Assembly: GCA_947459525.1 (NCBI GenBank)
Contig: CANHDW010000003.1
Span: forward strand, 1-49,849
Origin: Candidatus Caenarcanales bacterium
GTDB taxonomy: Bacteria; Cyanobacteriota; Vampirovibrionia; LMEP-6097
Direction of reading: 5' to 3'
DNA length: 49,849 nucleotides
Part shown: positions 1 to 49,849 of the stretch, piece after piece
Layout: every line of letters starts with the position of its first letter
Numbering within the stretch: the first letter of the stretch is position 1
Notes under the pieces: generated by a model
What the model was told of the DNA's origin: nothing
The model's input: the letters and a program-made list of their open reading frames with translations, nothing else
The model's database searches: none
Translations under genes and position numbers: made by a program

Positions 1-107
1 ACTATTAATTATTACAATACCGAAAGAATGCATACCGCTCTTAAAGCTAGTCCAAATGAGTTTCTTGCTGCATATTATCAACAAACTGCTTAATTAAACT
101 CATACTC

Positions 108-665
108 CTAAAAGTTTAATTTCTTAAGTCGTAAATTAGGAAGTTGACACTCTTTATCAACAGGTTCAACATAGCGTAAAGAAGCCTCTCTAATATCAAA
201 ATTTACCTTATTAGTATTCAGAAATTTTTTTTTAATATATTCTGCAGCGAATAAATTTTCTAAATTGGCGGAATAACTAGCTACTACCGCGATACGAGCT
301 ATGGGTGATTGAAATTTCTTTGCAAAATTAAACAAACTTTTAAAATGTGATTTCTGTTCACTGAAATCTTTAATGTGTTCATCATCAGCCAATCTCCAAT
401 TAAAATTTATTTTTTTCTTTGTAGCACTACATTCATGGAATTGATCTTTAGACACTAGGCTAATAAGAGGAATGTCATTAATAATTGCATCTGAAACTCC
501 TAAGTTTGTTGGAGCTGTATAGAAGGTAGCTTCCTCTTCAAATAAATTTGATTCAAAAGCTTTTCTAATGTCAATATCAAAACTAGATTTCCAAGTAGCA
601 CCTTGACTAGATAATTCGTCTTTAAAATAAATAGAGAAAAAATAAGATATTGTTTTTACATCCAT
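108..665 (-). CDS. hypothetical protein (185 aa)
   Basis: ORF with TATAAT 7 nt upstream of the ATG; no recognised motif. Confidence 0.6.
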   Translation of the reverse strand: MDVKTISYFFSIYFKDELSSQGATWKSSFDIDIRKAFESNLFEEEATFYTAPTNLGVSDAIINDIPLISLVSKDQFHECSATKKKINFNWRLADDEHIKDFSEQKSHFKSLFNFAKKFQSPIARIAVVASYSANLENLFAAEYIKKKFLNTNKVNFDIREASLRYVEPVDKECQLPNLRLKKLNF

Positions 666-759
666 AGTCCTGATTATAGTCTGGAAAATTTTCTAGTTTT
701 TAACTCTGAGGAAAAATGACCCCTAAAAATTTTTTTTAATTTTTGCGAAGCTAATTTAA

Positions 760-1017
760 ATGAAAGATCTTCCAGAATCTATTAAACATCGGGCTAATCT
801 TCTTCAATACATTGGCTTTGGGTTATTAAGTTCTTTTGCAAGCATGATTTTTATGGAATTAACTAATGCTAATTATAGGATTGAAGATATTGGTATATTG
901 AAATTCATAATAGTTTCTAGCATAAGCTTAGTTGGCATCATTTGCATCTACCGCAGCATTGACATTCTAGATGAGTGGTACTACCATTCAGAAAATAAGG
1001 AGAAGGTTTATGAGTGA
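760..1017 (+). CDS. small membrane protein with two hydrophobic segments
   Basis: 85-aa ORF with segments YIGFGLLSSFASMIFM and ILKFIIVSSISLVGIICIY. Confidence 0.6.
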   Translation: MKDLPESIKHRANLLQYIGFGLLSSFASMIFMELTNANYRIEDIGILKFIIVSSISLVGIICIYRSIDILDEWYYHSENKEKVYE

Positions 1018-1180
1018 GTCTAATTTAGATTATGTGACAACCATGGTTATTGCATTTTCATGGCTACTTTTCTTGCTTATCCATCCTTTCTTTCGCTTTT
1101 ATTATAAAAAGAAAAAACTAGGTCGCTTAGACCCAAATAAAACTTTCTTCCAGAATCTTTGGGATGCAATCCTACCTTAA
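1010..1180 (+). CDS. small single-TM protein (56 aa, MSESNLDY...)
   Basis: ATG 1010 follows AAGGAG and overlaps the upstream ORF end; one TM segment followed by a basic patch; preferred over the 971 start. Confidence 0.5.
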   Translation: MSESNLDYVTTMVIAFSWLLFLLIHPFFRFYYKKKKLGRLDPNKTFFQNLWDAILP

Positions 1181-2002
1181 CTCCACCGATTCCACTAAAT
1201 CAATAACCCCAATATTTTTCTTAACCTCTTTCCCAGCCACCATCATAGATAGGATAATAGGCAATTTACTGTTTTCGGGTATTTCATCTAGAGTGATATT
1301 AGCAATTATCATTTTTTTGTTAATCAAATCCGCTTTCTGATTATTGATTTTCATATTCGTGATATTTTTTTCTAAATTAAAACCATAAGTTTCTATATCA
1401 CCTATGCTAATAAACATTTTCTTGGAATATAATCTAGGATTAGGTCCTAGTATTTTAGCTTTCGTGATTCCAAAAAAAGGTAATAAATCATCTTCTTTGG
1501 TGATGCTTATCACAGTGCTAATAAGCTTAGTGTCTAATTCTTTACCGAAATCAGCTACAAGCTCAGCACTTAAAACTTTTGCACTCAATTTTCCAGCATA
1601 GTTAAGCCTTTTAAGCTTTCCTTTTATTTCTATAGTTTCTGAATTACTGTCCTTAATTACAGCAGAGACGCTTTTAGTATTCAGAAGATTAGCTGTACTC
1701 GTCTTAAATGAAACATTAATAAGTGAACCTTGCGGGTCGACATTCTTAAAGAAAGTCTGCCTATTTATATTAATCTCTTTATCAAGCTCACAGTATTTTT
1801 TAGGATCTACAGAAAGTTTAATGCTTAATGCTGAGAGGTTATCTAAATGAGGTCCAGTGATTTTTATAATGAAATCATCTGCCTGTAAGGCATTTAGAGA
1901 GCTTATGGTAAAAGTGAAACAGAAAAGAATTAGCAGGAAAATTCTTCTTTTACTATCAGGCAGTTGCCTAGTCTTGAACTTTAGGTCTGATAATATTCTC
2001 AC
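1172..2002 (-). CDS. hypothetical exported protein
   Basis: KRR plus hydrophobic stretch plus A-x-A signal-peptide-like N-terminus; 4-bp overlap with lpxC. Confidence 0.65.
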   Translation of the reverse strand: MRILSDLKFKTRQLPDSKRRIFLLILFCFTFTISSLNALQADDFIIKITGPHLDNLSALSIKLSVDPKKYCELDKEININRQTFFKNVDPQGSLINVSFKTSTANLLNTKSVSAVIKDSNSETIEIKGKLKRLNYAGKLSAKVLSAELVADFGKELDTKLISTVISITKEDDLLPFFGITKAKILGPNPRLYSKKMFISIGDIETYGFNLEKNITNMKINNQKADLINKKMIIANITLDEIPENSKLPIILSMMVAGKEVKKNIGVIDLVESVELR

Positions 2003-2844
2003 AGCTTACTTAATTCCCTCGCGAGCAGAGAATTTAAATAATGCCCGCCCTGATTACTGATCACCTGCATTTGAAAACTTAGTGGATTAATTCCTGAAAG
2101 ATAAAGATCACCGATGAGATCTAAAACCTTATGCCTACTAGGTTCGTCTGGAAATCTTAAAGGCACAGTGAAATCAGTTTCAGTAATACCCACTATCCAG
2201 CCACTTAAGCCGAGCATCTGATTTTCAGCTTCAGTACTGAAAGTTCTAGCGTTAGCGACTTCGTCTATCGCATCTTTATCTAAAGCCCAAGTGTAAGCCT
2301 GCTTTCCTATTTTAGGATGATTCCAATCCATCTGATAAGTAGCGCTGAAATTAGCATCTGTAGGAATGGCTTTAATATATTTATGTGTTTGATGAGGATC
2401 TTCGATATAAATTTCTTCTTTAAGCTTTATCTGTGATTCTTTTACAGTCTGAATTAGATTATGCTTTTTAAAAAGCTCTAACCATAAGTTAGCAGAACCA
2501 TCCCCGAAAGGCAGTTCTTCATTATCTAGGTAAACATCTATATTATTAAGATTCGCTAGAGCGCAAGCTGCTAGAAAATGTTCCGTAAGGCAGATAGAAC
2601 CTGTACCATTACTTAGAACAGTGTTTCTCTGTGTGCTGGAGATATTCTTTACATGAGCGAGTATCGCGGTATCTTCAGGAATATTTATTAACTCTTGTTC
2701 AGGAATATTGATTAAATCTCTCTGAACAAAAAATCTAATCCCTTTATTAGTATTTTTAATAATTTTAGCTTTTACATCAGCTCTACTAATAAGTCCTTTA
2801 GCGGATATCTCAAGACTTTTAAAAGTCGCATTAGGTAAGCCCAT
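1999..2844 (-). CDS. lpxC: UDP-3-O-acyl-N-acetylglucosamine deacetylase LpxC
   Basis: TEHFLAA, ELPFGDGSA, ARTF, HKVLDLIGDL and GGH motifs. Confidence 0.9.
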   Translation of the reverse strand: MGLPNATFKSLEISAKGLISRADVKAKIIKNTNKGIRFFVQRDLINIPEQELINIPEDTAILAHVKNISSTQRNTVLSNGTGSICLTEHFLAACALANLNNIDVYLDNEELPFGDGSANLWLELFKKHNLIQTVKESQIKLKEEIYIEDPHQTHKYIKAIPTDANFSATYQMDWNHPKIGKQAYTWALDKDAIDEVANARTFSTEAENQMLGLSGWIVGITETDFTVPLRFPDEPSRHKVLDLIGDLYLSGINPLSFQMQVISNQGGHYLNSLLARELSKL

Positions 2845-2939
2845 TCTGAAAATTATATACTGCCAAGAAAAAATTATTCTTTTTTCTGAAATCTGATAAG
2901 TTCCTAATATCTTAAAAGTGTTAAAATCTTAGTTCGCGT

Positions 2940-3016
2940 GGCTGGGTAGCTCAGTTGGCTAGAGCAGAGGATTCATACCCCTCAGGTCGGCGGTTCGATT
3001 CCGCCCCCAGCTACCA
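2940..3016 (+). tRNA. tRNA with CAT anticodon, probably elongator tRNA-Met
   Basis: cloverleaf with GGCTGGG/CCCAGCT acceptor stem, TTCATAC anticodon loop, GGTTCGATTCC T-arm and encoded CCA; tRNA-Ile2 not fully excluded. Confidence 0.9.
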
Positions 3017-3031
3017 CTTATTAAAAAATTT

Positions 3032-4981
3032 ATGACCAAAACCATAGCCTCTTTTGGAAAAATACTTTTAATCTGCCTATTAGTTTTTACCTTAATCTTG
3101 ACTGGCGTTTATGCTTTTTTTGAGTTTTATTTTAAAAACAACTGGGCGAAAATCGTAAAAGAGCAGATCGTTAAGAACACTGGGCTGAGTGTCGAGTTTA
3201 ATCAGGTGAGATTCAGTTTTCTGAGTTTTATTAAGCTAAATCCTAGTCTAGTAATAGAAGATATTAAAATCGGTGAAGCTTTAACTGTAGATAAATTTTA
3301 TATAGAAGCGAAATTAAAATCTTTACTGAAAAGAAAGCTGCTAGTAGAAGCTCTTCTAGTTGAATCACCAGTATTTACTTTAGTCGAGAACCAGAAAAGG
3401 GAAGTTTCCTTAAAGGGCTTAGATTTCACTAAATTACAGGAACTACTAAAACCTAGTGAAGATGATCTAATGCGCGAGGAGATGAATACTGGAGATAAAG
3501 GTCTTAAGAGTCTTAGCCTAGATCTACTGAAAATTAAAAACGCAAATATCCTTTTCGAGCCATATAAAGGAGCTCCACTTAGATTTAGAAATTTAAATTT
3601 AGATATTAAGGATATTTACATCAGTGATAAGCCAAGAGAAAAGCTCTCTGAGATAGATTTTCATACGAATTTCTTTGATAAGGGTGATTCTAAGCTGAGC
3701 TTTAAAGGTTCATTAGAGACTATTCCTTTAGATGTAAGCAGTATTCCAGTGAAAGGATCTTTAAGAGCGCAGATTAATCTTAAAGATTTACCTAAAGCTA
3801 TGCTGGATACTTCTGCTAAGCTGCTTGCTTTTAATGGTTCACAGAAGCATGTAGATATTAATGCTAGTTTGCGTGGTGATATTTTAAAAACTCTGTATGG
3901 CTCTGGCACTCTTACTTTAAATGATTTTAGAATAGGTGCGGCTGAAAGAAATCTTTTAAAGATAAGCTCCCTATTAAATTTAAATACGGCTATAAGTTTA
4001 ATAAAAAACCCTAATCTACAGTTTAATGTCAGTAAGGGTTCTATGAAGATTGAGAGTGTAGATAAGAATAAAAATGCTACAGGAAATTTAAATTTTACTT
4101 TAAATACTAATATAGATTTAGTGAGCTTTGCTATGCAAGTCAGTTCCACTGGGGCTTTGAGTGGTCTTAAAATTCATGAAGTTCTGCATGCTTTTGATCC
4201 GAAGTTTAAAGCACCAGTAGAAGGGACTTTTGAGATACCTCAGTATAGACTTAGTTTCAGTGGTAAAACTCCAGAGCAGCAGTCTAGAAGCCTTATAGCT
4301 AATGGTAAACTAAAATTCACGGATATTAATATCCCAGTGATATTAGATCTGAAAAAGAAAAAAGATAAATATATTAAATTCTTACCTATAGACACTACTA
4401 GTATAGATAAAGCTTTAGAAGGACATTTCCTTGCTGCAAGCTCTGATTTCTCTGTTGTGAGCAAGCTTATACAGATGAATAATCTTTTAGCTGAAAGTAA
4501 ATATGCGACTTTAAAAGGCAGTGGCAGCTCAAGTTTTAAAGGCTTTTTAAATTTTGATTTAAATTTAACTGTGCCAGAGAGGCTTATGATGGCTTTTAAT
4601 GTTCATGGTGAATCGAAAAAACCTAAAGTTAAAGTAAGAGATTTTCAATTGATCGGTGATCAGCCTTTAGCATTACCGAATGGTTTAGGACTTAAAATCA
4701 CTCGCGAGCCTGTAGCTAAGGCAGTTACGGAGAGAGTAGATAAAGCTGTTAATAAAGTAAACACCAAGCTTGATTCTATTCCTCTTACAGATGAGACTAA
4801 AGCTAAAGCGAAAAAGAGTATTAATAAGCTTTTAGATTTAGGGGCTAAATATGGGGTTTACACTAAACCAGCTCAGGGTCCAGTTCCAGCACCTGCTCCA
4901 GTCTCTGTGCCTGGTACTCCTGTGACCGATACCAGTTCGAGTGCTGCTGCTGCGCCAGCAGAGACATCCGTTACTCCTTAG
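3032..4981 (+). CDS. AsmA-family protein
   Basis: N-terminal TM anchor, beta-rich body, C-terminal GxxxxP motif, Pro/Ala-rich tail. Confidence 0.7.
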   Translation: MTKTIASFGKILLICLLVFTLILTGVYAFFEFYFKNNWAKIVKEQIVKNTGLSVEFNQVRFSFLSFIKLNPSLVIEDIKIGEALTVDKFYIEAKLKSLLKRKLLVEALLVESPVFTLVENQKREVSLKGLDFTKLQELLKPSEDDLMREEMNTGDKGLKSLSLDLLKIKNANILFEPYKGAPLRFRNLNLDIKDIYISDKPREKLSEIDFHTNFFDKGDSKLSFKGSLETIPLDVSSIPVKGSLRAQINLKDLPKAMLDTSAKLLAFNGSQKHVDINASLRGDILKTLYGSGTLTLNDFRIGAAERNLLKISSLLNLNTAISLIKNPNLQFNVSKGSMKIESVDKNKNATGNLNFTLNTNIDLVSFAMQVSSTGALSGLKIHEVLHAFDPKFKAPVEGTFEIPQYRLSFSGKTPEQQSRSLIANGKLKFTDINIPVILDLKKKKDKYIKFLPIDTTSIDKALEGHFLAASSDFSVVSKLIQMNNLLAESKYATLKGSGSSSFKGFLNFDLNLTVPERLMMAFNVHGESKKPKVKVRDFQLIGDQPLALPNGLGLKITREPVAKAVTERVDKAVNKVNTKLDSIPLTDETKAKAKKSINKLLDLGAKYGVYTKPAQGPVPAPAPVSVPGTPVTDTSSSAAAAPAETSVTP

Positions 4982-4998
4982 TTAAATCATCTCAATTA

Positions 4999-6861
4999 TT
5001 AGTCTGGTTTCCAGAAATTAGCAGTTTCTGTCCAGAATTTTAGTAAGCTTTTAGTGGTACCGATCTCTGTGCGAAGAGCTGCAGCAGATATTCTGCCAGC
5101 ATCTGTATTAATGCCAAGAGCTACTGCCATCTGTCCTTCAAGATCAGAAAGTATTTCATTGTGTAAATCGATAAAATGTTTACTTTGCTCATAGCGGTCA
5201 GGTAAAATACCTTCTTTATTGTTAAAACCGAACTGTCTCTCTAATTCACTGACGACATGTTTAGTTATCTTCATCTCAGTATTCAATGCAGCAAAACTAA
5301 TTTTACTAGCATCTGTATCAATAGCTAAGGCTTCTGATATCTGATTTTCTAAATCAGTGGCGATATCTAGATTCAAACCATAAAGAAACTTAGCTTGCTC
5401 TTGATTGATATTACCAAAGTCTATTTGGGTTTTATCTACAAGCTGATTCATCACATCTAAGCTGTCACCATATACTTCTGTTAACTTATCACCCTCAGCT
5501 AATTCTTGTCTTATTACTGCTGCTGATTCCCTTCCGGCAGCAGTATCAAGGCTTAAAGCTACTGTTAATTGATTTTCTAGATATGGTGTAGCACTAGAAT
5601 TCATTTCTTGAAAAAACTCTAATTGTGCTGCACGCATTATTGGACTAGGTCCCCGCGGATTAACGAAATTATCGTAACTCATGGTTATGCTTTCTGTATT
5701 ATCCAGTAGATTATCACCTTTAATATCTAACTGCTCTTGTAGTTGACTAGCCTTGGTCGTATCACCAGATTGTATTGCTTCAGATAATTGATCGAAAATA
5801 CCATTGTAAGCGTCAAAAGCAACATCAAATGGCTTGTTTTCACCTTCCAAGTGTGAAAGAAATTTATCCAACTGAGGAGATCTCATATCTACTACTAATT
5901 GATCTGTCGTTATAGGACCGTTGTTTGTAGCATTTATTCCGACAGCACCAACAAATTTATTAGCTTCATTAATTAGTGCCATTTTTTCATTTAAATTAAG
6001 TTTCCCATCTGTGTCTTTATCAAATGATTTTAGAATAAACTCTTTCGCATCTTGTTCTTTAACTTCCTCTGGCGAAGGGGAATTATTTAGTGCTTTAAAT
6101 TTAATTTCCTCAACATCATTTTTGATATTGATAATACTACCAGAAGCTCTGTGAGTGTAGGTCTTATTACCTGCAGCGTCTACTCCTAATCCATAATCTT
6201 CTTCACGACCTGAAAGGATAACTGTATCATCGCCACTACCACCCCTAATATCTAATAAGCCCGTGCTGGTTCCAGCTGGACTAGTATTAACGATGATGGT
6301 ATCGTTACCCGCACCACCACGTATTTTATTACTTCCCATCGTGTCTGAGATTATAATATCGTCACCAATACCACCTCTGATGGTGTTACCAGTGCCATTG
6401 CTATTTCTAATCACATCATTACCTATGCCGCCACGAATAGAGTTATTAGCTCCCAAGCTGTCAATGACATCATCCCCCCGACCAGCATGAATAGAATTAC
6501 TTGAACCATTATTGACTATAATGTCGTTTCCCCAACCACTGCTTATATAGTTGGAATTTACTTTAGAAGCATTTACGCCTAGGGTATTATTGGATATAAC
6601 ATCATCTCCTAGACCCGTTGTAATTGAAATATTACTTTTATTGAAATTATTTTTTGTGTCATCATTTAAACTGTTACCAATATCATATTCCCCATTTGGA
6701 GTGATACCTAATTCTTGTCTGAGTCCATCTGCACGTTGTAATACTGAATTGGCTTGTTGTTGAATAGCATCTTGATTTGCTGTATCAGATTCATTAACCT
6801 TGAATTTATTACTCAGGTTAGTTAAATCTACGTTGAGGTTTGAAAGTCTATTGTTCAGCAT
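4999..6861 (-). CDS. RTX-like calcium-binding protein with an EF-hand and C-terminal helical repeats
   Basis: multiple GGxGxD repeats and DKDTDGKLNLNE; start placed at MLNN by similarity to the neighbouring protein. Confidence 0.8.
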   Translation of the reverse strand: MLNNRLSNLNVDLTNLSNKFKVNESDTANQDAIQQQANSVLQRADGLRQELGITPNGEYDIGNSLNDDTKNNFNKSNISITTGLGDDVISNNTLGVNASKVNSNYISSGWGNDIIVNNGSSNSIHAGRGDDVIDSLGANNSIRGGIGNDVIRNSNGTGNTIRGGIGDDIIISDTMGSNKIRGGAGNDTIIVNTSPAGTSTGLLDIRGGSGDDTVILSGREEDYGLGVDAAGNKTYTHRASGSIINIKNDVEEIKFKALNNSPSPEEVKEQDAKEFILKSFDKDTDGKLNLNEKMALINEANKFVGAVGINATNNGPITTDQLVVDMRSPQLDKFLSHLEGENKPFDVAFDAYNGIFDQLSEAIQSGDTTKASQLQEQLDIKGDNLLDNTESITMSYDNFVNPRGPSPIMRAAQLEFFQEMNSSATPYLENQLTVALSLDTAAGRESAAVIRQELAEGDKLTEVYGDSLDVMNQLVDKTQIDFGNINQEQAKFLYGLNLDIATDLENQISEALAIDTDASKISFAALNTEMKITKHVVSELERQFGFNNKEGILPDRYEQSKHFIDLHNEILSDLEGQMAVALGINTDAGRISAAALRTEIGTTKSLLKFWTETANFWKPD

Positions 6862-6871
6862 CTTGATCGAA

Positions 6872-6903
6872 TACGTAACACGCATAGGTTAAATATAAGT
6901 TAA
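6872..6903 (-). promoter_or_regulatory. conserved upstream box TTAAC-N5-TTTAA-N7-GTGTTAYGTA
   Basis: same motif and spacing at 9466-9497, upstream of the paralogue. Confidence 0.55.
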
Positions 6904-6925
6904 CTGGGGTATTATTTTGAATAAC

Positions 6926-9421
6926 TTAATTGCTACTATTCATTAATAAAGCAAGTTTCTCCACAAGTTCTGCTGGATGGAAATTTGAACTGCCCCCAAT
7001 TATTACCATTCCAGTATTATCATTATTTGAGAAATTAACGTAAGTACTAGTACCGGGTATGGAACCTAATTTTAAAATATGCCCATCATTTAGATACCAG
7101 CCGAGTCCAATTTCACTAGAGCCAACCTCGCCCCCTGTAATAGAATTTTTCTGAACTTCTTGAGCTAATAACAGGGCAGATTCTATGGGAGATAGCTCTA
7201 AACCTTGTTCAGCTTTGTCTTTAGCTTGCATATTAGCTTGTAAGAATTTAACTAAATCTTCCGTTGTTGAATGGATGCCACCACTTCCGACAAAGGTATC
7301 GGTTACACCTGCGATTTTACCTTGATTAAACCCTTTTGCTAAATTTGCACTCTCGCTTGAGGATAAAGTTATTTTAGTTGTATCTAATCCTAGCGGGTCT
7401 AAAACACGATCATTTAGAAGATTTTCAAAGGTTGTTTCTGGAATATATTCTTCTCCAGATTCTTGGGTATGAGCAAAGGCTAGGGCTTCTTCTAATAAAC
7501 CATAACCATAATTACTATATTTATATTCTTTACCTGGTTCGCTTGCAAGTGTCGTAGATTCTACAAATGAAAATAAATCATCGACATCTTTACTGTCGGT
7601 GGGGTTCGTTGCAGGGTCTCTTAAGCCCGATGTGTGGGTTGCTAAATCTTCAAGAGTGATTTCTTTACCATTGTATTTTGGTAACTCAACGCCCGGGGGA
7701 AGGTACTGCTGCACTGGATCATCTAAATCTACTTCACCGCGTTCAACCATGTCAGCAAGTAGGGTTGCCGTTAAAGTTTTACTTACTGAACCGATTGAGA
7801 ATGTAGTATCTTCTGTTGGTGCCTGTACTCCATTTTTGGTATTAAGATCTGTGTCACCGACACTGTAGTACTTGGTTTGATCTCCATTGATTAATGCTAT
7901 GGATATTGGATAATTCTTTCCTGCTGAGTTTGCATATTCATTTAATAAATCTTGTACTGCTTTATCGCTTGGGAAACTTTTACTATTATTACTTTCTATG
8001 GCTTCATAATTTCCAGCCCAATACTGACTCATTTCACCAGTATTAAGATCGCCCCCGAGTACACCATCTTTATCGGTATCAAACTGTTCCCAGACATTTA
8101 AAAGCTCGTCAAAGTTTAATTTCCCATCTTTATCCGCATCATTTTTACTCACATGCTCATTCCAAGCACCTTTATTCCAGCCGAAAGAAGCCATTTCTTT
8201 ACCATCAAGGCTGCCATCTTTGTTTTTATCCCAAACATTATTGAAATTCACTTTATATTGTTCTTTAAATTTTATATCCTGTGCTGAATCACTAGGATCT
8301 TCATAATTTCCAGCCCAATACTGACTCATTTCACCAGTATTAAGATCGCCCCCGAGTACACCATCTTTATCGGTATCAAACTGTTTCCAGACATTTAAAA
8401 GCTCGTCAAAGTTTAATTTCCCATCTTTATTCGCATCATTTTTACTCACATGCTCATTCCAAGCACCTTTATTCCAGCCGAAAGAAGCCATTTCTTTACC
8501 ACCAAGGCTGCCATCTTTATTTTTATCCCAAACATTATTAAAATCAGCTTTATACTGCTCTGTAAATTTTGTATCTTGGAATGTTTCCACTGCACCGCCA
8601 TCTGGGTCTCCCATATCTTGAGGGTTTTCAGGAAAATGATCGCCATATCTTGGTCTAACAAACTCTCCAAGCTTATCTGTTAAGTGATAATCTACAAATT
8701 GTTCATTTAGTAAACTTACATATTTATTATCGGGGTCAGCAGATTTATATCCTTCTTCACCCCAGAAGTCAAACTGTATGTCATAAGCTTTGATTTCCTC
8801 CTGTATAGAATTTGTTTTTCCTTCTAGCGCACCATCTTTAGGATCATGCAGGTCTACATGAGCAAGTTCATGTATGAGTAAAGCTGCAACTACCTCAGCT
8901 GGAGCTTCTTCTAATAATTTCTTATCTAATTGTACTTCCTGCTTATCGCTACCTAGATTTTTAACTCGTGCCAAAATATTTTGACCAGTTACCGCTTTAG
9001 CATCAAATGATGATATTTTAGTATTTTCAAGATTATCAAGTATGCTAGAAAGTTCTGGATTTTCTACAATGTAATTTGCTATTAATTCTTTCGCATCATC
9101 TAGCTTAGTGCCTTTATTGGGACTTTGACTTCCCTCAAACTTCACCTCTTCTATACCACTGTCAATCTGTATTTGTGAGTTAGTAGCTTTGTTCGTTTTA
9201 TTATCAGATTTGATGACATTGTTTGAACTATCAACAATCAGCGTGTCATCACCAATTTTAGATTGATGATTCGTCGTAATACCTAATTCACTAGCCCGCT
9301 GTCTTACGGTATTAGTCTGTTTTTGAATATCAGCCTGATCAAGAGAAGAGTCTCCCTTTGTAAGCTGTTTATTCAAAGAGCCTAAGTCTGTTCTTAGGTT
9401 ATTGATCCTTGGGTTAAGCAT
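6926..9421 (-). CDS. multidomain protein: HExxH metalloprotease-like region, EF-hand repeats, serine hydrolase (beta-lactamase/AmpC fold)
   Basis: LIHELAH...EEIKAY; DKNKDG/DTDKDG loops; SVSK and YSN motifs; GGAG RBS. Confidence 0.85.
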   Translation of the reverse strand: MLNPRINNLRTDLGSLNKQLTKGDSSLDQADIQKQTNTVRQRASELGITTNHQSKIGDDTLIVDSSNNVIKSDNKTNKATNSQIQIDSGIEEVKFEGSQSPNKGTKLDDAKELIANYIVENPELSSILDNLENTKISSFDAKAVTGQNILARVKNLGSDKQEVQLDKKLLEEAPAEVVAALLIHELAHVDLHDPKDGALEGKTNSIQEEIKAYDIQFDFWGEEGYKSADPDNKYVSLLNEQFVDYHLTDKLGEFVRPRYGDHFPENPQDMGDPDGGAVETFQDTKFTEQYKADFNNVWDKNKDGSLGGKEMASFGWNKGAWNEHVSKNDANKDGKLNFDELLNVWKQFDTDKDGVLGGDLNTGEMSQYWAGNYEDPSDSAQDIKFKEQYKVNFNNVWDKNKDGSLDGKEMASFGWNKGAWNEHVSKNDADKDGKLNFDELLNVWEQFDTDKDGVLGGDLNTGEMSQYWAGNYEAIESNNSKSFPSDKAVQDLLNEYANSAGKNYPISIALINGDQTKYYSVGDTDLNTKNGVQAPTEDTTFSIGSVSKTLTATLLADMVERGEVDLDDPVQQYLPPGVELPKYNGKEITLEDLATHTSGLRDPATNPTDSKDVDDLFSFVESTTLASEPGKEYKYSNYGYGLLEEALAFAHTQESGEEYIPETTFENLLNDRVLDPLGLDTTKITLSSSESANLAKGFNQGKIAGVTDTFVGSGGIHSTTEDLVKFLQANMQAKDKAEQGLELSPIESALLLAQEVQKNSITGGEVGSSEIGLGWYLNDGHILKLGSIPGTSTYVNFSNNDNTGMVIIGGSSNFHPAELVEKLALLMNSSN
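8002..8578. repeat. intragenic tandem duplication, 297-bp period (99 aa)
   Basis: near-identical copies at about 8002-8281 and 8299-8578. Confidence 0.95.
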
Positions 9422-9465
9422 GCAAGCACTCCAATTAGAGACTGATCTTCAACATCTCAACCAGT

Positions 9466-9497
9466 TACATAACACTTATCCCTTAAACATTGGTTAA
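9466..9497 (-). promoter_or_regulatory. conserved upstream box, second copy
   Basis: minus strand TTAACcaatgTTTAAgggataaGTGTTATGTA. Confidence 0.55.
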
Positions 9498-9499
9498 GA

Positions 9500-9528
9500 G
9501 AGACTGCTGCATGTCGTGCAGTGGTCTC
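9500..9528. mobile_element. 29-bp collapsed MITE hairpin with 5-bp target duplication
   Basis: GAGACTGCTGCA...TGCAGTGGTCTC flanked by TAAGA on both sides; right end identical to the end of the 16938-17127 element. Confidence 0.8.
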
Positions 9529-9537
9529 TAAGATGTA

Positions 9538-9954
9538 CTAGCATCTGGAATGATTACTAAAATACTGCTCAAGAATAATAGAAGCAGCATGCATATCTAT
9601 AAGCCCTTTATTTTTTTCAGTGATATGAACCCCCATATCTAAAAGCCTTTCTTTAGCAGCACTACTAGTAAGTATTTCATCTTCAAAGCATATATCTAAA
9701 TTAGAAAACCTTTCCCGAATCAGCTCTGTAAAGCTTTCTACTTTAAGAGTCTGCTCGCTTTTATTTCCGTCTCTGTGCTTAGGAAGACCGATTACTAGTT
9801 TAATAACTTCATACTCTTTCATCAATGACTCAAGGGTTTTTATAAGTTCAGCTTTAAGCACAGTTTTGTAAGGTCTGATGCCTAGTCCAAGAGTGTCACT
9901 GGTGGCGATGCCTACACGTTTTTCACCTATATCTAAAGCTACTATTTGTTCCAT
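9538..9954 (-). CDS. ruvX: Holliday junction resolvase-like RuvX/YqgF
   Basis: ALDIGEKRVGIA, VIGLP, DE.LTS and ID..AA..IL motifs. Confidence 0.92.
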   Translation of the reverse strand: MEQIVALDIGEKRVGIATSDTLGLGIRPYKTVLKAELIKTLESLMKEYEVIKLVIGLPKHRDGNKSEQTLKVESFTELIRERFSNLDICFEDEILTSSAAKERLLDMGVHITEKNKGLIDMHAASIILEQYFSNHSRC

Positions 9955-9970
9955 GTTTTAAATCTCCATT

Positions 9971-10885
9971 TTAAAGATCATTGCAAGGTCTGTATAAGTC
10001 TCTTTTGTTAAAACTTTGAAAATGAAATAATAGTACTGTAGTTGCAGATAGTACATTTAAACTTTCAACTTTAGGATTAATCGGAATATTTAGTGTGGTA
10101 TCGCAGGCAGAGAAAGCTTTTTCACTTAGACCTTTTCCTTCATTCCCCATCATTAAAATTATTTTTTCGTTGTTTTCGGGCTTAAAATCATAGTAAGCAT
10201 GTTTAGCTCTAGGAGAGGTCGCAACTAAAGTTATTTTTTCTTGAATATTTAAATTCATTTTTAATTTCAAAAATTCTTCTAAATTTATTTCATGAAATTT
10301 CACATGAAAAACGGCTCCAGCACTGGCTCTGATTAATTTAGGATTATAAATATCCACGCAGTTATCTAGGAAAATATTCTCACAGCCACTGGCGAGTGCA
10401 GTTCTAATGATGCCACCTAAATTACCCGGGTCTTGGAGGTTTTCACAATATAGGCTAACTTTCTCTAAATTAGCTAAAAGATTACTTAAAGGAAAATCAG
10501 CTTCAATTTTATTATTAGAAGACTCTTGCTGAACCAATTTTTTAGAAAATATAGCTAGTGCTTCTGCTGCCGTTTCAGTGCTAACGATCTTTTTCATAAG
10601 CCCCTCTGGAATTGAAAATATTTTTTTTACGTTATTAGTAGTACTTATTTTTTTAAAAGCTTCTTGGGCAGAAAGATTCAGCTCAATATTATTTTGTGAT
10701 TCTTCTTCAAGGATATAAAGATATTTAAGACTGAAATCAGCTGCTAGAGCTTCATCTATTAACTTAAAACCTTCAACTATAAACAGATTTTCTTTATCTC
10801 GGCTCTTTTTCTCCAAGAGAGACCTAGCGAGCTTAATAAACTGATTAGTGTCACTGGTTACTTTAGTAAACAAAACCTTCGTCAA
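9971..10885 (-). CDS. TrmH/SpoU family RNA methyltransferase
   Basis: VEG, QDPGNLGGIIRTA, GNEGKGLS and ESLNV motifs. Confidence 0.92.
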   Translation of the reverse strand: MTKVLFTKVTSDTNQFIKLARSLLEKKSRDKENLFIVEGFKLIDEALAADFSLKYLYILEEESQNNIELNLSAQEAFKKISTTNNVKKIFSIPEGLMKKIVSTETAAEALAIFSKKLVQQESSNNKIEADFPLSNLLANLEKVSLYCENLQDPGNLGGIIRTALASGCENIFLDNCVDIYNPKLIRASAGAVFHVKFHEINLEEFLKLKMNLNIQEKITLVATSPRAKHAYYDFKPENNEKIILMMGNEGKGLSEKAFSACDTTLNIPINPKVESLNVLSATTVLLFHFQSFNKRDLYRPCNDL

Positions 10886-11231
10886 CTTCAGGATGAGGGG
10901 TTACATTATTTAAAGTGCAGTGGCGAATATAGTCACCAGCGACTTTATCGTAATTTTTTTTATAAGATTGGGAATCTGCCATGCTGTCTAAATAGTTTTT
11001 AATATGCTCAGGTACAGTCTTTTTAAAGGAAGAGCCAGATTTGAGATATAGGCTTTTCACTGCAAGTCTAAGATTCTCTTTAGTACCCCTGAACATTACA
11101 GAAACCTTATCACCAATAAATCTCAGGCTTAATAGGGTTACACTATAGTTTGCTAAAAAACGCTCTAATTGGTCGAGGGAAAAATTAGATATACAATCCC
11201 TTTCCAATTCAGCACTTGCATTAACTTTCAT
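10863..11231 (-). CDS. hypothetical protein (122 aa)
   Basis: ORF co-oriented with and overlapping the TrmH gene. Confidence 0.6.
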   Translation of the reverse strand: MKVNASAELERDCISNFSLDQLERFLANYSVTLLSLRFIGDKVSVMFRGTKENLRLAVKSLYLKSGSSFKKTVPEHIKNYLDSMADSQSYKKNYDKVAGDYIRHCTLNNVTPHPEVDEGFVY

Positions 11232-11298
11232 TCTATTTATATTTTATAGCAAAATTTTGAATTTGTAGCTTAGATAAATTTTAGAAAAAAAAGTTAAA

Positions 11299-12474
11299 TT
11301 ATGCTGCTAGAGCTATTGACAAAGCTGTACAAAAGCTGAGAATCTGATGGTGAGTGTGTTTGCTGCTGATGCATATTCTCAATCGGGGGATTTTTACAGT
11401 AGGTGGTCTGATGCTTGTGCAGATAAACCCTTTTTCTAGAAGCTTGTTACTAACAGTAAGGCATTCATTTATATCTTGAAATTGTATGGTGAATATTGGG
11501 CTGCCGAAATTTGTCCAGTGAAATTTGTTTTTAATATTAGCCTCATTCTTGGCTTGAAGATTAGTAAGTAGCGAGTCTAAGTATTTAATATTATTGAAAA
11601 GCTTTTGACGCAGATCATTCTCTTGAATGATTTTTTGGATATTATGCTGAGCTATTTTCATTAAAAACGGCGAGCTCGCTGTTGAATAAACGTAAGTGCG
11701 TGCTTTATTACGTAAGAAGTCTATCAAGAAAGATGATCCAGAGATATAGCCACCTTCAAGACCGATGGCTTTAGATAGAGTGCCCATTTGAATAAGGTTA
11801 CTGAAATCGTGCTTGGGATTTTTTTCTTTGTATTCACTGATAAGCCCTGCTCCAGTTATGCCATAGATGCCAGTACTGTGAGCTTCGTCTATATATAAAA
11901 ACGATGAATATTCGTCAGCGATAGCTTTTAAATCACCTAAGGGGGCGATATCACCATCCATGCTAAATACAGACTCAGTTATGATGAAAGAGTTGGTGTA
12001 TTGATGACGATATTTCTGGATAAGTGTCTTTAGTTCTTGACTGTCATTATGTGCAAAAATATATTTTCTTACATTATGAATTCTGAGAGCATCCCACATA
12101 CAGGAGTGTGCAAGTTCATCGATGAAGACTACATCCTCTTTATCTATCAATGCAGACAATGCACCAAGATTTGCTAAATAACCACTACTGAAAATGATAG
12201 TATCTTCACAGCCTTTCCAGTTTGAAATGCAGTCTTCAAGCTCCTTATGCTCTAGGTGCGTGCCAGTTGTTAATCTTGAACCACTGCTGCCAAAGGGGAT
12301 TTGAGCGACATTTGATATTCCTGAAATGGAGCATTCCGCAAGTCCAAGATAGTCATTGCTTGAGAAATTTATCAGTTCTTTCTGTCTTGAAAGTCGCTCA
12401 TTAATTGAATTTTGATCTCTGTATAAATTTTGTTTTTTAAGATCATTGATTTTATCTTGAAAAATCCTGTCCAT
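11299..12474 (-). CDS. bioF: 8-amino-7-oxononanoate synthase
   Basis: NFSSNDYLGL, ESVFSMDGD, DEAH, GTLSKA and IRPPTV motifs. Confidence 0.9.
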   Translation of the reverse strand: MDRIFQDKINDLKKQNLYRDQNSINERLSRQKELINFSSNDYLGLAECSISGISNVAQIPFGSSGSRLTTGTHLEHKELEDCISNWKGCEDTIIFSSGYLANLGALSALIDKEDVVFIDELAHSCMWDALRIHNVRKYIFAHNDSQELKTLIQKYRHQYTNSFIITESVFSMDGDIAPLGDLKAIADEYSSFLYIDEAHSTGIYGITGAGLISEYKEKNPKHDFSNLIQMGTLSKAIGLEGGYISGSSFLIDFLRNKARTYVYSTASSPFLMKIAQHNIQKIIQENDLRQKLFNNIKYLDSLLTNLQAKNEANIKNKFHWTNFGSPIFTIQFQDINECLTVSNKLLEKGFICTSIRPPTVKIPRLRICISSKHTHHQILSFCTALSIALAA

Positions 12475-12477
12475 TAT

Positions 12478-13317
12478 TTAGATAGTCTTAGTGCTGAGTT
12501 CAGAATTTTGATTTTTAAATAGAGAGATTATATTTTCTGTAAAAGCTTTAAGGTACTTATTATTTAGTTCTTCTGCTGTAATATTATCATCAAACTCAAT
12601 GGTAATGCAGTCCAGTCCTTTGTCTTTAGAGTAAGAACCAAGTGAGCCAGGAGTTGGATAGCCGATATCTTCGGTGAATTCCAGTTCTGTATCGCGTGCA
12701 AGTTTTATCGCAAAGTCTTTATGAGTACCTAGCCCATCATAGTTGACTTGTGGGGGATTTGGGAAGCGAATGAAATGGTTAGTATGAAAACTAATAATTA
12801 AATCAAAATCAAGACCCTCTATTAATTTAGTTAAAAGCTGAGTTTCGATTTCACTTGCAGGAAAGTCACCAGGGTAATAGGGGTTTTTTTCACCATCTAT
12901 TCTAAATTTTGCACTCTGCCAGTTTTGGCTTGGCATATTACGATTTAAATCTACGTCATTATGGTTATGACGAGTAAAATTTTTCAGGCCATGTGGATTT
13001 AATGCGGGAATTGCGATGATTTTAAAATCTTTAAGTTGATCTATATTGAGCTCTAGATCATTAATTTGGAGAGCAGTTTCTTCGACTGAATGTGCTGTTA
13101 GTCCAAGTAATTGAGATATTGACAATATGCCTATTGATCTTTTGTTGAGATCAGTATTTATAGAGCTATGCACTACTCCATTTTCTGAATTTTCATCAGT
13201 CTCATCTATAGATAGTATTTGGGTAAGTAGACTGTTCAAAAAGGCAGAACTTTGAGGCTCTACTCCGTGCGTTCCTGCTACTAATAATAGCCTCATTGGC
13301 AACGGTTCCCTTATCAA
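12478..13317 (-). CDS. mpaA: M14 zinc carboxypeptidase, murein peptide amidase MpaA-like
   Basis: HGVE, NPHG, DLNRN, SFH, GYPTPGSLG and TIE motifs. Confidence 0.8.
   Translation of the reverse strand: MIREPLPMRLLLVAGTHGVEPQSSAFLNSLLTQILSIDETDENSENGVVHSSINTDLNKRSIGILSISQLLGLTAHSVEETALQINDLELNIDQLKDFKIIAIPALNPHGLKNFTRHNHNDVDLNRNMPSQNWQSAKFRIDGEKNPYYPGDFPASEIETQLLTKLIEGLDFDLIISFHTNHFIRFPNPPQVNYDGLGTHKDFAIKLARDTELEFTEDIGYPTPGSLGSYSKDKGLDCITIEFDDNITAEELNNKYLKAFTENIISLFKNQNSELSTKTI
13161..13205 (-). repeat. in-frame MITE end remnant in mpaA (ETDENSENGVVHSS)
   Basis: CACTACTCCATTTTCTGAATTTTCATC resembles the element end CACAACTCCATTTTCTGCGTTTTTGTC. Confidence 0.6.
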
Positions 13318-13326
13318 CTCTCGCTC

Positions 13327-13653
13327 CTATGCTTTAATAGGAAAAATGTTTTGTAGTTTCATGGCAAGTCCCATGTCGCCCTTAACTTTTAGCTTACCTT
13401 GCATAAAAGCCATTTGACTATTGAGTCTGCCTTCGCGAATAGAGATCCAGTCTTTATCGCTCATTGCTATTTCTACACTAGGATTTGGCACCGCAGTGGA
13501 ACTGAAATCACATTCCTTATCTTTTATTGAAAAAACCCATGTTCCGCCCTCTGGGCCAGAAATATTAAATTGATAAGTCGCAGCGATTCCTGCTGCTCCC
13601 TCTGGGTTGAAATGCTTGTGCATTTCTTCGAAAACTTCACCAATAGTCGCCAT
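13327..13653 (-). CDS. SCP2 sterol-binding domain protein
   Basis: AFMQGKLKVKGDMGLAMKL signature. Confidence 0.92.
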   Translation of the reverse strand: MATIGEVFEEMHKHFNPEGAAGIAATYQFNISGPEGGTWVFSIKDKECDFSSTAVPNPSVEIAMSDKDWISIREGRLNSQMAFMQGKLKVKGDMGLAMKLQNIFPIKA

Positions 13654-13772
13654 GATTTTTATCTTATCACTGAATTTTCAAAAGATTGCAAACCTAGTAA
13701 GTTAATTGCTAGAATAGTTAGCCTGCTTAATTGTCTTGACTTGGGACTAATAATGTAGATGGTGAAAATAAT

Positions 13773-14558
13773 ATGTCAATAGAAATAAAAGAAGCAAATA
13801 GCGTGAATGATACAGTAACAGAAGCTGAAAAATTGGAGAAGCTTGAGGCGAAGAAAGCTGAAGCTAAAGAATTATTAAGAGCGCTGGTAGCAGCTGGTTC
13901 ACATTTAGGACACCCTACGCGCAAGAAGAATCCTAAGATGGATGCCTATATTCACTCTGCGAAGAATGGCTTACACGTTATTGATGTTTCTATAACTGTC
14001 TCTAATATGATGAGGGCCGCAGAATTTTTAAAAAAACAAGTGAAACTTGATAGAAATATCCTACTAGTAGGTACTTCTAAGCAGGCTTCCGAGTTAGTTA
14101 AGCTTGAGGCTGAGAGAGCTGGTATTTTCTTTATTAACCAAAGATGGTTAGGTGGATTGATTACTAACTTTGACATAATTAGATCTAGATTAAATACTCT
14201 TAGAGAGCTTGAGCACTCTAGAGATACTGGTGGTTTTAAAGGTCTTGGCAAAAAGGAAATCGCATCTATTAATAGACAGATTCTAAAACTTAATAGATCG
14301 TTAGGTGGTCTTAAGAAGATGAAGGGTAGACCAGATGTGGTTATGGTTCTTGATCAGAAGAAAGATGCATTAGCTATAACTGAGTCTAAGAAACAAGGTA
14401 ATATTACTATAATTTCTTTAGTGGATACAGATGGTGATCCGACTGGTATAGATTTTCCTATCCCTGCTAATGATGACTCTATTAGTTCACTTAGCTTCTT
14501 GCTTAAGTATTTTATGGATGTGATTTTGGCGGCTAGGCAAAAAATATCTAAGAGATAA
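13773..14558 (+). CDS. rpsB: 30S ribosomal protein S2
   Basis: GSHLGH, RWLGGLITNF and IPANDDS motifs; adjacent to tsf. Confidence 0.97.
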   Translation: MSIEIKEANSVNDTVTEAEKLEKLEAKKAEAKELLRALVAAGSHLGHPTRKKNPKMDAYIHSAKNGLHVIDVSITVSNMMRAAEFLKKQVKLDRNILLVGTSKQASELVKLEAERAGIFFINQRWLGGLITNFDIIRSRLNTLRELEHSRDTGGFKGLGKKEIASINRQILKLNRSLGGLKKMKGRPDVVMVLDQKKDALAITESKKQGNITIISLVDTDGDPTGIDFPIPANDDSISSLSFLLKYFMDVILAARQKISKR

Positions 14559-14598
14559 GCTATCATATTTTTCGAGAGATAAAGGAATTTAAAAGAAG

Positions 14599-15486
14599 AT
14601 GAGTTTTGGAGCAAAAGACGTAGCTGAATTAAGGGCGATGACAGGTGTTGGCATGATGAAGTGCAAAGAGGCCTTGACCGAATCTAATGGAAATATAGAA
14701 GAAGCTGTTAATTATTTACGTAAAAAAGGTATAGCTGGTGCTGCTAAGAAGATAGGAAACATCGCTGCTGAAGGGATTATCGCTGTTGCGATAGCGGATG
14801 ATAAAAAATCTGCGACTCTTATTGAACTTAATTGCCAGACTGATTTCGTTGCGAAGAATGATGATTTTATTAACTTTGCTAAGAAAATTGCGAAGATAGC
14901 TTTAGATACGAAGTCTAATAATTTGGAAGAAGTTTTAGCTGTGAATTTCGAAGGAAAGCCTCTGAGCGAGACTATTCTTGAGCAGATTTCTAAAATTGGT
15001 GAAAAGATAGAGCTTAGAAGATTAGCTTATTTAAAGACTGATGGCGTGGTAGCTCCATATATACACCCTGTTGGTTATAAAATTGGTGCTTTAGTTGCTT
15101 TATCTACTGCTGCTGCGACTGAAGATAAGGCCTTAGATATTGCTATGCATGTGGCTGCTAGCAATCCAGCTCCAGAATTTAAAACCAGGGCTGATATTTC
15201 TGCTGAGGTAGTTGCTGCAGAGAAGAATATAGAGATGCAGAAAGATGATCTTAAAGGGAAACCAGATGAGATTAAAGAGAAGATTGTTGAGGGTAGAATC
15301 AGTAAGCTACTTGCTGTGAAGACTTTAGATGAACAGCCGTTTATTAAAAATCCAGACCAGAAGGTTAAAGATTATTTAGGCGGAGCGATTATTGAGGCTT
15401 TTGTTTTACTTAAAGTTGGTGAAGGTATACAGAAAAAAGAAGATAACTTCGCAGATGAAGTCGCTTCTATGATGGCTGGATCTTAA
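14599..15486 (+). CDS. tsf: elongation factor Ts
   Basis: LRAMTGVGMMKCKEAL and ELNCQTDFVAKN motifs. Confidence 0.97.
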   Translation: MSFGAKDVAELRAMTGVGMMKCKEALTESNGNIEEAVNYLRKKGIAGAAKKIGNIAAEGIIAVAIADDKKSATLIELNCQTDFVAKNDDFINFAKKIAKIALDTKSNNLEEVLAVNFEGKPLSETILEQISKIGEKIELRRLAYLKTDGVVAPYIHPVGYKIGALVALSTAAATEDKALDIAMHVAASNPAPEFKTRADISAEVVAAEKNIEMQKDDLKGKPDEIKEKIVEGRISKLLAVKTLDEQPFIKNPDQKVKDYLGGAIIEAFVLLKVGEGIQKKEDNFADEVASMMAGS

Positions 15487-15503
15487 CTTTAAACTCTGGT
15501 ATT

Positions 15504-15589
15504 GCCGCAGTGGCGGAATCGGTAGACGCGCTTGACTCAAAATCAAGTTCCCTTAAAGAGTGTCGGTTCGAGTCCGACCTGCGGTACCA
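15504..15589 (+). tRNA. tRNA-Leu(CAA)
   Basis: GCCGCAG/CTGCGGT acceptor stem, CTTGA-CTCAAAA-TCAAG anticodon arm, long variable arm, CCA. Confidence 0.95.
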
Positions 15590-15617
15590 CTAAATTAAAA
15601 AAGGGATTAATATATCT

Positions 15618-16922
15618 ATGTCACAAGATCAACACAGGTTAAAGTCCCTAGATGCGCTGAAGACTTACGACTCAGGTTATCAGGACATTTTTTATAAAAG
15701 AAGCCAAAAAGATAGGTTTAACAAATATTTAAGTAGATATCTTCAGGGTCAATCTCTTGGCCTGCATGATGAATTAACTAACAGACCAGACTTAATGGAC
15801 TCTTTAGATATTAAGAGTTTGTTTATTTTAAATGCTTTGACCTATGAAATTCATTTAGAGGAAAAGAATCTCTTTGCAATAAAAAGAAATGAATTTATAG
15901 CTAACTCTCTTGTAAAGAAGCTTATAGATATTTATACGAAGATTTATAAATATGTTCAGTTAGATGAGGAATTAGATAAAAGATTTAAGAATATAGATTT
16001 TTATACTATTGCCAACTTATTACCAACTGTAATCGTTTACTATACTGATTTTATATTAGTGAACCAGCTTGAAGAGCTTTATCCTAAAGCATTTGAAATA
16101 TTATCTAATAAAAATTTATTTGATAATTTAAAAGAAGAATCTTTAAAGCCAGAGAGGTTGCGTTTACTTGCTCTATATCATAGACGTAATAAGGATTTGG
16201 GGAAAGCTGATGATGTGATGCTAGAGTATAGAGAGCAGTATCTCCCGGACTTAACCAAGAAAGTTAATTTAAAGAAATTACCAAACAAGCATAGTTACCC
16301 ACCTTCGGAAGTGGTTAATAATCTAGGTGTCCTTTATCAGGAGATCAAAGATATTCAGACAGAGGTCTGTGACCTAACTGGGGTTAATGAAGACACTTGT
16401 TTCTATTATAGTTGTTCAGAATGCTGTCATAATGACTATCCTGTACTCTATTATTCTGAATATAAATATTTGGTCCAAAAACTCAAAGAAGAAGGACGTG
16501 ATATCGAAATTTATAAAGCCAAGGCGAGAGATATTCAAAGCCAGCATGTAGAAAAGTATGGCTATGAGCTAAAGATCACGAATAAACATAGACCAACTAA
16601 AGAAGATGCGAATCCTAATGATTTTAAATATAGTTGTCCTTTTTTAGGTGAATCGGGTGGCTGTTCGGTACACCAGATTCGTCCGATGATGTGCAGGGCC
16701 TACGGTCTTTCTACTTCTGACAACAGAAATGTTCAGTCTTGTAATTATTATCTAAAACAGCATCAGTACAATTCCAATTATGAGAACATTCGTTATGTTT
16801 ATGACGTCAGGCCTTATGTAGCTTTAATTGAGGCTAGCGATGCTTACCAAATCAAGCAGGATCTTAATGAGAGTAAAAATCTCTGTGGTACTTTTATTGC
16901 TTGGCTGTGTAGTGATTATTAA
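15618..16922 (+). CDS. YkgJ-family cysteine-cluster protein with a long helical N-terminal region
   Basis: CxxxCSECC, CPFL, CSVHQIRPMMCRAYG. Confidence 0.8.
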   Translation: MSQDQHRLKSLDALKTYDSGYQDIFYKRSQKDRFNKYLSRYLQGQSLGLHDELTNRPDLMDSLDIKSLFILNALTYEIHLEEKNLFAIKRNEFIANSLVKKLIDIYTKIYKYVQLDEELDKRFKNIDFYTIANLLPTVIVYYTDFILVNQLEELYPKAFEILSNKNLFDNLKEESLKPERLRLLALYHRRNKDLGKADDVMLEYREQYLPDLTKKVNLKKLPNKHSYPPSEVVNNLGVLYQEIKDIQTEVCDLTGVNEDTCFYYSCSECCHNDYPVLYYSEYKYLVQKLKEEGRDIEIYKAKARDIQSQHVEKYGYELKITNKHRPTKEDANPNDFKYSCPFLGESGGCSVHQIRPMMCRAYGLSTSDNRNVQSCNYYLKQHQYNSNYENIRYVYDVRPYVALIEASDAYQIKQDLNESKNLCGTFIAWLCSDY

Positions 16923-16937
16923 AAGCTCGCTCAGGAA

Positions 16938-17127
16938 GAGACCACTGCACAACGTGCAGTTTCAAGGCTGAGGAGGACGAATGACCGCAGTGTAATTTCC
17001 AGCGATGCCGAGTATGCGACACGAGTGTCGTACGCGAGCAAGCGGAAATACAAGCTCCGCTTACTACAAGTACATGAGGATCATGAGGACGACAAAAACG
17101 CAGAAAATGGAGTTGTGCAGTGGTCTC
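16938..17127 (+). mobile_element. 190-bp MITE-like palindromic element, intergenic copy
   Basis: perfect 16-bp TIR GAGACCACTGCACAAC...GTTGTGCAGTGGTCTC; AGGAA on both sides; second copy at 18538-18727. Confidence 0.9.
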
Positions 17128-18940
17128 AGGAAGTGTATTCTGCATTAATCTTCACATAGTCATAACTTAAATCATTCCCAAGAAAATGTGCAGAATTTAG
17201 AGCTTTGTTTTCGATAGTCGATTTATTTTTAGTTAAACTTATAACTATCTCTACGTGCCTTGCTTGTTTCAATCGCTTAGCGAGTCTATCTAAATCCTCG
17301 CCAAAAATCTGTGCAGAAGCATTTTTAAAAACACAGCTATCTAATAGATTTACTTCAATTAAACTCATGTCTAAACCTTCTAGTAGAGCTTCTTCCCGTG
17401 CGAAAGCTGCAACTATGCGCCCCCAATTGGGGTCATTACCAAAGATGGCGGTTTTAACCAACATTGAGTTAATAATATTTCTGCCGATTTTTTGAAGATT
17501 TAACTGACTGATAGGTAAGTTTTCTAGCTTGAGGTCTATGATTTTGGTTAAACCTTCACCATCTGCGATAATCTGATAGCAGAGTCCTTTGCAGACTTCT
17601 TCAAGAGATGCTTTGAATTCTTCTTTGCTGATTTCTTCTCCAGTAAAATTATTTAATAGGAGAACCATATCATTAGTACTGGTATCACCGTCTACGCTGA
17701 TGTTATTAAAAGTAGTGCTGACGATTTCACTTACAGTTTCCTGCATAAATTCCGTGGCTTTTTCATTATTAAGACCTAAAATTTTTACATCTGTAATAAT
17801 AAAGCCAAGCATGGTCGCCATGTTTGGAGCTATCATGCCAGAACCTTTACAGATGCCAAGGAATCGCTGTTTCTGATCCTGACTGATCTTTGGAACAGTA
17901 TCTGTGGTCATAATCGCTCTGGCGAAATCATAGACAGCTTCATAAGATTTAGAATTTTTCTTTTCTTTTATTTTTTCTGTGAAAACCTTTTTAGCGTGAC
18001 TCAGGTCAAGCTTACGTCCTATAACCCCCGTACTCGCCGACAGTACTTTTGGACACTGCTTGCAGTCTCCAATTTCTGCGATATTTTCAATAAAATCTTC
18101 AAGCAGTTTCCTTAAATCATTATCTGCTTTAACCCCTTCTTCTCCAGTGCAGCAGTTAGCATTACCAGAATTGGCGATAAGACCATGGACGGTTTTAGAT
18201 TTTAATTCTATGTTATGTTCTACGCATACAGCTTTCATCGCATTTTTTGTAAAAGTACCAGCCCAAGAACAGGGTTTTTCTGAAAATAAAACTGCCATAT
18301 CTAAATTATTTATTTTAGAGACAGCTTTAATTCCCGAGTGAAAACCCGTGAGGGAGAAGTATTTAGGTAGTGATGGTATGTAGGCTTTAGCTAAAAGAGT
18401 GTAGCCTTCTGCACAGTAGTAAAGGGCTAGAGGCATTAAAGCATAACTGTAAGCTTGTATGCCCTGTGCAAGTAATAAGGATTTCTCTTCTTCAGAGGGT
18501 ATTTCACCGTCGGCAAGAGCAGCTACTTTAATTCCTAGGCACTGCTGCTGAACTCCAATTTCTGCGTTTTCGTCGTCCTCATGATCCTCATGTACGTTAA
18601 GTAAGCGGAGCTTGTATTTCCGCTTGCTCGCATACGACACTGGTGTCGCATCCTCGGCATCGCTGGAAATTACATTGCGGTCATTCGTCCTCCTCAGCCT
18701 TGAACTTGCACGTTCGGCAGCAGTGCCCTCTAAGGACTGCTGCCGAACTCCAAGTTCTGCGTCTTCGTCGTTAATCTGGGATGTATACAATTCAGTAACA
18801 GGGATAAAACCTATATTCCTAGGACTAGAACCTGTTAAATTCAGATGATCTACTATCCTCAGTTCTTTTCCAGCAAGCTCTTCTGTAAGTGGAATTACAG
18901 GGATAAATATTTCTTTGATTTTCATCTTTCCATTAGCCAT
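17126..18940 (-). CDS. argJ: ornithine acetyltransferase ArgJ with an N-terminal extension containing MITE insertions
   Basis: NSGNAN, STGVIG, IMTTD, KGSGMIAPNMATML, DTSTND and DPNWGR motifs. Confidence 0.92.
   Translation of the reverse strand: MANGKMKIKEIFIPVIPLTEELAGKELRIVDHLNLTGSSPRNIGFIPVTELYTSQINDEDAELGVRQQSLEGTAAERASSRLRRTNDRNVISSDAEDATPVSYASKRKYKLRLLNVHEDHEDDENAEIGVQQQCLGIKVAALADGEIPSEEEKSLLLAQGIQAYSYALMPLALYYCAEGYTLLAKAYIPSLPKYFSLTGFHSGIKAVSKINNLDMAVLFSEKPCSWAGTFTKNAMKAVCVEHNIELKSKTVHGLIANSGNANCCTGEEGVKADNDLRKLLEDFIENIAEIGDCKQCPKVLSASTGVIGRKLDLSHAKKVFTEKIKEKKNSKSYEAVYDFARAIMTTDTVPKISQDQKQRFLGICKGSGMIAPNMATMLGFIITDVKILGLNNEKATEFMQETVSEIVSTTFNNISVDGDTSTNDMVLLLNNFTGEEISKEEFKASLEEVCKGLCYQIIADGEGLTKIIDLKLENLPISQLNLQKIGRNIINSMLVKTAIFGNDPNWGRIVAAFAREEALLEGLDMSLIEVNLLDSCVFKNASAQIFGEDLDRLAKRLKQARHVEIVISLTKNKSTIENKALNSAHFLGNDLSYDYVKINAEYTS
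18051..18088 (-). repeat. in-frame MITE end remnant in the ArgJ core (ENIAEIGDCKQCP)
   Basis: GGACACTGCTTGCAGTCTCCAATTTCTGCG versus GGCACTGCTGCTGAACTCCAATTTCTGCG. Confidence 0.7.
18538..18727 (-). mobile_element. 190-bp MITE-like element read in frame within argJ
   Basis: TIR GGCACTGCTGCYGAAC (15/16 complementary); interior differs from the intergenic copy at 11 of 158 positions by manual count. Confidence 0.9.
18733..18770 (-). repeat. adjacent MITE end remnant in argJ (DEDAELGVRQQS)
   Basis: AGGACTGCTGCCGAACTCCAAGTTCTGCGTCTTCGTCG. Confidence 0.85.
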
Positions 18941-19944
18941 AGTGGTTGAAATACGGAAGAAGCTGTACCATTTTCACCAGTTAAAAGATTTTTTATAGAA
19001 TCTTTCTGTGACATCTTCATGCCGAAGAGACCCTCTAGGGAAGAAAATTGACCACCATCCCAAGTCTCTCTGAATGCTAGGCTGTCAGCACCTCTTACTT
19101 TATATTTAGTTTTTAATAAATCTTTCAGAATAACTTTAGAGTCTTCTAATGTTCCAAGATGATCGACTAGACCGACTTCTTTTGCTTGAGAGCCCGTATA
19201 AATTATCCCTCTTGCGATAATCTGAAGCTTATCTATTTCGATACCCCTACCAGCATGAATATCATTTAAAAATTGATCATAACTGTTTTCTAGGAGCTTA
19301 TTTAAGATACTTATTTCTTCAGGTATTAATTCTCTTTGACTAGAGCCTATATCCTTAAATTTACCTGCTTTAAATGTCTGGTCTTTAATACCAAGCCTAT
19401 CAAAAAAACCTTTAAGATTCACGCCCTGACTGATAACCCCGATGCTACCAGTAAGAGTACCGGGGTTCGCGACGATGGAATCAGCGGCACTCGCTATGTA
19501 ATAGCAACCACTGCCACATATGTCTCCCATAGAGACTAATACTGGTTTTTTAGCTTCACGAAGTTTTTTTACTAATTGATAAATTTCTTGACTAGCTGCG
19601 ACCGTTCCACCAGGACTATTCATTCTTAAAAGAACTGCTTTCGCTTTTTTATCATCTAAGGCTTTTTGTAATTCTTGTTTACAGCTAATGGCATCGGTAG
19701 CAGAGCTAAAAGGACTACTTTTCGCAAATCCATCATAAATAACACCTTCAAGCCCAATGATTGGAATGTAATCTTGATAATTACCGATTTGAGATAATAG
19801 TTCCTTCTTAACTTCATTTCCAGAATGCATCTGCCCTTGTCCGTCTTTTAAAAGAACCATACCAAGGACCGAAGATAATAAACAGAGAGCTACCAATGTG
19901 ATAACTACTATTATCTCTCTTTTTTCTTGCTTAATTAAACTCAT
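18922..19944 (-). CDS. sppA: signal peptide peptidase SppA (36K type)
   Basis: NSPGG, SMGDICGSGCYY, GSIGV and KAGKFKD motifs; N-terminal TM. Confidence 0.92.
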   Translation of the reverse strand: MSLIKQEKREIIVVITLVALCLLSSVLGMVLLKDGQGQMHSGNEVKKELLSQIGNYQDYIPIIGLEGVIYDGFAKSSPFSSATDAISCKQELQKALDDKKAKAVLLRMNSPGGTVAASQEIYQLVKKLREAKKPVLVSMGDICGSGCYYIASAADSIVANPGTLTGSIGVISQGVNLKGFFDRLGIKDQTFKAGKFKDIGSSQRELIPEEISILNKLLENSYDQFLNDIHAGRGIEIDKLQIIARGIIYTGSQAKEVGLVDHLGTLEDSKVILKDLLKTKYKVRGADSLAFRETWDGGQFSSLEGLFGMKMSQKDSIKNLLTGENGTASSVFQPLWLMER

Positions 19945-20027
19945 ATCAATTAATTGTAACGCTATTTTAATTTTTAAAGCTCTATATTGGCGGCAGTTCT
20001 ATGAATTTTGCTACAATAGGCTAGCAG

Positions 20028-21044
20028 ATGGAAGAGAAAAAATTAAAAGCAATGGTCCTTGCCGCTGGAATCGGTTCTAGACTCGAACCACTGACTAGTA
20101 TTTTACCAAAACCACTTGTGCAGATAGCTGGAAGACCGGTGATGGAGCATATACTCCTCTTACTAAAGAAGCATGGTATTACAGATGTAGTGTCTAATAC
20201 ATATCATCTTGCACCGAAGTTGCACGATTATTTTGCTGATATTAAACAGAGAGAAGGTATTGATATTCATTTTATACATGAATCGAAACTCTCTGGCGTT
20301 GCTGGTGGTATCAGGGCTTGTAGAGAATATTTGAAAGGTTCTACTGTTTGTATTATTATGGGCGATGCACTTACTAACGCTGATTTAACTAAATTATTAC
20401 AAGCACACCAAAAAGCAGTTAAAGAAAATAACTGCAAAGTTACTATCGCGAAGATGCAGGTGGAAGATACGACGCATTTCGGTGTAGTCGTGACTGATGG
20501 TAAAGGTCGGGTTATTAATTTTCAAGAAAAGCCAAAGCCAGAAGAAGCTCTCTCTAACTGGGCGAATACTGGTATTTATTTCTTTGAGCCTGAAATTTTA
20601 GATATGATTCCTAGTATAGAAGAGGCACCTGTATATGATGTGGCTCATGATCTTTTCCCGAAGCTTTTAGAAGCTGGAGTCTATATGCAGGCTGTGCCAG
20701 TGGATGCAGATACTTATTGGGCTGATATTGGCACACCTCAGCAGTATATTCAGACGATGAAAGATATAGCTTCTGGTGCAGTGAACTTTGAAAGCTTTAA
20801 ACCTTTAATTCGTTCTCAGGATATATCTCCACTAGCAAGTTTGATTGAGGATAATGAAATTGGTGACAAGACTGTAATTGCTGATACTGCTAGTTTAAAA
20901 AACTGCGTGATCTGGGATAATGTAGAAATCGGTGAGGGTGCTGATCTTGAAGATTGTATAGTAGTTTCTGGTGCGAAAATTAATCCTTATGAAAAACATA
21001 AAGGAAAGATTCTTGTAGCAGAAATGCCTGTTGCTGCTAAGTAA
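20028..21044 (+). CDS. NDP-sugar pyrophosphorylase (mannose-1-phosphate guanylyltransferase-like)
   Basis: LAAGIGSRLEPLT..PKPL, FQEKP, WADIGTP and a hexapeptide-repeat tail. Confidence 0.88.
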   Translation: MEEKKLKAMVLAAGIGSRLEPLTSILPKPLVQIAGRPVMEHILLLLKKHGITDVVSNTYHLAPKLHDYFADIKQREGIDIHFIHESKLSGVAGGIRACREYLKGSTVCIIMGDALTNADLTKLLQAHQKAVKENNCKVTIAKMQVEDTTHFGVVVTDGKGRVINFQEKPKPEEALSNWANTGIYFFEPEILDMIPSIEEAPVYDVAHDLFPKLLEAGVYMQAVPVDADTYWADIGTPQQYIQTMKDIASGAVNFESFKPLIRSQDISPLASLIEDNEIGDKTVIADTASLKNCVIWDNVEIGEGADLEDCIVVSGAKINPYEKHKGKILVAEMPVAAK

Positions 21045-21102
21045 AAGCTTTGTTCTTTTTCAACAAACTATTGAGACTGAGACATGTCATAATTTCTTAT
21101 GT

Positions 21103-22176
21103 ATGATTATCGGTGTTCCTAAAGAAATACTTGCACATGAAAATAGAGTAGCCATGACTCCAGATTGGACTCGGACTCTTCATGAAGCTGGACATAATGT
21201 CTATGTTCAGGCTGGTGCTGGTGTCGGTAGTAGTTTTCATGACGAGGCTTATAGAAAGGCTGGAGCGGTTATCCTGGATACAGCGGAAGAAGTTTTTAAA
21301 AAATCCGATATTATCGTTAAGGTAAAACAGCCTTTAGAGCAGGAGTATAAGTTAATCGAGGAGAGACATATACTCTTTACTTATTTACACTTAGCTTCTA
21401 GTAAGGCTTTAACTGATGCACTTACTCGCACTGGGGCTCACTGTATAGCCTATGAGACTATAGAAGATAGATCTGGTAGATTACCGCTCTTGAAGCCGAT
21501 GTCAGAAGTGGCTGGGCGTATGTCTGTTCAGATCGGGGCGAGATTTTTAGAAAGAGGTGTTAATGATCAGCATCCAGGCAGGGGCATTCTTTTAGGTGGT
21601 GCTGCTGGCGTACCTCCTGCGATAGTAACTATTCTTGGTGCTGGTATAGTCGGCAGAGCAGCTTTGAAGATAGCCGTGGGAATGGGCGCGCATGTTAATG
21701 TTTTTGATAATAATTTAAATGCTCTTTCAGAGATAGATGATTTATACGGTAGTAGAGTAGCTACTATTTTTAGTACTTCTTCTGCTATAGAGAAGAGAGT
21801 CTTAGAATCTGATTTAGTTATAGGTGCTGTATTAATTACTGGTAAAAAAGCACCTATGTTAGTCACTGAGAGTATGGTTAAGCAGATGCGTTACGGTTCA
21901 GTAATCGTAGATGTGGCTGTAGATCAGGGTGGCTGTATAGAAACTAGTGAAGTTACTAGCCATGATAATCCGATAATCGTTAAACATAACGTGCTTCATT
22001 ATGGTGTGGCTAATATGCCTGGTGCTGTGCCTAACACTAGTACTCATGCACTGTGTAACTCGACTATGCCTTATTTATTAAAGCTTGCGAATCGTGGTAT
22101 TTCTGCATTAGATGAAGATCCAGGTTTTAAAAAAGGCTTGAATATAGCTGACGGTAAGCTTTTGATTGATATTTAA
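21103..22176 (+). CDS. ald: alanine dehydrogenase
   Basis: MIIGVPKE...ENRVA, FTYLHLA, DVAVDQGGC and VANMPGAVP; start moved to ATG 21103. Confidence 0.95.
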   Translation: MIIGVPKEILAHENRVAMTPDWTRTLHEAGHNVYVQAGAGVGSSFHDEAYRKAGAVILDTAEEVFKKSDIIVKVKQPLEQEYKLIEERHILFTYLHLASSKALTDALTRTGAHCIAYETIEDRSGRLPLLKPMSEVAGRMSVQIGARFLERGVNDQHPGRGILLGGAAGVPPAIVTILGAGIVGRAALKIAVGMGAHVNVFDNNLNALSEIDDLYGSRVATIFSTSSAIEKRVLESDLVIGAVLITGKKAPMLVTESMVKQMRYGSVIVDVAVDQGGCIETSEVTSHDNPIIVKHNVLHYGVANMPGAVPNTSTHALCNSTMPYLLKLANRGISALDEDPGFKKGLNIADGKLLIDI

Positions 22177-22230
22177 GGCTGCTTGTTGCTAGGATCGACT
22201 TTTGATGAATTTTTTATCTGCTGCGTTTAA

Positions 22231-23202
22231 TTATTTATCAAACAATTCACTTTTATTTACAAGCTCAACAAGCCTTTCTCTAAAATTTTTCTGAAACTCA
22301 TCAGAATTTATATCCTCGGTCCACATGATTAAGGCTGACTCTAGAGTATCTTCGTAGTATCTTTTACGAATGCCCTGTCTTTTAAATAAATATTTTTCAT
22401 AAAGACCTTGAGCCTTAATATTACTTACTCTTACTTCAAGAGTGAGTGCTTTAATATTCTGCTCTAGAGCTTTAAAAATTTGGGCTATGAGAAGGGCCTC
22501 TGCGACACCTTTTCTCGTATGGTTTTTAGCAGTAGCTATAGTTGTAATGTGCATTTCATCTATAATCATCCAAGAGCCGAGATAGCCTAAAATTTCATTC
22601 TCATCTTTATATAGGACATTATAGTCACCGACAGTATTATCTAACTCACTGACGAAATTATCTCGCGTCCAATGCACTTCACCATAGGCATCTGCTTCTA
22701 TGATAGAGACCTCATCTAAATCTGAAAGCATCATTCTGCGAATTTTATATTCGGGTTTAAGTTTAAAATAAGAATAAACGGTTTCTTGCACTATTTTAGG
22801 TTCTATCTCATCAAGCGGCTTTAAGACGAAATTCCTGCTAAGCATTCTCGGGTGAGGAATAGTCAGTTCCGCAGAATCTAGTTTAAGTCTATCAAAAAGC
22901 AGAATATCTATATCTATAATTCGTGCTGATTTTCTACCTCGCTCCGCTCTATTACAGTCGATGTTTAATTCAATTCGCTGTAATTCTTTTAAGAGCTCTA
23001 TGGGAGATAAATTTACAGATATTTTAATGACGCCATTCAAGAAGGGATTCGGACCTGCTTCTTCTATAGCGGGATTTTCAAGCCAAGTCGAGCATTTTAA
23101 AATTTTAACTCCCTTGCACTCAGCTATCTGTGAAAGAGCAGTTTCTAAATTTTTTTGTCTATTCCCTAGATTAGATCCTAGAGACAGGTAAGCGGTGTGC
23201 AT
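22231..23202 (-). CDS. folK: fused FolK (HPPK) and RimI-like GNAT acetyltransferase
   Basis: AYLSLGSNLG, RIIDIDIL and IPHPRM, then TLEVRVSN..A..LYEK..F...GIRKRYY. Confidence 0.88.
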   Translation of the reverse strand: MHTAYLSLGSNLGNRQKNLETALSQIAECKGVKILKCSTWLENPAIEEAGPNPFLNGVIKISVNLSPIELLKELQRIELNIDCNRAERGRKSARIIDIDILLFDRLKLDSAELTIPHPRMLSRNFVLKPLDEIEPKIVQETVYSYFKLKPEYKIRRMMLSDLDEVSIIEADAYGEVHWTRDNFVSELDNTVGDYNVLYKDENEILGYLGSWMIIDEMHITTIATAKNHTRKGVAEALLIAQIFKALEQNIKALTLEVRVSNIKAQGLYEKYLFKRQGIRKRYYEDTLESALIMWTEDINSDEFQKNFRERLVELVNKSELFDK

Positions 23203-23362
23203 GGCATTCTTTAAATATCGAATTAATAATCCGCCGAAAAATGCTTATCTAAAGTAAAGGAAAATAACAAATCTGCAAGCGGAATATATAATGTAAATTA
23301 TAGGAAATATAGTCATAGGATTTGCAGTTTTTTATTCCTTAATCGCTTTTATACTAGCTTCA

Positions 23363-24412
23363 TTGTTTGGAAGCTTTGCTAATGTGCTTATTTACAGGCT
23401 TCCATTGGGGCTTTCCATTGCAAAGCCAGCATCCTTCTGCCCTGCCTGCAATCATAAATTAGGCTTCTGGGAAAAAATTCCGATCTTTAGTTACGTTTTT
23501 TTGCAAGGAAGATGCTTTCACTGTGATACTAGAATTGATATTCGCTATCTAAATGTTGAGCTTCTTGTGAGCCTATGTTCTATTCCCTTTATATATAAAT
23601 TAGTTTTTGTGCCGATTCGGGCTTTCGTTGAAGTAGGCATGCTATTACCAGAATGTTTAAAAAGTATATTTTCTTTTTTATTTATTTTGGTCTTTTTAGT
23701 AATAGCAATAGCTGTGGCTGTTATTGATAATGATTCAGCAAGAATCCCACATTCTTTAAGCTATTCTGGGATTATCTTGGCGATATTTTTCGCAAAGATT
23801 TTTTTAACAGTGCCGTTTATAGAGAGTTTTGCGAATCTTGGTTTAATATTAGTATTCTTTGATGCGTTTAATCATTTCGCTAATAAAATAATTTATAAAA
23901 AATTCGCCTTGCCCATCTGTCCTAGTGCACTTACTTTAAGGTTTAAGTTTTTAGAAAAGTATATTTCTTTTATTTATATCTCCCTATTTACCTTTATGCT
24001 TATTTTATTTTTCGGAGCTCATTTCATGGGACTGAAGATACTACTCTGCTATTTAGGTTTCGCTTATTTTATTAATGAAATAGTTTTCGATTTTTACTTA
24101 TTTCGTTTTTATTCTCCTAAGTTAATTCATGAGCAGGAGGAGGAGAATAAAATTTACGATAAAAATAGTGAATTTTTCTCATCAGCTGAATTTAAGCCAA
24201 GTGAGCTTAAAAATGCTTGGGGTGGTGGGGATACTATTATGATCGCTTTTATTGCCATGATAGGGGGTATAGAATGCTCATTACTTAGCGTGGCTGTAGC
24301 TTTTTCAGCTTTATTAATTTTTCGAGTGCTTACGAAAGATAAATCTAAGACAGTCCGTTTGGGGCCAGCATTGGCTCTTGCCGTATTTGTTGCTATTATA
24401 CTAAGAGTTTGA
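23363..24412 (+). CDS. pilD: prepilin peptidase (A24), start uncertain
   Basis: GSFANVLIYRLP, CPAC...GRCFHC, WGGGD and LGPAL motifs. Confidence 0.85.
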   Translation: MFGSFANVLIYRLPLGLSIAKPASFCPACNHKLGFWEKIPIFSYVFLQGRCFHCDTRIDIRYLNVELLVSLCSIPFIYKLVFVPIRAFVEVGMLLPECLKSIFSFLFILVFLVIAIAVAVIDNDSARIPHSLSYSGIILAIFFAKIFLTVPFIESFANLGLILVFFDAFNHFANKIIYKKFALPICPSALTLRFKFLEKYISFIYISLFTFMLILFFGAHFMGLKILLCYLGFAYFINEIVFDFYLFRFYSPKLIHEQEEENKIYDKNSEFFSSAEFKPSELKNAWGGGDTIMIAFIAMIGGIECSLLSVAVAFSALLIFRVLTKDKSKTVRLGPALALAVFVAIILRV

Positions 24413-25746
24413 AAGATAGTAATCAGACTTTAATAATAGATTTTAGTTTAGAGAAAATACTCGTCTCTATAAATTCTGTCGTCCGTAAAACCCAAGTCCA
24501 CAGTGAAGATTTTTTTAAAAAACCTAAACAGGCTCACCAAGATTTAAAACAAGAACTGAAATCTTATGGCATTAGCTCGGCTAAGGTCATTTTTTCTTTA
24601 CCAATTCGTTATATAACCTATCAAGTTATCCCGCTTCCAGATGAGGCTCCACAAGATGAGAAGCTGAAGCTTATGAGTATTGAGTTAGATAGGGCTAATT
24701 TTCTAGATCTATTTTCTTGTGAAAGATTAAATGTTACAGAAAGAATGGTCGCTGGAGAGAGAATCTGTGACTATCTTTTAGTAGCCCCACAGAAGACCGT
24801 TAGGCTTAACTGTCAGAGTTTTTTAAAGAAAATAAATTCTAAGCTTTATAAATTCGTCGCTAATTATAATCTTTTTAAACCAGAGCGAGATTCTGAGATT
24901 TTATCAGCGTTCACACATTCGTCTAATATGGAGATAGTATTCTGGAGCTATTCTTTCCCTATCGCTATTTCTAATTTAAGTTCTACTAATGACCCAGCGA
25001 ATGACCTGAATCGTTTTTTAGATATTTATCAGAATGATCTTGAGAATAAAAGTTTAAGTATAGAAAATATAGATATCTATGGTAATAATCTAGGTGAGTA
25101 TTCTTTTAGTAATTTAACTCATAAAATAACCCTCAGAGAGGATTATGAAAGCTTCTTAATAGAGAATCTTCCTGCTGTAAGCTCCTTTCATGATATTACT
25201 AAAAAAGTTAAACTTCCCTCAGAGCCTTTTAGGCTAGATTTCCCGAATCTTACTTATTTATTTGCGGTGATATTTTTAGCCTTTAGTTTACTCTTGGGGT
25301 TGTTTGCGACTCTACAGAATATGAGTTTAGACCAGAAATACTTAGTGTTCCAAAACGAAGTCTCTCGGTATGAAAGGCAGATCGCTGAGAAAAAACGTAT
25401 TAAGCAAGAGATAAGCGATTTAGAAAAAGAAAGAGAATTCTATTATTCGATAACTAGAAGGCGAGCACCTTGGGATTTAATCTTAAAGGAACTCAGTAAA
25501 TTAACCCCTAAAGGTTTATGGATAGAGCGTTTTAGCGCAGCTAAAAATAATTTAGTGATGATCGGTAAGGCAGAAAAAGTAAATGAGGTTTCAGCCTTTG
25601 CTGTGAATTTAAGTCATAGCTCAAAGTATTTCTCTGAGGTACTTTTAAGTGGCTCACGAGATTATAGTGATGGACTAGTTTATAAGGAATTCCAGATTAC
25701 GGCGAAGCTTAAGGCGCCAGAGGATTTTTCTGTGCCAGTAAATTAG
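24409..25746 (+). CDS. PilN-domain protein with a large cytoplasmic N-terminal region (PilM/GspL-like)
   Basis: TM segment, coiled coil, W..IL.ELSKLTPKGLWI and GKA.....V..F..NL..S.YF; coupled to pilD. Confidence 0.7.
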   Translation: MKDSNQTLIIDFSLEKILVSINSVVRKTQVHSEDFFKKPKQAHQDLKQELKSYGISSAKVIFSLPIRYITYQVIPLPDEAPQDEKLKLMSIELDRANFLDLFSCERLNVTERMVAGERICDYLLVAPQKTVRLNCQSFLKKINSKLYKFVANYNLFKPERDSEILSAFTHSSNMEIVFWSYSFPIAISNLSSTNDPANDLNRFLDIYQNDLENKSLSIENIDIYGNNLGEYSFSNLTHKITLREDYESFLIENLPAVSSFHDITKKVKLPSEPFRLDFPNLTYLFAVIFLAFSLLLGLFATLQNMSLDQKYLVFQNEVSRYERQIAEKKRIKQEISDLEKEREFYYSITRRRAPWDLILKELSKLTPKGLWIERFSAAKNNLVMIGKAEKVNEVSAFAVNLSHSSKYFSEVLLSGSRDYSDGLVYKEFQITAKLKAPEDFSVPVN

Positions 25747-26002
25747 TTCTTACCTCTTCTAACGTCTTTAGGGTATGTATTTCTGCTGCATTTAATTTAA
25801 TAGGACTTTTGCTGAATATAGTTTTGCCGGCTCTATTTACTTCTAGTGACTCCAATTTAAAAATTTCTTCCAATTGCTTTAGCCTTATAGCCCTCATAAC
25901 AGGACTAAATTCTAGAGAATTATTTAAATCTTGTAAAGTAATCGGCAGTGATTTTTGGGTTGTTAGTTTGGTGAAATTATGATAAATATTCAATTGATTT
26001 AG

Positions 26003-26119
26003 CATAGTTCTGTAACCTAGCCTTTTTCTAGGACGATTATTAATCAAGAATGCTATTCGATCAAGCTGCTCTTGAGTCACTTCTTTTAGACTCATGCCTT
26101 TTGGTAAAAACTGTCTATT
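26003..26119 (-). pseudogene. IS30-family transposase C-terminal fragment
   Basis: RQFLPKGMSLKEVTQEQLDRIAFLINNRPRKRLGYRT matches the IS30 C-terminal pattern; the rest of the transposase is absent. Confidence 0.8.
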
Positions 26120-26137
26120 CCTAGTAAAATAAAGTTT

Positions 26138-26830
26138 ATGGAAAAGAAAAAAATTTTAGTTTTACTCGCTGGCTCTGGAGCGAAGGATGGCAGTGAAATT
26201 CGTGAAGCCGTGCTAACACTGACAGCGATAGAGAAAGCTGGAATGAGTTTTCAATGTACTGCACCTAACAAGCTACAAACAGATGTAATTAATTTTATGG
26301 ATGGCTCTGTATTAAATGAAGAGCGTAATGTTCTTGTGGAAGCCGCTCGCATAGCTCGCGGCGACATACTTAATCTTGCAACTGTTTCCATGAATGATTA
26401 TGATGCTCTTGCGATTCCTGGTGGTTTTGGGGTAGCGAAAAATCTCTGTAGTTTTGCTTTAGACGGGGTGAAAGCTACTGTTGATGCAGATGCTAAAAGA
26501 ATTATTCGCGAAGCATTTACTATGAAGAAAGCTATTTTAGCTATCTGTATCGCCCCAGCTTTAGTCGCTCTTTCCCTTTATGATTTAGAACCTAGTATCT
26601 TAGTTACCCTAGGTCTTGATGATGGTCCTAATCAGGCTCTTGAAGCGATAGGTGTAAGAGCGACTAAATGTTTAAGTACGGAATGTGTAGTGGATGAAAA
26701 GAATAAAATAATATCTTCGCCTGCTTATATGGATGATGGAGCGAGTCTCGTAGACTTAGATATGGGGATTAATAAAGCCATTATAGCTTTTAGTAATTTA
26801 GTAGAGGATTTAGAAACTGTTCAGGACTAA
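26138..26830 (+). CDS. elbB: ElbB/ES1 family glyoxalase (DJ-1/PfpI superfamily)
   Basis: DGSEIRE, RNVLVEAARIARG, PGGFGVAKNL, ICIAP and SSPAYM motifs. Confidence 0.9.
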   Translation: MEKKKILVLLAGSGAKDGSEIREAVLTLTAIEKAGMSFQCTAPNKLQTDVINFMDGSVLNEERNVLVEAARIARGDILNLATVSMNDYDALAIPGGFGVAKNLCSFALDGVKATVDADAKRIIREAFTMKKAILAICIAPALVALSLYDLEPSILVTLGLDDGPNQALEAIGVRATKCLSTECVVDEKNKIISSPAYMDDGASLVDLDMGINKAIIAFSNLVEDLETVQD

Positions 26831-27864
26831 ATATCCTTTATTCTCGGATCTATCTTTTTTAAAACCAAATCAGCTAACAGGTTCCCTAAGACTAGCATTA
26901 AGCTTCCTAGTAAAAGGTTAGCCATAACTATATTAATATCCTGTTTTCTTGCTGCTTCTAAAGTAAGTAAGCCTAGCCCAGGGTAAGCTAGAACCATCTC
27001 TATCAAGGCAGAGCCAGCGAATAAGCCAGCGAACTCGAAACCAAATAAAGTAATTAAAGGGTTAATCGCATTTCTTAAAGCGTGTTTCCAGATCACTATG
27101 TTGAATTTCAGACCTTTCGCTAAGGCAGTTCTAATATAAGGTCTATCTAATATCTCTAGTAAATTTGCTCGCATCTGTCTCTGTATGCTAGGTATGCTGA
27201 GTAGAGTAAGTATGCTTACTGGAATAAAGAGGTGTCTTGTTATATCTATAAGGCGTTCAAAAAAATTCATCTCATCTATAACGACACTTGTAAGTCCGCC
27301 AATAGGAAACCAGCCACTATAAAGAGCGAACAGTAACATAAAGATGGCGAGTATAAAACTGGGCATCGCCATTAAAGAGGATAGTAAGAACCTAACAGAG
27401 AGATCCAGTACGCTGTTTTGCTTAATCGCACAGATTATTCCAAGCGGAATAGCGATAAGCCAACTGAAGAAAATCGCACAGAGATTTAAAATCAAGGTAT
27501 TTTTTAAGGCTGGTATTATGACATCTATGACTTTTTGATTAGCTTGAGTGTAACCGAGATCTCCTTTAATTAAATTACTTAACCATGTTAAATACTGATA
27601 GAAAAAGCCTTTATTTAAGCCTAGTCTTTTAGATTCAGCTTCTATTTGAGCAGCTGAAATCGCTGGATTTAACCTAAGGTCAGCAAGAGGATCACCAGTC
27701 TGTATCTGAATTTCTTTAGTATCAAGATGTATAAAAGCTATATCTAACTTTATTTTAGGGATTTTAAAATCAGCTTTCATTAAGCTAAAAGTTAGAAAGC
27801 TTATAAACAGTGAAAGAAAGATGAGGTGAATAAATCTTTTAGAAATATAAATTAAATCACTCAT
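26827..27864 (-). CDS. oligopeptide ABC transporter permease (OppB/DppB)
   Basis: YIRTALAKGL, HALRNA, YPGLG and IDPRI motifs. Confidence 0.9.
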   Translation of the reverse strand: MSDLIYISKRFIHLIFLSLFISFLTFSLMKADFKIPKIKLDIAFIHLDTKEIQIQTGDPLADLRLNPAISAAQIEAESKRLGLNKGFFYQYLTWLSNLIKGDLGYTQANQKVIDVIIPALKNTLILNLCAIFFSWLIAIPLGIICAIKQNSVLDLSVRFLLSSLMAMPSFILAIFMLLFALYSGWFPIGGLTSVVIDEMNFFERLIDITRHLFIPVSILTLLSIPSIQRQMRANLLEILDRPYIRTALAKGLKFNIVIWKHALRNAINPLITLFGFEFAGLFAGSALIEMVLAYPGLGLLTLEAARKQDINIVMANLLLGSLMLVLGNLLADLVLKKIDPRIKDI

Positions 27865-29579
27865 GGCTCGTCTATTTCTTTAGTCGCCTCAAAATTAATA
27901 ATATCGGATCTAGTCATTATACCGATTAGCTTTTTAGGATTATGTCTATCGACGATTAATAATCTGCCTATATTATGCTCATGTAAGCTAATAATCGCTT
28001 GGTGCAGATTATCATCTTCGGTAAGTATGATAAGTGATTTTGACATTACCTGAGAGACTTTAGTATTTCTTTTGAGATTTTCTTCTAGAGCCTGTTTCAG
28101 GTCATTACGGGTGACTATGCCGACTAAATTCTGCTCAGCATCTACTACAGGTAATGCACCGTGTGTGGTTCTTTGAAATACTCGATTTAGAGAACCAAGT
28201 GAAATATTCTCCTCCACGCATTCTGGGTCTAGGGCCATAGCCTCTTTAACACTAAACTGCTGTAAATAAGAGGGACTGGTGTATTGATTTAGCTTTATAC
28301 CTTGGCGGGAGAGCAGGTTTTCGTATATTCCACCTAGATGTAATTTTTCAGAGGTTACATTTGCGATAATACAGGAAAACATTAAAGGCAGCACTAAATC
28401 ATAGTTACCAGTTAATTCAAAAAGCATAACTATGCTTGTGATGGGCGCTCTAGAAATAGCTGTAAAAAAAGCCCCCATCCCCACAAAAGCGAAAGTCGAA
28501 GGATTTAAATCAAGAAAAGGAAATAATGAATTTAAACTATTTCCGAACATGGCTCCAAGTAAGGCTCCTAGAATTAATGAAGGTGCAAATATACCACCAG
28601 GAACGCCACTACCACAAGCTACTAAGGTGAGAATATATTTAAACAAGAATATTAATGGGATCATCCACCAAATATAAGCTTGCGCCAGCGTGCCTTCTAG
28701 AGTAGCGTGTCCTTCACCTATAGCTTCAGGTAACCATAGGGCGACTATGCCTGTTAAAAAACCAGCTATGCCACCATGCGCCCAAGCTGGAATGAAACTT
28801 AATTTCTGTTGATAGAAATTTAAGGATTTTAAGATGGATTTTTGGAAGCTGATGCCAATAACACCACAGACTATGCCTAATATTATATAAAGAGGAATTG
28901 AGCTGAGGCTCATTCCAGAACTGGATTGAAAATGAAAAGCAAAGAAATCGCCATAGAGTAATCTACAGGTGATCGCAGCAGAGACCGTGCCGACTATGGC
29001 GGGTCCAAGAGAAGTGCTGGAAAAATCTTTATCTAATTCTTCGATAATAAAAAGTACGCCAGCAATGGGAGTATTAAAAGCAGCAGCAAGACCAGCTCCA
29101 GCACCGCTCGCCAAGGCTCTTTTCTGATGTTTACTATTCATTAGCCTTGCGATTTTACCGCCTAGACCCGCACCTATATGAATGGTCGGTCCCTCACGTC
29201 CTAGTGATAAACCTGAAGCGATGCCTACTATAGCTCCGAAGAATTTAACGATTACAGTTCTTAGTCTAATCGTGATGTTTGGGTTATTTAGAGCGTGCTT
29301 AACTTGTGGAATGCCACTGCCGCCAGCGTCTTTAGCGTATTTCTGAGTAATAAATCCAGCGAATAAACCTCCAGAGGTACAAATGATAATCGGGTAGAGC
29401 CATTCATACCAGTATTCACGATGATAGAGGTTATAGTAAAAAAGGTGACTTAATTTTTCAGTAAGAACTCTGAAGGCTACTGCTATACAACCAACAACGA
29501 CTCCTATTAAAGCTGCTCTGAGCAGGATCTGAGTCTTGGTGTCAAAGCTTTTTAAAAAAAGATATTTAAGACGTCGCAA
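27861..29579 (-). CDS. clcA: ClC H+/Cl- antiporter with a CBS pair
   Basis: GSGIP, GREGP and GGIFAP motifs; C-terminal CBS domains. Confidence 0.9.
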   Translation of the reverse strand: MRRLKYLFLKSFDTKTQILLRAALIGVVVGCIAVAFRVLTEKLSHLFYYNLYHREYWYEWLYPIIICTSGGLFAGFITQKYAKDAGGSGIPQVKHALNNPNITIRLRTVIVKFFGAIVGIASGLSLGREGPTIHIGAGLGGKIARLMNSKHQKRALASGAGAGLAAAFNTPIAGVLFIIEELDKDFSSTSLGPAIVGTVSAAITCRLLYGDFFAFHFQSSSGMSLSSIPLYIILGIVCGVIGISFQKSILKSLNFYQQKLSFIPAWAHGGIAGFLTGIVALWLPEAIGEGHATLEGTLAQAYIWWMIPLIFLFKYILTLVACGSGVPGGIFAPSLILGALLGAMFGNSLNSLFPFLDLNPSTFAFVGMGAFFTAISRAPITSIVMLFELTGNYDLVLPLMFSCIIANVTSEKLHLGGIYENLLSRQGIKLNQYTSPSYLQQFSVKEAMALDPECVEENISLGSLNRVFQRTTHGALPVVDAEQNLVGIVTRNDLKQALEENLKRNTKVSQVMSKSLIILTEDDNLHQAIISLHEHNIGRLLIVDRHNPKKLIGIMTRSDIINFEATKEIDEP

Positions 29580-29587
29580 TTGAGCTT

Positions 29588-30934
29588 TTATTCTTCTTGT
29601 GTTTTAAATTTTATCAGAATAGGTGTACCGATAAAGCCGAAATACTCTCGAAGTTTTTTCTCCATAAATCTTACGAAGGTAGGAGGGATTAATTCAGGAT
29701 AGTTCGCAAATAGCAGAAACTCTGGTGGTTCTGTAGTAATCTGTGTCGCATATTTAATCTTAATCGCTTTTTGTTTTACTATCGGTGGCGGCTGTAAAGA
29801 GAGGATATCTCTTAGAACTTTATTAAGTAGATTGGTTTCTATACGACGTTTATGCTGAGCACTGACTTCTATGGCTCTAGTCCATATCTTGTCAGTTCTA
29901 GTACCTTCTAGGGCTGATATAAATTCTATTGGTGCATAGTCGATGAATCTTAACTTAAATAAAAGCTCTTCTTTAAAGGCTTTGAGTTTAGTCTGATCAT
30001 TCTTAATTTCAGGATCTACGATGTCCCATTTATTCATAGCGATTACACAAGCCCTGCCTTTACTCTGTATCAGCGCTGCGATTTTCTGATCTTGCTCGCT
30101 TACTATATCGTCTTGAGTGCTATCTAGAATTAAAATAGCTACATCACAGCGAGCTATGCTGTGAGTCGTTCTTATCGTCGAGTATCTTTCTATTTCTTCT
30201 TGAACTTTAGACTTTCTTCTGAGTCCAGCTGTATCTATTAACTCAAATTTATGCCCATGCCTATTTAGAAAAATATTTATGGAATCCCGTGTAGTGCCAC
30301 TAACATCACTCACGATGGATCTCTCTTCACCGATAAGTTTATTATAGAGACTGGATTTCCCTACATTAGGCTTACCAATAAAAGCGATCTTAATAGACTC
30401 TTCTGGCTTTTCATCACTAGCTTTTAGTCCGACACCATAATTTTCAATAATATCGGTTAGCATATTATTTAATCCTACTGAACCGTGTAAGGCACTGAAG
30501 CCATAAACCCTGTCGAAGCCTAGCTTATAGAAATCATAAACAAGACTTTCTCTTTCTACGCTATCGACTTTATTGACAGCGACATAGACTCTATCAAAAA
30601 ATTTCTCTCTTAAGATGCTGCATATCCTCTGGTCTTCTGTCGTCATACCAGTATTAACGTCGAGTAAAAATACTATCGCATCTGAATTTTCCATGGCGAT
30701 TACCGCTTGGCGGTAAATATCGTCAGAAAAAGGATCTTGTTTATCAAAAGTTATTCCACCAGTGTCTAGGATAGTAAAAGGGGTGTCTTCCCATTCAAAA
30801 GTAACTTCCTTGCGATCTCGCGTAATACCAGCTTTTTCGCCTACTATGCATACTTGTCTACCAGCTAATCTATTTACTAGAGTGCTTTTGCCGACATTAG
30901 GTCTGCCTATCAGTGAGATGCGAATGCTTTTCAT
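29588..30934 (-). CDS. der: ribosome biogenesis GTPase Der
   Basis: two GxPNVGKS / DTxG / NKxD GTPase domains. Confidence 0.96.
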   Translation of the reverse strand: MKSIRISLIGRPNVGKSTLVNRLAGRQVCIVGEKAGITRDRKEVTFEWEDTPFTILDTGGITFDKQDPFSDDIYRQAVIAMENSDAIVFLLDVNTGMTTEDQRICSILREKFFDRVYVAVNKVDSVERESLVYDFYKLGFDRVYGFSALHGSVGLNNMLTDIIENYGVGLKASDEKPEESIKIAFIGKPNVGKSSLYNKLIGEERSIVSDVSGTTRDSINIFLNRHGHKFELIDTAGLRRKSKVQEEIERYSTIRTTHSIARCDVAILILDSTQDDIVSEQDQKIAALIQSKGRACVIAMNKWDIVDPEIKNDQTKLKAFKEELLFKLRFIDYAPIEFISALEGTRTDKIWTRAIEVSAQHKRRIETNLLNKVLRDILSLQPPPIVKQKAIKIKYATQITTEPPEFLLFANYPELIPPTFVRFMEKKLREYFGFIGTPILIKFKTQEE

Positions 30935-32267
30935 GTTTTGATTTTAGGATTAGGCTTAAGTGATCTAATATATGGTCAGCACTTAAGGATTTATCCTGCT
31001 TAATTAATTTTATAATTTCGAGTTCATTAGGATCATCTAATTTAGGATAAATTATATTAATTTCGCTTTCTTTGCTATTTATAGCATCAACGCCATTTGC
31101 GATTATCATATCCAGATTTTTTTCTATTAATTTTTTTCGAGCATTTTCTATTAGGTCTTCAGATTCGAGAGAAAAGCCTACTGTTATTTGGAATGGGCTT
31201 TTTAGGGAAGATAAATGCTTGATTATGTCGGGATTTTCTTTGAGTTCTAGGGTGACGGTATCTGCGGTATTATTATCTTTTTTAATTTTCTTCGATAAAT
31301 GTTTCATCGGACTGTAATCTGATACGGCTGCTGCCATGATTACAGCATCTATCGATTCATTAAAGTTTCCTTCCATGGCTTTAAGCATTTCTTCTGATGA
31401 GCTAACTTTTAAAAGTAATAAATTGGGATGATCTAGTAGAGCGGATTTGATAGGATCTTTTCTATAATTTACTGTAGATACAAGTATGACATTAGCTCCA
31501 CGATAGAGGGCTTCTTGTGCTAGTGCAAATCCCATTTCTCCAGAGCTGTCGTTAGAAATGAATCTAACGGGATCTAAATATTCTTTAGTTCCACCAGCAC
31601 TGATAAGTATATTGTTGTCTAGCAAGTTCTGGGGTTTTCCTTTAGAGTTGAATTGTAATTTAGAATACTTAGACAATATCTTTTTGCTTAGTATTTTATT
31701 TACTGCATTGAGGATAGAGTCTAAATCTGCTAACCTACCTATTCCACTTGTTTTACAAGCCAAAGCTCCTGCGCTAGGTTGAATTACTGAATAAGCATAG
31801 TTATCTCTTAGCTTTTTGATATTATCTTGAACTCCTAGGTGTAGCCACATATTGGTATTCATGGCTGGAGCTATTACTACAGGGGCTTTAGTCGCTAGGA
31901 TTATATCGTAGATTAAATCATCACTAATAGCATGAGCGAGTTTGCCGATGCAGTTAGCAGTCGCTGGAGCTATCAATATGAGATCCGCTATTTGAGCTAA
32001 ATGTATATGGTCTATGTAAGAGTTATTGAGAAAGGGATTTACGGTTGATTCTTCGACTGTATGTTTAGAGTCTTTAGTAAATACTCTGTTGCAGCTTATG
32101 ACTTCTAAGCTTAGTGCACTGACGAAGCTTGCAGCTGAACTGCTTAAAACCACATAGACATTAGCTCCTAGTTTTTTTAACTGGGAAACTAATTCGACAG
32201 ACTTATAACTAGCTATGCCGCCAGTAACCCCAAGAACTATAGTCTTATTTTCAAGAGTTAGTTCCAC
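30897..32267 (-). CDS. coaBC: bifunctional CoaBC
   Basis: GVTGGIASYK, APATAN, APAMN, DPVRFISNDSSG and AAAVSDY motifs. Confidence 0.95.
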   Translation of the reverse strand: MELTLENKTIVLGVTGGIASYKSVELVSQLKKLGANVYVVLSSSAASFVSALSLEVISCNRVFTKDSKHTVEESTVNPFLNNSYIDHIHLAQIADLILIAPATANCIGKLAHAISDDLIYDIILATKAPVVIAPAMNTNMWLHLGVQDNIKKLRDNYAYSVIQPSAGALACKTSGIGRLADLDSILNAVNKILSKKILSKYSKLQFNSKGKPQNLLDNNILISAGGTKEYLDPVRFISNDSSGEMGFALAQEALYRGANVILVSTVNYRKDPIKSALLDHPNLLLLKVSSSEEMLKAMEGNFNESIDAVIMAAAVSDYSPMKHLSKKIKKDNNTADTVTLELKENPDIIKHLSSLKSPFQITVGFSLESEDLIENARKKLIEKNLDMIIANGVDAINSKESEINIIYPKLDDPNELEIIKLIKQDKSLSADHILDHLSLILKSKHEKHSHLTDRQT

Positions 32268-32272
32268 TTGAG

Positions 32273-32476
32273 TTAGTAACGATTTTCTACTCTGTGTAGG
32301 TAAACTTCTTTAATCGCTTTAAGAATGGGTGGGTAAGGACTAGGTTCTTCTTTATCCTGCTCTTTAATTCTTTTAGCTACACCAGCGATTTCTCTAGTCA
32401 TCTCATAGATATTCTCTTCGTAATCTATAATCTCACTTAAGAACTTATTAGTAGAATCACTCTGATCATTAGGCAT
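32273..32476 (-). CDS. rpoZ: probable RNA polymerase omega subunit
   Basis: N.Y..T..IA..AKR...P.LKAIKE pattern; directly upstream of coaBC. Confidence 0.7.
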   Translation of the reverse strand: MPNDQSDSTNKFLSEIIDYEENIYEMTREIAGVAKRIKEQDKEEPSPYPPILKAIKEVYLHRVENRY

Positions 32477-32487
32477 AAGTCAAGTAA

Positions 32488-33150
32488 TTATACCACAGCT
32501 TGAGCTAAAGACTGTGTAATGCTTTTATAAACTTCGCCTGGGCTGAGTTCCGCATCTAATTCAATAAATTTACCTGCTTTATAATTATTATAGAATTGAG
32601 TTAAAGGTAAACCAGTTTCCACTTCATAAGTGCTGAGTCTTTTTTCTATAATTTCAGGATTATCATCTTTTCTTTGGTATAGATCTGAGCCACATAAATC
32701 ACAGCGGCCTTCTACTTTAGGTGGAGTGAATAGGATGTGAAACATACCTTTACAGCTCGGATCTTGAGTTTTAGAACACATTCTTCTGCCACTCAGTCTT
32801 TCTACAAGAATTTCTTTACGGACGTTTAAAGCGAATATATAATCGAGTGGGCTAACCTCGGCTAAGAATTTAGCTTGCTCTAATGTTCTTGGGTAACCAT
32901 CTAACAGAAATCTATTAGTGGCTTTTAATTTACTTTTAACTATTTCATTGACGATGTCGTCAGAGACTAGTTCTCCACGCTCAACTATAGCTTTAACTTC
33001 TTTCCCTAAAGCAGATTCACTCTTGATTTCAGTTCTGATAAGATCACCAGTGCTGATGTGCTCAAGTTTAAATTCCTCTGCAAGCCGAGCTGCTTGCGTT
33101 CCCTTTCCTGCACCCGCTGGACCGATAAATAAGATTCTTAGGTTTTCCAT
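32488..33150 (-). CDS. adk: adenylate kinase with a zinc LID
   Basis: GPAGAGKGTQA, HISTGD, LDGYPR and C..C LID motifs. Confidence 0.96.
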   Translation of the reverse strand: MENLRILFIGPAGAGKGTQAARLAEEFKLEHISTGDLIRTEIKSESALGKEVKAIVERGELVSDDIVNEIVKSKLKATNRFLLDGYPRTLEQAKFLAEVSPLDYIFALNVRKEILVERLSGRRMCSKTQDPSCKGMFHILFTPPKVEGRCDLCGSDLYQRKDDNPEIIEKRLSTYEVETGLPLTQFYNNYKAGKFIELDAELSPGEVYKSITQSLAQAVV

Positions 33151-33170
33151 CTATGGAGAAATTTTAACAT

Positions 33171-33203
33171 GGGCGTGTAGCGAAACTCCAATTTCTGCGT
33201 TTT
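33171..33203 (-). repeat. intergenic MITE end remnant between queA and adk
   Basis: GGGCGTGTAGCGAAACTCCAATTTCTGCGTTTT; last 20 nt identical to the argJ copy. Confidence 0.8.
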
Positions 33204-34386
33204 AAAGCAAAAGGCAGCAGTCACCATAACTAAAGAATCGATATTTTTCTTCAACGGCTATCTGGTAAAGGGTTTTACATTCCTCTATGCCAATTAATGT
33301 GCTTACTAATAGTAGTAAAGTGGATTTAGGTAGATGAAAATTAGTGAGAAGCCCATCTATAATTTTAAATTTAAAATTTCCAGGATAAATATATAAATCA
33401 GTCTCACCACGTAATTTACCAGTAATAGCTATGCTTTCAAGACAGCGTAAGCTAGTAGTGCCGATAGCGATTACCCTCCTCCCTTCGGCTTTGGCTGACT
33501 GAATTTTATCCCAGTTTTCAGAGATAATTTCATAAGTCTCGAAATGCATCTTATGGTCTTTTACTTCGCTTACGCTGACAGGCTTAAAGGTTCCTATGCC
33601 TACATCTAGATTTAAGTCTATAAATTCAACTCCTTTTCTTGTAAGTGCTTGAATAATTTCTTCGGTGAAATGCAATCCAGCAGTAGGCGCTGCAATGCTG
33701 CTACCTAGAGAGTCTTGTTTAGAATAGACTGTCTGATAGCGTTCTTTATCACTATCTTCAGCACTCCTTTGTAGATAAGGTGGTATCGGCATAGTGCCGT
33801 GATTCGTGATTATGTTTATAAATTGCTCATAGCTTTTGAATTCAACTATCATCATCCCATCTTCATTCGAAGATCGCTGCACAACTCCATTTTCTGTGTT
33901 TCCCTTGAAAATAATTATTTCTTCGGATGAGCCACTTATGATATAAGATCGAGGGTTAGTTTTAATTTTTTTCCCAGGCTTAGCTAGAGCCGTCCAGCAA
34001 TATTTTTTATCATGGGACTGCTCGAAAATTCTAAATTCTGCATTTCCATAATCTCCATCATCCTCATGATCCGACAATTCTTTAACTAAAAGTATTTCGA
34101 TAGCTTTGTTTTCAGGCTTCTCTTTATCTATCACAAAAAATCTCGCTGCTAGCACTCTAGTGACATTCCTCACTAAAATATCACCGGCTTTTAGAATGGA
34201 GCATATATCTTTAAAGGATTTATGTTCGATATTTTTATTAAGTTCTTGTGAAATAGTGCCTTGGAGATTTGGTGCTTCCTGGATTTCTCGCTTATAATAG
34301 AGCAAGCGAGAATTATCCCTTTTATCTAGTGGATACTTAGCGACTAATTCCTCTGGTAGCTCAAAATCAAAATCGTCAATTAACAT
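33202..34386 (-). CDS. queA: S-adenosylmethionine:tRNA ribosyltransferase-isomerase
   Basis: FDFELPEEL, PIPPY, AAPTAGLHF, TNFHLPKSTL and YRFFSYGD motifs. Confidence 0.96.
   Translation of the reverse strand: MLIDDFDFELPEELVAKYPLDKRDNSRLLYYKREIQEAPNLQGTISQELNKNIEHKSFKDICSILKAGDILVRNVTRVLAARFFVIDKEKPENKAIEILLVKELSDHEDDGDYGNAEFRIFEQSHDKKYCWTALAKPGKKIKTNPRSYIISGSSEEIIIFKGNTENGVVQRSSNEDGMMIVEFKSYEQFINIITNHGTMPIPPYLQRSAEDSDKERYQTVYSKQDSLGSSIAAPTAGLHFTEEIIQALTRKGVEFIDLNLDVGIGTFKPVSVSEVKDHKMHFETYEIISENWDKIQSAKAEGRRVIAIGTTSLRCLESIAITGKLRGETDLYIYPGNFKFKIIDGLLTNFHLPKSTLLLLVSTLIGIEECKTLYQIAVEEKYRFFSYGDCCLLL
33870..33901 (-). repeat. in-frame MITE end remnant in queA (NTENGVVQRSS)
   Basis: AAGATCGCTGCACAACTCCATTTTCTGTGTTT versus GAGACCACTGCACAACTCCATTTTCTGCGTTT. 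Confidence 0.85.
34014..34072 (-). repeat. in-frame MITE end remnant in queA (DHEDDGDYGNAEFRIFEQS)
   Basis: shares TCCTCATGATCC, TTCTGC and a GGACTGCT terminus with the element. Confidence 0.7.
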
Positions 34387-34395
34387 AGTTCCTCA

Positions 34396-35508
34396 ATGAT
34401 TAAACTGAGTATAATAATCACCACATATAATAGAGCAAATTTGCTTGAGCAATTGTTAAATGATATTTTAGAGCAGCATGTAACTTTAGCTCCTGAAGAG
34501 CAGTCTATTGAATTAATTCTTGTTGATAATAATTCTGGAGATGACACTAAAGCTGTTATTTATAAATTTATTGAAGCGAATACTTTAAGCGTGAAGTATG
34601 TCTTTGAACCTATACAAGGTATTGCCGCTGCACGCAATACTGGAATAGAGAAGTCGCAAGGTAATCTGCTGGCCTTTCTGCATGATGATATTTCTTTGGA
34701 TGAGGACTGGCTGAGAGAAGCTTATAAGTTAGCTTCTAATTGCTTGCAGCATGAAATAGGTGTCTATGGTGGGCGTTCTATACCTCTTTGGGAGGATGCT
34801 TTACCTGAATGGCTTGATTTAGAACCACCTTATGGTGTTGACCAAGATGTCTTCAGAGGACATAGTTATGGTGATGAAGAGAGATTTTATCCTTTCAATA
34901 CAGAGTTTGGTAAGGCGGATTATCCATCTGGCATAAATGTTTTTATCCGCAGAGAAATTTTTATTAACTGTGGAATTTTCAGAGTGGACTTAGGAGCTAA
35001 TGCTGAAGGTGGTCTTGGCTCACATGAGGATTATGAATTTTTTGATTACCTTGCTGCCATAAACATTCCAATGTTGTATGTGCCACAGTGTATAGTCTTT
35101 CACCCCATTAAACCAGAGCATCTAGACGAGCATTATGTAAGGACTAGTTATTTTAAAACAGGTAGAAGTCTTTATTGGATAGCTCATACTGACAGGCTTA
35201 AACGCTCTGCCCCAGATTTATTCCAAATTAATAGTGGAGATAGATTGTTTTATCCAGAGTTTACTAAAATTAAGATAGCTAGAATTCCTCTTTATCTTCA
35301 TTTAAAGATATTTTATGTAGCTTGTGAATTGCTCTACGTCCTAGTTTTATTTGATAAGAAAAAGTTACATTATGTTACTTTTAAGCTTTGTAGGACTTTA
35401 GGCGAGATGAATGCAGCTGTTCTTTTGGCACAAAGAGAGAAAAATAAGAAGTTTAGTTTTAAAGACAGGATTATAAAAAAGAAAGTGATCGAATTTAGAG
35501 AAGTGTGA
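34396..35508 (+). CDS. glycosyltransferase family 2
   Basis: SIIITTYNR, VDNNSGD, ARNTG, HDD and ED motifs. Confidence 0.9.
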   Translation: MIKLSIIITTYNRANLLEQLLNDILEQHVTLAPEEQSIELILVDNNSGDDTKAVIYKFIEANTLSVKYVFEPIQGIAAARNTGIEKSQGNLLAFLHDDISLDEDWLREAYKLASNCLQHEIGVYGGRSIPLWEDALPEWLDLEPPYGVDQDVFRGHSYGDEERFYPFNTEFGKADYPSGINVFIRREIFINCGIFRVDLGANAEGGLGSHEDYEFFDYLAAINIPMLYVPQCIVFHPIKPEHLDEHYVRTSYFKTGRSLYWIAHTDRLKRSAPDLFQINSGDRLFYPEFTKIKIARIPLYLHLKIFYVACELLYVLVLFDKKKLHYVTFKLCRTLGEMNAAVLLAQREKNKKFSFKDRIIKKKVIEFREV

Positions 35509-37114
35509 GAATCTTGGTTAGTGCTTTATAGTGTACGAGGTTCGCACCAGCTAGATTAATGTCAGCGATTTTACTATCGAAATCACATTCAACATGAACA
35601 GTATTAGGAAAGTGTTTTTTAAAATTTAAAATAAGAGACAGCTGTGCAACTCCATCTTTAATAAGATTTTCTAATTTCGGATCGCTCCAGCACTGGAAAG
35701 TTAATATCAAATATTTTAAAGTACTCTTTGAGATTTCGTTTGATTCTTTTTCTAGGTGGTCTAATATTAAATCAATCAGAGACTCAGTTCCCGCGGAAAA
35801 TTTTATTAATTTGGCTTCTGGAAATACTTTCATGATCACTTCGCTCTCTAGCTTAGGGTGTTCAAAAACAAGAATATAATCAGGCTTAAGTGGGAGCAAA
35901 CTGGACAACTCAGCATTTAAACCATTTTGAGCTTTGTATTTTATTTGAATGCTGTCTTGAACTATGTTTGACATCTCTTGTATTAATTTTTCTCTATGGC
36001 TAGCGCCTAAAGTGTGTTTTATAGTACTGTTCTTATCTAAGTTAGAACTGTGTTGGCTTTCTAACACTGTTATTTTTTTAGTTTTAAGCTGATTTTTAGT
36101 TAGTTTAATTTTTTCGATGGAATTTTCGATACGCTCACGCAAAGATTTACTGAAATGGCAGGTAGGGCTAGATCTCTCTATCTCTAAGGCTTCGTCTAGA
36201 TTAGTGTTCCAGATAATTAGATCATTGCCAGCCTTTATCATTAATTCACAGATTCTTTTATAATCCCCAAATGCATTCAGAGCTTTCATCGTAATTTCAT
36301 CAGTTACACACAGACCTTTAAACTTAAGTTCTTGCTGAAGAAGACCTTCTACGAAAAAAGGATTAATGCTTGCTGGTAGTTTTTCTAATATTTCCTGCGT
36401 AACTTTATTGTGATGAGAAGTATTTCCTAAGAGTTTTTTTTGAATGCTCTCTGGAAGCTTATAAATAGCGTGGGCCGTCATGACCATGTCTATTTCAGAG
36501 TTTATCGCTGCACGAAAAGGCTCTAGATGATTATTAAAGGATGATTCTTCGCTTAGATCTATGTAAGGTAGAGAATAGTGAGAATCTTTACTAGAGTCGC
36601 CATGTCCAGGAAAGTGTTTGGCACAGTTAAGCAAGGGGTATTTTTTTAATTCATTGATGATAGTGGTAGCCTGCTTGGAGACTAGCTTGGCATCGTTCCC
36701 AAGGCTTCTCGTGCCGATAATGGGATTAAGAGGGTTAGTATTTAAATCTAAGCAGGGAGCGAAAACTAGATTAAAGCCCAAATCAATTAATTCAGAAGCA
36801 AAGAGCTGAGTGTGTGAATTTAAATAATCAGGATTCTTTCTGCTAGCAGTACCTAGAGCATAGAGACTTGGCAAGCTTGCTGAAACTTTTCTAAGGCGCT
36901 CTACCTTACCGCCTTCTTGATCGACGCTAATTAAAATATCTTCGCCTAATAAATCTTTTAAATCGGCGATGAGTTTTTTTAACTGAGCGGTTTCTTCTAT
37001 ATTGGTATCAAAAAGAATTAATCCAGCTGGCTTTAACTCTAAAAGTTTACTTACGGTTTCTTTGTCTAAAGTGGCTCCCTTAAAGCCACAGATGAAGAGA
37101 TTGCTGAGTTGCAT
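35495..37114 (-). CDS. nagZ: beta-N-acetylhexosaminidase (GH3, NagZ-like)
   Basis: VDQEGGKV, APCLD, KHFPGHG..DSH, MTAH and TD..MKA motifs. Confidence 0.88.
   Translation of the reverse strand: MQLSNLFICGFKGATLDKETVSKLLELKPAGLILFDTNIEETAQLKKLIADLKDLLGEDILISVDQEGGKVERLRKVSASLPSLYALGTASRKNPDYLNSHTQLFASELIDLGFNLVFAPCLDLNTNPLNPIIGTRSLGNDAKLVSKQATTIINELKKYPLLNCAKHFPGHGDSSKDSHYSLPYIDLSEESSFNNHLEPFRAAINSEIDMVMTAHAIYKLPESIQKKLLGNTSHHNKVTQEILEKLPASINPFFVEGLLQQELKFKGLCVTDEITMKALNAFGDYKRICELMIKAGNDLIIWNTNLDEALEIERSSPTCHFSKSLRERIENSIEKIKLTKNQLKTKKITVLESQHSSNLDKNSTIKHTLGASHREKLIQEMSNIVQDSIQIKYKAQNGLNAELSSLLPLKPDYILVFEHPKLESEVIMKVFPEAKLIKFSAGTESLIDLILDHLEKESNEISKSTLKYLILTFQCWSDPKLENLIKDGVAQLSLILNFKKHFPNTVHVECDFDSKIADINLAGANLVHYKALTKILTLL
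35635..35659 (-). repeat. in-frame MITE TIR remnant in nagZ (KDGVAQLS)
   Basis: GAGACAGCTGTGCAACTCCAT versus GAGACCACTGCACAACTCCAT. Confidence 0.5.
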
Positions 37115-37156
37115 AATGCTTTAATTATCTCACGGATATTTTATCATTAAGTTTTA

Positions 37157-37228
37157 AAGTATCTAATTTATTAGATATTTTGTAAATAATATTATTAAGT
37201 ATCTAATTTATTAGATACTTAATAATAT
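37157..37228. promoter_or_regulatory. two palindromic HipB-type operators TATCT-N8-AGATA
   Basis: AAGTATCTAATTTATTAGATAYTT at 37157 and 37197; E. coli HipB operator is TATCC-N8-GGATA. Confidence 0.8.
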
Positions 37229-37263
37229 GGTGGGTATAATATCTGATAGATTGGATATTTTAT

Positions 37264-38445
37264 ATGGCTAATTCTGATTGGGCGAAAGTCTATTTAAATG
37301 ATGATTTTGTTGGTTATTTAGAAGAACAACCAGGTGGAAGAACTTGTTTTACTTATGATGAGAGTTTTATACAAAGCAGTAATAATCCAGTATCGGTAAC
37401 ATTACCTTTAAATATAAATAAGCATTATTCTGAAAATGGCTTACATCCTTTTTTTGATAATCTTGTCGCAGAGGGATGGCTTGCACAGATTCAAGCTAAA
37501 GCTTTAGGTATCCGTGAAAATGATCGATTTAAATTATTAATGGCTTTTGGTTATGATTTGATCGGGGCTATGACGGTAGTCGATCCAGATCCACAGTATC
37601 AAATCCACCTTGATAAAAATGATTATGTAAAAAAAATAGCTGTAAAATCTAAAGCTTCTATGTCTGGTGTGCAGCCTAAAATACTAGTAACTTTAGGAGA
37701 AAATGGTTTCGTACCTGTCAATTTAGGAGAGACTTCTACGTATATTGCGAAGCTGAAAGGTAAGTATCCATTAATTTTAGAGAATGAATATCTTTGCATG
37801 AAGGTAGCTGAAATTTTACTCAGACCTGATGAAGTTGCAGAAACTCAGCTTGCTGAGATAGAAGGTATTGGTGAGGCATTATTGGTGAAACGCTTTGACA
37901 GGCTTGAAAATAAAACTAAAGTACATTTTGAAGAATTTGCTTCGCTGCTACACATGAAGGCTATAGATAAATATGATTTAAGCTATAAAGATTTAGCTGA
38001 TTATATGAATAACAGTGAACTATGTAATAAAGTTGACGTTGAAAAGCTCTTTAGAAGGGTTTTGGCTTGTATACTTTTAGGCAATACTGATGCACATTTG
38101 AAAAATTTTGCTATGTTATATAATGCTGCTGGTCTAAAGTTAAGCCCTCTGTATGATATGGTTTTTGTGAGATATTATGAAGAACTGACCCCTAATCTAG
38201 CTTTAGGGTTTAATTCTAAACTTGACTTGCCCTTAGGCGATATCAAAGCTAAGCATTTAAAGATACTTTGTGCAGATTTTAATTTACGTGAAGCTGTTTT
38301 AGAACAGGCAGTAAAAGATTTTTCTTCTAAGTTGGATCAAGTCTATGATTTTATAGAAGCTTGTAAAAAGGTAAATCCTTCGTTGAGAAAAGCTTTTAGG
38401 GAGCATATTAAAAAAAGATGGAACGGCATATTCAAAAATATTTAA
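37264..38445 (+). CDS. hipA: HipA-family kinase toxin including the N-terminal couple domain
   Basis: PFFDNL..EG, SMSGVQPK, GNTDAHLKNF and LSPLYD motifs. Confidence 0.92.
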   Translation: MANSDWAKVYLNDDFVGYLEEQPGGRTCFTYDESFIQSSNNPVSVTLPLNINKHYSENGLHPFFDNLVAEGWLAQIQAKALGIRENDRFKLLMAFGYDLIGAMTVVDPDPQYQIHLDKNDYVKKIAVKSKASMSGVQPKILVTLGENGFVPVNLGETSTYIAKLKGKYPLILENEYLCMKVAEILLRPDEVAETQLAEIEGIGEALLVKRFDRLENKTKVHFEEFASLLHMKAIDKYDLSYKDLADYMNNSELCNKVDVEKLFRRVLACILLGNTDAHLKNFAMLYNAAGLKLSPLYDMVFVRYYEELTPNLALGFNSKLDLPLGDIKAKHLKILCADFNLREAVLEQAVKDFSSKLDQVYDFIEACKKVNPSLRKAFREHIKKRWNGIFKNI

Positions 38446-38756
38446 AAACTATAGTTACTGAGATTAAGTCTGAGCGAAAAAAGCAGAAAGTATCTCAAAA
38501 AAGATTATCTGCCTTAACGGGAATTAGCACTCAAACTATTTCACGTTTTGAACAAGCTGAGGAGAATATACAGTTTTCTACTGTACTTCAACTTGCAGAT
38601 GCCTTAGGCTTGCATCTCGAAATTGCTTCACCAAGAGGTTTTCAATTGCTAGTTAAAAGACTTTTGCGATATGCTTTAGAGAAAGATATACCTGAAGTGG
38701 CTGATTTAATGCTTGATGAGGAGATTAGAGCTATCGTGCAGAGGGTGATTCAGTAA
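38418..38756 (+). CDS. XRE-family HTH regulator, HipB-like antitoxin candidate
   Basis: RKKQKVSQKRLSALTGISTQTISRFE; overlaps the hipA end. Confidence 0.85.
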   Translation: MERHIQKYLKTIVTEIKSERKKQKVSQKRLSALTGISTQTISRFEQAEENIQFSTVLQLADALGLHLEIASPRGFQLLVKRLLRYALEKDIPEVADLMLDEEIRAIVQRVIQ

Positions 38757-38782
38757 TTTTAAGAGACTAGGGTTATATTTAT

Positions 38783-39694
38783 TTAAATCAAAGACCATTT
38801 ATTTAAATAGCTTTCGTATAAAGCTAATCCCTGTATATGTTCATCGGTGAAATCATAATTTAAAGTCTGAAAATAATTACTTAAAATATTTTTCTGTAAG
38901 TTTGTCTTAGAGTGGCTTATGTCTATTATTTCATCTAAATTTTCATTGAGTCCCATGGTTTTTGCTCTAATAATAAGGCTTTGTAGGAATTCCTCTTTCT
39001 TAGGGTTTAGTTTATGAGCCCATACTCCAAATACCATTGGCAGTCCATTTGATAAATCAAACCATTCTTCGCCAAGATCATAAATGTATTGATAATTCAC
39101 AGCGTGAATATCTTCAGGTATTGGATTCGCTTCGAGTAAAGCTTTATCACCTATTAATAATTTATTAGGCAAACCTGCTCCCCTGCCAGAAAATTTAATA
39201 AATTCGATATTTTTAAGATCTAGATTATATTTTTCAGCTAATAGTATTTTTAATAAACCTACTGAACTTGCACTTTCTTCGCTTACGTTTATTTTAGGTT
39301 TTAAGCCATTCTCTTGTAAACTTTTTAGCTCTTTAAAGCTTTGATTAGAGAAGAATAATACGCTTTTCACTTTACCAAAGGCGCTGATAGAAATTCGTTT
39401 AAGTAATTTGTAGTGTTTTTTCCTTTTGAGATAGGCGAAGCTAGAAATAGGTGCTGCGTCTATTAGGCCTTCTGCAAAGAGTTTATTTAAATCATTTGGT
39501 ACGCCTGTGTTAATCTCTATTTTAAAATCATCCTCTTTAGTTTCAGTGCTTTCATCTTTTAAATACTGAGATTGAATAATTTTATTTAAAGGGTAATTGA
39601 AAATTTCACAGTTAATATATGATATTTCACCAAGTTTAATTAAGGGAGAGTTATCCAAAGAACCTCTGCTCATCTGTATTTCAGTAATGTTCAT
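38783..39694 (-). CDS. mqnA: chorismate dehydratase MqnA (futalosine pathway)
   Basis: ISYINC, VKSV, SASSV, LLIGDKAL and DLGEEW...GLPMVFGVW motifs. Confidence 0.88.
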   Translation of the reverse strand: MNITEIQMSRGSLDNSPLIKLGEISYINCEIFNYPLNKIIQSQYLKDESTETKEDDFKIEINTGVPNDLNKLFAEGLIDAAPISSFAYLKRKKHYKLLKRISISAFGKVKSVLFFSNQSFKELKSLQENGLKPKINVSEESASSVGLLKILLAEKYNLDLKNIEFIKFSGRGAGLPNKLLIGDKALLEANPIPEDIHAVNYQYIYDLGEEWFDLSNGLPMVFGVWAHKLNPKKEEFLQSLIIRAKTMGLNENLDEIIDISHSKTNLQKNILSNYFQTLNYDFTDEHIQGLALYESYLNKWSLI

Positions 39695-41384
39695 ATTTAG
39701 CTGCTATCGGCATTTTCCTGCCATAGCCGAAAGTTAATTCTTTAACTTTAATAATGGGTGGATATTGCTGTCTTTTATATTCGTTTCTATCTATCATGCC
39801 TAAGATGCTGAGTACAGTCGGTTCATAGAAGCCCATTTCGACTATTTCTGTAAGTGATTTTCGCTTCTCGACGTAATTCATAATAATGGCATCTAGCTTA
39901 GAATAAGGTGGCAGGCTATCTTCATCTTTTTGATTTTCTCTTAGTTCAGCTGTCGGAGCTTTCTTGCAGATGTTATCGGGAATAGTTAGTCCTACATCTA
40001 ATGAAACGGTGTTTTGGTTAATGTAGTCTACGAGAGCATAGACTTCTGTTTTTAAAAGATCACCTATAGGAGCTATGCTGCCACAGGTGTCACCGTAAAT
40101 AGTGGCATAACCTACAGCTAACTCGGATTTATTGCTTGTAGCTAATAGTAGAGAGTTTTCTGTATTAGAAATAGCTAAGAGTATATTGGCTCTGAGTCGT
40201 GCTTGAACATTCTCATTTGCAAGTTTGCTTATTTTGGGCACAGTCTCCAGCATCGTTTCATGAAGTTCCTTTATGCTAATGTTGCGGTAGTCTATACCAA
40301 GATTTTTTGCTAGCTGTTGAGCGTCTTTTAGGCTTTCTTTACTTGTAAATTTAGAAGCTAACATTATGCCACTGACATTCTCTTTGCCGAGGGCTTGAAC
40401 TGCTAAATATGCTACTAGGGCAGAATCTATTCCACCAGAGAGGCCTAATATCGCTTTTTTAAAACCACATTTTTTAAAGTAATCTTGTATGCCGAGCTTT
40501 AAAGCTGAGAGTATTTCGCCATAAGCTTTTATATCGCTGATAAAGAGTTCAGTATTGTTTTCTTCGACTATGTTTAAGCCTAGATTGTCGTGAAATGCTT
40601 TTTCCTCATTCTTCATAAGAGACTCGATATCTATCTCCATAAGGTCTTCAATAAAAGAACGTCCCTGTCTAGTTACATAGCCGTATTTATTTACCACGAG
40701 CGAAGCACCGTCAAAGACTAGATGGTCATTAGAACCTACTTGGTTACAGTAGAGTATCGGTACTTGGTGTTTTTCAGCTGCATGAGTAATAAGGCTCTGT
40801 CTAAGTTTAATTTTATTAATGTAATAGGGAGAAGCTGAGCAGTTAATGATTAATTTAGCTCCAAGTTTAATTAATTTAGCGATGGGATCTATGTCATAGA
40901 GATTCTTAAGCTCATCTGCCCACAGGTCTTCACAGATGCTGATTCCTAGCTTATATCCACCGAAATCTAAAGTTTTAAATTCTTTATTAGATTCGAAATA
41001 TCTTGTCTCATCAAACACATCATAATTAGGGAGTAAAGTTTTTCTAAATACGTCAGCTACTTTATTCCAAGTTATAAAGAACACTGAATTGAAAAGCTCT
41101 TTACCAGTAGTGTCGTTAGAACTTACTCCACCTACTAATATACCTAAATTCGCAGGGCAGAGTTCGGAGAGCTGTTTTAAATAGTCACCTTGCCTAATTA
41201 ACAATTCTTTTTTAAATAGTAAGTCTCTTGCGGGGTAGCCGATTAAACTAAGCTCTGGAAATATGATTAACTTAGGATTAGAATCTTTTTTACTATTAAC
41301 TATATTAATAATATCTACGTGCTTCTCGAAATTAGTTCTAAGATCGCCGACTATAGGGTTAATTTGTGCTAAAAAGGCTTTCAT
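39681..41384 (-). CDS. nadE: glutamine-dependent NAD+ synthetase
   Basis: FPEL, LPNYDVFDE, ICEDLW, GLSGGIDS and NKSE...GYATIYGD motifs. Confidence 0.95.
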   Translation of the reverse strand: MKAFLAQINPIVGDLRTNFEKHVDIINIVNSKKDSNPKLIIFPELSLIGYPARDLLFKKELLIRQGDYLKQLSELCPANLGILVGGVSSNDTTGKELFNSVFFITWNKVADVFRKTLLPNYDVFDETRYFESNKEFKTLDFGGYKLGISICEDLWADELKNLYDIDPIAKLIKLGAKLIINCSASPYYINKIKLRQSLITHAAEKHQVPILYCNQVGSNDHLVFDGASLVVNKYGYVTRQGRSFIEDLMEIDIESLMKNEEKAFHDNLGLNIVEENNTELFISDIKAYGEILSALKLGIQDYFKKCGFKKAILGLSGGIDSALVAYLAVQALGKENVSGIMLASKFTSKESLKDAQQLAKNLGIDYRNISIKELHETMLETVPKISKLANENVQARLRANILLAISNTENSLLLATSNKSELAVGYATIYGDTCGSIAPIGDLLKTEVYALVDYINQNTVSLDVGLTIPDNICKKAPTAELRENQKDEDSLPPYSKLDAIIMNYVEKRKSLTEIVEMGFYEPTVLSILGMIDRNEYKRQQYPPIIKVKELTFGYGRKMPIAAKYEHY

Positions 41385-41405
41385 TTTATGCTAGTATCGT
41401 GTCCT

Positions 41406-42788
41406 ATGATAGCTCAAGGTGCTTCTCTTAGTTCTAAATTAGACCAAATTTCTAGCCACTTGAAACCGCTTAGTTATGCGGTCGATGCAAACAATAATAT
41501 TACAATAGCAGGACTTAAAGTAAAAGATTTACTTACTAAATATGGCAGTCCTCTATATATTCTCTGTGAAGAAACTATTCGTACTCGTGCAAGGCTCTAT
41601 GTAAATACCTTTAAGAAATTTTATTCAGGCGAAAGCTTAGTTATTTATGCAAGTAAGGCACTTAACTGTAAAGCCGTCTGTAAGATTATAGATTCTGAGG
41701 GCTTAGGCATAGATGTGGTTAGTGGTGGAGAGCTGTTTACTGCATTATCAGTAGGCTTCCCGAAAGAAAAAATTATTTTTCATGGTAATAATAAGGCTAA
41801 AGATGAACTTAAGATGGCGATAGAGAATCAAATCGGCTCTATTATGCTGGATAATTTTTATGAATTAGAACTTATTTCAGAGCTGCTCTGCGAAGAATTT
41901 TCTGTAGATACGGTAGTGAACCTCTCTATTAGAGTGACTCCGGGTATTGAATGTCATACCCATGAATATATTAAGACTGGCAGAATTGATAGTAAGTTTG
42001 GTTTCGATCTGTCTCAGGTTGATGAACTTATTTCTAAAATACTGACTCTGAAAGAGAAGTATAAAAATATAAATATTAAAGGTCTGCATGCCCATATAGG
42101 TTCACAGATATTTGAAACTATGCCGCATAACGACGTAGCGGGAGTTTTACTGAATCAATACAAAAGCCTTAAGGATAAATACGGCATTAGCTTACAGGAT
42201 ATTAATGTCGGTGGTGGTTTAGGTATTAAATATCATGAACACGATGATCCTCCAGAGATTAATGACTGGGTGAAAGTTGTGGCTGATTCTATAGTTGCTA
42301 ACTGTAAAGCACTGAATTTAGATTTGCCAAGAGTAATAGTGGAGCCTGGTAGAAGTATAGTAGGACCCGCTGGTATAACAGCTTATAAGGTCGGGAATAT
42401 TAAGAATATTCCGAATCTGCGTAAGTATGTGGCTGTTGATGGTGGTATGGCAGATAATGTTAGGCACATTATGTATCAAGCTCGTTACTATGCTGAGGTA
42501 GATGGAAAGATTAATGACGCTAAAACTGAAAAAGTCACTATTGCAGGTAAATTCTGTGAGTCTGGGGATATACTGATCCGTGATATCGATCTTCCAGAAC
42601 TAAATCATGATGATGTCCTTGTGGTCTATTCGACAGGTGCTTATAACTATAGTATGGCAAGTAACTATAATCGCGTGCGAAGACCAGCCATGCTACTTGT
42701 AAATAACGGCAGAGCCGATATTATTATAAGAAGAGAGACTTATGAGGACGTCCTACAATGGGATGAGCTACCTCAGAACTTATCTTAG
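41406..42788 (+). CDS. lysA: diaminopimelate decarboxylase
   Basis: YASKA, HAHIGSQ, EPGRS, CESGD and GAY motifs; ATG 41406 preferred over 41388. Confidence 0.93.
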   Translation: MIAQGASLSSKLDQISSHLKPLSYAVDANNNITIAGLKVKDLLTKYGSPLYILCEETIRTRARLYVNTFKKFYSGESLVIYASKALNCKAVCKIIDSEGLGIDVVSGGELFTALSVGFPKEKIIFHGNNKAKDELKMAIENQIGSIMLDNFYELELISELLCEEFSVDTVVNLSIRVTPGIECHTHEYIKTGRIDSKFGFDLSQVDELISKILTLKEKYKNINIKGLHAHIGSQIFETMPHNDVAGVLLNQYKSLKDKYGISLQDINVGGGLGIKYHEHDDPPEINDWVKVVADSIVANCKALNLDLPRVIVEPGRSIVGPAGITAYKVGNIKNIPNLRKYVAVDGGMADNVRHIMYQARYYAEVDGKINDAKTEKVTIAGKFCESGDILIRDIDLPELNHDDVLVVYSTGAYNYSMASNYNRVRRPAMLLVNNGRADIIIRRETYEDVLQWDELPQNLS

Positions 42789-42825
42789 AGAACTAGCAGA
42801 AAGCCTTTAAGGAGGTTGTACCACT

Positions 42826-43758
42826 ATCCCAGCTGATAACACTAGTCTAGAGCTGAACTATTTAGATGTAGGCGAGCTTTTATATAAGTTCTTAGATATA
42901 GAGTTTAATACTGTAAGTCTTTTTACGGTAGCGATACAGCTTGCGATTTTAGCTTGGTTAGTATATCAGGCTTATGATCGTTTTAAAGGCACACAAGCAG
43001 AGAGAATCTTAAGAGGTTTAATTATGCTTCTGCCAGTAATGATGCTTTGCTATATCCTGAAACTTAGTATACTAACTAAGATTTTTGAGATATTTTCGCA
43101 GACTTTTATTGTGGGCTTGATAGTTATATTCGCCCCTGAATTTCGCAGAGTATTAATTCAGTTAGGTGGTGAGTTTAATCTTTTAAATTATATAGACGGC
43201 CATAAATCTTTAGATCAGCTAGAGAATGCGAATAAAAATATTGTCGCTTCTTTGGAGATGCTACAGAAAAAGCGAGTAGGGGCTTTGATTATCGTAGAAA
43301 AGTCTCAGGCAGAGCGTTATTATATTAATGCAGGTTTCCCTATTAATGCAGATATCTCTAAGGAGCTGATGATGACTATCTTTGATAATAAATCTCCTTT
43401 GCATGATGGTGCTGTTATTATTCGTGGAACTCAGCTTGCTCTAGCTAGTGTTATATTGCCAATGACAGAGAACCCTAAGTTGGATTGGCAGTATGGAACT
43501 AGGCATAGGGCTGCTATTGGTTTTAGTGAAGTTACAGATGCTCTGTGCTTCGTGGTTTCAGAAGAGACTGGTGATATTTCTATGGCAAAGCAGGGGAAAT
43601 TAAAGCGATATGAGAGCCTCCTAGCTTTAGAGCAAGAGCTGAGTGATTTTTATCAGCATATTTATCATAATCGCAGTAAAAGAACGCAGATATTTAGTAC
43701 TTTGGGTAAGGTTTTAAGGAAAAGAAAAAAAATAATAGCTAGCGATGACGGTGTTTGA
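42826..43758 (+). CDS. cdaA: diadenylate cyclase CdaA/DacA, probable non-AUG start
   Basis: SPLHDGA and GTRHRAA motifs; the frame upstream of ATG 43024 encodes TM1 and KGTQA..ILRGL; start coordinate is tentative. Confidence 0.85.
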   Translation: MPADNTSLELNYLDVGELLYKFLDIEFNTVSLFTVAIQLAILAWLVYQAYDRFKGTQAERILRGLIMLLPVMMLCYILKLSILTKIFEIFSQTFIVGLIVIFAPEFRRVLIQLGGEFNLLNYIDGHKSLDQLENANKNIVASLEMLQKKRVGALIIVEKSQAERYYINAGFPINADISKELMMTIFDNKSPLHDGAVIIRGTQLALASVILPMTENPKLDWQYGTRHRAAIGFSEVTDALCFVVSEETGDISMAKQGKLKRYESLLALEQELSDFYQHIYHNRSKRTQIFSTLGKVLRKRKKIIASDDGV

Positions 43759-43774
43759 TAGAATGTTATGAGCT

Positions 43775-44512
43775 ATGAATCAGGAACTAAAAAAAGATAT
43801 TCTCGTCATCGATGATGATCCAGCTATACTCGAACTTGTGAGTTTTAATCTAGAATTGCAAGGCTATAATGTTGAATCTTGCGATAATGCTATAGATGGC
43901 TTGGCGATGGCTTTTCAGAAGCCACCACATCTAATTATTCTTGATTTAATGATGCCTAATATGGATGGTTTTACAGCCTGTCAGCGCATTAGACAGAATG
44001 ATGTAACGAAAGAAACACCAGTATTAATGCTTACGGCTCTTAACCGCACTAATGATAAAGTGACTGGTTTTGATTCTGGCGCTGATGATTATTTAACTAA
44101 GCCTTTTGAGCTTCCTGAGCTTTTTGTGCGTGTTAAAGCACTTCTCAGAAGATCTGGAGCTATTACTTTAGCTCAGTCGATTCCTGAAGTTCTTCATTCT
44201 GGAGATATTACTTTAATGCCAGAATCTAGAGAAGTTAAAATCGAAGATAAAATTTTAAGACTTACGCCGATTGAGTTTGAAGTCCTACATTGCTTAATGC
44301 AGAATCATGGTCAAACAGTATCACCAGGTCTTATTCTTAAAGAAGTCTGGGGTTATTCACCTGAAGATGATATAGATACCATCAGAGTACATATCCGTCA
44401 TTTAAGGTCTAGAATAGAAGCTGGGGTTAAGAAGTATATTAAGACAGTCTATGGTGGTGGCTATCAGTTAATTCCAGAGGGATTTTTAAAGAGCCATTCT
44501 GGGGCAGTCTAA
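43775..44512 (+). CDS. rpaA: OmpR-family response regulator, RpaA orthologue
   Basis: ILVIDDDPAI, LHCLMQNHGQTVSP, EVWGYSPEDDIDTIRVHIRHLR and YIKTVYG resemble cyanobacterial RpaA. Confidence 0.85.
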   Translation: MNQELKKDILVIDDDPAILELVSFNLELQGYNVESCDNAIDGLAMAFQKPPHLIILDLMMPNMDGFTACQRIRQNDVTKETPVLMLTALNRTNDKVTGFDSGADDYLTKPFELPELFVRVKALLRRSGAITLAQSIPEVLHSGDITLMPESREVKIEDKILRLTPIEFEVLHCLMQNHGQTVSPGLILKEVWGYSPEDDIDTIRVHIRHLRSRIEAGVKKYIKTVYGGGYQLIPEGFLKSHSGAV

Positions 44513-44521
44513 AACTTGTTA

Positions 44522-44550
44522 AAGGCTGATGCACAACCTGTATCGGTCTC
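44522..44550. mobile_element. 29-bp collapsed MITE hairpin
   Basis: AAGGCTGATGCACAACCTGTATCGGTCTC flanked by TGTTA and TGCTA. Confidence 0.65.
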
Positions 44551-44565
44551 TGCTAGAATGTTCTT

Positions 44566-44967
44566 ATGACTTTTCTTAAAAGATTATCTTTCTTGGTTCT
44601 TGCCTTAAGTTTATTCTTAACTGCAAGTCCCGTCTATAGCTCTCATGGAGCCGCTTCTAAAATTACTTCATCATTAATTTCTGTGCCTTTGGGTGGTTTT
44701 TTTGGTCTTGCACGTGGAGCTGTTTCTAAGTCTTCACAGTATGCTTCATCATTTTCTACAGAGTTCGGCGAAGGGTTGCTGCCAAGATTAATTGGTGTGC
44801 CAACGGGCTTCCTTATTGGTGGTGTCGCTGGTGGTGTGACAGGTCTTTTACGTGGTGTAATTAATGGTGTAAGTATTAGTCAGGACAGTCCCTTTTCAGC
44901 AGCTGCTATGAGCTTGGATGGTGATTTTATTGATTTCGATCCATATGATTTTAATGCTACATATTAA
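44566..44967 (+). CDS. glycine-rich exported or membrane hypothetical protein
   Basis: signal peptide plus GxxxG-rich helices. Confidence 0.65.
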   Translation: MTFLKRLSFLVLALSLFLTASPVYSSHGAASKITSSLISVPLGGFFGLARGAVSKSSQYASSFSTEFGEGLLPRLIGVPTGFLIGGVAGGVTGLLRGVINGVSISQDSPFSAAAMSLDGDFIDFDPYDFNATY

Positions 44968-46595
44968 TGCGAGCGATAGAGATTTACGATACTACACTTA
45001 GAGACGGTGCACAGATGCGGGGTATCTCTTTTAGCGTGAATGATAAGCTCAAAGTGCTGAGGCTATTAGATGATATCGGTGTCGCTTTCGTGGAGGGTGG
45101 TTGGCCTGGAGCGAATCCGAAGGATATAGATTTTTTTACTGAAGCGAAAAAGATTAACCTGAAAACCACTCAGCTAGTAGCTTTTGGCAGTACTCGCAAG
45201 GCTAATACTAAGGTGGAGTCAGATCCTATATTAGCTGCTCTTTTGCGAGCGGAAACTGAAGTGATTTGTATAGTCGGGAAAAGCTCTGCCCCGCAGGTTA
45301 CCAATACTTTAAAGATTTCCTTAGGCAAGAATTTAGATATGCTAGCTGAAAGTATATCTTTCCTGAAATCAGAAGGACGCCGAGTGATAATAGATGCCGA
45401 GCATTTCTTTGATGGTTATGCGGCTGATTCTGATTATTCACTTAAGTTTGCTAAAATTGCGGTGGAGGCTGGGGCTGAGACATTAGTTCTCTGTGATACT
45501 AATGGTGGTAGTCTGCCCGAGCAGGTTTTTAAAATTACTAAAGAGATTATTGAGGCTTATGATAAAAAGCTTAAAATCGGTATACATGCACATAATGACT
45601 GTGAACTTGCGGTAGCTAACAGCATTAGAGCAGTGAGAGCTGGTGCTACTCAAGTACAGGGAACTATTAATGGATATGGAGAACGCTGTGGTAATGCGAA
45701 TCTGATCTCTATAATTCCTAATTTAGAGCTTAAGTATAATGAAGAGAAATTAAAGTGTTTACCGAAGGATAAGCTAAAACATTTGAGCAGCCTATCCCAT
45801 GCTGTCGCTGAAATTGCTAATCAGCACCATAATGCTCATCAGCCTTTCGTGGGAGCTAGTTCCTTTGCTCATAAGGCTGGTCTGCATGCTAGTGCAATGA
45901 AGAAGCAGGATTTTAGTTATGAACACATAGACCCTGTTCTAGTCGGTAATGCGACTAAGATTATTATCTCAGAGCAGTCTGGGGTGAGTAATATACTAGA
46001 TTGGCTACAGAAGAAAAAGCTTTCTCCGAAGGCGAGTGATGAGATTATTGGGGAATTCGCTAAAACTGTTTTAGAGAGAGTGAAGAAGCTGGAGCACAAG
46101 GGATATAGCTTTGAGAATGCTGATGCGAGCTTAGAGTTAATGGTACGCAAGTTGATAGATGTAGAAGAGTCTGCTGAAACTAAACTCAAGGCTTATAAGC
46201 CTTACTTTAAGCTAGTGGAGCATAATGTATATATTTCAAATGGCGAGAAGACAGAGGCTACTGTGCGAATCCAAATAGCAGGTGAGGAAATTCACTCTGC
46301 AAGCGTGGGTAATGGTCCTGCTAATGCCTTAGATAAGGCTCTCAGAAAAGCTTTAGTAAGCTTCTATCCTAAGATAGAAGAGTTTCAGCTATTAGATTAT
46401 AAAGTAAGGATTCAGGATAGTTCACTTGGAACGGCGGCCCTGACTAAGGTTCAGGTTAATACTGGAAATTTGGCTGAGGATTGGGATACTATCGGAGTTA
46501 GCACTAATATTATCAAAGCCTCTTGGGATGCGATTGTTGACAGTATTGAATATGGCTTGATCAAGTATGGCGTTAAACCCGTTGAATTAGCTTAG
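44967..46595 (+). CDS. cimA: citramalate synthase
   Basis: YDTTLRDGAQ, GGWPGANPKD, DAEHFFDG, HAHND and GYSFENADAS motifs. Confidence 0.9.
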   Translation: MRAIEIYDTTLRDGAQMRGISFSVNDKLKVLRLLDDIGVAFVEGGWPGANPKDIDFFTEAKKINLKTTQLVAFGSTRKANTKVESDPILAALLRAETEVICIVGKSSAPQVTNTLKISLGKNLDMLAESISFLKSEGRRVIIDAEHFFDGYAADSDYSLKFAKIAVEAGAETLVLCDTNGGSLPEQVFKITKEIIEAYDKKLKIGIHAHNDCELAVANSIRAVRAGATQVQGTINGYGERCGNANLISIIPNLELKYNEEKLKCLPKDKLKHLSSLSHAVAEIANQHHNAHQPFVGASSFAHKAGLHASAMKKQDFSYEHIDPVLVGNATKIIISEQSGVSNILDWLQKKKLSPKASDEIIGEFAKTVLERVKKLEHKGYSFENADASLELMVRKLIDVEESAETKLKAYKPYFKLVEHNVYISNGEKTEATVRIQIAGEEIHSASVGNGPANALDKALRKALVSFYPKIEEFQLLDYKVRIQDSSLGTAALTKVQVNTGNLAEDWDTIGVSTNIIKASWDAIVDSIEYGLIKYGVKPVELA

Positions 46596-46652
46596 AGGGC
46601 TGCTTGCAATCTTTAAGGTACTTGTTGTCGAACTTTAAGCTCTGCATTTCTT
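46596..46652 (-). repeat. degenerate MITE end remnants after cimA
   Basis: AGGGCTGCTTGCAA and GTTGTCGAACTTTAAGCTCTGCATT resemble GCTGCCGAACTCCAAGTTCTGCGT. Confidence 0.45.
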
Positions 46653-46781
46653 AAAAAATTTTCATAAAAGATAATACCGTATGAAGGACTTTTAACTTTG
46701 TAATTACTAAATAGGGTTTATACTACTTCTTGTAAGCGTTTGATTGATTTAAAAAAAATTAGTTAAACGTGACTTCCTCAC

Positions 46782-46850
46782 ACTTTTCCAAGTTTATGTA
46801 TTAAATTTGGTTGGCAAGTCCTTAAAACACCTGAAATATTTTGAGGTGTT
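46782..46850 (+). ncRNA. putative structured leader RNA, copy 1, with SD-sequestering hairpin
   Basis: TTCCAAGTTT-ATGTATT-AAATTTGG-TTGGCAAGTC-CTTAAAA followed by the AACACCT/AGGTGTT stem. Confidence 0.55.
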
Positions 46851-46852
46851 GA

Positions 46853-47038
46853 ATGAGTCCATTTGTTTCTATTTTTGCGGCTGGTGCTTTAGGTCTTATG
46901 GGAGCTATGAGATCAGCTTCTTCTAATTTAAAGAGAAGTCATAATCCCCAACAAGATGAGCTTCCATTGGGCAATCAGCCTTCCCCGCGTTCACTGGCTT
47001 CATCTATATCGCAGTCCGCTGTATTGCGGCCAGCTTAA
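46853..47038 (+). CDS. small protein with a hydrophobic N-terminus (61 aa)
   Basis: GAGGTG SD; N-terminus resembles the ORF at 47632. Confidence 0.6.
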   Translation: MSPFVSIFAAGALGLMGAMRSASSNLKRSHNPQQDELPLGNQPSPRSLASSISQSAVLRPA

Positions 47039-47099
47039 ACCTAAATAAACTAAACACAATTAACAAAGGCAAGAATGAAAATTTTTGCTTTTGTTTTTG

Positions 47100-47215
47100 G
47101 AGGCTGATGTATAGTGGGATTGCTTGTGAAAATATAAGTTCAAGGCAATGCTCGCAAGTGTGCAAGTTTAAGGCGGGGGGGCGAATGACCGCAAAATGTA
47201 GCAGGCTACTTGCCT
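47100..47215 (+). repeat. cluster of degenerate MITE left-half remnants
   Basis: GTGCAAGTTTAAGGC...GCGAATGACCGCA matches the element interior; a second AAGTTCAAGG lies just upstream. Confidence 0.7.
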
Positions 47216-47245
47216 CTTTAAAAGATTAAATTATCCTAAACTCAC

Positions 47246-47274
47246 TTGCCTAGCTGCATTAGAGGCTGTATAAT
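47246..47274 (+). promoter_or_regulatory. sigma70-type promoter
   Basis: TTGCCT-N17-TATAAT, about 10 nt before leader copy 2. Confidence 0.65.
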
Positions 47275-47283
47275 AATCCTTCT

Positions 47284-47390
47284 ATAACTTTCCATGTTTC
47301 TGTACCAAACATGGTTGACGCAAGTCTTAAAATGTTTAATTTTTAAACAGTAATTGAATAAAAATCTTCAAATGTGTGAGGAGAGGTTTT
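47284..47390 (+). ncRNA. putative structured leader RNA, copy 2
   Basis: CCATGTTT-CTGTACC-AAACATGG, GAC-GCAA-GTC, TGTTTAA/TTAAACA stem, TGTGTGAGGAG. Confidence 0.6.
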
Positions 47391-47505
47391 TTATTTTTAT
47401 TGTTTTCTTTTGAGGTTGATTTATACTGATCGAGGGAATCTTAAATAATTATAAACAATATAGTAATTATAAAGTCTCTGTAGTATTATAGTAAAAACCA
47501 AATTA

Positions 47506-47605
47506 ATAACTTTCCGTGTTTCTGTACCAAATCCGGTTGGCGAGAGTCGTAAAACTTTTAAAAATTAAAAACTATAAATCTTATTTACTGTGTGAGGAGG
47601 GATTT
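47506..47605 (+). ncRNA. putative structured leader RNA, copy 3
   Basis: CCGTGTTT-CTGTACC-AAATCCGG, GGC-GAGA-GTC, TGTGTGAGGAG. Confidence 0.6.
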
Positions 47606-47635
47606 ATGTTTATATCTGGGGAGGTTCTTTTATGA
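47606..47635 (+). other. candidate 9-codon uORF MFISGEVLL
   Basis: AGGAGG 5 nt before ATG; its stop overlaps the next start (ATGA). Confidence 0.4.
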
Positions 47636-47793
47636 ACCCTTTGCTTATTTCTACTTTTGCAGCGTTAGGTGTTTATTTTGGTGCTGCTAGGTTGGCTCAA
47701 TCGGCTGCTTCTACTAGTAGCAATCAAAGTGCTGGTCTTAATGCTGCTCTTAAAAATAATCGTAAGGCAGCAATGCAATTGTGTGCATATTAG
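47632..47793 (+). CDS. small protein with a hydrophobic N-terminus (53 aa, not in the ORF track)
   Basis: GGAGGT SD; MNPLLISTFAALGVYFGAARLAQSAASTSSNQSAGLNAALKNNRKAAMQLCAY. Confidence 0.65.
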   Translation: MNPLLISTFAALGVYFGAARLAQSAASTSSNQSAGLNAALKNNRKAAMQLCAY

Positions 47794-47804
47794 TTCCGTA
47801 TCAT

Positions 47805-49817
47805 TTAGCTAAAAGCTTGAGCTAATTGCTTTTCCTGAGCTCTGTTTCTCAGTTGGGTTGTTGCTACTATGTTGTTAGCAGAACTAGCCTGAATTTTCTC
47901 TTTGAGCGTATTCTTGAGATTAGCTGCTGATGCGATGTTGCTCGTGAGATTAGAGTAAATCTTGTTAGCTTCTTGTGATTTCCTGAACCAATCTGTGACA
48001 TTAAGTGGGGTTTTTAGAATGCTCTTCACGGCTAGGAGCAAGGTTTTCCCGATGCCAGTATCTTTATAGCTTGCTAAGTGATCTGGTAATTCCTTGGCGA
48101 AAACTTCTTCTTCTTTATCTTTGAATAATCCAGGTATATCCTTCGGAGTGCGTCCTGTTATTTTACTTGTGATTTGTTGAACAAGCCAGAATGGACTCGA
48201 TGCTGGGCTTAATTTTATTACAGCTGGATAAGTACCCACTGCGGCGTGGAAGTTTTTACCCCACCACATCCAGCCTTTTTTAAGGACGTTTATAAGTTCA
48301 GATAGCGGAGGTTTTATTAATGAATGAGAAACGAATTGAGTATCATTGTCAATGGCTCTCTTCTCTGATTTTGGCATAAAGCTCTGTACGAAAGGTGGAG
48401 CGATGAATTCCACAAGCATATTCAATAGAATAGACTTGGTGGCAGGGTTCAATACCTCGCCAGGTAGTAGATTCGATAAGCCTTTCATGAAATTCTGACA
48501 CATCGGCATTAGTAGTTTTTTCGGAATAATACTATGGAAAATGCCCATAAAGGATTCGCCTTTGCGAACTGCCGTGTGTGCGTAGCTGGTCATAGCGGAG
48601 TCTATGCGGTTTGCGTTACTGAGTATCATTGAGCTAAAGGCTTTTAGCGGAGTATTTGCATCTTGGAAGCCAGTCGCTTGAGCTTTTTTATCTAGTGTGA
48701 GTGCTGTTAAGCCAAGGCTGGCTAGGGATGTTATGCCGAAATGAATAGGGTTGAATTTTGCGAGTGATTTAATTTCTTCTTTTTTGCCATAAGAGTTTGT
48801 GGCATAGATGGTTTGACCTTCTGCATCTTTTAGTATTTCACCAGGTGTAATGCCAAGAAGGTATTTATTTACATTATTAACAAATGGATCAAGGACTTTT
48901 TTAAGATTAAAGCCCGCCTCTTCTTTGACTAATTCACCATTTCCTTTATTTATAATCTTAAATTTTTTTTCGCCATTTTCATCTTCCCCTCTTATCCACC
49001 CGATTAGTTTAGCTACACCAGTGTCTTTCATGGCTTCGATTATGAGTTGCTGCTCAGGACTCACGTCACCTCCATGGTTCGAAGAATTCGCGAGTATGTT
49101 ATTCTCAGCGGTAATAGTTCTTAAAATAAAGGTCAGTGGTCTTGCGACCATGTCACCAATAAGCGTATTAATTATTGGATATTTTTTAGCAAAATGAGGA
49201 AAAACTCGACGAAAAGTAGCTATAGATTGATCTACGCCGATGTCTGTGATTAGGCGTGATAGGAATGAGTCAGAGAAGGTCTTTTCAATATTATTGTTTA
49301 AAGCGTTATATTCTATACTATTTGGGTCAATTTTTGCGCTTTCAAGCTTTTTGATCTGCTGAAGAGTTGCTTCTCTTTCCGTCTCCGAAAGGTTGCCGGT
49401 TTCAAGAAGATTCTTTAATTCTTTACAGTGCTCATCTAAATTGTTGGATAGCTTGGTCGCGTCACCTTCTTGAATGATCGCATTTACTACTGCTTCTGCT
49501 GAGGAACTCGTTAATAAAGCATTAGTCCAAGATTTTAGAACACTTTCCCAGACTGAATAAATAAAGCTTTTGTTCCAATTTCGCTCGCCATAATAATTAT
49601 TAGCATGGTAGCCAGATATCGATTTATCGTAGATAGGCTCTTTATTTTTTTTGTTAATCTTATCAGACCTAGCAGAAGAGACTTCTCCCTTTAAACCTTG
49701 ATTAAAAGCTTTAGCGGCGTTAAAAATCGATCCAGTTGGCTCTGGGCTTGTTGCAGTATTTGGATTTATTCCTTGTTCTAGAAAGCTCTTGTTTGTACCT
49801 ATAGAAGTACTAACCAA
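47805..49817 (-). CDS. hypothetical protein (670 aa)
   Basis: long ORF with TTG start and GGAGG SD; Ser/Thr/Asn-rich termini and internal hydrophobic segments; no recognised family. Confidence 0.75.
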   Translation of the reverse strand: MVSTSIGTNKSFLEQGINPNTATSPEPTGSIFNAAKAFNQGLKGEVSSARSDKINKKNKEPIYDKSISGYHANNYYGERNWNKSFIYSVWESVLKSWTNALLTSSSAEAVVNAIIQEGDATKLSNNLDEHCKELKNLLETGNLSETEREATLQQIKKLESAKIDPNSIEYNALNNNIEKTFSDSFLSRLITDIGVDQSIATFRRVFPHFAKKYPIINTLIGDMVARPLTFILRTITAENNILANSSNHGGDVSPEQQLIIEAMKDTGVAKLIGWIRGEDENGEKKFKIINKGNGELVKEEAGFNLKKVLDPFVNNVNKYLLGITPGEILKDAEGQTIYATNSYGKKEEIKSLAKFNPIHFGITSLASLGLTALTLDKKAQATGFQDANTPLKAFSSMILSNANRIDSAMTSYAHTAVRKGESFMGIFHSIIPKKLLMPMCQNFMKGLSNLLPGEVLNPATKSILLNMLVEFIAPPFVQSFMPKSEKRAIDNDTQFVSHSLIKPPLSELINVLKKGWMWWGKNFHAAVGTYPAVIKLSPASSPFWLVQQITSKITGRTPKDIPGLFKDKEEEVFAKELPDHLASYKDTGIGKTLLLAVKSILKTPLNVTDWFRKSQEANKIYSNLTSNIASAANLKNTLKEKIQASSANNIVATTQLRNRAQEKQLAQAFS

Positions 49818-49849
49818 TCAGAGCCCTCCCTCGGAATGTTGGCGCTGAC

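Follow-up and report, generated by a model that had tools for sequence, protein, structure and literature searches.

The window, a 49,849-nt stretch of DNA, belongs to the 1.02-Mb genome of an uncultured freshwater Vampirovibrionia (Melainabacteria), a relative of cyanobacteria; this source genome (G000) is a MAG with 54.5% completeness. Genes were called as stop-to-stop ORFs, not as predictions. Four minus-strand ORFs in the window encode an M14 zinc carboxypeptidase (MpaA-like; 12478..13317; Pfam Peptidase_M14, E 3.1e-10), ArgJ (17126..18940), QueA (33202..34386; Pfam Queuosine_synth, E 2.8e-109), and a GH3 protein (NagZ-like; 35495..37114; Pfam Glyco_hydro_3, E 2.3e-58). A sequence-only reading of the window had singled out six short peptides in these ORFs as remnants of the same end of one element, in the same orientation and reading frame. 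We located all six peptides, each on the minus strand like its host ORF, and all six were in host-gene orientation and shared the D-E-N-A-E-I-G-V codon phase. Features described below are on the minus strand unless marked otherwise, and the right and left ends of the element are abbreviated RE and LE.

The remnant in the M14 peptidase (13162..13205; residues 41-52, DENSENGVVHSS; peptide proper at 13162-13197) was matched by nhmmer at 13170-13205 (E 3.1e-3). It occurs in all six crown-group genomes and is missing in G003 and in the other aligned genera. ArgJ consists of a conserved PNP-like N-terminal domain, also found in other genera, and a region (residues 198-604) matched by Pfam ArgJ. The N-terminal domain contains a long full element in frame (18541..18721; nhmmer E 5.5e-58), the acidic frame of which is open. 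Directly upstream of this element is the RE copy of site 1 (18734..18771; residues 58-69, DEDAELGVRQQS; peptide proper at 18734-18769), with an nhmmer E-value of 1.6e-5 genome-wide and 8.5e-7 in the window (18736-18771). Site 2 holds a solo RE (18053..18088; residues 285-296, ENIAEIGDCKQC; nhmmer 18055-18080, E 3.3e-3). Another long full element, intergenic and on the plus strand (about 16939..17129), abuts the argJ stop codon and has the direct repeat CAGGAAG on both flanks; it is 91% complementary to the argJ-internal copy over 176 nt, and its fold as single-stranded DNA has an energy of -41.7 kcal/mol (z -5.3). At the matching place, G001 has a short form with halves that are 100% identical.

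QueA contains two remnants. The one at residues 163-173 (33868..33901; NTENGVVQRSS; peptide proper at 33868-33900; nhmmer 33876-33901, E 2.5e-4) has a 90% match over 31 nt to the intergenic full copy, and the one at residues 106-124 (34015..34072; DHEDDGDYGNAEFRIFEQS; peptide proper at 34015-34071; nhmmer 34017-34072, E 6.4e-4) corresponds to LSDHEDDGNAEIGVWDQS in relatives. A further RE remnant, which the earlier reading had not listed, lies at the queA stop codon (33177..33203; E 1.4e-7). The decayed remnant in NagZ (35636..35659; residues 486-493, KDGVAQLS) was matched at 35639-35657 with an E-value of 1.2; at the same site, G004 has ENAENGAVQGS and G006 has ENAENGVVQES.

The E-values given for the remnants, except the genome-wide one at ArgJ site 1, come from an RE profile of 90 copies, all from outside the window, and from an nhmmer run on the window alone. 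The first chance-level matches appeared at E 2.6; therefore, five of the six remnants (E 8.5e-7 to 3.3e-3) stand above chance from the window DNA alone, and the expectation of significant scores failed only for nagZ. The orthologues in G004 and G006 rescue the nagZ segment as an RE remnant.

The segments had also been expected to be insertions in surface loops, and they align opposite gaps in the other-genus orthologues of QueA, ArgJ, the M14 peptidase, and NagZ. For MpaA and NagZ, insertions were judged from these alignment gaps only. QueA matches PDB entries 1vky and 1yy3 by sequence, and its predicted structure matches 1vky (E 2e-26). This model has four segments with pLDDT<50, two of which (107-126 and 164-174) coincide with the remnants at 106-124 and 163-173, and both are predicted to lie between beta strands. 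In the AF2 model of ArgJ, which is modest (mean pLDDT 68, from 10 sequences), pLDDT<50 is predicted at residues 55-132, the region of the full element, and at 291-294, within site 2. Among six genomes, identity was 53-64% in remnant columns and 89-93% in core columns. The remnants are fast-evolving and situated in loops.

The source of these segments is a palindromic, non-autonomous mobile repeat (MITE) restricted to the genus. Across the 1.02-Mb genome, an iterated nhmmer profile found 133-135 matches (E<=1e-3). Elements range from about 110 to 190 nt, with short (~121 nt) and long (~190 nt) forms. The core is nearly invariant; the 14-bp terminal arms vary between subfamilies, yet they remain complementary. 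Across 25 aligned short copies, each position of the 14-bp stem is paired in 18 to 25 copies, with compensatory changes; at pair 10-113, for example, 23 copies are paired, 10 as CG and 12 as GC. By eye, 7 or more of the 32 full copies have direct repeats on their flanks that indicate a 5-bp target duplication (e.g., AAGAT, AAGGT, AATTT, TTAAA, and ATCAA). Together with an element of ~121 or ~190 nt, this duplication brings the gain per insertion to 42 or 65 codons, and unit differences at the two ArgJ sites are exactly 126 nt; insertion of the element thus never shifts the host frame.

The element carries no transposase gene, and its open frames encode only the repeat peptide. Among the matches listed for G001 and G002 (40 candidates scored per genome), no LE and RE pair stood out as separated by a few hundred to a few thousand bases, as the ends of an autonomous partner would be. 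Matches to the element peptide number in the dozens in five of the six other genomes of the genus, with three in G003; in other genera, there were none apart from ArgJ itself.

That many more remnants should exist genome-wide was borne out, as we counted 63 solo REs in the 1.02-Mb genome. Profile matches fell in 47 ORFs of >=150 codons, 40 of which were scanned, and 36 of those 40 had a Pfam family at E<=1e-5. The host families are mostly housekeeping, for example, tRNA synthetase domains (ArgRS and a second class I enzyme), MutL, MnmE, a GidA-family (MnmG-like) protein, TatC, LexA, and TruA.

The bias toward the acidic frame that had been proposed holds as an observation: in ORFs of >=150 codons, that frame is used by 34 of the 38 solo REs. 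However, the bias is partly inherited, as a whole element has only two frames of the six that are free of stops. Of 32 whole copies, 27 are stop-free in the acidic frame on the plus strand and 26 in one minus-strand frame; none of the remaining four frames is open in more than 2 copies. All 12 intragenic full copies (ORFs of >=150 codons) are in host orientation and in the acidic frame. Inside genes, just one of the two stop-free frames occurs, reading ...RTSSRLRRTNDRSV...HEDHEDDENAEIGVxQQ. As an internal control, a lax scan (>=5 bits) gave 89 acidic-frame matches versus 11 across the other five frames. The four non-acidic solo REs lie near the 5' edge of a stop-to-stop ORF, and the three whose ORFs were scanned are all ahead of the first Pfam domain. 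Element segments are probably translated. RNA contigs did not bridge elements.

In-frame trimming, which the sequence-only reading had inferred from the window, could be seen directly between genomes at ArgJ sites 1 and 2, and also as 9- and 24-nt in-frame indels in NagZ and QueA. At ArgJ site 2, genomes G002, G004, G005, and G006 carry a composite of an RE followed by a short full element, whereas G000 and G001 carry a solo RE that is exactly 126 nt (42 codons) below the composite. The arm of this solo ends in GTGTC, as in the RE that pairs with the left arm of the full copy (GACAC). At site 1, alleles in different genomes exceed the solo RE by 195, 126, and 45 nt. The +45 allele has kept both arms, and the site 1 solos are RE1-type in their 5' part and RE2-type in their 3' part. 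The indels at the QueA remnant sites are 24 and 9 nt: locus L003 is longer by 24 nt at the 163-173 remnant, and L001 is shorter by 24 nt at the 106-124 remnant. The NagZ RE decreases from 33 to 24 nt.

We consider it likely that the six segments are decayed right ends of this MITE and that whole copies collapse to acidic in-frame loops. The collapse would proceed by recombination or slippage between two direct RE copies, and it would always leave an RE because the two repeats involved are both REs. Purifying selection would then clear out-of-frame and stop-containing products, and probably also the basic peptide of the left half. The net outcome would be a steady input of short, acidic, weakly constrained surface loops to housekeeping enzymes. 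Solo LTRs form in a similar manner, as recombination between direct repeats drops the body and leaves one repeat of constant kind. The likeness is one of process only; the direct repeats here would be two MITE right ends of ~30-40 nt, and we found no evidence of a retroelement.

Survival of the right end is only partly explained by this collapse. Genome-wide, solo ends comprise 63 REs and 9 LEs; outside genes, there are 23 REs and 6 LEs, and the RE:LE ratio differs only marginally between coding and non-coding DNA (Fisher p 0.06). By eye, at least 4 of the 23 extragenic solo REs are internally deleted copies that retain the left arm. Collapse between REs explains neither the origin of the first RE of a composite nor the excess of solo REs over LEs outside genes.

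Most solo REs might instead have been inserted as 5'-truncated or RE-only units that were never whole at the site, in which case the same-end pattern would reflect the insertion mechanism; possible routes would be copying that started at the RE end and stopped early, or an intermediate, tandem or circular, that exceeds one unit in length. Solo REs have fixed 3' ends and starts spread over model positions 106-151, as such insertion would predict, and a subfamily with GCGGGC for GACGAC (reading HEAGENAE) is represented in G000 by 12 solos and no full copy; however, the 54%-complete assembly may simply miss full copies of that subfamily. Composites point the same way: among 32 full copies, a solo RE precedes the full element in seven, whereas none has a solo LE after it, and the RE arms within a composite are related (89% identity in the five of seven that were testable versus 63% for random RE pairs; resampling p ~1e-4). 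Two G000 solos (C9 14478 and C4 3903) are flanked by 6-nt direct repeats, yet such repeats are not above expectation at solos overall (5 nt, 10 of 61 versus 9.5 expected; 6 nt, 3 versus 2.3).

At NagZ, the 33-nt RE of G004 and G006 lies between two copies of CTTATT, and the G005 site is empty with a single CTTATT; from these sequences, insertion of a truncated copy would fit equally with trimming. Rooting of the species tree is poor (bootstraps 45-85), single-locus DNA trees conflict, and for the events at ArgJ site 2 and NagZ the proposed polarity is read from sequence signatures; insertion of an element beside an older solo RE keeps some probability. Against RE-only insertion as the general rule, G001 and G004 have an allele at ArgJ site 1 that retains a left arm and is clearly the product of a deletion, and the solos at both ArgJ sites match the RE of the full copy itself in arm type. 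We regard RE-only insertion as an unlikely source of most solos.

A related proposal, which we put forward as doubtful and speculative, is that the element spreads through a circular or tandem single-stranded intermediate and enters its target as terminally redundant units, each longer than one element length. Copies often occur as composites of an RE and a full element or as head-to-tail pairs, and such an intermediate would account for the invariant core with a covarying stem, the head-to-tail arrays, and the one-sided composites with related REs. If true, solo REs would form as solo LTRs do, and the element would seed single-frame protein loops by a mode of spread not yet described for a bacterial repeat.

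Two further explanations appear very improbable. Elements could be excised from mRNA via their paired terminal arms, so that only short remnants lacking a paired arm are translated. Animals have an RNA system, SOS splicing, that excises inverted-repeat DNA transposons (PMC12779559, PMC11870413), and this precedent, the compensatory changes that maintain the terminal stem around a nearly invariant core, and the stable fold of the element are all compatible with excision. However, all 12 intragenic full copies lie in a stop-free frame as multiple-of-three units, which would be needless if they were removed before translation, and no Rfam family matched the element at the gathering threshold or at E<=10. 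Similarly, the acidic loops could be adaptive modules, useful for solubility or interaction, for example, rather than tolerated debris. Near-exclusive use of the acidic frame despite a second stop-free frame would favor such a role, as would the occupation of the same loop in two PNP-like paralogues; the low identity of remnant columns relative to the core, the differences in length and presence among close genomes, and the predicted pLDDT<50 of the segments argue against it. Finally, although the nagZ remnant alone scores at E 1.2, chance acidic low-complexity stretches with no relation to the repeat have almost no probability, as all six segments share strand and phase and sister genomes have longer, unmistakable copies at orthologous sites; we rejected this reading for five of the six on the window-free profile and for nagZ on those orthologous sites.

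The decayed right ends and whole copies of this MITE find their closest parallel in the Rickettsia palindromic elements (RPE; Ogata et al. 2000, 2002), as reviewed in PMC10969869, and the element is a Vampirovibrionia analogue of RPE. According to that review, RPE are likewise short palindromic repeats with an open frame; they reside in frame in housekeeping genes that are unrelated to one another, the proteins are thought to tolerate them at the surface, and a role in supplying novel protein sequence has been suggested (PMC10969869). The present element comes from another phylum, and the likeness is drawn by kind, not by sequence. It differs from RPE in its clear 5-bp target duplication, in its unit length (exactly 42 or 65 codons), in its invariant core with covarying arms, in the preferential keeping of one end, and in sites that are shared by composite, deleted, and solo alleles. 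It is also denser: the 89 in-frame RE-bearing segments in 1.02 Mb compare with 44 RPE copies given for R. conorii, nearly half of them within ORFs (PMC10969869). Intragenic ERIC, Coxiella burnetii QMITE1, and the MITEs of Anabaena PCC 7120, as covered in the same review, are also non-autonomous inverted-repeat elements that sometimes form in-frame host fusions (PMC10969869); in-frame fusion is occasional in those elements, whereas in-frame residence is the rule inside genes for the present one.

In-frame coding palindromic repeats have so far been treated as a Rickettsia peculiarity, and here an unrelated freshwater lineage does the same at greater density. The title of Ogata et al. 2002 reportedly called such repeats 'unique but recurrent'. 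A full-text literature search found no description of such an element in Melainabacteria or Vampirovibrionia. In close genomes, sites range from composites and whole copies through internally deleted copies to solo ends and a 24-nt stub, and the path from selfish DNA to protein loop can therefore be traced site by site. ArgJ, QueA, NagZ, and the PNP pair offer concrete loci for testing tolerance or function. Of relevance to annotators of Vampirovibrionia, the insertions inflate and fragment alignments, and MAG assemblies break at the repeats, as we observed at copies of this element.

The data support the interpretation, put forward in the sequence-only reading, that insertion followed by in-frame trimming remodels protein loops. 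On this reading, an element resembling Rickettsia palindromic elements enters genes without shifting the host frame, persists only in its hydrophilic open frame, and is then trimmed by whole codons until short acidic loops are left. Based on the passages of a 2024 review that describe them (PMC10969869), the Rickettsia elements are the closest known system; full-text literature searches found no such element for Melainabacteria or Vampirovibrionia. The new contributions are the decayed remnants of a single end, the bias toward that one side, and the series of alleles across sister genomes.

The window carries two full copies of the repeat, at 16940–17129 (+ strand, just past the argJ stop) and 18541–18721 (− strand, within the argJ ORF), which are 91% complementary over 176 nt. 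The source MAG, G000 (1.02 Mb, 48 contigs, 35.7% G+C; the window is its contig C3), was ruled out as a reduced endosymbiont genome, given its completeness of just 54.5% and the 1.8–2.3 Mb size of its relatives. We searched it with an iterated nhmmer profile (182 positions), and the 133–135 matches at E ≤ 1e-3 merged into 7 long full copies, 26 short full copies that lack profile positions ~58–122, 63 solo right ends (REs), 9 solo left ends (LEs), and 4 other fragments. Alignment of 25 short copies shows a nearly invariant core and 14-bp terminal arms that vary by subfamily, with pairing kept through compensatory changes. Folded as single-stranded DNA, the intergenic long copy gave z = −5.3. 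Of 32 full copies inspected by eye, at least 7 have 5-base direct repeats on their flanks. Rfam has no family for the repeat at gathering thresholds and otherwise returned one chance snoRNA match (E 7.3); the likeness of CUGAGGA...GAAA to a hammerhead ribozyme core was noted by eye only and is unsupported by Rfam. Matches to the element peptide are numerous in five of the six other genomes of the genus and number three in the distant genome G003; in other genera, none was found apart from ArgJ itself.

Among 32 whole copies, the + strand acidic frame (D-E-N-A-E-I-G-V) is free of stops in 27 and one − frame in 26, and each of the remaining four frames is open in at most 2. All 12 full copies within ORFs of at least 150 codons lie in host orientation and in the acidic frame. 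The proposed bias for this frame also holds for solo REs in ORFs of that length, 34 of 38 of which use it (binomial p ~5e-20 against 1/5). The four exceptions are near the 5' edge of a stop-to-stop ORF, and the three whose ORFs were scanned also precede the first Pfam domain; for these reasons, they probably do not belong to the true coding sequence. The expectation of many more remnants genome-wide is borne out by the solo REs and by a lax scan for matches of ≥5 bits lying ≥40 codons inside long ORFs, which found 89 in the acidic frame versus 11 in the other five frames, used as an internal control. Strict matches occur in 47 long ORFs, and 36 of the 40 scanned contain Pfam families, mostly of housekeeping enzymes.

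Within the window, all six peptides singled out in the sequence-only reading were found at the positions given there (one in an M14, MpaA-like peptidase, two each in ArgJ and QueA, and one in a GH3, NagZ-like protein), all on the − strand, as are their host genes. Match coordinates place every one in host orientation and in the D-E-N-A-E-I-G-V codon phase, as had been proposed. When the window alone was searched with an RE profile of 90 copies that excluded the window's own, five of the six were significant (E 8.5e-7 to 3.3e-3) and the nagZ remnant alone was not (E 1.2); background matches start at E 2.6. We nevertheless accept the nagZ remnant as RE-derived because the orthologues in G004 and G006 have clear RE peptides at the site (ENAENGAVQGS and ENAENGVVQES, respectively). 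A further RE remnant at 33177–33203 (− strand, E 1.4e-7) starts at the stop codon of queA. There, the acidic frame has TAA in place of the element's GAA codon, and the sequence beyond the stop would read NAEIGVSLHA.

At the DNA level, nagZ in G004 and G006 contains a 33-nt RE between two copies of CTTATT, a putative target site duplication, and G005 has a single CTTATT and no insert. The site is 9 nt shorter in G000, G001, and G002 than in G004 and G006, and it lacks an insert in G003 and other genera. Direct and inverted repeats cluster in AT-rich sequence at 37146–37262, a short distance upstream of where nagZ starts.

Alignment to orthologues identified the other segments as insertions, as had been predicted. 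Both QueA segments fall opposite gaps in five outgroup sequences, and the repeat signature is absent from L005, the QueA locus of the clade's most distant relative (74% identical). Within the remnants, QueA loci differ in length by 24 and 9 nt, always in frame. The QueA model (19 sequences, pTM 0.80) matched solved QueA structures at E 2e-26 (a sequence search also pointed to such structures) and has four segments with pLDDT<50; two of these (107–126 and 164–174), each predicted to lie between two strands, correspond to the remnants at residues 106–124 and 163–173. A third clade-specific QueA insertion, EIQEAPNLQGTISQELN (34237–34287, residues ~34–50, pLDDT<50 at 36–43), has no similarity to the repeat. 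The 12-residue segment of the M14 peptidase occurs in each of the six close genomes (all but G003) and is missing from G003 and other genera. Column identity among the six close genomes is 53–64% in remnants versus 89–93% in the core.

Four other genera lack an insert at either ArgJ site, again as expected of insertions, and the ArgJ model (10 sequences, pTM 0.71, mean pLDDT 68) is of low confidence at 55–132 and 291–294, which is where the insertions sit. Together with the in-frame indels in NagZ and QueA, the ArgJ allele series uphold the trimming claim. At site 2, G002, G004, G005, and G006 carry a composite of an RE, 6 nt, and a short full element, whereas G000 and G001 carry one RE and are shorter by 42 codons (exactly 126 nt). 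In the composites, CAGTCC terminates the upstream RE, and GTGTC terminates the RE whose pairing partner is GACAC, the left arm of the full copy. Because the solo RE has the GTGTC end and not CAGTCC, the arm sequences make it more likely that G000 and G001 lost the element than that their site was never filled. At site 1, relative to the solo-RE state, G000 has an RE plus long element (+195 nt), G006 an RE plus short element (+126 nt), and G001 and G004 an internal deletion that keeps left and right arms (+45 nt); the site in G002 and G005 has just one RE, RE1-like in its 5' part and RE2-like at its 3' end.

The intergenic long element (within 16929–17133) abuts the argJ stop, with TGA formed by the element's last base and the flanking repeat CAGGAAG. 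At the matching place, G001 has a short form with both halves 100% identical; this, like the long form in G000 and short form in G006 at ArgJ site 1, indicates that the two forms alternate at one site. Six RNA runs contain part of 12400–19000; contigs from one DNA and three RNA runs were mapped to 16900–36899, and all of them end at or multi-map to the repeats. The 'skips 69' joints match short-form copies from elsewhere.

Trees covered every genome of the genus in the collection. The protein tree of the six close genomes (1151 columns) placed G006 as basal with bootstraps of 45–85, and root placement conflicts among single-locus and concatenated (8072 columns) DNA trees because G003 is too distant. 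The unrooted shape, (G000,G001), G002, (G004,G005), G006, is consistent across trees. With the root ambiguous, we argued polarity from the arm signatures.

Taking the upstream RE of a composite as given, trimming could proceed by collapse between two direct RE copies, which would explain why an RE is the leftover at the two ArgJ sites. Directly beside the 32 full copies, a solo RE lies upstream in 7 cases and a solo LE downstream in none. In the five of seven composites that were testable, the RE arms are 89% identical, compared with 63% for random pairs (p ~1e-4). We rejected a model in which base pairing guides the left arm to an RE already in place, as the left arm on contig C12 fits the RE of its own copy better and the two REs at C2 32187/32242 are of different subfamilies. 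Solo REs outnumber solo LEs 38:2 in long ORFs versus 23:6 at sites whose covering ORF is shorter than 100 codons (Fisher p 0.06). Visual inspection shows at least 4 of the 23 non-coding solo REs to be copies that keep a left arm but have an internal deletion; a search ≤30 nt upstream of the 23 found two left arms, and the counts were kept as computed. Direct repeats flanking solo REs were not enriched (5-mers, 10/61 versus 9.5 expected; 6-mers, 3 versus 2.3), a weak test because match starts are fuzzy.

An RE subfamily in which GCGGGC replaces GACGAC (reading HEAGENAE) has 12 solo REs and no full copies in the G000 assembly, with examples at C1 67892, C2 33296, C4 31001, and C8 37338; the C1 example retains both arms around ~30 nt of core. 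This subfamily may represent an earlier wave or a mini-element in its own right.

The ArgJ N-terminal domain (18341–18940, − strand; ~120 residues without the insert) is conserved in other genera and resembles the C-terminal half of purine nucleoside phosphorylase (PNP). The genome's PNP gene (L080, G000:C9:2562–3497) has its own RE plus long element in the equivalent loop; its flanks differ (ATCAA duplication), so the paralogous loops were invaded in independent events. Elsewhere in the window, two tandem copies of a 280-nt unit (8002–8578) are 95% identical and 297 nt apart, and two copies of a ~100-nt unit (47284–47605) are 72–78% identical and ~220 nt apart.

What the first reader, a model, noticed from the sequence alone, without database searches (positions are those of the whole stretch)
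16933..18770. Protein-coding palindromic MITE family (RPE-like) with a full copy translated inside ArgJ
Seen: two 190-bp copies with 16-bp TIRs and interiors differing at 11 of 158 nt. The intergenic copy has an AGGAA duplication, and 190+5=195 bp is 65 codons, so an insertion preserves frame. Both copies are stop-free in the frame RLRRTNDR.VISSDAE.AT.VSYASKRKYKLRLL.VHEDHEDD.NAE.GV, and the argJ copy is read in that frame; its flanks (TCCTA/CTCTA) are only an imperfect duplication. Established: Rickettsia palindromic elements insert in frame in conserved genes. I know of no such family described in this lineage. No cognate transposase is in the window.
Basis: partly seen in the sequence, partly recalled or inferred. 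Interest (0 to 1): 0.85.

Follow-up and report, generated by a model that had tools for sequence, protein, structure and literature searches.

The report
Frame-preserving mobile palindromes inside Vampirovibrionia genes
A small GC-rich mobile DNA hairpin has spread through the genomes of one genus of non-photosynthetic relatives of cyanobacteria, and because its size keeps the reading frame, about half of its copies sit inside ordinary genes such as argJ, probably adding extra peptide loops to the proteins.

Summary
They belong to a large family: 177 right-module cores in the 1.02-Mb, 54%-complete assembly, and DNA matches in 6 of 6 other genomes of the genus, whose public records are titled Vampirovibrionia/Melainabacteria. 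The basic unit is 121 nt and makes a 5-nt target duplication (121+5=126). The 190-nt form is that unit plus a nested 67-nt module with a TA duplication (+69). Of the cores, 88 of 177 lie in the one open sense frame inside ORFs of at least 100 aa, against 19 in the other five frames. The argJ copy interrupts a conserved N-terminal domain with a purine-nucleoside-phosphorylase-like fold. Relatives have empty, short, medium or long states at that site, all in frame, so translation starts upstream of the element. The likeness to Rickettsia palindromic elements is supported by analogy, not by membership. The outer arms are hypervariable yet complementary, while the interior is nearly invariant. No transposase was found. 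My literature searches found no description.

The parts
16938..17127 (+). Copy 1: 190-nt composite element (121-nt unit plus B module) between the convergent genes 15618-16922 (+) and argJ (-). Its last bases overlap the argJ stop codon.
   Evidence: orthologous site empty in G003, 121-nt form in G001/G004/G005
16933..16937 (.). Left copy of the 5-nt target duplication AGGAA of copy 1
17128..17132 (.). Right copy of the 5-nt target duplication AGGAA of copy 1. It overlaps the last sense codon of argJ and the first base of its stop codon.
16995..17061 (+). B module of copy 1: a 67-nt nested insertion flanked by TA (16993-16994 and 17062-17063). It is absent from the otherwise identical element at the same site in G001 and G005.
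18538..18727 (-). Copy 2: 190-nt composite element read in frame as residues about 71-135 of the ArgJ ORF
   Evidence: the same copy is in an independent assembly (P0002)
18604..18670 (-). B module of copy 2 (67 nt, flanked by TA)
   Evidence: the orthologous copy in G006 lacks it
18731..18772 (-). Solo right-end piece (C core plus right arm), residues 57-70 (NDEDAELGVRQQSL), directly upstream of copy 2
18047..18088 (-). Second argJ site: solo right-end piece inside the ArgJ domain (residues 285-298). G002, G004, G005, G006 and P0002 carry a full 121-nt unit here.
17126..18940 (-). ArgJ ORF, 604 aa: conserved PNP-like N-terminal domain (residues 1 to about 195, interrupted by the element) plus the ArgJ domain (198-604)
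13162..13205 (-). In-frame right-end piece (…DENSENGVVHSS…) in the M14-peptidase-like ORF 12478-13317
33871..33901 (-). In-frame right-end piece in ORF 33202-34386. A weaker one (3 mismatches) lies at 34030-34044.
33171..33201 (-). Right-end piece (core plus arm) immediately after the stop codon of ORF 33202-34386

Best explanation
The two copies belong to a large family of non-autonomous mobile palindromic elements (MITE-like) in one genus of Vampirovibrionia (Melainabacteria). The propagating unit is 121 nt. It has a 16-nt left arm, a conserved purine-rich left module (A), a short GTAC-loop-GTAC hairpin, a conserved right module (C) and a 16-nt right arm complementary to the left one. It inserts with a 5-nt target duplication, so each insertion adds 126 nt, or 42 codons. 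One sense frame is free of stops and encodes a hydrophilic, charged peptide. Insertions in that orientation and phase leave host ORFs intact and survive, while others inside genes are presumably purged (inferred). About half of all remaining pieces therefore lie in frame in genes. A second small module (B, 67 nt) inserts at the TA of the central GTAC with a TA duplication (+69 nt, 23 codons). Longer B variants give 199- and 202-nt forms, which also keep the frame. Copy 1 landed on the last codons of argJ and left the stop codon intact. Copy 2 sits in a loop of a conserved PNP-like N-terminal domain of ArgJ and is most likely translated as a disordered excursion. Copies then decay or change in place: internal deletions, collapse between direct right-module repeats, tandem duplication, and gain or loss of B. 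Every variant seen at the argJ sites keeps the frame. The enzyme that moves the elements is unknown. I infer a trans-acting enzyme that makes a 5-nt staggered cut and recognises the conserved interior plus a terminal helix rather than the sequence of the arms.
For: Family size and spread: 116 blastn matches in 79 loci; 177 C cores; DNA matches in 10 of 41 related genomes, that is the window's own genome, 6 of 6 others of its genus and 3 of 18 in other genera of its family (weak, diverged matches), and 0 of 16 in other families. Transposition: perfect 5-nt flanking repeats in 9 of 35 arm-complete copies (one is a tandem-array artefact) against 0.84% in the control, P about 1e-11, and none at k = 3, 4, 6, 7 or 8; 18 of 74 against 0.61% in 80 loci from five other assemblies. 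Frame design: length+5 is a multiple of 3 in 28 of 35 and 64 of 74 copies; exactly 121 nt in 20 of 35 and 55 of 74; the sense frame is open in 28 of 35 copies, including intergenic ones. Genic bias: 88 of 177 cores in the sense frame inside ORFs of at least 100 aa, 19 in the other five frames, 70 in none; the replicate gives 100, 15 and 77 of 192; 73 distinct ORFs are affected. Host genes are ordinary: radical SAM, TsaE, PNP, signal peptidase, CCA/poly(A) polymerase and a PyrK-like protein. In the protein database, 252 longer proteins carry the 65-aa peptide, with more than 30 Pfam architectures among the 120 listed by my count. ArgJ: the N-terminal extension is conserved, with invariant residues on both sides of the insert in 17 of 17 sequences. 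Site 1 is empty in 11 of 11 aligned sequences from other genera and in G003. It has a solo piece in G002/G005, a stem-only form in G001/G004, a 121-nt form in G006 and the long form here; the site lengths 87, 99, 144, 225 and 294 nt are all multiples of 3. An independent assembly, identical at 586 of 599 aligned residues apart from one 53-aa gap, has the same long copy and 53 extra residues at site 2. In the AF2 model, residues 56-132 have pLDDT below 50 between well-predicted strands. B module: G001 and G005 have the same element at the 3' site with identical arms, lacking exactly 69 nt bounded by TA.
Against: No autonomous partner was found. Tn3-type transposase: 0 of 7 genomes. Y1/RAYT: 0 of 7. 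The DDE_Tnp_1, rve and DDE_3 genes that exist lack the element's arms nearby. No left module has a distant matching right arm among 39 left-module cores in G000 or 175 in all held loci. Translation is inferred from frame conservation only; there are no proteomic data. No RNA-library contig bridges an argJ-element junction. The argJ copy lacks a clean duplication (3 of 5) and is preceded by a solo right-end piece, so it may have arisen by insertion next to an older copy or by duplication and recombination, not by a simple single insertion. Hypervariable termini with a conserved interior are the opposite of an ordinary MITE. 'Genic' rests on stop-to-stop ORFs, not on a gene caller. The assembly is 54.5% complete and repeats break contigs.
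Confidence: 0.85

Rival explanations
1. The elements move through a structure-dependent single-strand or RNA intermediate, not through a classical TIR-binding DDE transposase. That could be a hairpin-recognising HUH/RAYT-like enzyme or a reverse-transcribed hairpin RNA. The arms would only need to pair, and the conserved interior would be the recognition or catalytic part.
For: The arms covary. In 111 A+C copies not selected on their arms, the mean is 2.5 mismatches of 16 within a copy against 6.45 between copies, with 65 distinct left arms. Arm entropy is 0.99 bit against 0.18 bit for the interior. No DDE partner was found. Element arms are abundant in contigs of RNA libraries, though DNA carry-over cannot be excluded.
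Against: A fixed 5-nt duplication is typical of staggered double-strand cuts and is not made by known HUH transposases (established knowledge, recalled). Y1 transposase was found in 0 of 7 genomes. No Rfam ribozyme or RNA family matched at E up to 1. Subfamily inheritance alone explains part of the covariation.
Confidence: 0.2
2. ArgJ translation starts downstream of the element (for example at M169), and the element lies in a 5' leader or in a dead upstream gene fragment.
For: The Pfam ArgJ domain starts only at residue 198. More distant families of the class have plain ArgJ of about 400 aa.
Against: The extension is conserved in frame in 17 of 17 aligned orthologues, with invariant residues on both sides of the insert. 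It folds confidently as a PNP-like half domain. All six length variants of the site in the genus keep the frame.
Confidence: 0.03
3. The repeated sequence is a host-selected peptide module (a linker or interaction motif) spread by recombination, not selfish DNA.
For: One frame is strongly preferred. The peptide is hydrophilic and charged (GRAVY -1.1).
Against: Variability shows no third-codon-position excess (0.148, 0.25 and 0.152 bit at codon positions 1, 2 and 3). Genic and non-genic copies look alike. There are many intergenic copies with target duplications. Close strains differ in presence or absence. AF2 gives no confident structure for the segment.
Confidence: 0.05
4. The 190-nt forms are ancestral and the 121-nt forms are their deletion products. 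On this reading B is not a separate insertion.
For: Central deletions of long palindromes are common (established knowledge, recalled). Shorter nested forms of 44-78 nt exist.
Against: The 121-nt form is exact in 87 of 111 A+C copies. B is bounded by a TA repeat. In different long variants B sits at either of the two GTAC sites. One solo B-like copy lies outside any element, at C31:8582-8654.
Confidence: 0.15

Closest known systems
Rickettsia palindromic elements (RPE)
   Same: Short palindromic repeats that carry an open frame and are found inserted in frame in many unrelated housekeeping genes. The review PMC10969869 (passages read) describes them as an unusually frequent case of such fusions (44 integrations in R. 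conorii as first reported).
   Different: A different phylum (record titles). No sequence comparison with RPE consensus sequences was possible here. This family shows a clear 5-nt target duplication and length+duplication in multiples of 3; that RPEs lack clear duplications is my recollection, not a call. The density is higher: 73 ORFs in half a genome. The hosts are not known to be obligate intracellular.
Bacterial MITEs with ORF fusions (Correia, ERIC, BOX, Coxiella QMITE, Anabaena MITEs)
   Same: Small, multi-copy, with terminal inverted repeats, target duplications and hairpin folding. In-frame fusions occur occasionally (PMC10969869, PMC5896051, PMC3184786; passages read).
   Different: In those families the inverted ends are the conserved part (PMC3184786 describes TIRs around a core). 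Here the 16-nt arms are the most variable part and the interior is nearly invariant. In-frame genic copies are the largest class here, not the exception.
REP/REPIN elements mobilised by RAYT (Y1) transposases
   Same: Hairpin-forming repeats whose two arms stay complementary.
   Different: REPINs are extragenic and make no target duplication (recalled). No Y1 transposase was found in 7 of 7 genomes searched. Here duplications are present and half the copies are genic.
Tn3-derived inverted-repeat miniature elements (TIMEs)
   Same: A 5-nt target duplication. Many copies start with GGG (my recollection of Tn3 ends, not tested).
   Different: No Tn3-family transposase in 7 of 7 genomes of the genus. 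The arms are variable, unlike a conserved inverted repeat of about 38 bp.
Coding palindromes in Nematomorpha mitochondrial genes (PMC6649704) and palindromic amphipathic repeat coding elements of Mollicutes (PMC2996958)
   Same: Inverted repeats embedded in protein-coding sequence and translated (search listing and abstract starts only).
   Different: Different genomes and sequences. Those papers were not read beyond the listing, so no feature-by-feature comparison was made.

Membership tests
MITE (bacterial miniature inverted-repeat transposable element) | Small element without a transposase gene, in many dispersed copies | tested here: met
   Units of 44-202 nt; 79 loci in 1.02 Mb; DNA matches in 6 of 6 other genomes of the genus
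MITE (bacterial miniature inverted-repeat transposable element) | Terminal inverted repeats | tested here: met
   16-nt arms; 92 of 111 A+C copies have at most 3 mismatches. The arm sequence is hypervariable, which is atypical.
MITE (bacterial miniature inverted-repeat transposable element) | Target-site duplication of fixed length | tested here: met
   Exactly 5 nt; 9 of 35 and 18 of 74 perfect against 0.6-0.8% in controls
MITE (bacterial miniature inverted-repeat transposable element) | A cognate autonomous IS with the same ends | tested here: inconclusive
   None found in G000 or the held loci. The genomes are draft MAGs in which IS copies are often unassembled.
Rickettsia palindromic elements (RPE) | Palindromic repeat with an open frame inserted in frame in unrelated genes | tested here: met
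Rickettsia palindromic elements (RPE) | Sequence relationship to the RPE families / occurrence in Rickettsia | tested here: not met
   The records holding the element are titled Vampirovibrionia / Melainabacteria / Cyanobacteria. RPE consensus sequences were not at hand for an alignment.
REPIN/RAYT system | A Y1 (RAYT) transposase gene in the genome, and no target duplication | tested here: not met
   PF01797 in 0 of 7 genomes, which are 54-93% complete. 5-nt duplications are present.
Tn3-derived TIME | A Tn3-family transposase in the lineage and conserved Tn3-type inverted repeats | tested here: not met
   PF01526 in 0 of 7 genomes. The arms are variable. Only the 5-nt duplication fits.
ArgJ (PF01960, ornithine acetyltransferase) | Full-length match to the family profile | tested here: met
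   E 1.1e-101, residues 198-604 on profile positions 3-377 of 377

The most novel reading that the evidence does not exclude
This is a selfish element adapted to live inside coding sequence, and it is moved by a structure-reading mechanism that has not been described. Every module adds a whole number of codons once its own target duplication is counted (121+5, 67+2). One frame is kept stop-free even in intergenic copies. The enzyme tolerates any arm sequence as long as the arms pair. That would explain the conserved interior, the free-running covarying termini, and the preference for inserting beside the right end of resident copies. If so, this is an RPE-like system with a readable insertion signature. 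It would give a way to find the long-missing mobilisation machinery of protein-coding palindromes.
Probability: 0.3. Interest if true: 0.85.

Novelty: new variant of a known kind. Interest (0 to 1): 0.72.

Why it matters
In-frame colonisation of housekeeping genes by selfish palindromes has been regarded as a peculiarity of Rickettsia (review PMC10969869). Here the same outcome appears in an unrelated, poorly known lineage found mainly in freshwater metagenomes. The density is higher: 73 ORFs in about half a genome. This makes two questions testable. One is how selfish DNA can create new peptide segments in essential proteins. The other is what machinery moves such elements. In practice, these repeats break assemblies and lengthen predicted proteins, so annotation and homology searches in this clade need to take them into account.

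Tried and rejected
Rfam scan of 16700-19000 at E up to 1: three weak, unrelated matches, none on the elements.

Intrinsic terminators around copy 1: 0 found, so there is no support for a terminator role.

Transposase searches in the 7 genomes of the genus: PF01526 0/7, PF01797 0/7, PF01609 5/7, PF00665 5/7, PF13358 2/7. In the 12 loci fetched, the element's arm and module motifs gave only four weak arm-like hits (12 nt, 2 mismatches) and no module hit. The two DDE_3 loci show no inverted repeats like the element's ends.

Search for an autonomous form (a left module with a matching right arm up to 6-7 kb away): only neighbouring copies in G000 and none in all held loci.

Expression: three RNA-library runs hold contigs over argJ 18078-18343 and many element arms, including A-C forms that skip 69 or 75 nt. 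No contig bridges an argJ-element junction, and DNA carry-over cannot be excluded, so this is neither support for nor evidence against translation. The DNA run X1 has no single contig across the element.

Plasmid and phage collections (blastn, distant mode): no match.

Pfam and PDB-sequence searches of the N-terminal domain: nothing significant. The fold search did give PNP.

Literature: 'Melainabacteria' + 'miniature inverted-repeat' gave 1 unrelated paper. 'Melainabacteria' + 'palindromic' gave 33 papers; of the 15 listed, 14 are Mendelian-randomisation studies and 1 an unrelated review. 'Vampirovibrionia' + 'miniature inverted-repeat' gave 0. One search was too loosely framed to be useful. 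Supplementary files of papers were not opened. ISfinder, Dfam and Repbase are not available here, so 'not described' rests on these searches only.

Rows dropped: from the ArgJ alignments I left out L045 (G017; its open frame starts near residue 185) and L049 (G008; it has an unrelated insertion of about 39 aa at the same loop). L047 (G023) is but not in alignment A1.

The script stopped with an error after printing site 1 for seven genomes and site 2 for three. I did not rerun it and used the protein alignment for the rest.
Full report
OBSERVATION. The window holds two 190-nt elements in opposite orientation, 16938-17127 (+) and 18538-18727 (-). The repeat finder reports 176-nt arms that are 91% complementary. 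In each copy one sense frame is free of stops, and it is the same frame in both. Copy 2 is read in it within the 604-aa ORF 17126-18940. The elements are 51-53% G+C in a genome of 35.7% and fold much better than shuffled sequence (z -4.8).

THE FAMILY. The window is contig C3 of a 1.02-Mb assembly of 48 contigs, 54.5% complete. blastn with copy 1 finds 116 matches that merge into 79 loci. The family is modular. It has a left module A (39 cores), a right module C (177 cores with at most 2 mismatches) and a middle module B that only long forms have. Of 35 copies with both arms, 20 are exactly 121 nt. The long forms are 190, 199 or 202 nt, and short nested forms of 44-78 nt exist. There are tandem arrays with periods of 123 and 126 nt. 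The same DNA was found in 6 of 6 other genomes of the genus, with 14 to 315 first-look candidates each. Diverged versions occur in 3 of 18 genomes from other genera of the family, and none in 16 genomes of other families of the order and class. Protein-source names agree with this. Runs that hold the locus are mostly lake, lagoon, freshwater and other aquatic metagenomes.

IT TRANSPOSES. Nine of the 35 arm-complete copies are flanked by a perfect 5-nt direct repeat (AGGAA, AAGAT twice, AAGGT, AATTT, TTAAA, ATCAA, CTTAG; a ninth, AGAGG, is an artefact of a tandem array), and five more match at 4 of 5. When the left flank of one copy is paired with the right flank of another, 0.84% are perfect (P about 1e-11). 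No perfect repeat appears at k = 3, 4, 6, 7 or 8. In 80 loci (566 kb) from the five other assemblies, 18 of 74 are perfect against 0.61% in the control. Orthologous sites confirm mobility. Downstream of argJ, G003 has an empty site. G001, G004 and G005 have a 121-nt element flanked by the same duplication. The window has that element plus 69 nt. G006 has it plus a different insert of about 100 nt.

THE 190-NT FORM IS COMPOSITE. At the 3' site the arms in G001 and G005 are identical to those of the window. The window differs by exactly 67 nt plus a second TA at the TA of the central GTAC. The argJ copy shows the same relation to its 121-nt orthologue in G006. In the 199- and 202-nt variants a longer B sits at the other GTAC. 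B therefore behaves as a second-order insertion with a TA duplication. Gene conversion from other long copies cannot be excluded.

FRAME. Length plus 5 is a multiple of three in 28 of 35 and 64 of 74 arm-complete copies. B adds 69 nt. The sense frame is open in 28 of 35 copies, including intergenic ones. Of the 177 C cores, 88 lie in that frame inside stop-to-stop ORFs of at least 100 aa, 19 lie in the other five frames together, and 70 lie in no such ORF. The replicate gives 100, 15 and 77 of 192. Seventy-three distinct ORFs carry at least one in-frame piece. Six tested hosts are ordinary enzymes: radical SAM, TsaE, PNP, signal peptidase, CCA/poly(A) polymerase and a PyrK-like protein. In a 5.8-billion-protein collection, 252 longer proteins carry the 65-aa peptide. 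Among them are ArgJ, TrmE, ValRS, RadA, RibD, Sua5, DabA and SNF2 helicases. Variability among 82 distinct 121-nt copies shows no third-position excess (0.148, 0.25 and 0.152 bit at codon positions 1, 2 and 3), and genic and non-genic copies look alike. The conservation is therefore at the DNA level, not at the peptide level.

ARGJ. Pfam places the ArgJ domain at residues 198-604. The 195 residues before it are not a leader. In 17 of 17 aligned orthologues from 12 genera and two families they are in frame. Invariant residues lie upstream of the insert (D31 H32 N34 L35 G37 G44 F45 L51 Y52) and downstream of it (G145 E152 G160 A163 Y166 L173 A184 P192). An insert-free version folds with pLDDT 80.7, and Foldseek matches it to the C-terminal half of purine nucleoside phosphorylases (E 2e-5, TMq 0.6). 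Site 1 lies in a loop of this domain. It is empty in 11 of 11 aligned sequences from other genera and in G003. G002 and G005 have a 15-aa right-end piece. G001 and G004 add a stem-only remnant. G006 adds a 121-nt unit, and the window adds the long form. The site lengths are 87, 99, 144, 225 and 294 nt, all multiples of three. A second site inside the ArgJ domain (residues 285-298) has a solo piece here and in G001, and a full unit in G002, G004, G005 and G006. An independently assembled ArgJ, identical at 586 of 599 aligned residues apart from one 53-aa gap, has the same long copy at site 1 and 53 more residues at site 2. This confirms the assembly and shows very recent change. AlphaFold gives pLDDT below 50 for residues 56-132, between strands with pLDDT 80-94, as expected for a tolerated surface excursion. 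Translation itself is inferred and not shown. RNA-library contigs cover part of argJ and many element arms, but none bridges a junction.

WHAT IS ODD. In ordinary MITEs the inverted ends are the conserved part. Here the 16-nt arms are the most variable part (0.99 bit; 65 distinct left arms among 111 copies). Yet they pair within a copy: 2.5 mismatches of 16 on average, against 6.45 between copies. The interior is not palindromic, because both modules are purine-rich, and it is nearly invariant (0.18 bit). Subfamily inheritance explains part of this. Single copies with unique but perfectly paired arms (C10, C11 and C18) suggest compensatory change or arm-to-arm correction. A recurrent layout, a solo right-end piece followed by a full element that often has arms of another class, suggests insertion beside resident copies followed by collapse between the direct repeats. 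The hybrid arm of G001 at site 2 fits this. The genuine PNP gene of this genome carries the same layout in the loop equivalent to that of the PNP-like ArgJ domain. No mobilising enzyme was found. These are draft metagenome-assembled genomes, so absence is weak evidence.

COMPARISON AND VERDICT. By its defining features this is a MITE-like family: small size, inverted ends, a fixed duplication and many copies. Only the autonomous partner is missing. It behaves like the Rickettsia palindromic elements, which a 2024 review singles out for the unusual frequency of in-frame fusions (PMC10969869, passages). REPIN/RAYT and Tn3-derived elements fail tested features. My literature searches found no description in Melainabacteria or Vampirovibrionia. 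Repeat databases could not be consulted. I rate it a new variant of a known kind and of high interest.

Noticed in passing
window 18350-18940 (-); L039:2665-3042: ArgJ in this family and a sister family has a conserved N-terminal domain of about 125 aa with no Pfam match. Its model matches the C-terminal half of purine nucleoside phosphorylase. More distant families of the class have plain ArgJ of about 400 aa. The function of this half-domain fusion is unknown.
   Followed up: partly
L007:1014-1949 (G000 contig C9:2562-3497): The bona fide PNP gene carries a solo right-end piece plus a 202-nt element with a perfect ATCAA duplication. It sits in the loop equivalent to the insertion site in the PNP-like domain of ArgJ. 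This could be a permissive loop or a target preference.
   Followed up: partly
L049 (G008 argJ locus): Another genus has an unrelated insertion of about 39 aa at the same loop of the ArgJ N-terminal domain, so this loop seems generally permissive.
   Followed up: no
L037 (G006, downstream of argJ): The 121-nt element at the 3' site of argJ in G006 carries a different nested insert of about 100 nt inside its right module. This looks like a third small repeat type in the genus.
   Followed up: no
G000 contigs C33:5571-5790, C33:7947-8193, C14:28344-28622: Tandem arrays of the 121-nt unit with periods of 123 or 126 nt. The two C33 arrays lie inside ORFs of 364 and 377 aa, giving in-frame peptide repeats of 41-42 aa.
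   Followed up: partly
window 17126-17132: Copy 1 inserted on the last sense codon and stop codon of argJ. The element's first bases recreate the TGA, so the protein is unchanged.
   Followed up: yes
L065 and other RFQS01 records: An assembly titled 'Proteobacteria bacterium' holds many copies of the element, and its proteins carry the peptide. It probably belongs to the same Vampirovibrionia genus and is mislabelled.
   Followed up: no
window 8002-8578: Two direct copies of 280 nt, 95% identical, 297 nt apart. Not examined.
   Followed up: no
window 37155-37262: An AT-rich imperfect palindrome: 53-nt arms, 79% complementary, 2 nt apart, with a nearby 34-nt direct repeat. Not examined.
   Followed up: no
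window 18601-18671 in run X16: Contigs of an RNA library join the left and right modules while skipping exactly 69 nt (4 contigs) or 75 nt (2 contigs). These are B-less forms from other loci or alleles. Summed depth on the arms is about 100 times that on unique argJ sequence.
   Followed up: partly

Follow-up and report, generated by a model that had tools for sequence, protein, structure and literature searches.

The Glutamine-II riboswitch/Downstream-peptide motif and the cyanobacterial glnA RNA are small 5' UTR elements of short ORFs. Structured 5' UTRs are also found in the mRNAs of type I toxins, such as tisB, zorO, hok and aapA1. In attenuation systems, leader hairpins are bound by a protein, as in the PyrR binding loop, the RAT/LicT system and the leaders of ribosomal-protein genes. 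To our knowledge, almost nothing is known about gene regulation in the Melainabacteria (Vampirovibrionia), which are uncultured or barely cultured. The small protein IF17 is reported to be controlled by a glutamine aptamer within the 5' UTR of gifB (PMC6212724), and small membrane proteins of Clostridioides difficile are reported to be regulated by a c-di-GMP riboswitch (PMC13724677). Here, we analysed a stretch of 49,849 nucleotides from a Candidatus Caenarcanales bacterium, hereafter referred to as the window, in which a small element with a UGUA loop and a UAAAA tail occurs three times.

This element resembles the Glutamine-II and glnA RNAs in being a small structured 5' UTR element that belongs to a short ORF of a cyanobacterial lineage and for which an effect on translation is proposed. 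However, no Rfam match to these RNAs was obtained over the motif region even at E ≤ 10, its conserved nucleotides (UGUA loop, UAAAA tail) are not theirs, and the host belongs to a non-photosynthetic family of the Caenarcaniphilales. With the tisB, zorO, hok and aapA1 mRNAs it shares small hydrophobic peptides, long folded leaders, Shine-Dalgarno (SD) sequences that are predicted to be sequestered, and tandem copies. It differs from them in that no antisense or trans-acting sRNA was seen at the locus, which is syntenic and core-like, in that the peptides have 49-93 amino acids and long polar tails, and in that the same hairpin also precedes an enzyme gene in another phylum. The PyrR, LicT and ribosomal-protein leaders likewise place beside a terminator or an SD sequence a hairpin whose loop is invariant and whose closing pairs are conserved, and they are joined in modular fashion to outputs at the level of transcription or translation, but there is no family match here and the downstream genes belong to no known system. 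Unlike the C. difficile system, the window has no Rfam hit to c-di-GMP-I or c-di-GMP-II, and its host belongs to another phylum.

Sequence and structure of the element

The pattern TTTCCNNGTTTNTGTANNAAANNNGGTTG matches the window at 46785-46813, 47289-47317 and 47511-47539, in all cases on the + strand and with 0 mismatches. The initial annotation, made from the letters of the sequence, had placed a three-copy motif near 46785, 47289 and 47511, and these are exact matches, while none of 100 dinucleotide shuffles contained any match. In the 1.02-Mb source genome (54% complete), matches are confined to these three, and a reversed control pattern gave 0 matches. As covariance-model hits on the + strand, copy 1 (type 1) covers 46777..46829 (65.2 bits, E 9e-14), copy 2 (type 2) covers 47281..47334 (73.4 bits, E 6e-16) and copy 3 (type 3) covers 47503..47556 (74.3 bits, E 3e-16); folds are further evidence for copies 1 and 2, and the pattern match for copy 1.

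The element, which is about 50 nt long in this genus, can be described as composed of a U-rich 5' flank, (A/U)C-UUU, a first hairpin P1, a UU linker, a second hairpin P2 and a UAAAA tail. P1 has the form CC-NNN-UUU, CUGUAYC loop, AAA-NNN-GG, in which the CC/GG and UUU/AAA pairs are invariant, as is UGUA within the 7-nt loop. P2 is free in sequence and 11-54 nt long, and the invariant UAAAA follows it. In copy 1, the P1 arms CCAAGUUU/AAAUUUGG contain one G·U pair and enclose an AUGUAUU loop; CACACU forms the 5' flank and UUAAAAC the tail. The arms of copy 2, CCAUGUUU/AAACAUGG, are fully paired around a CUGUACC loop, and the tail is UUAAAAU. In copy 3, the arms CCGUGUUU/AAAUCCGG contain a single U·C mismatch and a single G·U pair, the loop is again CUGUACC and the tail is GUAAAAC. 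The arms of all three copies thus read as the initial annotation had described them, with compensatory changes around a TGTA loop, and the GCAA and GAGA tetraloops that it had noted in stem 2 of copies 2 and 3 are present as GAC-GCAA-GUC and GGC-GAGA-GUC, respectively. P2 of copy 1 is weak or absent, since the segment GGCAAGUCC cannot make an equivalent 3-bp stem with a tetraloop. Single-sequence folding z-scores of the copies are modest (-2.3 to +0.6). A consensus scan of the window found no U-run 3' of the motif and no terminator-like site overlapping it.

Both hairpins covary in an alignment much larger than the three copies on which the initial annotation had based its compensatory changes. 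P1 is paired in 95.8% of cells over 51 distinct rows, and three of its pairs change on both sides (AU/GC/GU; AU/UA/CG/GU/UG; GC/GU/UA). When the partner was slid by ±1, pairing fell to only 52-54%. In P2, the second pair is formed in 41 and the third in 44 of 45 distinct rows, with six pair types at the third. The P1 covariation score was reached by 0 of 500 shuffles and the per-pair counts of P2 by 0 of 1000, figures that overstate the significance because related genomes are not independent. G·U pairs are frequent, with 19 of 51 rows at one P1 pair and a U·G closing pair of P2 in 29 of 45; since the opposite strand would have A·C at these positions, the two helices belong to RNA of the + strand. 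The model alignment (A4) misplaces the tail of several members with a long P2 (the early-ending hits L006, L009, L011, L015, L022 and L082), and therefore it was used for P1 only, whereas P2 was counted on anchored sequences. The per-pair count took the place of a criterion of a closing helix of at least 3 bp, which was too lenient (34 of 35 distinct regions vs about 22 of 35 in shuffles). With RNAalifold, a MAFFT alignment yielded no more than 6 pairs of P1, at -1.13 kcal/mol, and P2 was missed.

Further pairs, including loop-tail pseudoknots, were sought with a mutual-information scan, which beyond P1 and P2 gave only correlations that follow the leader type. A three-pair P0 (UUU/AAA), or a triplex of the 5' UUU, the linker UU and the tail, is not countable for or against because all positions concerned are invariant. 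The element is simple, and the structure demonstrated in it consists of two hairpins.

Distribution in the Caenarcaniphilales and the Firmicutes

The initial annotation recognised no known riboswitch consensus in the motif, and Rfam 15 (4227 models) agrees with it. At E ≤ 10, the region 44000-49849 gave 3 weak hits elsewhere and none over 46777-47556; at gathering thresholds, the whole window gave 2 tRNAs only; and 12 related loci gave, at E ≤ 0.1, one unrelated miRNA hit. A shallow literature search found no description of the motif, and the papers that it found do not mention Caenarcaniphilales or Melainabacteria.

The covariance model (R1) finds the element in 25 of the 29 other genomes of the family, and it is conserved across this Caenarcaniphilales family. 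In other families of the class, 1 of 121 genomes had a hit, which is weak (E 0.009) and probably due to chance. An exact-pattern scan of 185,579 species genomes gave 30 loci, of which 26 have a Caenarcaniphilales-type context, 2 are in Firmicutes metagenome-assembled genomes (MAGs) and 2 are chance matches in coding DNA. A metagenome scan gave 31 loci, 21 real and 10 due to chance, and viral contigs had 0 pattern matches. On inspection, the hit of E 0.009 and sixteen pattern hits (L004, L005, L031, L032, L044, L057, L063, L067, L068, L072, L076, L078, L085, L087, L090, L092) were judged to be chance, as they lie in coding DNA or have poor stems.

The locus is syntenic across 13 genera, in which it is usually single-copy, and adjoins glmU and a conserved large gene. 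Most genera have one copy of the element, and this genus has three in tandem. The three-copy aspect of the initial annotation is therefore true of this genus, whereas elsewhere the element is single-copy; the repetition is a tandem expansion at genus level, and in the window one of the three copies is an orphan leader that lacks an ORF. In three genomes of two other genera, the syntenic small ORF and its large neighbour are kept, while the leader differs and the motif is absent, so the motif is dispensable for the gene.

The two Firmicutes MAGs belong to Ca. Scatosoma and have the same P1 hairpin, CAUC/CAGC-UUUCC-GCG-UUUCUGUAUCAAA-YGC-GGUU. Here the hairpin is extended by a covarying lower stem and followed by U6-7, which makes a terminator-like stem, and it is located directly after a TTGATT-N17-TATAAT promoter and before an NT5C (nucleotidase) gene. 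It is a plain hairpin without P2 or tail, and the consensus scan did not call the hairpin with its U6-7 a terminator. The hairpin that stands before NT5C is therefore coupled, in this other lineage, to a different output. Inspection of four weak R1 hits in the Scatosoma order (E 0.012-0.034) showed coding DNA or poorly formed stems, and they were likewise judged to be chance.

Genes, leaders and RNA-library coverage of the locus

Across the family, the order is motif, SD sequence and then a small ORF of 49-93 amino acids with an N-terminal hydrophobic stretch of about 18 amino acids. In the window, copy 1 is followed by ORF 1 (46853..47038, + strand, 61 aa), which has a hydrophobic N-terminus and a polar tail, and copy 3 by ORF 3 (47632..47793, + strand, 53 aa), which has a hydrophobic N-terminus and ends in ...RKAAMQLCAY. 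Neither has a family match in Pfam, NCBIfam or PADLOC. ORF 3 is preceded by a putative 9-codon upstream ORF, MFISGEVLL, read from the sequence at 47606..47635 (+ strand). Its stop overlaps the ATG of ORF 3 (ATGA), a second SD sequence, GGGGAGG, lies within it, and its frame is kept at three congeneric loci (L025, L026, L029).

Copies 1 and 3 both precede small ORFs, as the initial annotation had stated; its further claim that these ORFs are related lacks BLASTP support, as ORF 1 and ORF 3 gave no alignment. Comparison with hhalign gave a probability of 61.6% over 18 N-terminal residues for type 1 against type 3 peptides; when type 3 was compared with the peptides of single-copy genera, the probability was 35.1% over 9 residues. 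Homology among the small peptides was not accepted on such weak matches, and since sequence similarity of ORF 1 and ORF 3 is not demonstrable, the term paralogous rests on their shared architecture and context. Within the genus, leaders are 92-93% identical, ORFs 65-69% at the nucleotide level and proteins 45-49%; judged by these identities, the leader is more conserved than the gene.

Copy 2 is followed by a leader remnant (47335..47435, + strand), which was delimited by alignment with the congener G002. The remnant holds the SD-like segments GAGGAGAGG and GAGGUUGA, and ATA at 47423-47425 where congeners have ATG. About 255 nt with the ORF and terminator of G002 are missing after copy 2, while at four congeneric loci (L027, L042, L081, L088) ORFs of 49-58 amino acids follow this copy. 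According to this alignment, copy 2 in the window is an orphan leader whose ORF has been deleted. As the ORF and the terminator are gone, leader 2 runs into the region of copy 3, with which copy 2 is probably co-transcribed.

The large neighbour is a convergent protein of 670 amino acids (47805..49817, - strand), which belongs to the conserved context and lies outside the RNA. Its family is found in 24 of 30 genomes of the bacterial family. Its C-terminal half is related to a protein of about 370 amino acids that is convergent to the small ORF in other genera (BLASTP E 2e-6 over 113 aa). Searches of Pfam, NCBIfam and PADLOC with it gave sub-threshold noise only, and the Atlas gave only Melainabacteria hypotheticals, with scores ≤ 0.83 and TM ≤ 0.25.

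A hairpin that sequesters the SD sequence is predicted in every leader type that was folded. In leader 1, it covers 46826..46850 on the + strand and pairs AACACCU (46826-46832) with AGGUGUU (46844-46850) in MFE folds. The initial annotation had this hairpin bury the SD, and in the MFE fold it is predicted to cover the SD of the ATG at 46853, starting inside the UAAAAC tail of the motif. The same hairpin-in-tail arrangement is predicted in the type-1 leaders of three relatives (L028, L074, L016), so that in type-1 leaders only, the tail is predicted to overlap the anti-SD helix by 1-2 nt. The predicted hairpin of leader 3 (47572..47609, + strand) pairs AAAUCUU (47576-47582) with GGGAUUU (47599-47605) in the MFE fold and covers the first SD sequence, GAGGAGGG, and the start of the upstream ORF. 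In types 2 and 3, about 30 nt separate the motif from the SD hairpin and mutually exclusive pairing is not evident; nor is an overlap of the motif with the expression platform evident in the 150-320-nt leaders of other genera. Several MFE folds hinted at a long-range helix in which the 5' flank pairs with the SD region. Matched pairs had a mean of -4.34 kcal/mol vs -4.81 kcal/mol for mismatched ones, and 1905 of 2000 permutations equalled or surpassed the matched set. This helix was dropped because such complementarity is generic pyrimidine-purine pairing.

Before copy 2, a consensus scan predicts a sigma-70-like promoter, TTGCCT-N17-TATAAT (47246..47274, + strand, 10 of 12 matches). The initial annotation correctly noted this promoter-like site, while the gap between it and TTTCC is 14 nt and not about 10 nt. 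Promoter-like sites are as common in the region as in shuffles (4 found vs 4.4 expected), and the only one on the minus strand is A/T-rich and no better than shuffles. When aligned by eye, the site before copy 2 is kept in congeners as TTGATT, TTGCTT or TTGCCG-N17-TATAAT, and other genera have a conserved TGnTAnnAT element upstream of the motif. The motif would be near the transcript 5' end, its distance to the predicted start being about 8-15 nt for copy 2 and 25-45 nt for the others.

Contigs of 4 metatranscriptomic runs from 4 studies cover 46748/46758-46856, 47297-47642, 47402-47640 and 47510/47514-47599/47657, which locates the element in leaders represented in RNA libraries, the contigs being strandless and such libraries being able to contain DNA. 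A single contig of 786 nt spans 47297-47642. The 5' edge of copy 3 is where one contig from each of two studies starts (47510 and 47514), contig ends not being transcript ends. The positions 46600-46731, 46864-47259 and 47700-47787 are uncovered, which is uninformative on expression because the contigs come from relatives with differing ORFs. The three outcomes that the initial annotation had named as speaking against it, an Rfam hit, a lack of covariation and a lack of transcription, were thus not obtained, with the coverage that bears on the last carrying no strand information.

Possible functions of the element

We favour, with a little more confidence than doubt, the explanation that the repeats are a lineage-specific, cis-regulatory leader RNA of small membrane-peptide genes, which senses a conserved trans-acting partner. 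The element would be the sensor half of an attenuator. The partner may bind the invariant loop, the junction and the tail, and its binding would change the folding of the remaining leader. When the partner is absent, the leader is predicted to lock the SD sequence in a local hairpin. Binding would thereby gate translation of the peptide, presumably in this direction. We consider it somewhat more probable that the partner is a protein or an RNA than that it is a small molecule.

The small-molecule case is a sub-case of this explanation that was judged separately, and we regard it as unlikely. P1, P2 and the tail would form an aptamer for a small molecule or ion, and the ligand would engage the UAAAA tail and so free or lock the anti-SD helix. 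Invariant nucleotides of loop, linker and tail around a stem of freely variable length are what such an aptamer could look like, and no known class was matched; the type-1 tail is predicted to overlap the anti-SD helix by 1-2 nt, and the same hairpin is found on a terminator-like platform in Ca. Scatosoma. However, the architecture is very simple, the Scatosoma form lacks P2 and tail, and neither types 2 and 3 nor the long leaders of other genera show an evident overlap with the platform. Moreover, the genes downstream of the motif in the Caenarcaniphilales are a single set of hypervariable small peptides without a metabolic link, rather than a coherent metabolic regulon.

A broader proposal, which we regard as unlikely, is that the P1 hairpin, together with the U-rich stretches that flank it, represents a new sensor RNA shared by Melainabacteria and Firmicutes, either a new riboswitch class or a mimic of a tRNA anticodon arm. 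In a riboswitch, a ligand would stabilise a junction or triplex built from the 5' UUU, the UU linker and the UAAAA tail. As a mimic, the hairpin would be recognised by a conserved protein that binds or modifies tRNA; its loop begins with five bases that would correspond to C32-U33-G34-U35-A36, which we take to be as in tRNA-Tyr.

The leader could also be that of a type I toxin-antitoxin-like system, in which the hydrophobic peptides would be membrane toxins, the 5' UTR and SD sequestration would block their translation, and an antisense or trans sRNA would target the leader. ORFs of 49-93 amino acids with their 18-residue hydrophobic stretch, predicted SD sequestration in long structured leaders, and tandem multiplication in this genus with the loss of one ORF all fit such a system, and a leader better conserved than its ORF is expected if a second RNA overlaps it. 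This reading is nevertheless improbable, as neither an antitoxin RNA (the RNA-library contigs being strandless) nor an antisense promoter was found, the lone minus-strand promoter-like hit being no better than shuffles, and no toxin family of PADLOC or Pfam matches. A syntenic locus, usually single-copy across 13 genera, is unlike the mobile and patchy TA loci, and in Firmicutes a nucleotidase gene lies downstream of the same hairpin. Of the riboswitch-like or type I TA-like system proposed initially, the structured RNA in 5' leaders therefore stands, while membership in either class is unproven, the genes forming no metabolic regulon and no antisense RNA having been found.

It is quite improbable that the RNA is a passive element without sensing, such as a 5' stabiliser, an RNase processing site or a ribosome standby or enhancer module, which would set half-life or translation constitutively. 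Its predicted position near the transcript 5' end and its A/U-rich single-stranded flanks suit this role, and the contig starts at 47510 and 47514 could reflect a processed end, although contig ends are not transcript ends. A stabiliser, however, needs no invariant 7-nt loop, linker and tail that are kept in 13 genera and a second phylum. Barely credible is a DNA-level element, an alternative-sigma (ECF-like TGTAYC-N17-GTC) promoter or a palindromic operator bound by a repressor: TGTACC-N17-GTCTTA and TGTACC-N17-GTCGTA are readable in copies 2 and 3, and P1, an inverted repeat, follows closely on a promoter, but the loop-tail distance varies by more than 40 nt among genera with the length of P2 (11-54 nt) and is 2 nt shorter in copy 1, which is incompatible with a fixed promoter spacing, the arms covary and keep no recognition sequence, G·U pairs are not palindromic in DNA, and RNA-library contigs include the motif.

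As a candidate leader RNA that would sense a trans-acting partner, the element is tractable for biochemical de-orphaning, since it offers covariation, a gene association, a variant series and a cross-phylum relative with another output. It also flags a fast-evolving family of small membrane peptides, tied to a conserved large protein, which all protein libraries tried had missed. If the partner is a metabolite, the element would be a new riboswitch class, and if it is a protein, a new attenuation system. If the sensor RNA is shared by Melainabacteria and Firmicutes, it would link some cellular signal in the one lineage to how hypervariable membrane peptides are translated, and in the other to the termination of transcription ahead of a deoxynucleotidase gene.

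The motif and its two hairpins

The initial annotation had described a leader motif in three copies, and the pattern TTTCCNNGTTTNTGTANNAAANNNGGTTG indeed matches without mismatch at 46785, 47289 and 47511, always on the + strand. None of 100 dinucleotide-preserving shuffles matches it, and these are the only three matches in the genome (1.02 Mb in 48 contigs, 54% complete). The details that had been given for the motif were borne out with small corrections. Stem 1 (P1) pairs CCAAGUUU with AAAUUUGG in copy 1, CCAUGUUU with AAACAUGG in copy 2 and, with one U·C mismatch, CCGUGUUU with AAAUCCGG in copy 3, all on the + strand. Stem 2 (P2) has the tetraloops described for copy 2 (GAC-GCAA-GUC) and copy 3 (GGC-GAGA-GUC); copy 1 cannot form such a stem. 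The TTGCCT-N17-TATAAT site is present at 47246-47274, but 14 nt from copy 2 and not about 10, and the hairpin said to bury the Shine-Dalgarno sequence (SD) of copy 1 is predicted as AACACCU/AGGUGUU (46826-46850), over the SD of the ORF starting at 46853.

The motif is without a match among catalogued RNA families. No Rfam family was matched over the whole window at gathering thresholds, none matching the motif was found at E ≤ 10 over 44000-49849, and twelve related loci likewise had no matching family. A shallow literature search found nothing tying these organisms to such a motif.

The compensatory changes claimed for stem 1 hold in a larger alignment. Over 51 distinct rows of a model-based alignment, 95.8% of P1 cells are paired, and, of its eight pairs, three have substitutions in both partners (AU/GC/GU; AU/UA/CG/GU/UG; GC/GU/UA). 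Pairing falls to 52-54% when the 3' partner is slid by one column, and a 28-row MAFFT alignment agrees. The model alignment mishandles long P2 inserts, and P2 was instead counted inward from the P1 and UAAAA anchors in 45 distinct sequences, where its region measures 11 to 54 nt. The second P2 pair is formed in 41 of the 45 rows (GC, UA, GU) and the third in 44, as six types (GC, CG, AU, UA, GU, UG); the third is also the top signal of an unbiased mutual-information scan. The P1 covariation score was reached by 0 of 500 column shuffles and the count of each of these P2 pairs by 0 of 1000, a significance that is overstated because the genomes are related. Many of the pairs are G·U, with 19 of 51 rows showing it at one position of P1 and 29 of 45 rows at the pair that closes P2; this places the helices in the + strand RNA rather than in its complement or in a DNA palindrome. 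RNAalifold on the MAFFT alignment recovers six P1 pairs only, with weak energy and no P2, and single-sequence folding z-scores are modest. The UUU, CC/GG, UUU/AAA, loop UGUA, UU and UAAAA positions are invariant, and so speak neither for nor against any higher-order pairing.

Distribution and gene order

Matching public records are labelled Candidatus Caenarcanales/Caenarcaniphilales, Melainabacteria or Vampirovibrionia MAGs, apart from a few whose labels are evidently generic. With up to three mismatches allowed, 25 of the 29 other family genomes (Caenarcaniphilales) contain the pattern; all 6 further genomes from the window's genus have it in three tandem copies, and a single copy is usual outside the genus. 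The covariance model R1, trained on 28 short-P2 sequences, found the same 25 of 29 genomes and, among 121 sampled genomes of the class's other families, one weak match (E 0.009). An exact-pattern scan of one genome per species (185,579 species) gave 30 loci: 26 in a Caenarcaniphilales context, 2 in Ca. Scatosoma (Firmicutes) and 2 chance matches within coding DNA. Metagenomes gave 31 loci, 10 of them chance and 21 real, the latter mostly freshwater by run label; viral contigs held no pattern match.

In the single-copy arrangement outside the genus, a TGnTAnnAT element lies upstream, with AGAACC and 20-45 variable nt after it. The motif follows as (A/G)ACAUC-UUUCC-AAG-UUUCUGUAUCAAA-CUU-GG-UU(U), then a P2 hairpin whose sequence and length differ entirely from genus to genus, (G)UAAAA(A), and 100-270 more leader nt before the SD and the small ORF. 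A second conserved element, CCGUAACCGUU, is found about 60-120 nt 3' of the motif at loci L006, L007, L065, L077, L013, L022 and L023 of relatives, where a long hairpin (AGACAGC...GCUGUCU) often carries it in its loop; the window's genus lacks it.

The gene order is conserved, with a glmU-like gene divergent upstream of the leader and, convergent downstream, a gene for a protein of about 370 aa and unknown function, the stop codons abutting or overlapping. The window's convergent ORF of 670 aa (minus strand, 47805-49817) has a C-terminal half related to this protein (E 2e-6), and members of the protein family were found in 24 of 30 Caenarcaniphilales family genomes. In most genera (47793-47805 in the window; L006-L023 in relatives), the stops of the small ORF and the large gene are 0-20 nt apart or overlap by 4-13 nt, and the convergent mRNAs must overlap at their 3' ends. 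At L007, both products end ...AA. Where the glmU-like gene starts, about 100-160 nt 5' of the motif, a conserved GTAAAGACTGGACA (L008, L009, L013, L015, L022) reads ATG/TTG-TCC-AGT-CTT-TAC on the minus strand and could be the N-terminus of that gene or a mini-ORF. A 133-aa ORF of the window (44566-44967, +), with a signal-like N-terminus, a Gly-rich hydrophobic segment and no family match, is neighboured by an OmpR-type response regulator (43775-44512) and a citramalate/isopropylmalate synthase-like gene (44967-46595).

In three genomes of genera g5 and g10 (L130, L131, L132), the glmU-like gene, small ORF and large protein are all syntenic and the TGnTAnnAT...AGAACC element is kept, while the leader begins ACCUCAAAAAAAGGUC...AUAAAAAUCCUC in place of the UGUA hairpin. 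The motif is therefore replaceable, as the small ORF and its neighbour are kept behind another leader.

The Scatosoma hairpin, found in two MAGs (L060 in G151, L035 in G152), reads CAUC/CAGC-UUUCC-GCG-UUUCUGUAUCAAA-YGC-GGUU and lies immediately 3' of a TTGATT-N17-TATAAT promoter. It is extended by a lower stem that differs in sequence between the two MAGs and pairs in both; six or seven U come next, and an NT5C-family nucleotidase gene lies downstream. The hairpin was not found in the 149 other sampled genomes of that order (present in 2 of 151). Set against the Caenarcaniphilales contexts, this suggests one hairpin with two outputs, terminator-like in one lineage and in SD-sequestering leaders in the other.

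Leaders, RNA-library contigs and small ORFs

Within the genus, the leader is far more conserved than its gene. Nucleotide identity is 92.8% for copy 1 leaders (8 genomes) against 69.1% for the ORF and 49% for the protein; for copy 3 (7 genomes) the values are 92.0%, 65.1% and 45%. Contigs from four metatranscriptomic libraries of four studies cover the leaders. Two span the copy 1 leader (46748/46758-46856), one of 786 nt links the copy 2 motif with the copy 3 leader (47297-47424 and 47436-47642), one covers 47402-47640, and two begin in copy 3, at 47510 and 47514. Beyond the start codons most of them no longer resemble the window, as relatives with divergent ORFs would not. These contigs, which are strandless, whose ends are not true ends and whose libraries can hold DNA, agree with the motif being transcribed.

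The small ORFs that follow the motif encode 49-93 aa, with an N-terminal hydrophobic stretch of about 18 residues, a polar S/N/Q-rich middle and, often, a C-terminus in which a basic residue precedes ...L(C/H/S)xx or ...AA. Many (L001-L091) end ...LCAA, ...LAA, ...QAA or ...LHAA after the basic residue, which we take to resemble C-terminal degradation tags. None has a Pfam, NCBIfam or PADLOC match. The small proteins had been called paralogous; small ORFs do stand behind copies 1 and 3, but homology between leader types is not demonstrable, with nothing from BLASTP and hhalign probabilities of 61.6% over 18 residues and 35.1% over 9.

Copy 2 is an orphan leader in the window (47335-47502). Relative to the congener G002 it lacks about 255 nt that there hold a 54-aa ORF and a terminator hairpin, and its start-codon position reads ATA (47423-47425); in G001, which shares the deletion, the ATG is retained, followed by 3 codons. 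The ORF is intact at L027, L042, L081 and L088. In copy 3, a nine-codon upstream ORF (MFISGEVLL, 47606-47635) contains the SD of the 53-aa ORF and its stop overlaps the ATG of the latter (ATGA), a frame kept in congeners. In genus g13, the equivalent SD/ATG opens the main ORF directly.

Candidate function of the leader

The motif is very probably a functional structured leader RNA. In every leader folded, a hairpin is predicted over the SD. In the short type-1 leaders its start falls within the motif's UAAAAC tail, a predicted overlap of the kind usual for translational switches. The motif and the SD hairpin lie about 30 nt apart in types 2 and 3 and are separated by further hairpins in other genera. 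A long-range helix between a CUUU flank and the SD failed a permutation test.

The motif would form the sensor part of an attenuator with a putative effector, a statement that, taken whole, we judge slightly on the probable side. The partner would be a conserved protein, an RNA or a small molecule. The peptide itself is unlikely, since the RNA is nearly invariant and the peptides are hypervariable. A macromolecule is slightly favoured over a metabolite, given that the conserved unit shared by the two phyla is a plain hairpin whose loop does not vary.

It is possible that the motif is a passive stabiliser or a processing site, but this would leave the invariant loop, linker and tail unexplained. 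A type I toxin leader fits in part: the small hydrophobic ORFs, tandem copies, predicted sequestered SDs and sequence-level conservation of the leader agree with it, while no antisense RNA was seen in the (strandless) RNA-library contigs, the locus is core-like, with synteny kept in 13 genera, and the hairpin also stands 5' of an enzyme gene elsewhere. The variable spacing, covarying arms and G·U pairs all speak against a promoter or operator, as do RNA contigs in which the motif is included.

The first five bases of the P1 loop, C-U-G-U-A, are presumably those of the tRNA-Tyr anticodon loop. In kind, the motif is probably a cis-regulatory leader RNA; it would exceed that kind if its partner were a new ligand or a tRNA-binding protein.
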